Assembly (NCBI RefSeq): GCF_001194135.2
Contig: NC_069003.1
Span: forward strand, 35,470,848-35,511,633
Length of the DNA: 40,786 nt
Direction of reading: 5' to 3'
Source of the DNA: Octopus bimaculoides
Lineage: Eukaryota
Position 1 is the first letter of the stretch. Each line of letters opens with the position of its first letter. The position numbers and the translations under genes are program-made. Positions 1 through 40,786 of the stretch are shown here, piece after piece. Under the pieces are notes generated by a model. It was not told the DNA's origin, made no database searches, and saw nothing but the letters and a program-made list of their open reading frames with translations.

Positions 1-260
1 TATATATATAGATACACATACACGCATATGCATATACACATGCACACACACAGGGATATATTACTATATCTTTCTACTCTAACGAATTCCATATCAGATG
101 AACGTTCCCCAATGGAAATTATATATATTTACATACTTCACAAATCTTATATTTGTTTATGAAACACACACACACACATGTACCGTATGTATAAATATGT
201 ATATATATTTATATGTATATGCGAGTGAATATATTTCGTGTATATATATTGTTATAAGTA

Positions 261-264
<4 letters not shown>

Positions 265-300
<36 letters not shown>

Positions 301-333
301 NNNNNNNNNNNNNNNNNNNNNNNNNNNNNNNNN

Positions 334-376
<43 letters not shown>

Positions 377-646
377 ATTTGTATATCTATACCCATGTGT
401 TAACCCATCTATCAGTATATCGATACCGATCCACACATACATCGTAATTCACAGGCTTATATCTTACATAAATTGTTAACACTCACTATAATGTTATGAG
501 TGTGTAAAAGAGAATCATTTGAAATTTTAGGTTTAAACAAGTTTTTATTACATAACAATACATAGCTAACTTATATATTTCGCAATGATGTCCATTAATC
601 GGACAGTATGAAGAAACCGCTTTATGGTGAATGGTGTGAGTCAGTT

Positions 647-713
<67 letters not shown>

Positions 714-900
714 CTCTCTCTCTCTGATCGCACGTGTGCATTTATTACACACACATTCTACACTCACTCGCTCGCAATCGCACATTTTTACACATACACA
801 CACACACACACACACGCACGCACACGCACCCGCACACGCACCCGCACACGCACACGCACACACACACACACACACATACACACCCACCCACATATCACGC
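265..900. repeat. Microsatellite block: (TA)n around a gap, (TC)n/(TCTA)n, (CA)n/(CACG)n
   Basis: Directly visible. Confidence 0.95.
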
Positions 901-1879
901 ACGCACATTTAAGATGTGTGCAAAAATAGTTATATATATATACGTGTGTGTCTGTTTTTATATATGTATATATGCATATATACGTTTGTGTTACATATAT
1001 GTGTGTATGTGTGTTTGTGTGTGCATATGTGTTTAACTTTTACATCACCAACGCCTGTATTTCTGCGCATCATAACGACAATAAGTTCTAATATGATTGG
1101 TCAGCTTACCTGTGTCCAAATTTCTATTGGATAAATACATGCACAATGGACAGGCCCCGGCGTTTGATCGATTCGTCGTTTTAGAGATTTTTGACCGAAA
1201 GTGGTGACATGCTATAACGCTTGAATACCGGGTTTTGCGTTCATCAGAGATAACAACACTGCAACTGTGTCTGCAAAACTTTCATTACAAAACTGTGGTT
1301 ACAGGAGGCACACTGAGCCACACACGGGGCTTGGGTTCACACATGCAATGTTGTCTGATGGTAGGAAGGCATGTCGAGTGTGGGTGAGAAAACAACAACA
1401 ACAACAACAACAACTGTAGCAACATCAACACCAACACAGTAGCACCAGTAACTATAGAAAGAAAAAAAAGAACGACTTCAAAGGAATTTTCAAAGATTTC
1501 CAATTATCTGTGTAGCACTACGACACCAACATGATAAATAGATAAACAGTTTATTGTGGAAACGAATATTTACATATACCATACAAAGTTTGCAGAGTGT
1601 TGACAGAGTGTCTGCGCTTTCAAAAGAGGTCCAGACAAAACATACATCGTGCTGCTAATGGTGTAAGACTTACACTTTACCATTAATAGAAATATCTGTA
1701 AAACTGATTAAGGGATATTTCAAACAGAGCTCAGTGATTCTAGTAAAAGAAACGGGTTGCGCTATCGTAATTGGTCTATGTACAATGATGCACACACATC
1801 TACACACACTGCCATACAAATACGCACGTAATCATACACACACACACACACACACACGCACGCACACGCACACGCACGC

Positions 1880-1917
<38 letters not shown>

Positions 1918-2153
1918 ACACACACACTCAAGCACTCGAAAATCCGATACCCCACCGCACAAACCAATAGTTCATTCCGTGCAGTCAAACGCTAATGGAA
2001 TCACCATACGAAAGGAATTGAAGACACAATTCTAAGTTCCTTAAACAAGACACTTCACTGTTGTTAACATATTGCTTCCGATTTCCTATCATCTATAATG
2101 CTCTTAAGCGAATAGCATATAATTATTAGCCATGTATATACATAGACGTGTGT

Positions 2154-2387
2154 TATTTCTTTACTACCCACAAGGGGCTACACACAGAGGGGACAAACAA
2201 GGACAGACAAACGGATTAAGTCGATTATATCGACCCCAGTGCGTAACTAGTACTTATTTAATCGACCCCGAAAGGATGAAAGGCAAAGTCGACCTCGGCG
2301 GAATTTGAACTCAGAACGTAGCGGCAGACGAAATACCGCTAAGCATTTCGCCCGGCGTGCTAACGTTTCTGCCAGCTCGCCGCCTTA
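2154..2387 (-). mobile_element. Full-length young tRNA-derived SINE (octopus OR1/MetaSINE-like) with 19-bp TSD
   Basis: Reverse complement reads aaggcggcgagctggcagaaacgttagc...gagttcaaattcc (tRNA A/B boxes) then ggtcgactttgcctttcatcctttcggggtcgat. It is flanked by identical tatatacatagacgtgtgt at 2135-2153 and 2388-2406. The family name is from memory. Confidence 0.9.
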
Positions 2388-2399
2388 TATATACATAGA

Positions 2400-3080
2400 C
2401 GTGTGTGTGTGTGTGTGTATACATACATACATAGACATGTATATACACATGTATATACTTATATATATACATACACACACACATATATGTATACATATAC
2501 ATATACATACACGTATGCATACGCACGCATTTACATGGGCGTACTTGTATATATACATAATGTGTCACTATGTATATAAAATATATATTATGTGTGTGTA
2601 TATGTGCGTGCTTGTGTGTGTATGTGAGTGTGCTTGCGGACGTATGTGCGTGGCCAAACATTAAAAGACCATACCGTCGGTTTCATGCAGTCAATATATG
2701 GACGCATGGTGACAGTATTAGTGAGAATAACTTATACACACGTGCACTTATATTAAGCACACACACACATACACACATGTATTTATGTGTGTACATATGC
2801 ACACGCACAAACACGTGTATTAATATATGCGAGCACACTCACACACATAATTATGTATGTACATATACACACACGGAAACACATGTATAATAGTATACGC
2901 ACACGTATTTATGTATGTACATATACACACACGCAAAGACATGTATAATAATATACTCACACACACACGAATATACGCACACACACACACACACACAAGT
3001 ATTTATGTATGTATATATACACACGTGCCAACACGTATAATAATATACACGCACGCATACACACACACACATACACACAC
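2400..3080. repeat. (GT)/(TA)/(CA) low-complexity region containing a degenerate minisatellite of about 60-90 bp
   Basis: The motif (g)tatttatgtatgtacatatacacac recurs near 2779, 2848, 2905 and 2999. Confidence 0.8.
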
Positions 3081-4085
3081 CCTAAACATCGTGCCTGCAC
3101 AACTGTACAATCCCTTCACTAGCTGTCGAATGTAGACCGCAACGGTTATCGCGCCCTCCTACCGTGTCGCACACTATTGAAGCTAGAAGGAAATCCCGGT
3201 TTCTTTCTGGTACACATTCTAGCACACTTGCTCTCCCTTCTGATCCATGCACACACTACACCGAATCGGGTGCACTTGTAACCTCTGAAACCGTGTAGCA
3301 GCAATTTGCTTTCCATTATTTTCTCAAGAATGGTTGTCCTCTCAGTTTACGCTCATTTCCTTTTTGCCCCTGCCATCTTCACCAACAGACATTTCCTACT
3401 CGCTCTCCATTTGACGCATCACTGCTTTGCTAACCTTCTTAAGTCCAATATCAATCACAAAAGCCATCATAGATCAATCTATTAGCCTACTGCAGGACGC
3501 GCTGCTCTTTAGTATCCTCGTGATTAAGGTCCTTCGTTTTCCGAATCTACACCCGATTACTTTCGCAATATATCGTCAACTCAACGAACAACCTTGTGTT
3601 TATCAAGTCAGATGATGTTGAAAGGTCAGATGTCAAGCCATTGTTTACTTATTGCGGTATGGCTTGGGAATACAGGTGTTCTCTTCAAATCTAAGCGCGC
3701 TGGTTTATATACACATACATACATACAAATGAATGTATGTATATATGCAAGTATATACACACTTCTGCATATGCTTGTGAGAAATACATGTAAACCCGTT
3801 CATTGCTTCAAATGAAGCGTTAAGTCACTGCAATTTATTTCCACAAAACATCTGTAGTTTTTTTTTTGCCCATGATTGATGCTTGGAGATAGACATAATG
3901 TTTACGTTTGCCTATATAAATGGTGTAGGCTAGAAGTCTATAGATGAATCATATATTCTGAAGTAGACAACTGCTCTGAAACAAGACACTGGTAACAGAA
4001 GTCAGGACAAGTTATAGTGACCTGCTTTGAACTGCCGACGTTGATGAGAAGTGGAGACAGAGAAGGCTGCAACACCATTGAAATT

Positions 4086-4210
4086 CATTTCAGACGTGTA
4101 AAGTGGGTTAACATGAAATAAAATGTCTTACTTAAAGATGCAACGAGTCATCCGGTCTAGGAATCGAACACAAAACTTCATGATAGTGAGTCAAACATTC
4201 TAACTACTAC
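4086..4210 (-). mobile_element. Degraded tRNA-derived CORE-type SINE (OR2-like)
   Basis: Inverted diverged copy of 4847-4980. The B-box reverse complement gaatcgaac is at 4161-4169, and catttc...aacatgaaataaaatgtctt matches the CORE-like segment. Confidence 0.7.
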
Positions 4211-4846
4211 GTCTTTTCTCCTATAAATGCCTCGAAAAAATATATGAAAGATACGTATCTATTGCACACACACCATTGCACTAAATAGGAATAAGATTAA
4301 TAGTGGGCACTCCTCTTCAGAACTCTCTATTCATTCAAAACCAACTCCTTTTCGTCTGGGCACCGTACATCGCCTGTTGTATTTAAAATGATTTGCATCT
4401 AATCTCTGACTCCACGCTGCAATGCTAGAAACAATAATAAACAAACAAAAATGTCATCGTTCTTATCAGTGTTGCTGACATTTTAACACAGGCATCAACA
4501 AGGTCGTTAAACTTGTGACTTCCGGTGTGACCATTATCAGCACCTCATTCCCTGAACATATACTCTAACCTTCACGGTAATCCCCGCCTCGTTATCGTCG
4601 TCATTTTCAGTCACAATCTACCAAACATTATTAGCATCAAACCGTCGCTATTACATCACTAACAATTTCGCGTTCATCTTCGTGCTTCCCTCTTTCCTTC
4701 TCCCCCTCAACAGCAACAACAGCAACATTATCTCCACATCATGAACATCAACGATATTCTCATGATCACTTACACCATCTTTTTCACCATTTTCATCAGA
4801 ATCGACCGGCATTATCAGTATTAATAATTTTATTAAATGTTATTAT

Positions 4847-4980
4847 GACTCAGTGGTTAAAACGTCGGGCTCACAATCATGATGTTGTGAGTTCGATTCC
4901 CAGACCGGGCTGTGTGTTGTGTTCTTGAGCAAGACACTCTTTTCACGTTGCTCCAGTTCATTCATCTGTAGAAATGAGTG
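4847..4980 (+). mobile_element. tRNA-derived CORE-type SINE (OR2-like), head plus core
   Basis: A box ctcagtggttaa, B box gttcgattcc (4891-4900), then ttgagcaagacact...catctgtagaaatgag, which resembles the MIR/CORE domain. Confidence 0.8.
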
Positions 4981-5139
4981 GCGACGATGTTGTTGATGAT
5001 GTAGCTGACGACTTAGGTTCGATTCATCAGAGGAAGGTTTGACACCACCGAACCACTTCTCTTGGTTAAAAGCCAGACATAAATGTCTAAATGAATCCGA
5101 TGTATCTTCAGTAGAGGCAGCTTATAATGTATGCCTGTA

Positions 5140-5152
5140 TGCATGCATGTGT

Positions 5153-5188
<36 letters not shown>

Positions 5189-5213
5189 GCGTGCGTGTGT
5201 GTGTGTGTGTGTG

Positions 5214-5246
<33 letters not shown>

Positions 5247-5258
5247 TTGTGTGTGTGT
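5140..5258. repeat. (GT)n microsatellite
   Basis: Directly visible. Confidence 0.95.
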
Positions 5259-5499
5259 TTTCTTAAGGTTAAGGCAATGAAAACGAAACTTTGCTTATGC
5301 TGTTCCCAAACTCTCCGAAACATGTGACATTCATGGCGTTATGATTTCGCTGATATAGTTGCAAGCAGATGATTTCAGGAAAACCCTTTGCATGGAAGAT
5401 ATTTTAGAGATTCTATACAGAAATTCTGTACAAGAAGAATTGAGTATAACGTTAGGGAAAGGCCTGGGCAATATGCTTAAGAAGAGCACGTGAGATGAA

Positions 5500-5850
5500 T
5501 ACATTGAAGTTGCTGAACATCAATAAGGCAGAGAGGTTGAAGTGAGTGTGCGAGAGGCTTGATATCAGAGAAGTATCCTCGCTGTGAATATAGTCTGATG
5601 TTGACATGTGTTACAGCAGCGCCATGTTAGATATGAAGGTAGTAGATATTGGGCATTCCACCCCATCGTGAGCTTTCTACAACAAGGAGTTGGGGGCTAA
5701 ATTAATCTTTTTAGCTCTGAAGAGGAATTAATGTCCTTGAGAGGCAGCAGTGGCTATTGACGTTATGCATTCACAGGGAGAGATATTAATAGTTATTGCT
5801 GGAACGATACAGCATTTGAAGCGATCGGTAAGGTTCTAGACTCTAGCTTT
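5500..5850 (-). mobile_element. Degraded CR1/L2-group LINE ORF2 C-terminal fragment
   Basis: Frameshifted minus-strand translation gives ITSIATAASQ..FLFRAKK..LL.KA, then HI*HGAAVTH...DIKPLAHSLQPL. This matches the post-RT region of such LINEs (ITSIAK.ASQKL.FLFRA...HIWDGAA.TH...LQPL, from memory). Confidence 0.65.
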
Positions 5851-5940
5851 ATTCAAGTATAAGCAGAATGGGCATGGGGTGGGGTATAAGACTGAAAATA
5901 TTATTTTCAGATGTGCAGTGATCGTATGGTTGCATACACG

Positions 5941-5975
<35 letters not shown>

Positions 5976-6137
5976 GTACATATATGTGTGTGTAGTAGGT
6001 TATATGTGAGAGAATAAATATGTGTATACAAGTGCTTATGAATGTATATTACATAGCTACGTGATTGTATAAAGTTACGTTCAAATAAGGCAAGCATAAA
6101 GACACCTGCATATAGATACTTAGACCAAGATAATGTT

Positions 6138-6139
<2 letters not shown>

Positions 6140-6187
<48 letters not shown>

Positions 6188-6737
6188 NNNNNNNNNNNNN
6201 NNNNNNNNNNNNNNNNNNNNNNNNNNNNNNNNNNNNNNNNNNNNNNNNNNNNNNNNNNNNNNNNNNNNNNNNNNNNNNNNNNNNNNNNNNNNNNNNNNNN
6301 NNNNNNNNNNNNNNNNNNNNNNNNNNNNNNNNNNNNNNNNNNNNNNNNNNNNNNNNNNNNNNNNNNNNNNNNNNNNNNNNNNNNNNNNNNNNNNNNNNNN
6401 NNNNNNNNNNNNNNNNNNNNNNNNNNNNNNNNNNNNNNNNNNNNNNNNNNNNNNNNNNNNNNNNNNNNNNNNNNNNNNNNNNNNNNNNNNNNNNNNNNNN
6501 NNNNNNNNNNNNNNNNNNNNNNNNNNNNNNNNNNNNNNNNNNNNNNNNNNNNNNNNNNNNNNNNNNNNNNNNNNNNNNNNNNNNNNNNNNNNNNNNNNNN
6601 NNNNNNNNNNNNNNNNNNNNNNNNNNNNNNNNNNNNNNNNNNNNNNNNNNNNNNNNNNNNNNNNNNNNNNNNNNNNNNNNNNNNNNNNNNNNNNNNNNNN
6701 NNNNNNNNNNNNNNNNNNNNNNNNNNNNNNNNNNNNN

Positions 6738-6782
<45 letters not shown>

Positions 6783-6798
6783 AGATAGAGATAGAGGT

Positions 6799-6844
<46 letters not shown>

Positions 6845-6910
6845 AGAGAGTGTCACCAAGAGATAGAGAAAGAGAGACTCATATTTACAAGTGTGTGTGT
6901 GTGTGTGTGC
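6140..6910. repeat. (TA)n-flanked assembly gap followed by (AG)n and (GT)n
   Basis: Directly visible. Confidence 0.95.
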
Positions 6911-7519
6911 GCGTGTTTGTGCTTTTATATATAGCTATACATCATATATATACATATACATATATATATATATTAGGGTACTACATAAGCACCTGCTTCG
7001 CTAAAAATAGAAGTCAAAGTACTCCTAAACCACAGAAGAATCACTAAATTTATGCAGACATGATAACGTTTTTATTTTTAGGAATAATAATGTTCTCTCT
7101 CTCTCATATATATATATATATGTGCATGTATGTATGTATGTGTACGCACACACATTGTCCATTAGCATACATTTGTATTCGTGTGAAAGTACACTTAGAT
7201 GTAGGCATACTCACATAAATAAAAAAAAATGGACATATATGTGTGTGTGTGTGTTTTTGTGTGTGTGTGTTTTTGTGTGTGTGTGTGTATACGGCTATAT
7301 AAAACGAATTAACGTACGTACACTTACAGAAAACGTGTTTAGTTTGGATTTGGGGCTTTTTAAAGAACATCCGGATGTTTGCATGCATGTATGTTTGTGT
7401 GTATGCTCCTTTCTATATTTGTATCTATCTAATTATGTATGCACAAATGTGTGCATGTATACGTGGTGGAGTGTATGCATGCATGTAAGCAAGTAGATAT
7501 GTAACATGTACTTCTTTCA

Positions 7520-7645
7520 CATATGTATGTATATATGTATGTATGTATCCATGCATGTATGTATGTATGTATGTATGTATGTATGTATGTATGTGTGTGT
7601 GTATGTATGTATGTATGTATGCATGCATGCATGTATGTATATATG
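7520..7645. repeat. (TATG)n tetranucleotide microsatellite
   Basis: Directly visible. Confidence 0.95.
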
Positions 7646-7780
7646 TCTCTAAATATCAGTAAATGCCTCTATCCATCTCACTCTTCTTAATGTGCATGCA
7701 TTCCATTTGCCAGTTCTTATATTAGTATATGAATGTGTGTATGTGTGTATGTGTGTTTGTGTGTGTTTTTTTTGGGGGGG

Positions 7781-7918
7781 GGCGGGGCGGGGGGTTATTG
7801 TATGAGTGTCTATTAAGCATCAGGACATAGACTTGCTCCCAAAACATAAATCCGGTCAGAGTTACCAATCTTAGATTTGCAATCCTTAGTCTTATGACGT
7901 AAATCAGCTTTGACGTCA
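7781..7918. promoter_or_regulatory. Cluster of GC-box, CCAAT and two CRE motifs
   Basis: ggcggggcgg at 7781-7790, ccaat at 7865-7869, tgacgtaa at 7895-7902 and tgacgtca at 7911-7918. Confidence 0.3.
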
Positions 7919-10085
7919 TAGAAATGTGCGTATTCTACTTTTAACCACGTCCAAATCACTCAAAACACAGAACCAAATGTGTCTATGTATACGTACGAAC
8001 GTGTGTGTATGTGTGTGTGGTGTGTGTCTGTGTTCGTGTGTGAGTGTTTCTGTACGTATAGATGTATGTATATGCATATATATATTTGTATGAATATATG
8101 TTTATGTACGTATGAATGTATGCATGTATTTACATATGGAGAACATCTTTACTTACAGACATTTTGTGCTGAAATCACAGCTGTTATAGGCTTTTCTTTT
8201 TAACTTACCCTATTTTTGTAAAAGTCTCTTGCAGTTTCCCTGGCCTTATTTTCAGGATAAATTTATATTTGTGGTGTTGTAGAGTATTTTACAGCAGGCG
8301 AGGCCAAAAGGGTTAGGGCAGACATTGCCGCTAAAGTTTTAATTTTTTAACTGATAATTTCAAATCTCCTTTTCTCAGAGACTTACGTGACGAGCTTGTA
8401 TAGTGTATCATGAATGGTACGCTATACAAGCCCGTCCGAATACTGCATTATTTTGTGCGAAAATCAAGTAGTTCATGTAAAACGCTTATACTCATTAAAT
8501 GATATTTATCTCTCATCGAACTGAGTGATTTGTAATGGTCCTCTCAACAGCCCTTCTCGCACCACGCACAAAGCCCTATACCGAACACTGCATCCGACCA
8601 CTTCTTCCCAAATGTCGGTTCTCTGGGATTTTTTCATTTATGTCTTAACTGGTGTTCATTTGAAACGTTTCAAACAGGACATCAATGGCATCAATCACAC
8701 GAGGCTACAGTCAATAGATATGATCCAGAGACTCTCAGTATAGAAAACATTTAGTAGCACTCAACACTATCGAAAGCCCACCTAAAAGCAATGAATAAGA
8801 TGGAAAAATCAGAAAATGGGACGTGCTGAACTACAACATTCTCCTTGATTTGTCACGAGGTCAAAATCATCTCATCGGTGCTTTTAGACAAACCAAATCG
8901 ACGCTGGTTTTCTGAAAAAATTCGCTTGCAATATCCTGAGCGGTGTTTTTGGTTAGAATTTTCTCTGAAATTTTGTGAAGTGAAATTCTTCGACAGATTT
9001 GAACTTTCCATAGTTGTTCAACTTTCCCTTTGTAAATGGTGACTGTTTATCCTTCCTTAGATTGCTAGGGAAGATTTCTAGGGTGCCAGCGCTCTGAAAA
9101 TTGCTGGTCTATAGCGTAAATTTTCCCAGCATATTTATAGACTTCTATAGGGATACTATCAACAGCGCAAATTCACATGCACACCTACACACAATTACAG
9201 GCACACTCACGCGTGCACACACATACACGCACCTACACTCACACATATACACACCTACACTCATACATACACACACCTACACTCACATATACGCACACGT
9301 GCACCCACACACGCACGCCTTGCGCATATATATTTATACATATTTGCTTCCCTGATCGGTGTATTAACTTATAAGTGAAACCTTATTGAAAGTAATTCTA
9401 ATTTGAACTCCTTACACATACAATGTGTAAATATGATATACATAGCAGCATAATTAGGTAGCAAATGTTACTTATTAAGAAACTTTTTTTAATAATAATC
9501 AAACAATTATTTAAGGATTATCGTTAAATTCAGTATTTGCATATTAATATGATGTTTACCTCTTTAGACGCAGAACCAACACTTGAAACTAATTATAATT
9601 AATGTTGTGATGTAATGTTAACTGATTTAAGAAAAATGAAACTGTCATTTAGAATAACTTCAATAATACTAAATCATTTAAGGTGGAGAATATTGAATTA
9701 AAAAATTAAGACCCTCTGATATGTTGTTATATAAAGTACGTACCTCTGTACAGCGGCTAGAGTATTGCAAATGATCTCCCTCATCTATAATAAAATTTGA
9801 CTCTATTACCCAGTCAAAAATAATAATTATTTATTAATAAATTAATAAAATAGCTTGTATTTCACACACCCACTTGCATATTCACACATACACACATCGC
9901 ACACAAGCACTATACACACACACATACATACACACACGTATACAATGTATGGACATGAATATGTGTGTGTATGTGTGTTCAGTTTGTCAAACAATCATAG
10001 TCTGCTGAAGTTTCGCTTAGTAGCTGATCTAATTACAATATATGTGTGTGTGTGTGTGTGCGTGTGTGTGTGTGTGTACATATAT

Positions 10086-10457
10086 AGGGAGGTAGACAAT
10101 GGCCCAGTGGTTAGGGCAGTGGACTCGCGGTCACAGGATCGTGGCTTCGATTCCCAGACCGGGCGTTATGAGTGTTTATTGAGCGAAAACACTTAAAGCT
10201 CCACGAAGCTCCGGCGGGGTGGGGGTGGGGTGGAGAACCCTGCTGTACTCTTTTACCACAACTTTTTCTCACTCTCTTTTCCTGTGTTTCAAAGGGCCAG
10301 CCTTGTCACACACTGTGTCACGCTGAATCTCCCCGAGAACAACGTTAGGGTACACGTGTCTGTGGAGTGCTCAGCCACTTGCACGTTAATTTCACGAGCA
10401 GGCTGTTCCGTTGATTGGGTCAACTGGAACTCTCGTCGTCGTAACCGACGGAGTGCC
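10086..10457 (+). mobile_element. Near full-length tRNA-derived SINE of a third family
   Basis: tRNA head ggcccagtggttagggcagtggactcgcgg...ttcgattccc, a central cagccacttgcacgttaatttcacgagc segment, and a 3' end cgtcgtaaccgacggagtgcc as in abundant octopus SINEs. Confidence 0.8.
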
Positions 10458-11539
10458 GTAAGGTATATATATATGTATATCTGTGTGTGTATGTGTGTAT
10501 TTGTATGTACTATATTGTGATCGTTCCCTGTGTCAGCATCCTTCCGGAAGATGTTTCCGCCTTAGTAATCTCTACCTCAATTGCCGAATTACAGTCCAAG
10601 ACAATTCTCTGATATTGCACTGAATGTATATTCAGAGATTTGGGTCTCTTCCGATATTGTGTTTTGTCTTAGCAAATACTACGTTACACTAACCATTCAG
10701 TGGAATGTGAATTTGTTCATATTAAATTACTTCCTTTGATATGTATGTGTGTATGTGTATGTGGGTGTAGTTGTCATCGTCATCGTCTTCGTAGTAACGG
10801 CAATAACAGTAGCAGTAGCAGTGGTAGTAGTAGTGATGATTGTAGTAGTATAGGTTGTATGCATTTTCTTTTTCCTTTCCTTCCATCTGCTATCTCACTA
10901 ACGTATTATATATCATAAAGCGATGTGAATGGGTTTAAAAAATTCTTTCAGTTAAGTCTCTCTGCCTATTTGTCTAAGATCACAATATAGTGTTTGTTTG
11001 GAACTCGTCTGATCTTCTAAAATCCAGCCTTTGTTGTTTAGAAAGAAGTTCATTGGATGCTTTAAATATATGACACACGCCATCGAAATGTTAGTTATGA
11101 AATCACTTCTCAGTTGCATTCATTCATTTCAGTAAAGTTGAATGAATGAATGGTGTAGAAATGTGTATTAGTCGGTTGGTTGTAGTTGCAGACATTCAGT
11201 ACTCATCGTGAAGCTAAACTGTTCAGAAGCAGGTATTTTTTCACTTAAAGATATCTTGCTATGTCTTCCCAAAATTTGTCGAATAGGTGTTTGTAAATAT
11301 CACATCAAAAGAAAACACTCAGTGGCATCACGAACAATAACAATAAAAAGTTTCTCTGACGTGTACAGAAGATCTTATAAGTACCTCTAGAGTACATGCA
11401 TTGTAATGTACTTGTTGATTCCCAAGCAACGAATGACAAAGTAGAACCTGTAGATAATTAAACTTACAACATCAAAGGATGAACCGAAATATTATATTCT
11501 ACAGTTTCTATTGTTCCACTGTCGGAAGAACTACAACCA

Positions 11540-11625
11540 CAATAAGGCCAACTATTTTGGGTGTGGCAGGGTATAACTGACTTAATCGATCCCGGTAGCT
11601 GAATTTCATTTTATTGATCTCTGGT
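11540..11625 (-). mobile_element. SINE 3' remnant
   Basis: aaggcc..attttgggtgtgg...aatcgatccc...ttttattgatc resembles the tail and core of the 12112-12320 copy. Confidence 0.45.
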
Positions 11626-11859
11626 GTATTTGAACAGATTATAAATAGCTCCATGAAAGGAAGGCATATAGTTGCCTCCTATGCTGTTGATAGCGATCTC
11701 AAGGAACCGGAATGTTTGGGGTTAGAAGGTAAAGAGATGTAACTAATTATCACAAAGTATTTAATTCATATTCTCATGCTTTCATTAACATCAACATATG
11801 CACTCGCGAGGATTATATACGAACAATATAGGAGGCAGTACGTAACCAGAAGGCATTTC

Positions 11860-12100
11860 AGTGATTCTAGTAAGATTGAAAACGAAACCAGTCCTGGTAG
11901 GATTTGAATTTCAATCGTAAAAACGTAGAATTTTAATTGAAGAATGTCAAGAATTTTAACCAACTGATTGGATCTTGACCAGCCTTGATGATAAATGTTT
12001 CTGATATAAACACAAGACCTGCAATTTTGAAGATAACATCGATCTTATGCCGCGAAAGTTACTTTGTTTCATGGAAACCTCACGGATGAAGATGACCTCG
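11860..12100 (-). mobile_element. Two degraded SINE remnants (head at about 11890-11990, tail at about 11999-12100)
   Basis: ggtaggatttgaattt (B-box reverse complement) and ttctgatataaacacaagacctgcaattttgga (tail motif). Confidence 0.4.
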
Positions 12101-12111
12101 ATGGAAATAAT

Positions 12112-12320
12112 ATTTTCTACTAAAAGCACAAGGCCTGAAATTTGGTGGGAGATAACTAGACGATTACATTGATCCCAGTGTTTCACTGGTACTTAATTTA
12201 TCGATCTCTAAAAGGCTGAAAGGCTGAAAGGCAGAGTCGACCGCGGTGTAATTTGAACTTAGAACGTGAAGACGGGCGAAATACCTCTAAGCATTTCGTC
12301 CAGTGTGCTTATGATTCTAA
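12112..12320 (-). mobile_element. OR1/Meta-like SINE, moderately diverged
   Basis: gatcccagtg..actggtacttaatttatcgat...gaaaggcagagtcgacc...atttgaacttagaacgt...gaaatac...aagcatttcg aligns by eye to 2154-2387. It contains an internal ggctgaaa duplication. Confidence 0.8.
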
Positions 12321-12521
12321 TGATAATAATAATTATTATAATTTCAAATTTTTGCCATAAGGGCAGCTTGTGGGTGCGGGGGGGGAAATACTAGAAATTA
12401 CAATCGTTTCAATTACTGTGTATTAATCCTTTACATTTACGCATCGATTTCCGTAAATTGTTGCTTCTCAGTGAATCAAGAGAAATTCGATATCTATCTA
12501 TTTAGCTAGTTAGCTGTGTTG

Positions 12522-12564
<43 letters not shown>

Positions 12565-13399
12565 GTGTTATCTTTGCAAGGTGGTGAATTGGGGAATAAG
12601 AGAAAGTGAAAGACAGAATGTTCAACTATTTATAATTTATTCACACGGTACAATTTTATTATAGAAGCAAGGAAAATAAAATAGCTTTCAAAATGTATTT
12701 ATATCTCTTAATCGGTGACTTAGTTGCTCTCAAATGAAATGCGTTATCCGTATAAATCCAGCTGTTTGTATCTAATTAACGTCTCGTTTTTCTTTGATTT
12801 TATAGGTGGCTGTTTCTTTGGTTCTTATCACAACAGAAATCCGGTCATATTTTTCATGTTAACATTGTAATTGCAATTAACTGTTAGAATATACAGGCAG
12901 GAACAATGCTTTTCGGAACGCTAACGCCAATTCCTAAGATAAAACATCAAACACAATAATTAAGAAAATGCAAGTTACTCAGACTGATACGTTGCTTCTC
13001 ATTTTGATTCATTCTTCAAATGAGGACAGTGACAACATCAACAAGTTAAATAAGTCCAAAACAATGTGTTGCAAAATTGCTGTATAGAAAATATTGCTTG
13101 TGAGAGAGAGTTGTCCCCGCAATAATAAAGAAATGACTAAGAGCCGGTGACTTAGAACTAAGTGTTAGATTTAGATTGGATTTCTCTACAACTTAAAACC
13201 TCCCACTTCTATAATGAGGGCACTGTATTGCTATTTAGTTACAAGAAGTTAAAAAAAATTTCATATCACTAATGGTACAAAATGTAATTTTAATAGCTTC
13301 AAAACGTTAGTTTTAATGAGCATAACTTATCATACACATAGATATATGCACACAACTATAAATTTAGAATAAAATTAGAATAAATAATTTTTTCAAAAC

Positions 13400-13600
13400 A
13401 GTTCTCTTTTCAGTACTTGATTCTCCTTTGCACAAACTTCTTCATGCCCTCAGATAAATGCTGTCGTTCAAGAGTTAAGCAGCTTTATAGATCACTGACT
13501 TTATAGATCCGTGACTATGCCCGATTAAGGGGCATTTTTAATCCAAAAGAGCACGTCAGGATTGTATGGAGGATGCATTTAGGCTTCCAATATTAGTTTC
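13400..13600 (-). mobile_element. Mariner (Tc1/mariner) transposase C-terminal remnant
   Basis: Minus-strand translation HPPYNPD (13556-13575; mariner motif HPPYSPDL) followed by LSEGMKKFVQR (13425-13457; cf. F.EGIKKLVQRW). It carries stops and deletions and may extend to about 14010. Confidence 0.65.
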
Positions 13601-14124
13601 TGCCATCAAAATTTTACTTTCCCTACTGTTGATTGAGGTTTAAACTTTTCAAAAGTGATTACAGATGCTTCCATTTCTTAATCTCAAGTAAATTCTTCGA
13701 CTCATTATAGTGTCTCCAGATATTTTTCACAACGAACGATTTTTCCAAAATTTAACCTCACACATAAACAGTGATTTCAAATCATTAGAAGAAGATTTCA
13801 AAACGATTTTGTTTGTAAAGTTCTCTGAGATGTTTTGGCATCCATTTTGCATAAATTTATTAAAGCCACGTCTGTTGTGGATTATTTTATTGCTACAACA
13901 ATTACAAGTTTACATATTATTTACCACTCCGTCTAGAGCAAACCATTTGTTCAAGAGAAAGATGTTACACATCAGTTCAACTTGTTTGTGTATGTCACCT
14001 GTGCCATAGCTTTTCATTTTTTTATATTTTCAATCGATTCGTAGACGTACTCTAGTGGAAAACACTGTTTCCACTAGGCTACTGCCAGCTTTTTCTTCGC
14101 TTCATTCACTTTCTGTCGTCTTAG

Positions 14125-14153
14125 GAGCAAGCAGAAAGCGGAGAGCAGCCATG
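14125..14153 (+). other. Candidate 29-nt exon (E1), ending in GCCATG
   Basis: Long pyrimidine tract ending ctttctgtcgtcttag|GAGCAAGCAGAAAGCGGAGAGCAGCCATG|gttaat. The acceptor is strong and the donor weak. Confidence 0.3.
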
Positions 14154-14772
14154 GTTAATGTAAAAACAACAACAACAACAACACTAGTTTGATGTTTCAC
14201 TCTACTCCGTTCTTACTAGAGGTCTAATTTTCCCACCAAGTGAGAGAAATTATAAGTGCATTGCAGACAATTAGTGACTCACACTTGTATATATGAGTGT
14301 ATCTATGTATATTTGTGTGTGTGTATGTGTGTGTATGATTGTATATATATAAAAGATATTTGATAGATTTTATGACCACTTAGTTTAAATAGTTTAATTA
14401 AACATTTCAAACTGATTAACGAAAGTCATTTCAAAATTTAATTTAATTCAAAACGTTTTGACCCGATTTCATCTTAATTTTCTGTATGTCTGAGTGTATG
14501 TGCGTACGTGTGTGCGCCCGCATCCATCCATCCATCCATCCATTCATCCATCCATCCATTCATATATACCAACTATTTTGAACTGAAATTGTATCAACAT
14601 TGTCTCTTCCTTTAAACACGTGGATAAATGGTTTTCGTACCAGTCACTCAGAAGTATAATATGCTGAAAATATTTATTCTCACTCAACCGTTTTGCCTTA
14701 GTGCTATAACATCCAAAGTTTCATTCAGTACATAATACAGTACTTTCCACCCACCCCTCTTTGTATGTTCAG

Positions 14773-14807
14773 CCCGTTTCAGTCCCCCACTTCTTTTTCT
14801 TGGTTTG
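14773..14807 (+). CDS. Putative microexon E2 (35 nt; 25 nt if the 14783 acceptor is used); coding status and frame not established
   Basis: ctttccacccacccctctttgtatgttcag|CCCGTTTCAGTCCCCCACTTCTTTTTCTTGGTTTG|gtaagt. Confidence 0.45.
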
Positions 14808-15539
14808 GTAAGTCGCTGACTGGATACTACAGCTCAAACCATCTTATACATTGTTCTATATTTTATATTATTTTAATTTTTTGGCGTTGTTACTTTTCGG
14901 AATTTGATTTAGTTGTGAATTTTATGTGTAAAGAAATGGATGCTTTACGCATAAATTCAGTTCGTTACATCATTTCGAGATAACCAGAAGTTACGTTTTT
15001 CTTCTATCATTTCATCATCAATCAATTAAACCATGATAAATACACTACTATAGTCGAATCAACAGATTACTTCAGAGCCATCCATTACTGTGACACATGC
15101 TATCATTTTATTAGTATCATAGTAAGTCATAACTGTAATACCATAGCTGTTTATATCTGTAACACCTTATTTAATCGTAACTGTCACACTGTAATTAGTT
15201 ACAACAAACATCGTTGCCAGCCCTAATTGTGAGAACATTGGCGCTTCAAAACATTAAAATAAAGTGATTCTTCGTTAAGTAGTATCTCGTTTAAGCTAAT
15301 TAAGAGTGCAAGTTGCAGTGATGGTTTCCGACGCCATCATTAAGTATCAAGGCTTTAGGGGCATGTATTCACTGTTACCTGGATATCAAGTGTTTACAAA
15401 GAAAATGAGACGGAGACTATGTAGTTCTTGTGACAGCAGAGGTAGTGAGAATGAGGAAGACGAAGGATCTTTGCTCAAAAAACCAAAATGTTTTGTTATC
15501 CCATTCATAATGTTATTTTGCTTATTGAATTGTCAGTAG

Positions 15540-15547
15540 ATACCATG
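15540..15547 (+). CDS. Putative microexon E3 (8 nt; 11 nt from 15537 via a CAGTAG NAGNAG acceptor)
   Basis: ttattttgcttattgaattgtcagtag|ATACCATG|gtaagt. Confidence 0.4.
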
Positions 15548-15629
15548 GTAAGTAAGGTTATCATCTGAGAGCCTCAATAGAGCATATCCAGAAATGGAAT
15601 TGTCACGGTAAACTGCCAATGCTTGCCTC

Positions 15630-15770
15630 ATAACTTAGCAGTTCGGCCGAAGGTACCAATAGGTTCAGTACTGGGCTTTAAAAAAGATAAGTACTAGGGT
15701 CCTTCGACTAAAATTCTTCAAGACGGTAACCCGGCATGGCCGAAGTCTAGTAACTGAAACAAGTAAAAGA
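15630..15770 (+). mobile_element. SINE 3' portion
   Basis: aacttagcagttcggc...ataagtact...gcatggccg...actgaaacaagtaaaaga matches the recalled tail of an abundant octopus SINE. Confidence 0.65.
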
Positions 15771-16453
15771 AGAAATATATGTGTATACCGACACACCCAT
15801 ATACAAAGGCATAGCACATGCATAGACAAGGACACAGGACAAAAACAAACGCTTTTTGTAATGTATACAGGAATATAAATACAAGGTTGTGATAGCTTGA
15901 AAGTTGGTAAAATGTGCGATTACAGTCAAAATCTAAATAACTTTAGCTTGAAACATAATTTATAATCTACATTTAGGCACCTTCCCATACACACGAATAT
16001 GTAGAATCTCTGTTCATGCTAAAATGTTACTTTGCGTGTGCAGATTGTGGAAGTTTGATATTTATATATTTAAATAGATAAGTGAAGATTTGAGTGTGTG
16101 AATGAGTCACAGCAGAACTGATAGATGTAAATATACGTTCCTGATTACAGGTGTCTGCCAGTTGCATTAGAACTACTGAGGGTGTGATACGATAAGATTT
16201 ACTGTATACGTGTGTGCATTTGCATACGTGCGATTTATCTGCCAAATGGCTGCATATGTAAATACATCTGGGAATAGTTATTCGCCGAACAGACAGCAAT
16301 TAGAAGAGCTTGCCAAATTCTAACATACTGAAGATATGGTTGTATTGACTTACAAGACAGATTAAGTAAATTAACAAGAAAATGTATATTAAGTGTACTA
16401 AACAAAGAGAAGTTAAAGAAAACACGATTAATCTCTTTTCCGAGATACGAAGC

Positions 16454-16454
<1 letters not shown>

Positions 16455-16509
<55 letters not shown>

Positions 16510-16515
16510 TATCTA
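16455..16515. repeat. (TCTA)n microsatellite
   Basis: Directly visible. Confidence 0.95.
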
Positions 16516-17574
16516 TATATCTATTTGTCTACCTACCTACCTACCTATAATTTGTCTTTAAATATCTAATTACTGCGAAGAACTCTTATAGTTCGTATCT
16601 ACTTCATTTATAGCTAGTAGTGGTCGATACAAATCTTATCATGAATTAAACACTAGGTTCCGTTATAGAAGTACCGAAATGATAGAATGGAACTCTATGC
16701 TAGATGTCGTCTAAAACAAATTCACCAGATTTTGACTGAAAAGTCTCGACTTTTCATAACCTTTCCGACCCTGTTATATTTAAAAACTGGAAATTAGTAT
16801 AAAGAAAACTATCAATTCTGACAATTTGAAAATCATTACTTTTAAGACTACCAAGATGAAAATTGAAAACAACAACAGATACAAGAACGATGTAAAGCTA
16901 TATCGTTAGCGCTATGCACTTTATTTTTACTGTTATGATTATATGAAAAGCTAATAAAAAGGATATAAAGAAATGTATGTTCTATTTGTCTAGAAACATT
17001 ATCAGTGTTGATGTTTTTAAAATTAGGTTTAAGCTCTTAAGATACGGTGTAGGAAATACGTTTCTTTCCTAAGGGATTATTACTTGTAAGTAAAAGCTTT
17101 AATCTCGGAATCAACACTGAACTACAGACATAAGTAACTGAGATGTTAACGCCTCGCCAATTTCATTTATGGTACATTAAGCAAGTATTTCAGTTAGCTG
17201 GCACTACACTTTGGCAATGCACTGTTTTCTTGTATGGTTTTTCATTTAACACATAATCCCAATGTCAATTAAATGAATGTATGGATAAATTTGAGGATAT
17301 TGTCTAATTAAAAAATGGCAGTGGGTGTTTTTCATATAGATGACGTGTTGAAGCAACTTAATAAAATGCTATTTCTTCGTTGGTGTTATTATGGTGTGAA
17401 TGTTTTAAAGTCTTAATTATTAAAAAATGGCCGTTTCAATTATATCATAGAAATTATTTAATATCAGTGCTTTCTGTAAAAAATGAATTATAGTGATCTC
17501 ACGTGAGAGTATTGATTTCTGTTTCGCTTACTGCCTTAAATTCTGCAGGAGAATGTAATCGATTTTATTCGGCT

Positions 17575-17700
17575 AGTGCACATTTCATTGATCCCTAATT
17601 GATGAAAGGCAAAAGTTCTCGCGATTTGAACGAAGAGAACAAAATGAGCGTAATTCAATACGGCGAACTATTGCGTATACCACTGCACCACCTTAGCATG
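17575..17700 (-). mobile_element. Highly degraded OR1/Meta-like SINE
   Basis: ttgatccc...gatgaaaggcaaaag...gatttgaac matches the core and B box of 2154-2387. Confidence 0.5.
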
Positions 17701-18085
17701 TCAGGATACTGAAAACAAAGAGAAAAAGTAATTTGTATGAAAAATAAAGGAACCTAAAGTGCGGGAGTGACACGTATTAATAACATATGAAATTACTGAG
17801 ATATTTGTCGGAATTTAGGATTTGACATTGAAATGAAAGTTCTGACATCTTTGCATTAACGTATACTATTCAGTTTCTGTCATCTTAAATAGGAGTATTT
17901 TAGAAGCTTACTTATGAAACTGGAGGAGAAAGCCAGCATGCCACAAATAAGATAAAGCCCTATTAATTGTGAACTAATTTCTGGTTTAAATTTTGATGAT
18001 TAGTTAATAAAACCATTATTAATAGCGTTACACAAAGACACGCCACTTATAACAGACGGTAATATACTTTTCTTTTTCTCGTCAG

Positions 18086-18096
18086 AGACTGGGAAG
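18086..18096 (+). other. Candidate optional microexon E4 (11 nt)
   Basis: ttttctttttctcgtcag|AGACTGGGAAG|gtacta. The acceptor is strong and the donor intermediate. Confidence 0.3.
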
Positions 18097-18650
18097 GTAC
18101 TAAGGATAGTTTAGGTCGAGACTGTATTGAGAACAGTAGATCTAGCACGAAAATGTTACTCCTTTCAAGTTAATTCTGTTCTAGAGTCGTTTTTCACGCA
18201 ATTAAGACGTGAATAATACAATTATTTATTCTCATGAAATAGCCATCTCAGATTGATGTTCCTTTTTGGAGTAAAGCTTTAAAACCCACATGTTACGAAG
18301 AGAAATAGCTAAAAGATGTTGTTTATTTTCATTTTGAGTGTTCAAATTATGAAAATGGCTGCGTAAAAGTGAAACTAAAATACATGAAATAAATTGAATG
18401 CCGTGTTGCAAATGTATAACTGAGAGGATGACGCCGAGCGATGTTTGCTTCTTTCTCCTCCAACTAAAAGGAATTCAATAAACTGGAAATCGTGTGGCAG
18501 ACTCAGTTATCCGGAGATATCCACTAGCTTTACTGCTCATCTAACTCTAAAACTGACATTGGATCCTCAAAGAATTTGCAAATAGTAGATTGAATTCTTA
18601 TGTAAGGAGAGATTCCTCTCGTCCGTCTCTTCCGAGTTCATACTCTTCAG

Positions 18651-18654
18651 TTCG
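18651..18654 (+). CDS. Putative 4-nt microexon E5
   Basis: cctctcgtccgtctcttccgagttcatactcttcag|TTCG|gtaagt. Confidence 0.4.
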
Positions 18655-20723
18655 GTAAGTCATTTACCATTTTATCACATATAAAATCCAAGTTAGTAAA
18701 TTCATATAATTTATTTTTTCAGTGTATCTCAATACCACTTTTCTTATAAATCCTATTTTGTAACCATATCATTTATCTTGCACCAGAATCAAGTTACTTT
18801 CTTAAATTCTGTTTTCTTTCTCATATTTTATTTACACATAATTTATCCGTTAATTGCTGATATTCTCAGATATTCCTGACATAATTAATTCTCATATATG
18901 TAGCACATGTAGAGATCACTGTGATACAAGTATTGGGTCATAATCTCCAGTGCGTGGATAATTTTCTCCTCCGCCGAAACCAATCTCAGAATCCCTGCAG
19001 AAGATCATAGATGCTGCCTGATCTTCTAAGATTTAAAGATTGGGGCTTGTTTCTGATTTTATTCACCTTCAAAATATTATGTCCCTTATAGAAACAAACT
19101 ATATCCGACAACGCTTACTGAAAACTAATTCTATTTACTTTTATTTCAAGATTCACAATATCTTTTCTACTGTAACTCGACATTTCTCTTCCTGGTACCA
19201 ACATAGATTAGCTATTTCAGTACAAACTTGAAATCTCAACAGTTAAACAGCAGGCAAAGGCGACGAGGACGCTAAAACATCATAAAGGGACGTAACCGAA
19301 TCCCTAATGACGGTGTGACCGGAGTTCTTTGAATTCCGGAGGAGGAAGAGGAGGAAGAGGAGGAAGGTGGAGGAGGAGAAAAAGGGAACGAAGAGAAGAA
19401 GAAGAAGATTTCTTCTTGAGGAGCACTTCAAATATTGAATGTTTTTGCGACTATTCTAAGAGCATATGATTCAAATCGTTAAGAAGGCCAGGTTTACAAA
19501 GTGGATTAGCGAAAACTCTTAATAACTCTTATGAAATTGCACTTGGAAAAAATTCGAAAGGGAAAAAAAAAAAAAGAAAAAAGTTTATAAACAGTGAGAA
19601 ATTAAATATTTGTTGTTAATTTCATTAAGTGAAACCTGATTTATTTATCACTGTAAAATTGTAAAATGAAATGAAAGAACATTTAAAACTTGATGTGATA
19701 TTTCACCATCATAAGCTTTATGTTTAATGTATGTTAGTAACTTAGCACTAATTTCTGTTCGTAATAGTCATCAACCGTTCAATTCAATTCCCGTAATTCA
19801 ATACAGACATGGAAATATTAAAATGCATATGTAAACTAAAATTCAAACTAATTTTAGGTCGGAAATTATAATCTCTTTGTCAGACTGCTACAAATTTCCA
19901 TTATTTTCTGAAATTATATAAGATTTGCTTTTTGATAACAATAATATTAACATTTGTATTTATTCTTCTGACACGATATTTGGAGTTTATATTCTTAAGT
20001 CAGTTTTCGTAAGTCATAGAATGTTATATGACATAAGATATTTTATAAGTTATGGGATATATATAGAAAAGAATATTGAAGTAATGATATAGAGGAGAAA
20101 AGTCGGTTAGTCAATTCTGGACTGTAGCTATTTTACATCGAGATAGTTTTATCTTTGAGTCACATTACATCTGCTTCACCTACAAATATTGACCTATATA
20201 TGTTCAGTCTGATTATCAACAGTATCACTCTCACCAGGCTGAGGTTACCTGCTATGATCATGAGAAGTGCCTTTCCATTTGTGACCAAATTATGGAAATA
20301 AATCTACTTAGGAGACAGAGGGAAAATGGCCGCCTGTTAATTCCAGAACATTGTGTTAATAAGTCTGGCAGATGATGATTTCTGCTGTTTCAGTAGACAA
20401 AAGACAGAAAGGTGAAAATAAAAAGGGTCAGAAAATTTGAAAATTTGAAATGCTCTGCATATTAATCCTTGAATCGACCGTCAATATGCTGCCTATCTCA
20501 CAAATGCACAAAGCATCTCAAAGGAAGCTTTTAAGCAGTAACTAACATCACTAGAGATATTAATAAAACGACCCACACTTGAAAAGAGAATCTAAGAATG
20601 CAGAAAGTAGTAACGTCATGGTGAAACGGACAGGTCATAGGAAGGAGGAAAACTACTGCCCAGAATCTAGCTCTTCTCCCTACCTCTTCTCTATGTACGG
20701 AATCCCACTCTCCTTTCCCTTAG

Positions 20724-20731
20724 TTACAATG
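20724..20731 (+). CDS. Putative microexon E6 (8 nt; 17 nt with the alternative gtaagg donor at 20741)
   Basis: cccactctcctttcccttag|TTACAATG|gtaacg. Confidence 0.35.
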
Positions 20732-21151
20732 GTAACGTTCGTAAGGTTCTAGTAAGCATTTGCTTGCCCTTTTTCCGCCTGGCTTATCTGCTTAATACGC
20801 AAGAGTTTAATTTATTTCTAGTTTATTTATTTCTAGTTTAAACCAGAGGATTACTTTCGACAAAAAAAACAAAAAACAAAAAAAAAAAAACGAACTCTCC
20901 GGAACCTGAATTTCGCATTAATTTTATAGTTGGATTAATGCCTTATATCCCAACTGTCGTTTAGACTGGAAATGATCTGTACTAAAATAGTTGTTCCCTG
21001 AAAGGAATCTGCACTTTGCTCAAGAACTGCTTTAAAACAACGTTAATGAATAATAACTATTTTTTGCGACAATCGAAATGATGACAAAGTCTTATCTTCA
21101 CCTGGCCTTTTAAGAGCCATTCATGAAATATTGTTTTTTTTTTTTTTTTAG

Positions 21152-21155
21152 CCTG
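21152..21155 (+). CDS. Putative 4-nt microexon E7
   Basis: Poly-T tract + ag|CCTG|gtgagt. Confidence 0.4.
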
Positions 21156-22177
21156 GTGAGTCTTCGTTGAATAAACTTTTTCCGAGATATTTCACTGTTA
21201 AATCAAATACCGACATGCTGAAGCAAATTTCAAGATGCTTGCTTTCTTCTAAGCTTCTCATTCTGTCGAGTAAAGTTTGGCAAACTGTTATATATGAATA
21301 TTTTCTCTATTTTTTTTAGACGCCGATGGTGATGGTGGCGGTGTGCTGTTAAAAATCAAGAAAATATGTTTAGAATTTATTCCTGTTATTCTCATTAAAT
21401 TCTTGCTTCTGTTAGTCGTTCGAGAATTATGAATATGAATAACCGCTCCCTTTACAGACAATCCCAAGAAGAACTAAATTTACTGTCCCAGTATGGCGAC
21501 TATCGTAGAGAGGGAACAAGCGAGTTGAGTGCGCGACCCAGTTTCAATTCCCAGTGTTGCTTAAATGATTCCATTGATATTGCTGCTTTACCATTTTCAA
21601 AGGCATGAAAGTTAGGAAGCGTTTTATAATGGCTTATTGATTTATTTGAAGTCAAAATCTATTGATTGATATTAGCAGAATAATTAACTGACTAATTAAA
21701 TCAGATAGATGATACGGACATCGCCAATCGATTAAATCTTGTTCCAAACGAAATGTCAATGGTTTGATCCACATCAAGTCATTCTACTTGGTGCCAAACG
21801 GAGGGACTGAAATCCTTTTGAAGTATGGAATAGAACATTTTAACAAAGAAGTGTTAGAATAAATTACTGACTTCAAACAAACATCAACTTGAAATATAGA
21901 AACATTGGAAGCATTCCAATTGTTCCATTACACACCACTGCATAACCCTGTACTGCTACACTCTTTCGTTAAATGCTTCACTCTTACATAATTTCGCTAC
22001 GTTTCTACTCTACCTTCCACCACTGTACGACATTGCACAACTACACTACACTGCAGTACACTAAAAAGTCTATAAGAGTTTTCTGCCTACGTAAGCTAGA
22101 AAATTATAAACAACAATAACAATTGTAGTAAAACATGAGTAACAATGAAATGCTACAAAAATAGTGGGGGTAGTGGC

Positions 22178-22188
22178 GATGATGATGA

Positions 22189-22246
<58 letters not shown>
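22178..22246. repeat. (GAT)n microsatellite
   Basis: Directly visible; it is the source of the poly-His and poly-Ile pseudo-ORFs. Confidence 0.95.
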
Positions 22247-22247
<1 letters not shown>

Positions 22248-22354
22248 GGAAGGACGAGGAGGACGTTGGCTTTTGTTTTCATTAATATTTGATGTGGCAT
22301 TTGAGTTAAAAATCACGTGCTGAACTGATGTATATATATATGTATATATGTATG

Positions 22355-22392
<38 letters not shown>

Positions 22393-23879
22393 TTGATAGA
22401 CATACATACATATATACAATATACATACATGCATACATACGTGCATGCATACATACGTGCATGCATACATACACACATACATGCCGTATAGTTTGCAGCC
22501 CCTCCTTGACCGGTGAGACTGATGTCAATAATGTTCTTTTTTCTTTCTTTCTCTCGTACAAGAAGAATAAAGCAGCAGCTATTCTACGAGAGAAGGAAGA
22601 GCAGTAAAGAATGTATTAAATACATAAATGGAATATTGCTCCGTTGGCAGTCAGCAGTCCTTCGATCAGATAATTATAGGGGTGAATAGAAAAAACGACC
22701 AGTTCCATATTATGCTTAAGACAAGCGATTCTATGACTACAAGGACGTGTTGCGTTGTGCTGTTAGTGCGAAATCATTATTAATCATTAGACTTTATTAC
22801 TATATCTCCTAATGTATAGTCAGCTATACATTTGCAGTTCCACTTTCAGACTGCACTTGTCAAATATGCGTTGTTGTTGCCTTCTTTGCTCGAAATTTCT
22901 ACATTTTCGAGATTGTCAGTTAAACTTCAAGAGACAGCTAATCTTTATGACTTTATTTCCAACCCCTACCAAGTAAATGTATCAGGTCTGTTATTTTGGC
23001 ACTTGGTGACAGCTTTGTATGGAATGTTCCACAAATATTCTTTATGTTGTTTTGCATATATTTAACAACAACCACATTGTTTATATCTAACATAATAACA
23101 AACGAATCATCAATGTTTGTAGTGAAGTATTGGGAAAACAGCTGTCGTCAATCCTTGATAGGAGCAACACGATGTCATCCAGCAAGAAGAGCTAAAACCG
23201 TTGTAAACGTAACATCTAAAAACAACTGCTACAGCTACAGAACAGCTATAACAACTGCGGCGATAACAACAACAATAACAATATCAACATGATAATGTTG
23301 AACATGATGATGATGATAACGATGACGATGATGATGATGAGGAGGTGCAGGAGGATGGTGATTGTGTTGTTGGTTATGATTTCTTTATTTGCCACAGGGG
23401 TAACAAATAGAGGACATTAAAAAGAAAAATTACGAAAAACAGCGGGGGTTTAATAATAATGATAATAGAGTGATGTCATGTACCGAGTATCATTGGACGG
23501 TGCACATTCTACTAAGAAATCTGATAGCTATGTTCATGTCATTAGAGGGTTCCCTCTGGTGTCTATTTTGTTTCAGAGCTCTATTGAAACTCCATTATTG
23601 CCGACACTTGAAAAACAAGGCCAGCTTTTCACTTCTCACATGCTTTTCTCATTGCTCCTCGGTTTCCAGTTCAGCTACAGCAACATTAGATTATTAGGAA
23701 CATTAGATTATCATCGTCGTCGTTGTTTTCTTCTTTTCTAATCGTTTGTTTTGTTTTTTAGTTTTGTTTTGTTTCACGAATAATTTCTCGGGAATTGCAG
23801 TTTTTTTCTCCGGCATTCTTAAATATTCAGTTGATTTCAATGTTACCTTTCTTAAAAATTATCATTATTATCATCCTTA

Positions 23880-24030
23880 ATAAGGTTATCGATTATTTGG
23901 GCCGTCGGTGGATCAATCGAAAGAGTATTAAAATCTATCTGTGATTACTAAAATAACCAGTCACTGTGTTGGTTTAACTAATTGTCCTCCGCCAAAATAT
24001 GTAATTTTGTGCTCTAAATGAAATAATAAT
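23880..24030 (+). mobile_element. Degraded SINE core and tail
   Basis: actaaaataaccagtcactgtgttggtttaactaattgtcctccgccaaaatat...ttgtgc resembles the tail of the OR1-like family. Confidence 0.4.
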
Positions 24031-24399
24031 TATGTTTGGACTAAGTAAGTGGGTGTATTCTGAGCATGCGCCTGGCGGGCGGAGAACACAGTGGGGAGAG
24101 CGTCACCCTACTGAGAAGGTTCACATTCTTTTCTTTATACTTTGATACTTGTTTTTTTTTTTCATACTTGATTCTGTATCAATGCCAATCTTTCTCTAGT
24201 ATACCCTTCTAACGTTTGCTCATTACGTCCTTGTGGAAAATGATCAGTGGGGAAAATATCATGTAATGTTTCAATTACCTCCTTTTACATTTTGATCTCG
24301 ACTCCCTATGTTATTGACCTTGCTATCCATCTCCAATCAATCGATTCTATCCATTCCTTTATTTCCTGTGCACACAAAATAAACTGGATAAAGACAAAA

Positions 24400-24640
24400 A
24401 CAATAGTGTTCATAATATCTCGGCAAAAGAATTTGACAAGGCCAGAAAATATACAAATTTGCTCATTGAAATTGAAAAAAATACAGCACTTCAAGGCGGT
24501 TAAAATATCAGTAATTGGGGAAGCACAAAGAATGATCAAGACACAAACTGAAAATCATTTGAGAATGATCCCTGGGTTACCGTCCCTGCAAGAGTGCAAA
24601 AGATTGTTTTAACTGCTTTGGCACACGTATTAAGAAGATA
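24400..24640 (+). mobile_element. 3' fragment of an RLE-type non-LTR retrotransposon (R2/R4/NeSL/CRE group)
   Basis: Three shifted frames give NISAKEFDKARKYTNLLIEIEK / KAVKISVIGEAQRMIKTQTENHLRMIPGLPSLQE / VQKIVLTALAHVLRR. This matches the restriction-like endonuclease C-terminus (KE.DK..KY.DL.IEI...V..GA.G.I...IPG.PS..EIQK..L..TAH.LR). Confidence 0.8.
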
Positions 24641-24937
24641 ATGGAAATAATTTTTTCTTCATTATTTTTATTTTATTTTGCAATTGAGCAATGTGGTGTG
24701 TTTATTTTAATGTCCCATCAAGATATACAGTGATCTTCTTTATCCTTGGTGTCGGGAAGACACTTTGCAACAAATGGAAACAAAATTGAAAGGAAAAAAT
24801 TCATAATAATAATCGTTCAGAAATACACGCAAATAATGCTTATACATACACACATTCAAACAATACAAGCACACACATACACACACACACGCATATACAT
24901 ATACATATACATATATATATATGGTTGTATATATATG

Positions 24938-24939
<2 letters not shown>

Positions 24940-25030
<91 letters not shown>
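24940..25030. repeat. (TA)n microsatellite
   Basis: Directly visible. Confidence 0.95.
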
Positions 25031-25031
<1 letters not shown>

Positions 25032-25078
25032 CATGGATACATACATAATAGAGAGAGACAATTACACATATGTCGATA

Positions 25079-25200
25079 GGAAACGTAGTGTATGAAGCAA
25101 GAGGTTCTCCATTGGGCTATGTAGGCCAACATGGAAAAAGGAACTTAACTATTGGTACAGTTAAATCAACAGGAATATTTCCAATTTTGTACAGGGATAT
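25079..25200 (+). mobile_element. Possible Penelope-like GIY-YIG endonuclease remnant
   Basis: [23 protein letters not shown] resembles the VVY...YVGQTGR.L GIY-YIG motif pair, but the match is short. Confidence 0.3.
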
Positions 25201-25859
25201 CTTGATTGCCACACTTGTCTATACTAATAAAGAAAATGTTCTCGGTCTAACACTGATAGCAATCTGCTATCATTATTGTTCTGCATCAATGCCCTTTTCC
25301 TCTCCTCTTTCTATAAGATATATTGCTGTTTGTGTTGGTGGTGTTGGTGGTGTGGGTTGTATGGGTGGTGTGGATGATATTAGTGATGCGGTTATTTTGG
25401 AGATGGTTTTGCATGTGAAATGACCCTTATGTTTTAATTAATCATGAAAAAATAAGAAAAAATAGCTTTACCGGATTCACTTTTAGCAGACAGAGATACC
25501 AGCTGAATATGAATGTTACTATGTGTCAAGCATTATTGCCCATTTAAACATCAAACTGAAAATAAAGCCGGACAGGTGTCAGTAGATTTATCAGAATTCG
25601 AAGCTGATATTTTCCACAACAAGCGGTGTCCTGCGAAATAACTATTTTGTATATTTTTGAAACTGACAGCGGCGTCCTTCCTGCCGGAGTGAGTGAACCC
25701 CAGGAGTGGTGAACCCCAGGAGGGGTGAACGCTGCTTTCATTTAATGAATGCTATTAATTCTTTTCAGAACATGACAGTTGTGAATTTCTATTTACTTCC
25801 TGTGAAATATAGGTTTATTGCACTTAGTATTTATAAACAATGAAATTAATATCGATTTG

Positions 25860-26050
25860 TAAGTGGCATAAGGCCATATATATGACACGAAGAGAGGTGA
25901 AATAGAGTCAGCCCAGTACTTAACCTTGAGTTATATTGTCGACAGCGGAAGAAGAAACGTCGATCCCGGTCGTATCTGAACGTGGAACGTAAACAGATTT
26001 AACTAAATACCCCAGTGCATTATGTCACATACTTTTTACCACTTCTTCCA
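25860..26050 (-). mobile_element. Highly degraded OR1/Meta-like SINE
   Basis: cccagtactt...gtcgatcccggtcgtatctgaacgtggaacgtaaa...actaaatac...gcatt follows the order of the family consensus. Confidence 0.5.
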
Positions 26051-26148
26051 ACGAACAAGCCTGAAAGGAATCAATGTCACAAACAGTGAGATCAGTAACT
26101 AGAAAAAACAACAACAATACTAAATCCACTTGTCAATCTGTCTGTCGG

Positions 26149-26226
<78 letters not shown>
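26149..26226. repeat. (CT)n microsatellite
   Basis: Directly visible. Confidence 0.95.
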
Positions 26227-26227
<1 letters not shown>

Positions 26228-26839
26228 TTATATATATATATGAATGTGTGTGTATGTATGTATATGCTGTAAAGGTTTCATTGATTAATAAGGATGAAAG
26301 CGGTATTACACCATCGCATCAAAATCTTGGATTCTCTCTCCCTGGAAGTGAATTTAATTCTAATTCCTGTTGATTGGTTTCAGATTATCACAGAATAGCC
26401 GTGCAAGCCTGTAATCAAAAACATGCTGGCCTTCATTATTCCCTCTATCGAAAGGTATTTAGATATATATTATGAAACGTTTGCTTTCTTTAAGACTGTA
26501 GAACATAATTCGACTGAGATTTGGCTGCTATATCTAGCGTGTCCCGCGAACGCGTACAAGAAGCTGGCTCATTCGGTAGCTCATTAAAAGCTAATGTACA
26601 GCAATGGCCGCTGCATCTCAAACATAGGTAAACGAATGTTAAATAAACACTGTAATTTCTGGTATTTCTACATCACATACTGCTGATCGCATATCAACAT
26701 CAAAATCACGCTACCCTCCATTTTCATGTCTATTTATCTTCATTATCTCACATTTATGCCTGATCCTGCCCACTAAAGATGTGCTTTATTACGTGTGTTT
26801 GGATTTCCTTGTCTGTATACTTATATGTGTGTGTGTTTC

Positions 26840-26878
<39 letters not shown>

Positions 26879-26944
26879 ACAAGTCAGCATGTTTGCATGA
26901 ATTTCGACGTACGAATGTATCCTGTCTTGTGCGCGAGCAACTGC

Positions 26945-27025
26945 GTCGACCAGTGGAGCACTGAAGTTGATGTAATCGACTAACCCCATCCCCAAACTTC
27001 TGACCTTATGCCTATAGGAGAAAGA

Positions 27026-27026
<1 letters not shown>
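26945..27026 (+). mobile_element. SINE 3' tail running into (ACT)n
   Basis: accagtggagcactgaagttgatgtaatcgactaaccccatccccaaacttctgaccttatgcctataggagaaag is the reverse complement of the tail seen at 12112-12180. Confidence 0.6.

Positions 27027-27082
<56 letters not shown>
27027..27082. repeat. (ACT)n microsatellite
   Basis: Directly visible. Confidence 0.95.
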
Positions 27083-27083
<1 letters not shown>

Positions 27084-27299
27084 ACTTTTATGTTTAATTC
27101 TAATCATTGAATTTTTATTATTGTCTTTTCGATACGCCTTTTTGATTCTTGTTGTTTTTATCTCATTTGCATATGATATATAAAGATATGGGTGGCCACG
27201 TCAGAATTAATATCATTCCTGTTGAATAATGGATAAGATCGAAAAGGTTGACTTCATCTGTACAGCGAATATTCACATAAAATATAGTTGTGTGCCTGT

Positions 27300-27363
<64 letters not shown>

Positions 27364-27688
27364 ATGACTGCGTGTCTATAAATATATATATATATATATT
27401 ATATACATGTGTGTACACATACGCACTCACACACATATATACTCATACCGAACGTATGTTCCGGGGATCTGATGAATTAGATCTCTTTGCTCCTTTATTC
27501 GCATTAATTTGTGAATATACAATTGTATAATGCTGAGCATATATTCTGGTGCACAATGTACGCTTAACTTTCGCAAACTGAAATTTATACAACAAGAAAA
27601 AGGTTAAGAAACGTCTGTAATCATAAAGAAGTCATACAGAAAAATATATATATTTTCATCTCTCAGACATCCTGACTATATATATGAC

Positions 27689-28600
27689 AGCGAAAAACCT
27701 CTCCTCAAAGAGGCGCTTCTAGAGATCGAAAATAAACTCAAACTCTTCCTTGAAAAAGAAAGAGTAGAAAGCGAAACCAGGGCGGTGGAAAATACAAAAA
27801 TAAATCCCAAAGCCTTCTAGACGTTTGCGAAAGAGTCTGCCTCGGTGCATTACAAGATAAGACCAATGTTTGAAGAAAACGGCTCGCTAACTGGAGACCA
27901 CAAGAGGATAAATGAAATGCTAAACAAACAATTCCAGAGTGCTTTCACTTCTCCACTGGGAAACATGCAAATAAGCGAGCTTAAAGAGTTTTTCAACACT
28001 GCGGAGCTACACGAGGAAGAAGCGACTATCGATTACATAGACATAAGAGAGAAAGATGTAATATCGGCCATTGATGAGATGAGCTCAAACTCAGCAACGG
28101 ACCCGGATGGATTTCCGGCTGTTCTCCTGAAAACTTGCAAAATAGCTCTCGCAAATCCATTGCAGATATTTATTCAGAGTTTCCTTGCATGTTGAAAACT
28201 TTCAAACTGTTAGAGAAAGGTATCATATGTCCTGTCCAGAAAGGAGGAAGCAAAGCAGATGCTAAAAATTACAGACCCATCTCTCTGACTTCACATGTTA
28301 GCAAGGTCATGGAACGCATCGTCAATAGACTGATCATGTTGCTGGAAGAGAATAACTTGTTCACAAATACACAGCATGGTTTCTGCCTCACATGCCACTG
28401 CAACATTACAACAGAGTGCTGAACGACTCGTATGTGGACGTGATATATCTCGACTTTGCCAAGGCCTTTGACAAAGTTATCATGGGATGATATTTTAGAA
28501 ACTACACGACCTTGGTGTCACTGGAAAATTGAGAGAGAGGCTGCACGACTTTTATTAAAAGACATAAGTAAGACAGTTAAAGCCAATGGTGCTCCCTCTG
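27689..28600 (+). mobile_element. CR1-group LINE ORF2 remnant (pre-RT linker and N-terminal RT), with stops and frameshifts
   Basis: KINPKAF*TFAK; EMLNKQFQSAFT; SATDPDGFPAVLLK; KGGSKADAKNYRPISLTSHVSKVMERIV; QHGF; VDVIYLDFAKAFDKV (28446-28478). Confidence 0.92.
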
Positions 28601-29126
28601 GGAAGAGATCAATCCACAGCGTACCTATTTTAAATAACATTAGCCATGTGAATTGACGCATTTTCTTTCTGGAAGATTATGTTAACATCAAGGAATGATT
28701 CCCTGAAATGGGGAAAAAGGGTGAAAGACGATTCATCTGAAAAGATGACAATGTTCTATTGAGACATTGACCACTTGTGTTAGTCTGGACACCCTTTTCC
28801 GCTTATCAAATCTCATGGTAGGCAGGAGAGTTTTAACAACTGTCGCCCCACACCATAATATCCAGTAAGGGGATGGTTGTGTTCTGTTGTCACTTTTTAT
28901 GCCACTGTGAAAAGTTTTCTAGATACATTTCGCTATTTTGCTTTACAACGGAATCTTTCTTGCAACAACATAAACAGAACTCCACAACAAAGGTATCAAA
29001 CGTTAATCTTACCTTCGTGAAGTTACTGAAAATATACAGTACAACAGATCCGGCTTCAAGGCTTGTGCAGTGGAGACCATAAACAGTTCTGCATATCCTG
29101 TAAAGTATTTTCAGCGCGCTGATATT

Positions 29127-29164
<38 letters not shown>

Positions 29165-31039
29165 NNNNNNNNNNNNNNNNNNNNNNNNNNNNNNNNNNNN
29201 NNNNNNNNNNNNNNNNNNNNNNNNNNNNNNNNNNNNNNNNNNNNNNNNNNNNNNNNNNNNNNNNNNNNNNNNNNNNNNNNNNNNNNNNNNNNNNNNNNNN
29301 NNNNNNNNNNNNNNNNNNNNNNNNNNNNNNNNNNNNNNNNNNNNNNNNNNNNNNNNNNNNNNNNNNNNNNNNNNNNNNNNNNNNNNNNNNNNNNNNNNNN
29401 NNNNNNNNNNNNNNNNNNNNNNNNNNNNNNNNNNNNNNNNNNNNNNNNNNNNNNNNNNNNNNNNNNNNNNNNNNNNNNNNNNNNNNNNNNNNNNNNNNNN
29501 NNNNNNNNNNTTTATGAACATAATCTCTTCCAAGCCACACCCAAACTCCACATAAAGGCATGAAACGATGTTTTAGTTATCCAGCCATCTATAGCAAATA
29601 CATAATTTTAAATGCATATGTGTATATGTGCATGCGCTTGTGTATGTGGGCATGCGTATGTCTGTTTTGTTTTTGGTTGTGTGCGTATGCAAGTGTGTGT
29701 GTTTGCTCCTATTTTCCTTTATTTATTTTTCTATCAATCCATGTTATGTTTCAGCAAAAATGTAAGAAATATTATTTTCTCTGTTGAACAAGGAAAGTTG
29801 CAAACTACGTGAAATTCATACGTGGACATTAACGAATCGTTTGTTCGCGCTCTGCCAGCTTCTTCTAAGTGCGGTGCGTGTTCTGCTCGTGGTTTGTTCA
29901 AATTTCTGCAGAAAAACCGTTCGTTAATCAATTTCTTCTCTTAGAGAACCGTTCATACACACACATACACACACACACACACACACGCATTTCTTCTCTT
30001 AAAGAAGCGTGTATATATGTATATATGTGCATGTATGTGTATGCATGTATATATAAAACAAACATGCATGCATACATGCATACAACGTACATACATACAT
30101 GCATACATATACACATATCAAGTTGCGTCAAGGTGTACTAATCTGAGAATAGCCTGACGCTAAACAGCAGCAACAACAAAGCCTATGCAGTTTGCCAATC
30201 TTTATCATCAATTACTAATAACAACGTTGTAATTCGTTATGTAAAACAAAACTCATTCGAAACAATTTTTAAACCGAGGTAACTTAAATGTTGGAGGAAT
30301 TGCCTCATGACATTGCTTTAAATTATCAACATTTTACTAGAATAATACTGCATGAGACGCTTTCTATTAGACTATAATTGCTTTTCATATCTTTAGAATC
30401 TTCTCGAAGTTGTTATTCCTAAATTTCTTCAATACAGAAGTTAACTTATTTAATTACGAAAGCAGACTTTCTTTGCTATGTAATATCTAATGTGATCTTC
30501 GATTCTTTATGGCCATCAGTTTATTAATTCTGTAAATCACTCTAGTCTCAATAATTGTCAGAACAATTTATAAATTTTCGAAAGTTTTCTTAGTGCCGGC
30601 CTTATTTTAAAACTTCCATAAATTCTTTGTCTTATTAAATCAATATGTGCTGGACTACAACATGTAATAAAACATACTTACTAACAAGAATAAGGACTCT
30701 GCACTCGGCATTCTTGTTTTATGTATTTGACTAGGGGAGGGGAACTTTAAAAGACTCTACACACTTACTTGGGAATATTATTTTAGATTTCTCACTTGAG
30801 ATTAGTTTCTATTTGTAATCATTACCAGCGGAGATTTGTTCCCCACCGCCTTTCCTTTCATTTATTTCTATATTTATTTCTATATTTCATCTCTATCGTT
30901 ACACTTCAAAACATTTTGGAGTAGCATCAGATAATTCTTTACTACAGACAGTGTTTTAGTACGAACTGTAATCTGTAATTAATAGTGTTGGTACGATTGA
31001 AATAAACACTACCCACTAGCCCGTAACAACACACGGGCG

Positions 31040-31068
31040 TGCACGCACGTACGCACACGCACACACAT

Positions 31069-31142
<74 letters not shown>

Positions 31143-31148
31143 AGAGAG
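31040..31148. repeat. (CACG)/(CA)n microsatellite
   Basis: Directly visible. Confidence 0.95.
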
Positions 31149-31489
31149 TTTAGTCTAAAATAAAGAAAACTTAACATAATTTATGAAATGGAAAGAACTA
31201 CTCTGGATATCAAAATCTTGTATAGTTTTGAGGTAACACAACTTGATATTAAAGATCGTTTATATTCGTTTATAATTCTTTTTTTATTTTGCCAACACTA
31301 ACTACGTTTTAAAAGTTAGAAGCAGTCGTATGTTGGATAAATGACTGTATCCCTCGTCAGTTATTTTGTTATTTACCTCGTCGATATCCCGAAATAATAG
31401 AAATACAATCACACATCAAGCAAGCGAGCGACGAAAAAATATAGAGGTACTTCTTAAAGCACAAGCAATTACCTTTTGTTTCTTTGCAG

Positions 31490-31503
31490 TTAGTCACATT
31501 ACG
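31490..31503 (+). CDS. Putative microexon E8 (14 nt; 10 nt from 31494)
   Basis: accttttgtttctttgcag|TTAGTCACATTACG|gtgagt. Confidence 0.5.
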
Positions 31504-33376
31504 GTGAGTGTAATTGACATGCCAACACATGTATACAATGAAAACAAAAGGTGTCCCGATGTAGCCAGTTTTATCAAAGCTTCAAGAACTGGTAGCATTT
31601 TGATAATAAATAAAATTAACAAAAAGCTAAACCTCTCTCGAAATTAGCTTTAAGATGTAACGCCTCCAAAGGTTAGACGGCTCATTATGTTTAGTTATAT
31701 ATTGTTTCTATTTGGTTTTCGTTCCCATCTTAAATGACAATTGCTTTTGTTTCTTGAAATAGCTTGGGTGCATTTAAGAAGGTGGTAGTAATTCTTCTGC
31801 TCGGAACATAAAAGCAACTAGCAATTTAAACTCTTCCTTACCAACTCTGCCAATACTTATGTCGGTTAAAGGTATGATCTTTTATTTATTCTTTTCTGAT
31901 AAACAAATATACCGCATAAATAGTCTGAGATGGGTATTGATAAAATGATATAGTTTACATAATGGTGATATATATCTTTATAGTGTATGTACCAGAGGCA
32001 CGAAGTAGTTATTTGTATTTTTTATAATATAATCACATTTCTCTTTTTTTTTACACAGAATAAAGCTTGGTGCTGAAAGAGATATAAAAGGCAGTTTATC
32101 ATGAATGTATATTCGAAACTTTAAGGTTGTCTTGTCAGTTTAAACACATTTGAATCGCTATCAAATATTTATATTTGTCAAAATTCCAGTACTTCTCGAG
32201 TGGTACAGGCTGCTTACTTTCAATTCTATTATATCGATATATTGTTTGATTCAAGTTAAATTAATTTCTAAATATATCTCTCGTGCTGAGTGAGACATGT
32301 TGGAGTTTTCCTTTTCGTTTTCTTGTGTCTTATTTTACTTACACTAACCCTCTAATTTTCAATCTAGTTAACATAGATTGGTAATAGCTATTTTCACTTG
32401 TATTTAGTAACTAATAGAAACCAAACTTTTACGAATATACAATCTCAGTTTAAAATCTTGTCGCTATTTTGTCTTGTACTCCAGTGGATGCGGAGAGCAA
32501 AGTCTTTTCTTCAAAGAAAATAATATTTGAGCTCACAGTCAATCCTTGATTTACTTTAGCTGTTGCTAAAATAATAGTCAACCGTCTACTTTTAAATATA
32601 AGCTACTCCACTAAGAAATCATTGTTTTAAAGATCTCTGATTATTAAATTTATTAGTGGATTCATGAATTTCACAAATATTTCTCTGGTTATTAAACAAA
32701 TAAAATTTGAGACAAAAGACGAAGTTAAAATTTTACGAAGCAATTTCTCTGACAATAACCTTTATTACAGTTTACATTTTAATATTTTTGTTAGATGTCT
32801 TTGTAATAGTAACATTTCTTTTTAATAGTAACATTAAACTTAATTGGAATACATCAGTTTACTATCTCAACAGCTGATTGAACCATATTTGTGATACTTT
32901 ATTGTCATACTATTAACAGACCTGTTCGTGGTGGATAACTTGTTTTGTGTTAGTTGGACATTTTACGTTACGACTTTAAGTCAGGCGGTGGTTGACTGTG
33001 TATTTACCAAGAAATATTGTTCCAAATTGCTTTACATATACCACTGTTGTTTTGAGAAAGACATGGCTGTTCCAGAATCTAATTTATCTTTTTACAAAGT
33101 ACATACATTTTTGCTAACAATAGGTTAAGTAATATTTTACGTATTCGGTTAACAATTCATATCTTCTGGAAGATTGTCATTGTGTTTATAGGGAAAGATT
33201 CACGACGTCTTGGTACATAGTTTCGACGTTGCTATTCCTATTCATTTTTGTGATTAATTCCCCAGAAAAAAATCTCATTTAATCATAGGCTATCTACCAA
33301 GTTTCCACGATAACCCGTGACTCCAGCCTACATCTGATAGCTAGAACACTGCTTATAAACAAAACTAATGTTTCAG

Positions 33377-33384
33377 TACGAATG
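33377..33384 (+). other. Candidate optional microexon E9 (8 nt)
   Basis: actaatgtttcag|TACGAATG|gtcagt. The pyrimidine tract is short. Confidence 0.2.
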
Positions 33385-34079
33385 GTCAGTACGAGAGTTC
33401 CAGCAACAGAGTTTCCTGATGATTTTCGTCGTTAGCTGAGACAATTACTTGCAAGAAAGAACAGAACTACAGTTTTAAAATTCCAAAAGAGTTCGTTGTC
33501 TTTGGAATAAATATTTGTTTGAAATTTTACAAAATCTTTTTAAAATATATAAAAATGGACGGAAGAAATTTGAGAATTGTATATATATGAAACATTTTTG
33601 GTGCTTGTTTCAAATATTTTCTATTTATTAAGAACAGACGTTACAATAGATCCTATTTCCAAACTTTATATAATTTATCAGAATTATGTAAATTATAAAT
33701 TTCATCAGAACACTCTTATTCACTTACATTGTTTAATATATGTATAGGATAAGATTCAGATTTTGATATTTTCTATGGAAGTCAATGCGGAAAATTACAT
33801 ATATGTTATTAATAAAGGTGTGAAAAACTAAGAGAATGCGAAGTATTAGATTAAATTCTTTGTTAGATAAACAAAAATACTCAGAAACTTTTCTAGAAAA
33901 ACACAGGGAATCAAATAATTTTTAGAGAGTTTGTAATATTTCGAGGATCATTAAATGTTCTCTTGATTCTGACACAATTATAAATAATTTCTTTTTAATT
34001 AAAACAAATAGTGCTATGAATGTTAAAATACAATCGAGTCAGCGAGTCGTTTAAAGTTTACTCTTTCATTTAATGATTA

Positions 34080-34170
34080 TTTCTAATTTTGGAACCAGGC
34101 AGCAGTTTTTAGGTGGGAGAGGGGAAAATTTAATCCAGTCTTTGTTTGTTACTTTACTTTAACGTTGCCA
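34080..34170 (-). mobile_element. SINE tail remnant
   Basis: ttctaattttggaaccaggcagcagtttttaggtgggagagggg resembles the family tail. Confidence 0.4.
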
Positions 34171-34639
34171 AGATGTATTAACAATATAATAAGCGTGAGT
34201 TCTATCAAGTATTGTCTGCAATAAACTCGCAGTACATTTTGCATTATTCTTGTAGCTTTCAGAAAAGTATGGGTGTTTCTGCTGTTCATTTTCCTATCAT
34301 TTTCGTTCGATAGCTTTGTGGTCATCAATATGCTGGAAATTATAGTCATTTGAACATTCAAGGCTCTCTCATTAGGTTAAGTGTTAAAAGTATTTGATTG
34401 TTTTCTAAAAAATGCGTATCAAGAACTTTATAGTTGAGAAGATATTTTCTCATCTATAGTATGTTATTTAATCTCTTCATTGTTTACCATAAGAAACTTG
34501 ACATGGTTTTATCAGCGAAATATTTTCTGGAATGATCTTTCTATAGGAAAGATACCGTTACCAGAGAACATAAGACGTATTTCTATTATCTCAAAACACA
34601 TAGGAAAATATGGAATTTTATTGGAATATTGATAGAGTC

Positions 34640-34760
34640 AACTCGTGTACGAAGTTTGCTGTTTAGAATACTAGTCTCTGCGTCATTATTCTTTGCTCGA
34701 TTCAGATGAGGATCAACTTTTGCCTTTCGTCCAGCGTGTCTAGCAAATCAATACGTTTCG
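34640..34760 (+). mobile_element. Degraded OR1/Meta-like SINE head and core
   Basis: gctcgattcagatgaggatcaacttttgcctttcgtcc matches gttcaaattccgccgaggtcgactttgcctttcatcc. Confidence 0.5.
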
Positions 34761-34868
34761 ATAAAGAATGAATTCTCTATATTTATACCTGAAGGTGTCA
34801 TAAAGCTCGTAACATTGTACAGACTTCAAATAACATTCATTTTATACTCATTCAGCATTATATATACC

Positions 34869-34901
<33 letters not shown>

Positions 34902-34906
34902 GGAGA

Positions 34907-34961
<55 letters not shown>

Positions 34962-35274
34962 TCCGAATGTTCATTTTGTATTTTCTATATTTTAGGTCTC
35001 AAACAGTTGAACAAGATTGGAAAATACCAAACGAAAATTTTGTTGCTGAATTATCAACTTTCTGCCTTTAATAACTAAGCTAGTATGATTAGAATATGCA
35101 AGTACTTTTTGCAATTTCTTTTCAAAATAAATGAAAAGACCTCATTGATTTGAAGCAAAATATATTACCGAATTCAAACCAACCAATCATCAGTGGAAAC
35201 AAAAGTGACGGAACATACAGATACTACATTGTTTTACTGTTTAATGAGTACCTTTTGGCACGAAAAGTGTGAAT

Positions 35275-35277
<3 letters not shown>

Positions 35278-35322
<45 letters not shown>
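35278..35322. repeat. (AAT)n microsatellite
   Basis: Directly visible. Confidence 0.95.
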
Positions 35323-35323
<1 letters not shown>

Positions 35324-35489
35324 TATATGAAAGAGATAGATAGAGAGGTAGATGGCTAGATAGCTAGCTAAACAGCTAGCTATAGACATAGTGATATATA
35401 TATATATCTATATATATATCATTATGTCTATAGCTAATACACAGAATTACATATATACCCATACACACACATAATATTTACATACTGAC

Positions 35490-35561
<72 letters not shown>

Positions 35562-35671
35562 AGACTCTGACAGTGGATCAGATAGAGTATCAGCAAAAGA
35601 ATTACGTAACTTCTGAATAAATAGCTGTTATATATAAAGTTAAAAATACCTACAGACACACGCACATACAC

Positions 35672-35711
<40 letters not shown>

Positions 35712-36210
35712 TTATATATATGTATATATATAAAATCTGTATATCAGCAAATATTTATACAAACGAATGTTCGAATGTTTGTAGAAGATTTTATAATGTT
35801 TAGAATATTTTTCTCATAGTAACATAGTATTACAAACGAAAACTAATTTATTAGCGTAAACTTAATCTGTAGATTTTGATCTCGAAAATATTTGAAGTTT
35901 GACTATCAGAAAAGAATTTCTCCGCTAAACATTAAAACTAACAAGCTGTACTTGAAATAATACAGCCTATATAACAAATTAAAAAGATAAAAACAATGTA
36001 TGTTGAAATTTTATCAATTAATCCGAATACTAGCCATTATTTATGTACAATTACGATTGTCTTGTACGGTAGGTATGTATTAAACTGAAAAGGAAGAAAA
36101 GAAAGAAGTTAACTATGGTTTGGCTAACATATAACGTGGTCTTCATTGGCCAATAGAATGTTAGTTTTCCCCCCGTACTATAGTCTTCAGTTATGTCTCA
36201 TTCTCTCATT

Positions 36211-36560
36211 CACTCACCAGCAGGCGCTATGTGATAATGGCAGCTCTAGCTTCAGCAGTGATTGACTGCTAAACTTCAAGCGAGTGGGCGGCTACTTTAC
36301 CAGGCTTACAACCAGAGGAGAGATCCATGACATGCGCACGCGCACGACATTCTACACGCATAAAAACACACACTCTCTCTCTCTCAGATACACACTCACA
36401 CACAAGCGCGCGCAGTCATTCAATTGAAGGAATCATACACAAACTTGCCCTTAAAAAATAAAATGACAATCCAATAGTTTTCTGTACATACAAACTGGAA
36501 CAACAATGAGAAAACGAAAATGATTTCATTTCTGGTCACCGATTGGCCTATTGGCGAGAG
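36211..36560 (-). promoter_or_regulatory. Candidate promoter and non-coding first exon on the minus strand
   Basis: Locally GC-richer. Minus-strand donor CTG|gtgagtg at 36218/36217, NRF1-like tgcgcacgcgca at 36333-36344, and CCAAT/ATTGG at 36471, 36542 and 36550. Confidence 0.3.
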
Positions 36561-37393
36561 TTGGGTGTTCTAACTATTGCTAGAAACTCAGATAAAACAA
36601 ATCAAAGCAAAAAATAAAAACAATTATTTAACAATGGTGCTTTCAACATCCCCCCACCCTCATCCCGAAAATATGTCAGTCCACCACCGCCACTATCATT
36701 AAAAGACCTCCACTTACAGACAACAACAGCAATGAGAAATCCCTAAAATTCAAATCCAGGAAATGGGGAATAAAATGTATTGAGTAGGAGAGTAAAAAGG
36801 TCGAAATATCGATTCATCAATTGGAACGTTTTATTGTGTTGTTAGTTATGTGTTGAATCTTGAATGGAGGAAATTGTCGACTTCATGGAAACTTTTTCAA
36901 AAGCATTTTTACATAGGGACATAATAAATAATATGTATCGAAAATATTTATTTCCTCGCTAGTATTCCGATGAACTAAAAGGGGGTGGGTTAATTGAGTT
37001 ATAAGATATAAAAGAAAATCTTAGGATTTGTTTACAATGATTTATAAGATGCCATTGACTTTGTACGGCTGCTGAATGCACTAATAACCATAATAACGAT
37101 TTCTTTTAAGAACAATGTTTCCTTAAAATAGTAATTAATAAAATAATTAATAATAAAATTACACACACACACATGCACACAAACACATAATATATAAAAG
37201 TTAATAAGGAAATCCATACAATTTATATAGAAAAATAGATGGTATTATTTTTAATATTTTTAACTATTAAAAATAATTCTTAGGCTTTAGTGTGTGTGTT
37301 ATATATATATGTACAGATACACAAACAAAGATACAACCAGAGATATATGCATACCAATACGTTAGCATAATACATATACACGTATATATATAT

Positions 37394-37424
<31 letters not shown>

Positions 37425-38065
37425 ATGTAAACACACACATATACGTACATATAAACAAATATATACATATATTCACATATTTATAGATCCAGAAATCTAT
37501 CTATCACTCTGTCTCTCTCTATACACACACACATTGTATATATGCATATATCAACACACTAATGTATAAAGACACACACATATGCATGCATATGAAATTG
37601 TTAGTAAAAACTAATGCTTTATGAATATTAAAAATATTAGTGTAAACGTAAGTGTATCTTGTATTTGCGTCCAAATATTTCCGAGTAGCAGACAACACAT
37701 TGCTTTTCCATAAAACAATCTGAATATTATCAGTCCAGCTGAACTGTTCTTCCTGAAACAGTCCGGTCTGTCATATTCATATCCATATATTTATTTGTTA
37801 TTGATATCACATAAACTTTGAGTCTGAGCAACTCTCCTTTAGTTTTTAAAATATTATACACAAAAGCATAAATAAAACCAAATACTAAACCCCCTTCATT
37901 CTTCGTCTCTCTCTCCCCCGTCCGCCAAATTTATAGACTTATGTGACTTGCAGCAGTAGTAGCAACAACAGCAACACGTGTATAGAGACATACATGAAAC
38001 ACGTTGCACAAACATGCGATTTCAAACTATATTAGTGGGTCTTTATTTCTACTTGATGTTTCCAG

Positions 38066-38087
38066 TCAACATAATTGGACTTTGGTG
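38066..38087 (+). CDS. Putative microexon E10 (22 nt)
   Basis: ctttatttctacttgatgtttccag|TCAACATAATTGGACTTTGGTG|gtaagt. Confidence 0.5.
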
Positions 38088-39865
38088 GTAAGTACGGCTT
38101 TTATACTCTCCAAACATTATTTCAATACACACAGGCGTACAAATATATATATATATATATATATATANNNNNNNNNNNNNNNNNNNNNNNNNNNNNNNNN
38201 NNNNNNNNNNNNNNNNNNNNNNNNNNNNNNNNNNNNNNNNNNNNNNNNNNNNNNNNNNNNNNNNNNNNNNNNNNNNNNNNNNNNNNNNNNNNNNNNNNNN
38301 NNNNNNNNNNNNNNNNNNNNNNNNNNNNNNNNNNNNNNNNNNNNNNNNNNNNNNNNNNNNNNNNNNNNNNNNNNNNNNNNNNNNNNNNNNNNNNNNNNNN
38401 NNNNNNNNNNNNNNNNNNNNNNNNNNNNNNNNNNNNNNNNNNNNNNNNNNNNNNNNNNNNNNNNNNNNNNNNNNNNNNNNNNNNNNNNNNNNNNNNNNNN
38501 NNNNNNNNNNNNNNNNNNNNNNNNNNNNNNNNNNNNNNNNNNNNNNNNNNNNNNNNNNNNNNNNNNNNNNNNNNNNNNNNNNNNNNNNNNNNNNNNNNNN
38601 NNNNNNNNNNNNNNNNNNNNNNNNNNNNNNNNNNNNNNNNNNNNNNNNNNNNNNNNNNNNNNNNNNNNNNNNNNNNNNNNNNNNNNNNNNNNNNNNNNNN
38701 TATATATATATATATATATATATATATGCAGACGTACCCTTTGGAAATGGGTGCGATATAAGTTTCCCAAGTCCTTTTGCAATAGCCCTGCAAGATGTGT
38801 CAAATATTAGCGTATCATTGGCTGAGTTCCCTTTATTTATTGCATGTACTAATTTATATAACTTCTAAGTTTTATCCAATAATACGAGGAAATTACTTAT
38901 ACTAGATATCGACAAATTCTTTGAATGACTATACAAATAATTGCTTATATATAAAATACGTACCATCTAAAAGTCTTATAGTGTGAAGTCTTCTAATATA
39001 TATTTTTTCAATCTTTACTTAAAATACATTTGTTTTCTTAAGTTATTTTCCGTTTCACTTAAATGTTTTGAGGCATTTCATTACGCTTCAAAATTTAAAC
39101 GTATTCCCATTTAAGACACTTCAATTATAATTAAAATATTTTCAGAAAACTGTGATACAGTGGTTTCTTTTCTTACCCTGTTAGAGAGTTTTAAATATTA
39201 CTATTTTTAAGACAATATTTTGTAGCTGTTTTATCTTCAAGTTTTGTTTTCGTTGCACACAGGAAATGTCGGGATAAAATATTTAATTTGCAAAATCCAG
39301 TGATAAAATAAAATAAGACAAAAATAATTTTTATCGAAGTTTTCTGCTTCTTAATTTTATGTTTATGATTTCATCTGACACTAATTTAAGAACAGCGTGT
39401 GTGCATATGTGTACATTATGTATGTGTAACTTAATTTCCTCACTGATTTCCGAAAGTAGCTTTCCTTCAAAATATTTATGTTTTTGGTGTACATTTACTT
39501 AGAAATTTGCAAGATAGAATGCTATTTTTGAATATTTAATCGTTTCAAATATAAACGTCACAGACGGAAGTTATGTTACGACATATGATATATTTTATAT
39601 TCCATATCGTCAACTGTCTTATAAACAGAATCTCATCAGACGACTTATACTTTGAAATGTCTAAAAAATAACGTTTTTAAGTAGTTTACAAATAATATTT
39701 ACATTAATTAAATTTAATAAAAGTGACAAAGTTTGATAAGTGTAAAATTAGCTGACGGAAAATCCAGAGTAATCGTGTTTGACGTGATTTCAAATTAAGA
39801 ACAATGGGCTTAGATGTAACCCCCCTTTCTCTTTCCATCCCTTTTACTTTCTCTCACACACATAT

Positions 39866-39942
<77 letters not shown>

Positions 39943-40159
39943 TTTTTTAAAGTTTAAGCACAAGCTCATATCGCATGTTTCTCTGTGTATGATCAACTTA
40001 ACATAAACATTTCGTAATTCACTTTCATTGACTGAATATTACTCAAGTAATTAATGTGATAAATACGAAGCAAAACAGTTATAATTACGGTGATACGTTA
40101 GCATTCTGTAACTGAATATCGATTTATGGCATACAACGTTTGCATGAAAATTTCCTTCA

Positions 40160-40302
40160 AATTACGTGCATATAAATATGTGTATGAAAATGTAAATATA
40201 AAAATACGTAAGTATATATACGTAAAAATATGAATATAAGTATGTGTATATCAGTAAGTATATGCATTTATTCGTATACATATGTATGTATANNNNNNNN
40301 NN

Positions 40303-40337
<35 letters not shown>

Positions 40338-40786
40338 GCTTATATATGTACAAACATACATGTATACATATATGTATGTGTATATATATTTATATATAAA
40401 TATATATATATATATATATGTATGTATATATAAAAATATATGCATATATAAATGTACGTATGTACGTGTATAAAAATAGATATGTATACATGTAAATAGA
40501 TGTATATATATTTGTATATATATATGCGTGTGTTCGTGTGTGTGTGTGTATTCACATGCATATGCATTTACGTATCTATTACTATGTATATTTATGTATA
40601 TATAAATATATATGTATGCATGTATAAGTATGTACAGATATGGACATCTATGTATATATGTATGTATATATATATATATATATATGAAGATGTTCATATA
40701 TGAAAAAATATATATATATGTATCAATATATCTATGTGTATATATGGATATATTTTTGTATGGAAATATATATATATATATATATA
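40160..40786. repeat. TA-rich degenerate microsatellite block with a small gap
   Basis: Directly visible. Confidence 0.9.

What the first reader, a model, noticed from the sequence alone, without database searches (positions are those of the whole stretch)
14125..38087. Chain of plus-strand microexons over 24 kb: candidate micro-exon gene
Seen: all six G|GTRAGT donors I found by eye on the + strand (after 14807, 15547, 18654, 21155, 31503, 38087) lie only 4-35 nt downstream of a pyrimidine-tract/AG acceptor. A seventh unit (20724-20731) has a strong acceptor and G|GTAACG. Joining E2(35)+E3(8)+E5(4)+E6(8)+E7(4)+E8(14)+E10(22) gives 95 nt with exactly one open frame, RFSPPLLFLGLIPCSLQCLLVTLRQHNWTLV, which is hydrophobic and signal-peptide-like. 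Established: genes built from strings of microexons (MEGs, encoding secreted variant proteins) are described in Schistosoma, and neural microexon programmes depend on Srrm2/3/4 eMIC proteins in bilaterians. Inference: this window is the intronic body of an easily missed micro-exon gene in an octopus. Caveat: one open frame out of three over 31 codons is not rare by chance, so the splice-site geometry is the main evidence.
Basis: partly seen in the sequence, partly recalled or inferred. Interest (0 to 1): 0.82.

Follow-up and report, generated by a model that had tools for sequence, protein, structure and literature searches.

The report
Exon-like splice-site pairs, octopod DNA
One strand of this octopus-type DNA carries far more closely paired splice-acceptor and splice-donor signals than chance allows, so tiny exon-like units may exist here, but nothing shows that they encode the proposed secreted protein.

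Summary
The six G|GTRAGT sites are the complete + strand set (the - strand has two). Five of the six have an acceptor-like element scoring at least 7 bits on my own matrix 4-35 nt upstream. The rate is 5.5% for composition-matched 7-mers, 0/8 for GGTRAGT on the - strand plus 63 kb of other genomic DNA, and 6/108 for other strong donors. P ranges from 3e-6 to 5e-4 depending on scoring. The excess is strand-specific, confined to the 3-40 nt spacing, and survives matching for pyrimidine content.

The coding interpretation does not hold. No unit length is a multiple of 3. The single open frame is expected (P 0.55-0.85 under composition-matched nulls), because the units are A-poor. The same T/C richness explains the "hydrophobic" peptide. 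The chain has no Met. Neither the joined peptide nor 73 window ORFs match any of 5.8 billion proteins. The only recognisable coding remnant is a decayed LINE reverse transcriptase, closest named relative in Argonauta.

Best reading, at about 0.45: spliceosome-recognisable, non-coding micro- or pseudo-exons of a + strand transcription unit, use unproven. Chance and repeat by-products remain rivals. The case needs RNA-seq junctions and cross-species alignment.

The parts
14125..14239 (+). Unit 'E1'. 115 nt from the acceptor at 14125, or 20 nt from an inner acceptor at 14220. The donor is GTGAGA.
   Evidence: Acceptor 10.7 bits (14125) or 9.2 bits (14220); donor 7.8 bits. Stops in all three frames. 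Holds a Kozak-like GCAGCCATGG that opens only a 13-codon ORF.
14773..14807 (+). Unit E2, 35 nt, pyrimidine-rich, donor G|GTAAGT.
   Evidence: Acceptor 8.8, donor 8.4 bits. The upstream 60 nt are 77% pyrimidine, top 0.5% of the window.
15540..15547 (+). Unit E3, 8 nt (11 nt from the CAG at 15537), donor G|GTAAGT.
   Evidence: Donor 9.9 bits, but the acceptor is weak: 1.3 bits, or 3.5 for the CAG. This is the one GGTRAGT without a convincing acceptor.
18637..18654 (+). Unit E5. 4 nt from the CAG at 18651, or 18 nt from a GAG at 18637. Donor G|GTAAGT.
   Evidence: Acceptor 5.6 bits (18651) or 7.1 bits (18637); donor 9.1 bits.
20724..20731 (+). Unit E6, 8 nt, strong acceptor, weak donor G|GTAACG. 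Alternative donors lie after 20740 and 20751.
   Evidence: Acceptor 11.4, donor 5.7 bits. An A-rich tail at 20861-20891 suggests the unit lies in or next to a + oriented retroposon.
21152..21155 (+). Unit E7, 4 nt (CCTG), between a T16-AG acceptor and G|GTGAGT.
   Evidence: Acceptor 11.0, donor 11.4 bits; the best pair in the window. The pyrimidine tract is a T16 homopolymer.
31490..31503 (+). Unit E8, 14 nt, acceptor ctttgcag, donor G|GTGAGT.
   Evidence: Acceptor 11.1, donor 11.1 bits. The only unit with UGC directly before the AG.
38066..38087 (+). Unit E10, 22 nt, donor G|GTAAGT, 80 nt upstream of the gap at 38168-38700.
   Evidence: Acceptor 7.8, donor 10.0 bits; gap coordinates.
21320..21340 (+). 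The donor lies in GGTG-rich sequence.
   Evidence: Acceptor 8.7, donor 7.8 bits.
25318..25349 (+). Extra + strand pair, 32 nt. The donor lies in low-complexity GGTG repeats, so it is less convincing.
   Evidence: Acceptor 9.2, donor 7.4 bits.
29859..29873 (+). Extra + strand pair, 15 nt, donor GTGCGT.
   Evidence: Acceptor 9.5, donor 8.9 bits.
29165..29510 (.). Assembly gap inside the proposed E7-E8 intron.
   Evidence: 346 N; the left flank is (TA)n. No feature spans it, so continuity is untested. It cannot change any frame because both neighbouring units are thousands of bases away.
27821..28653 (+). Decayed non-LTR (LINE) reverse-transcriptase fragment inside the proposed E7-E8 intron.
   Evidence: Pfam RVT_1, E 9.5e-9, 5' half only, with frameshifts. 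936 homologues; best named one from Argonauta hians at 48% identity.

Best explanation
Between about 14.1 and 38.1 kb the + strand carries a non-random series of exon-like signal pairs. Each is a 3'-splice-site-like element (pyrimidine tract plus YAG) 4-35 nt upstream of a consensus 5' splice site.

I read them as units that the spliceosome can recognise, belonging to one + strand transcription unit of an octopod genome. They would be very small non-coding exons, or intron-embedded cryptic, decoy or 'stepping-stone' exons. I do not read them as the coding microexons of a MEG-type secreted-protein gene.

Proposed mechanism (inferred, not shown):
- U2AF/U2 bind the tract-AG and U1 binds GGTRAGT of each unit.
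- The donor of one unit pairs with the acceptor of the next, so the 0.4-10.3 kb between units can be removed piecewise.
- The joined 95-183 nt then either stay in a mature RNA as UTR or lncRNA sequence, or are discarded with the surrounding intron.

Shown: the sites exist, and their pairing is strand-specific, spacing-specific and far above background. Also shown: there is no coding signature.

Inferred: that the pairing reflects splicing-related selection or use, and that the units belong to one transcript.
For: - The six sites are the complete set of + strand GGTRAGT.
- 5 of 6 have an acceptor of at least 7 bits within 3-40 nt, against 5.5% of composition-matched 7-mers; P 3e-6.
- P is 3e-4 after matching for pyrimidine content.
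- Permutation gives P 0.0002-0.006 on + and 0.65-1.0 on -.
- Only the 3-40 nt bin is enriched. Longer spacings and the reversed order are not.
- There is a dose-response with donor strength.
- Shuffled sequence gives 1.3 pairs with combined score of at least 17, against 8 observed on + and 1 on -.
- In the external null (Argonauta and two other assemblies, 63 kb, both strands), 0/6 GGTRAGT and 6/77 strong donors have such an acceptor; Fisher 0.003.
- Pyrimidine enrichment is local, -60 to -1 only.
- The units are not copies of one repeat.
- Non-coding reading: lengths are 35, 8, 4, 8, 4, 14 and 22 nt. The open frame is expected by chance. The 115-nt E1 is closed in all frames. There are no protein matches.
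- Intron-embedded splice sites and decoy exons are known in long introns of other animals (papers listed: PMC4482092, PMC4829307, PMC7373989).
Against: - There are no expression data or cross-species conservation, so use is unproven.
- The numbers are small (six sites), my matrix is home-made, and the window reached me because a reader had noticed the pattern.
- The exon-side consensus is absent: 0/7 units have A at -2 of the donor and 0/7 start with G.
- The units are pyrimidine-rich and A-poor, unlike typical exons.
- 4-nt and 8-nt exons leave no room for simultaneous U2AF and U1 binding (own knowledge).
- One acceptor is weak (15540), and one tract is a T16 homopolymer that may be a retroposon tail.
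- No host gene, promoter-like CpG island or strand bias of poly(A) signals was found.
Confidence: 0.45

Rival explanations
1. Chance constellation. Ordinary intronic or intergenic DNA in which six consensus donors happen to lie behind pyrimidine-rich stretches containing an AG. It came to attention only because a reader was looking for such pairs.
For: - Only six sites carry the signal.
- The count of GGTRAGT itself, 6 against 2, is within expectation.
- Rule-based scoring gives only P 0.005-0.05.
- The exon-side consensus is absent.
- The number of windows the scan has read is unknown.
Against: - P is 3e-6 to 4e-4 under composition-matched controls, 3e-4 under pyrimidine-matched controls, and about 0.003 by Fisher test against the small pooled null.
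- The excess is specific to one strand and one spacing bin.
- The donor set was complete, not selected.
Confidence: 0.2
2. A micro-exon gene whose tiny exons are joined into an mRNA that encodes a secreted, variable protein, analogous to schistosome MEGs.
For: - The splice geometry is real.
- One frame stays open across the 7-unit chain (95 nt) and across an 11-unit chain (183 nt, a multiple of 3).
- Introns are short at the 5' end (coordinates).
- MEG proteins evolve fast, so missing homologues are not decisive.
Against: - 0/7 units are symmetrical (2/11 with the extra units), whereas symmetry defines MEGs.
- The open frame is expected at P 0.55-0.85 for 7 units and 0.16-0.37 for 11.
- There is no Met and no separate signal-peptide exon. 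E1 is closed in all frames.
- Hydrophobicity follows from the T/C-rich composition.
- The joined peptide is absent from 5.8 billion proteins.
- Two introns exceed the 5-kb MEG range.
- MEGs are described as restricted to platyhelminths, and no report from a mollusc genome turned up.
Confidence: 0.07
3. By-products of repeats. Pyrimidine tracts that are antisense poly(A) or A-rich retroposon tails, homopolymers or microsatellite flanks sit next to donor-like words. This makes exonisation-prone sites that no selection maintains.
For: - The acceptor of E7 is a T16 run.
- An A-rich tail lies 130 nt downstream of E6.
- The window is packed with microsatellites and holds a LINE fragment.
- Two of the extra pairs have donors inside GGTG repeats.
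Against: - The units and their flanks share no sequence, so no single element family explains them.
- Acceptor-like sites are equally common on both strands (86 against 100), yet pairing occurs only on +.
- Most tracts are mixed C/T, not homopolymers.
Confidence: 0.12

Closest known systems
Schistosoma micro-exon genes (MEGs)
   Same: A string of very short exon-like units on one strand, separated by introns of hundreds to thousands of bases. Introns are shorter at the 5' end.
   Different: - MEG exons are symmetrical (multiples of 3, mostly 6-36 bp). They are flanked by conventional exons that include a signal-peptide exon, and the family is platyhelminth-restricted.
- Here no unit length is a multiple of 3, and two units are only 4 nt.
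- There is no Met or signal exon.
- Two introns are 6.6 and 10.3 kb.
- The host is an octopod, and there is no coding evidence.
SRRM3/4 (eMIC)-dependent neural microexons of bilaterians
   Same: Size range of 3-27 nt, strong 5' splice sites, long flanking introns.
   Different: - Neural microexons are isolated cassettes inside conserved coding genes and mostly preserve the frame.
- 74-79% of them have a UGC between branch point and AG.
- Here 7-11 units occur in a row with no ordinary coding exon in 40.8 kb, none preserves the frame, and UGC is present at 1-2 of 7.
Intron-embedded splice sites: decoy exons, pseudo-exons, and nested or intermediate splicing in long introns
   Same: Paired, good-scoring 3' and 5' splice sites inside long non-coding stretches with no coding constraint. 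Such sites are proposed to be engaged by the spliceosome without contributing to the mRNA (PMC4482092, PMC4829307, PMC7373989).
   Different: From my own knowledge, not checked in these papers, described decoy exons and pseudo-exons are of ordinary exon length. A regular series of 4-35-nt units has not, to my knowledge, been described. Use of these units is untested here.
Recursive splice sites (ratchet points) and RS-exons
   Same: Found in long introns; an acceptor next to a strong donor motif.
   Different: Recursion needs AG|GTRAGT with zero spacing, so that a 5' splice site is regenerated. No unit starts with GT, and the + strand has no AGGTRAG at all. The only zero-spacing sites, 8781/8782 and 20248/20249, are on the - strand.

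Membership tests
Schistosoma-type micro-exon gene (MEG) | Most of the coding region is made of very small symmetrical exons (length a multiple of 3) | tested here: not met
   Lengths are 35, 8, 4, 8, 4, 14 and 22 nt: 0/7 multiples of 3, and the sum of 95 is not one. With the four extra scan-defined units, 2/11. Definition.
Schistosoma-type micro-exon gene (MEG) | 10-20 short exons interspersed with introns of 0.1-5 kb | tested here: inconclusive
   7-11 units. Introns are 732, 3103, 2069, 420, 10334 (contains the gap) and 6562 nt, so two are outside the range (coordinates; range).
Schistosoma-type micro-exon gene (MEG) | Continuous ORF with an N-terminal signal peptide, encoding a secreted protein | tested here: not met
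   The chain has no Met. The open frame is expected by chance (P 0.55-0.85). The 115-nt upstream unit is closed in all frames. Hydrophobicity is explained by 64% T+C. Secretion itself is not testable here.
Schistosoma-type micro-exon gene (MEG) | Platyhelminth host, or homology to known MEG proteins | tested here: not met
   The best named relative of the RT fragment is from the octopod Argonauta hians. The joined peptide has no hit at E<=0.01 in 5.8 billion proteins.
SRRM3/4-dependent neural microexon | A 3-27 nt, frame-preserving cassette within a conserved protein-coding gene | tested here: not met
   No unit preserves the frame. 73 ORFs of at least 55 aa from the whole window have no protein match, so no host coding exon was detected.
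SRRM3/4-dependent neural microexon | UGC motif between branch point and AG (present in 74-79% of such exons) | tested here: not met
   UGC occurs within 27 nt upstream of the AG at E8 (-5) and E3 (-21) only, 2/7. Background is about 16% (my estimate).
SRRM3/4-dependent neural microexon | Neural, SRRM-dependent inclusion | not testable with these tools
   No RNA-seq access.
Recursive splice site / RS-exon | Acceptor AG immediately followed by GTRAGT, so that a 5' splice site is regenerated | tested here: not met
   The units start with CC, AT, TT, TT, CC, TT and TC. AGGTRAG occurs 0 times on +.
Decoy, pseudo- or cryptic exon in a long intron | Paired consensus-grade 3' and 5' splice sites in non-coding sequence | tested here: met
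   Scores are 7-11 bits on both sides for E2, E7, E8 and E10. There is no coding signature.
Decoy, pseudo- or cryptic exon in a long intron | Lies within an intron of an expressed gene on the same strand; engaged by the spliceosome but absent or rare in mature mRNA | not testable with these tools
   No host gene could be identified and no transcript data are available.

The most novel reading that the evidence does not exclude
The units are really spliced together in a + strand transcript. That would be a chain of asymmetrical 4-35-nt microexons spread over more than 24 kb in a cephalopod. It would be either the first MEG-like gene architecture outside flatworms, or a new 'stepping-stone' way of removing a very long intron piecewise.
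Probability: 0.25. Interest if true: 0.8.

Novelty: new variant of a known kind. Interest (0 to 1): 0.45.

Why it matters
Strings of microexons are known only from flatworm MEGs, and exons of 4-8 nt are at the limit of what a spliceosome can define. If these units are spliced, they show one of two things:
- an easily missed gene architecture in a cephalopod; or
- a way of handling very long, repeat-rich introns by closely spaced acceptor-donor stepping stones.

Either would matter for annotating cephalopod genomes, whose genes have long introns and are poorly resolved by short reads.

If the units are not spliced, the case is still useful. It shows that a visually convincing 'open frame' and 'signal-peptide-like' peptide can arise purely from pyrimidine-rich composition.

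Tried and rejected
- **Open frame as evidence.** Rejected. Composition-matched nulls give P 0.55-0.85 for 7 units and 0.16-0.37 for 11.
- **Protein evidence.**
  - A composite query of the spliced 31-mer plus eight ORFs overlapping the units gave no hit.
  - 73 further ORFs from the whole window gave no hit (a first attempt was over the length limit).
  - Exact look-ups of two ORFs found nothing on record.
I did not try another route.
- **Ordinary exons.** No acceptor-donor pair 41-600 nt apart with an open frame looked like coding sequence.
- **Common repeat origin of the units.** No similarity by blastn or Smith-Waterman. The E3/E6 resemblance is not significant after 55 comparisons.
- **Small-RNA host gene idea.** Rfam found nothing at gathering scores, and only microsatellite-driven mir-297/466-type matches below them. 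There are no tRNAs.
- **Strand of transcription.** AATAAA/ATTAAA counts show no bias, 92 against 103. There is no CpG island.
- **Regional composition as the cause.** Rejected. Pyrimidine enrichment is confined to -60 to -1.
- **Recursive splicing.** Rejected. No unit begins with GT.
- **Flatworm origin**, which would have favoured MEGs. Rejected by the RT relatives.
- **The repeat finder on the whole window** returned only microsatellite and N-run families.

Full report
**What the window is.**
- The window is 40,786 nt at 34% G+C. It has five N gaps, and four of the five abut (TA)n runs.
- It is dense in di- to tetranucleotide microsatellites.
- The only recognisable coding remnant is a frameshifted 5' half of a non-LTR reverse transcriptase at about 27.8-28.65 kb on the + strand. 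It matches Pfam RVT_1 at E 9.5e-9.
- Its best named relative among 936 hits is a hypothetical protein of the octopod Argonauta hians, at 48% identity over the full query. An octopod origin is therefore plausible and a flatworm origin is not.
- Rfam finds nothing at gathering scores, and only microsatellite artefacts below them. ARAGORN finds no tRNA.

**The observation.**
- GGTRAGT occurs exactly six times on the + strand, at the six quoted positions, and twice on the - strand. The donor set is therefore complete and not hand-picked.
- Without the -1 G there is no strand bias: 23 against 26.
- I scored sites with a simple position-weight matrix written from consensus frequencies I know. It is not MaxEntScan.
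- Acceptor scores are 8.8, 1.3, 5.6, 11.4, 11.0, 11.1 and 7.8 bits for the seven units. Donor scores are 8.4, 9.9, 9.1, 5.7, 11.4, 11.0 and 10.0 bits.
- One acceptor (15540) is weak. One donor (20731, GTAACG) is weak. E5 has a better GAG acceptor that makes it 18 nt.

**Is the geometry more than chance? Yes, by every control I could build.**
- *Shuffles.* Dinucleotide-preserving block shuffles give 1.3 pairs with combined score of at least 17. The + strand has 8 and the - strand has 1.
- *Permutation.* Circularly shifting acceptors against donors gives P 0.0002-0.006 on + and 0.65-1.0 on -.
- *Spacing.* Only the 3-40 nt bin is enriched. At thresholds of 7 bits for both sites (7/7) it holds 9 pairs, against 0-4 in equal-sized bins at other distances, in the reversed order, or on the other strand.
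- *Threshold-free test.* A rank test gives P about 0.001, and the effect grows with donor strength.
- *Composition-matched control.* 5 of 6 GGTRAGT have an acceptor of at least 7 bits within 40 nt, against 5.5% of 541 occurrences of permuted versions of the same 7-mers. Binomial P is 3e-6, and 3e-6 to 4e-4 across thresholds.
- *Pyrimidine content.* The pyrimidine enrichment is local, -60 to -1. After matching each site for pyrimidine content, P is still 3e-4. The placement of the AG therefore adds information.
- *Cruder rule.* Requiring YAG after at least 74% pyrimidines and a GTRAG donor gives 6 pairs against 1.4 expected, P 0.005.
- *External DNA.* In 63 kb from other genomes, 21 kb of it Argonauta, none of 6 GGTRAGT and 6 of 77 strong donors have such an acceptor. 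The window's + strand has 5/6 and 6/19. Fisher P is about 0.003 against the pooled null.

**Is it coding? Nothing says so.**
- The units contain 19% A against 33% in the window, so stop codons are rare in them. Shuffling within units, permuting their order or trimming them leaves an open frame in 55-85% of trials.
- An 11-unit chain of 183 nt is also open in one frame, but that is expected in 16-37% of trials.
- The same T/C richness forces Phe, Leu, Ser and Pro codons, which is why the peptide looks like a signal peptide.
- The chain has no Met. The only ATGs are out of frame.
- The 115-nt unit at the start of the interval has stops in all three frames.
- No unit length is a multiple of 3.
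- The joined peptide plus eight ORFs overlapping the units found nothing at E<=0.01 among 5.8 billion proteins. Nor did 73 other ORFs from both strands of the whole window at E<=0.1. No ordinary coding exon is detectable in the window.

**The gap.**
- The 346-N gap at 29165-29510 lies within the proposed 10.3-kb intron between E7 and E8, so its unknown length cannot affect a reading frame.
- Its left flank is (TA)n. The RT fragment ends upstream of it, and no feature continues across it.
- That the two halves of the chain are adjacent in the genome rests on the scaffold alone.

**What it most likely is.**
- A strand-specific and spacing-specific coupling of good 3' and 5' splice signals is what exons look like. 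I know no other process that makes it.
- The units share no sequence with each other, so one repeat family does not explain them.
- My best reading, at about 0.45, is a series of spliceosome-recognisable micro- or pseudo-exons of one + strand transcription unit, in non-coding context.
- Arbitrary lengths, pyrimidine-rich content and the missing exon-side consensus fit signals that need not survive in a coding mRNA. Such signals could be UTR or lncRNA exons. They could also be intron-embedded decoy or stepping-stone sites of the kind described for long human introns (PMC4482092, PMC4829307, PMC7373989).
- Rivals:
  - repeat by-products such as the T16 tract before E7 and the A-rich tail after E6, 0.12;

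**Comparison with known kinds.**
- *MEGs.* They are defined by very small symmetrical exons, introns of 0.1-5 kb and a signal peptide, and are described as restricted to platyhelminths. Symmetry, signal peptide and host all fail here. A literature search found no report of MEGs from a mollusc genome.
- *SRRM3/4 microexons.* They preserve the frame, sit in conserved genes and usually carry a UGC before the AG. Here UGC is at 2 of 7 acceptors, about background.
- *Recursive sites.* They need AG|GT with zero spacing. No unit starts with GT, and AGGTRAG is absent from the + strand.

**Verdict.**
- Whether the units are used can be settled only with transcript data and cross-species alignment, which these tools do not reach.

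Noticed in passing
window 301-333, 6188-6737, 29165-29510, 38168-38700, 40293-40302: Four of the five assembly gaps abut a (TA)n run (for 29165-29510 only the left flank); the flanks of 40293-40302 were not read as sequence. This looks like a short-read assembly breaking at microsatellites, so gap lengths are unreliable.
   Followed up: partly
window 27821-28653 (+): A decayed LINE reverse-transcriptase fragment: the 5' half of RVT_1 with at least two frameshifts. The closest named relative is in Argonauta hians. Closer relatives (60-73% identity) sit on contigs under 1 kb in ENA assemblies.
   Followed up: yes
window 8781/8782 and 20248/20249 (- strand): Two zero-spacing acceptor|donor junctions on the minus strand, ...cattgcttttag|gtgggc and ...gatcatagcag|gtaacc. 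This is the layout of recursive splice sites. The + strand has none. Their expected number was not computed.
   Followed up: no
window 15537-15559 and 20721-20748 (+): E3 and E6 with their splice sites resemble each other: TAGwTACmATGGTAA[cgttc]GTAAGGTT, 21 of 23 aligned bases plus a 5-nt gap. Each is followed by a 4-nt unit. The match is not significant after correcting for 55 pair comparisons.
   Followed up: yes
window 14148-14192 (+): Inside the 115-nt unit E1, a near-perfect Kozak context (GCAGCCATGG) opens only a 13-codon ORF that runs through an (ACA)6 repeat to a TGA.
   Followed up: no
window 20861-20891 and 21136-21151: An A-rich tail (+) and a T16 run lie 245 nt apart, bracketing the sequence between E6 and E7. 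They are probably the tails of two oppositely oriented retroposons. The T16 run supplies the 'acceptor' tract of E7.
   Followed up: partly
window ~10130-10165 (+): A GTGGCTTCGATTCCCAG motif resembling a tRNA T-arm, within the most G+C-rich 500 nt of the window (49%). This is possibly the head of a tRNA-derived SINE. ARAGORN calls no tRNA here.
   Followed up: partly
window 22178-22247: A (GAT)23 microsatellite that reads as an 18-residue His run in a 124-aa minus-strand ORF. It looks like a gene but is a repeat artefact.
   Followed up: no
window, + strand donors: None of the seven donors has A at -2, and none of the seven units starts with G. The exon-side halves of both splice-site consensus sequences are missing although the intron-side halves are near-perfect.
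   Followed up: partly
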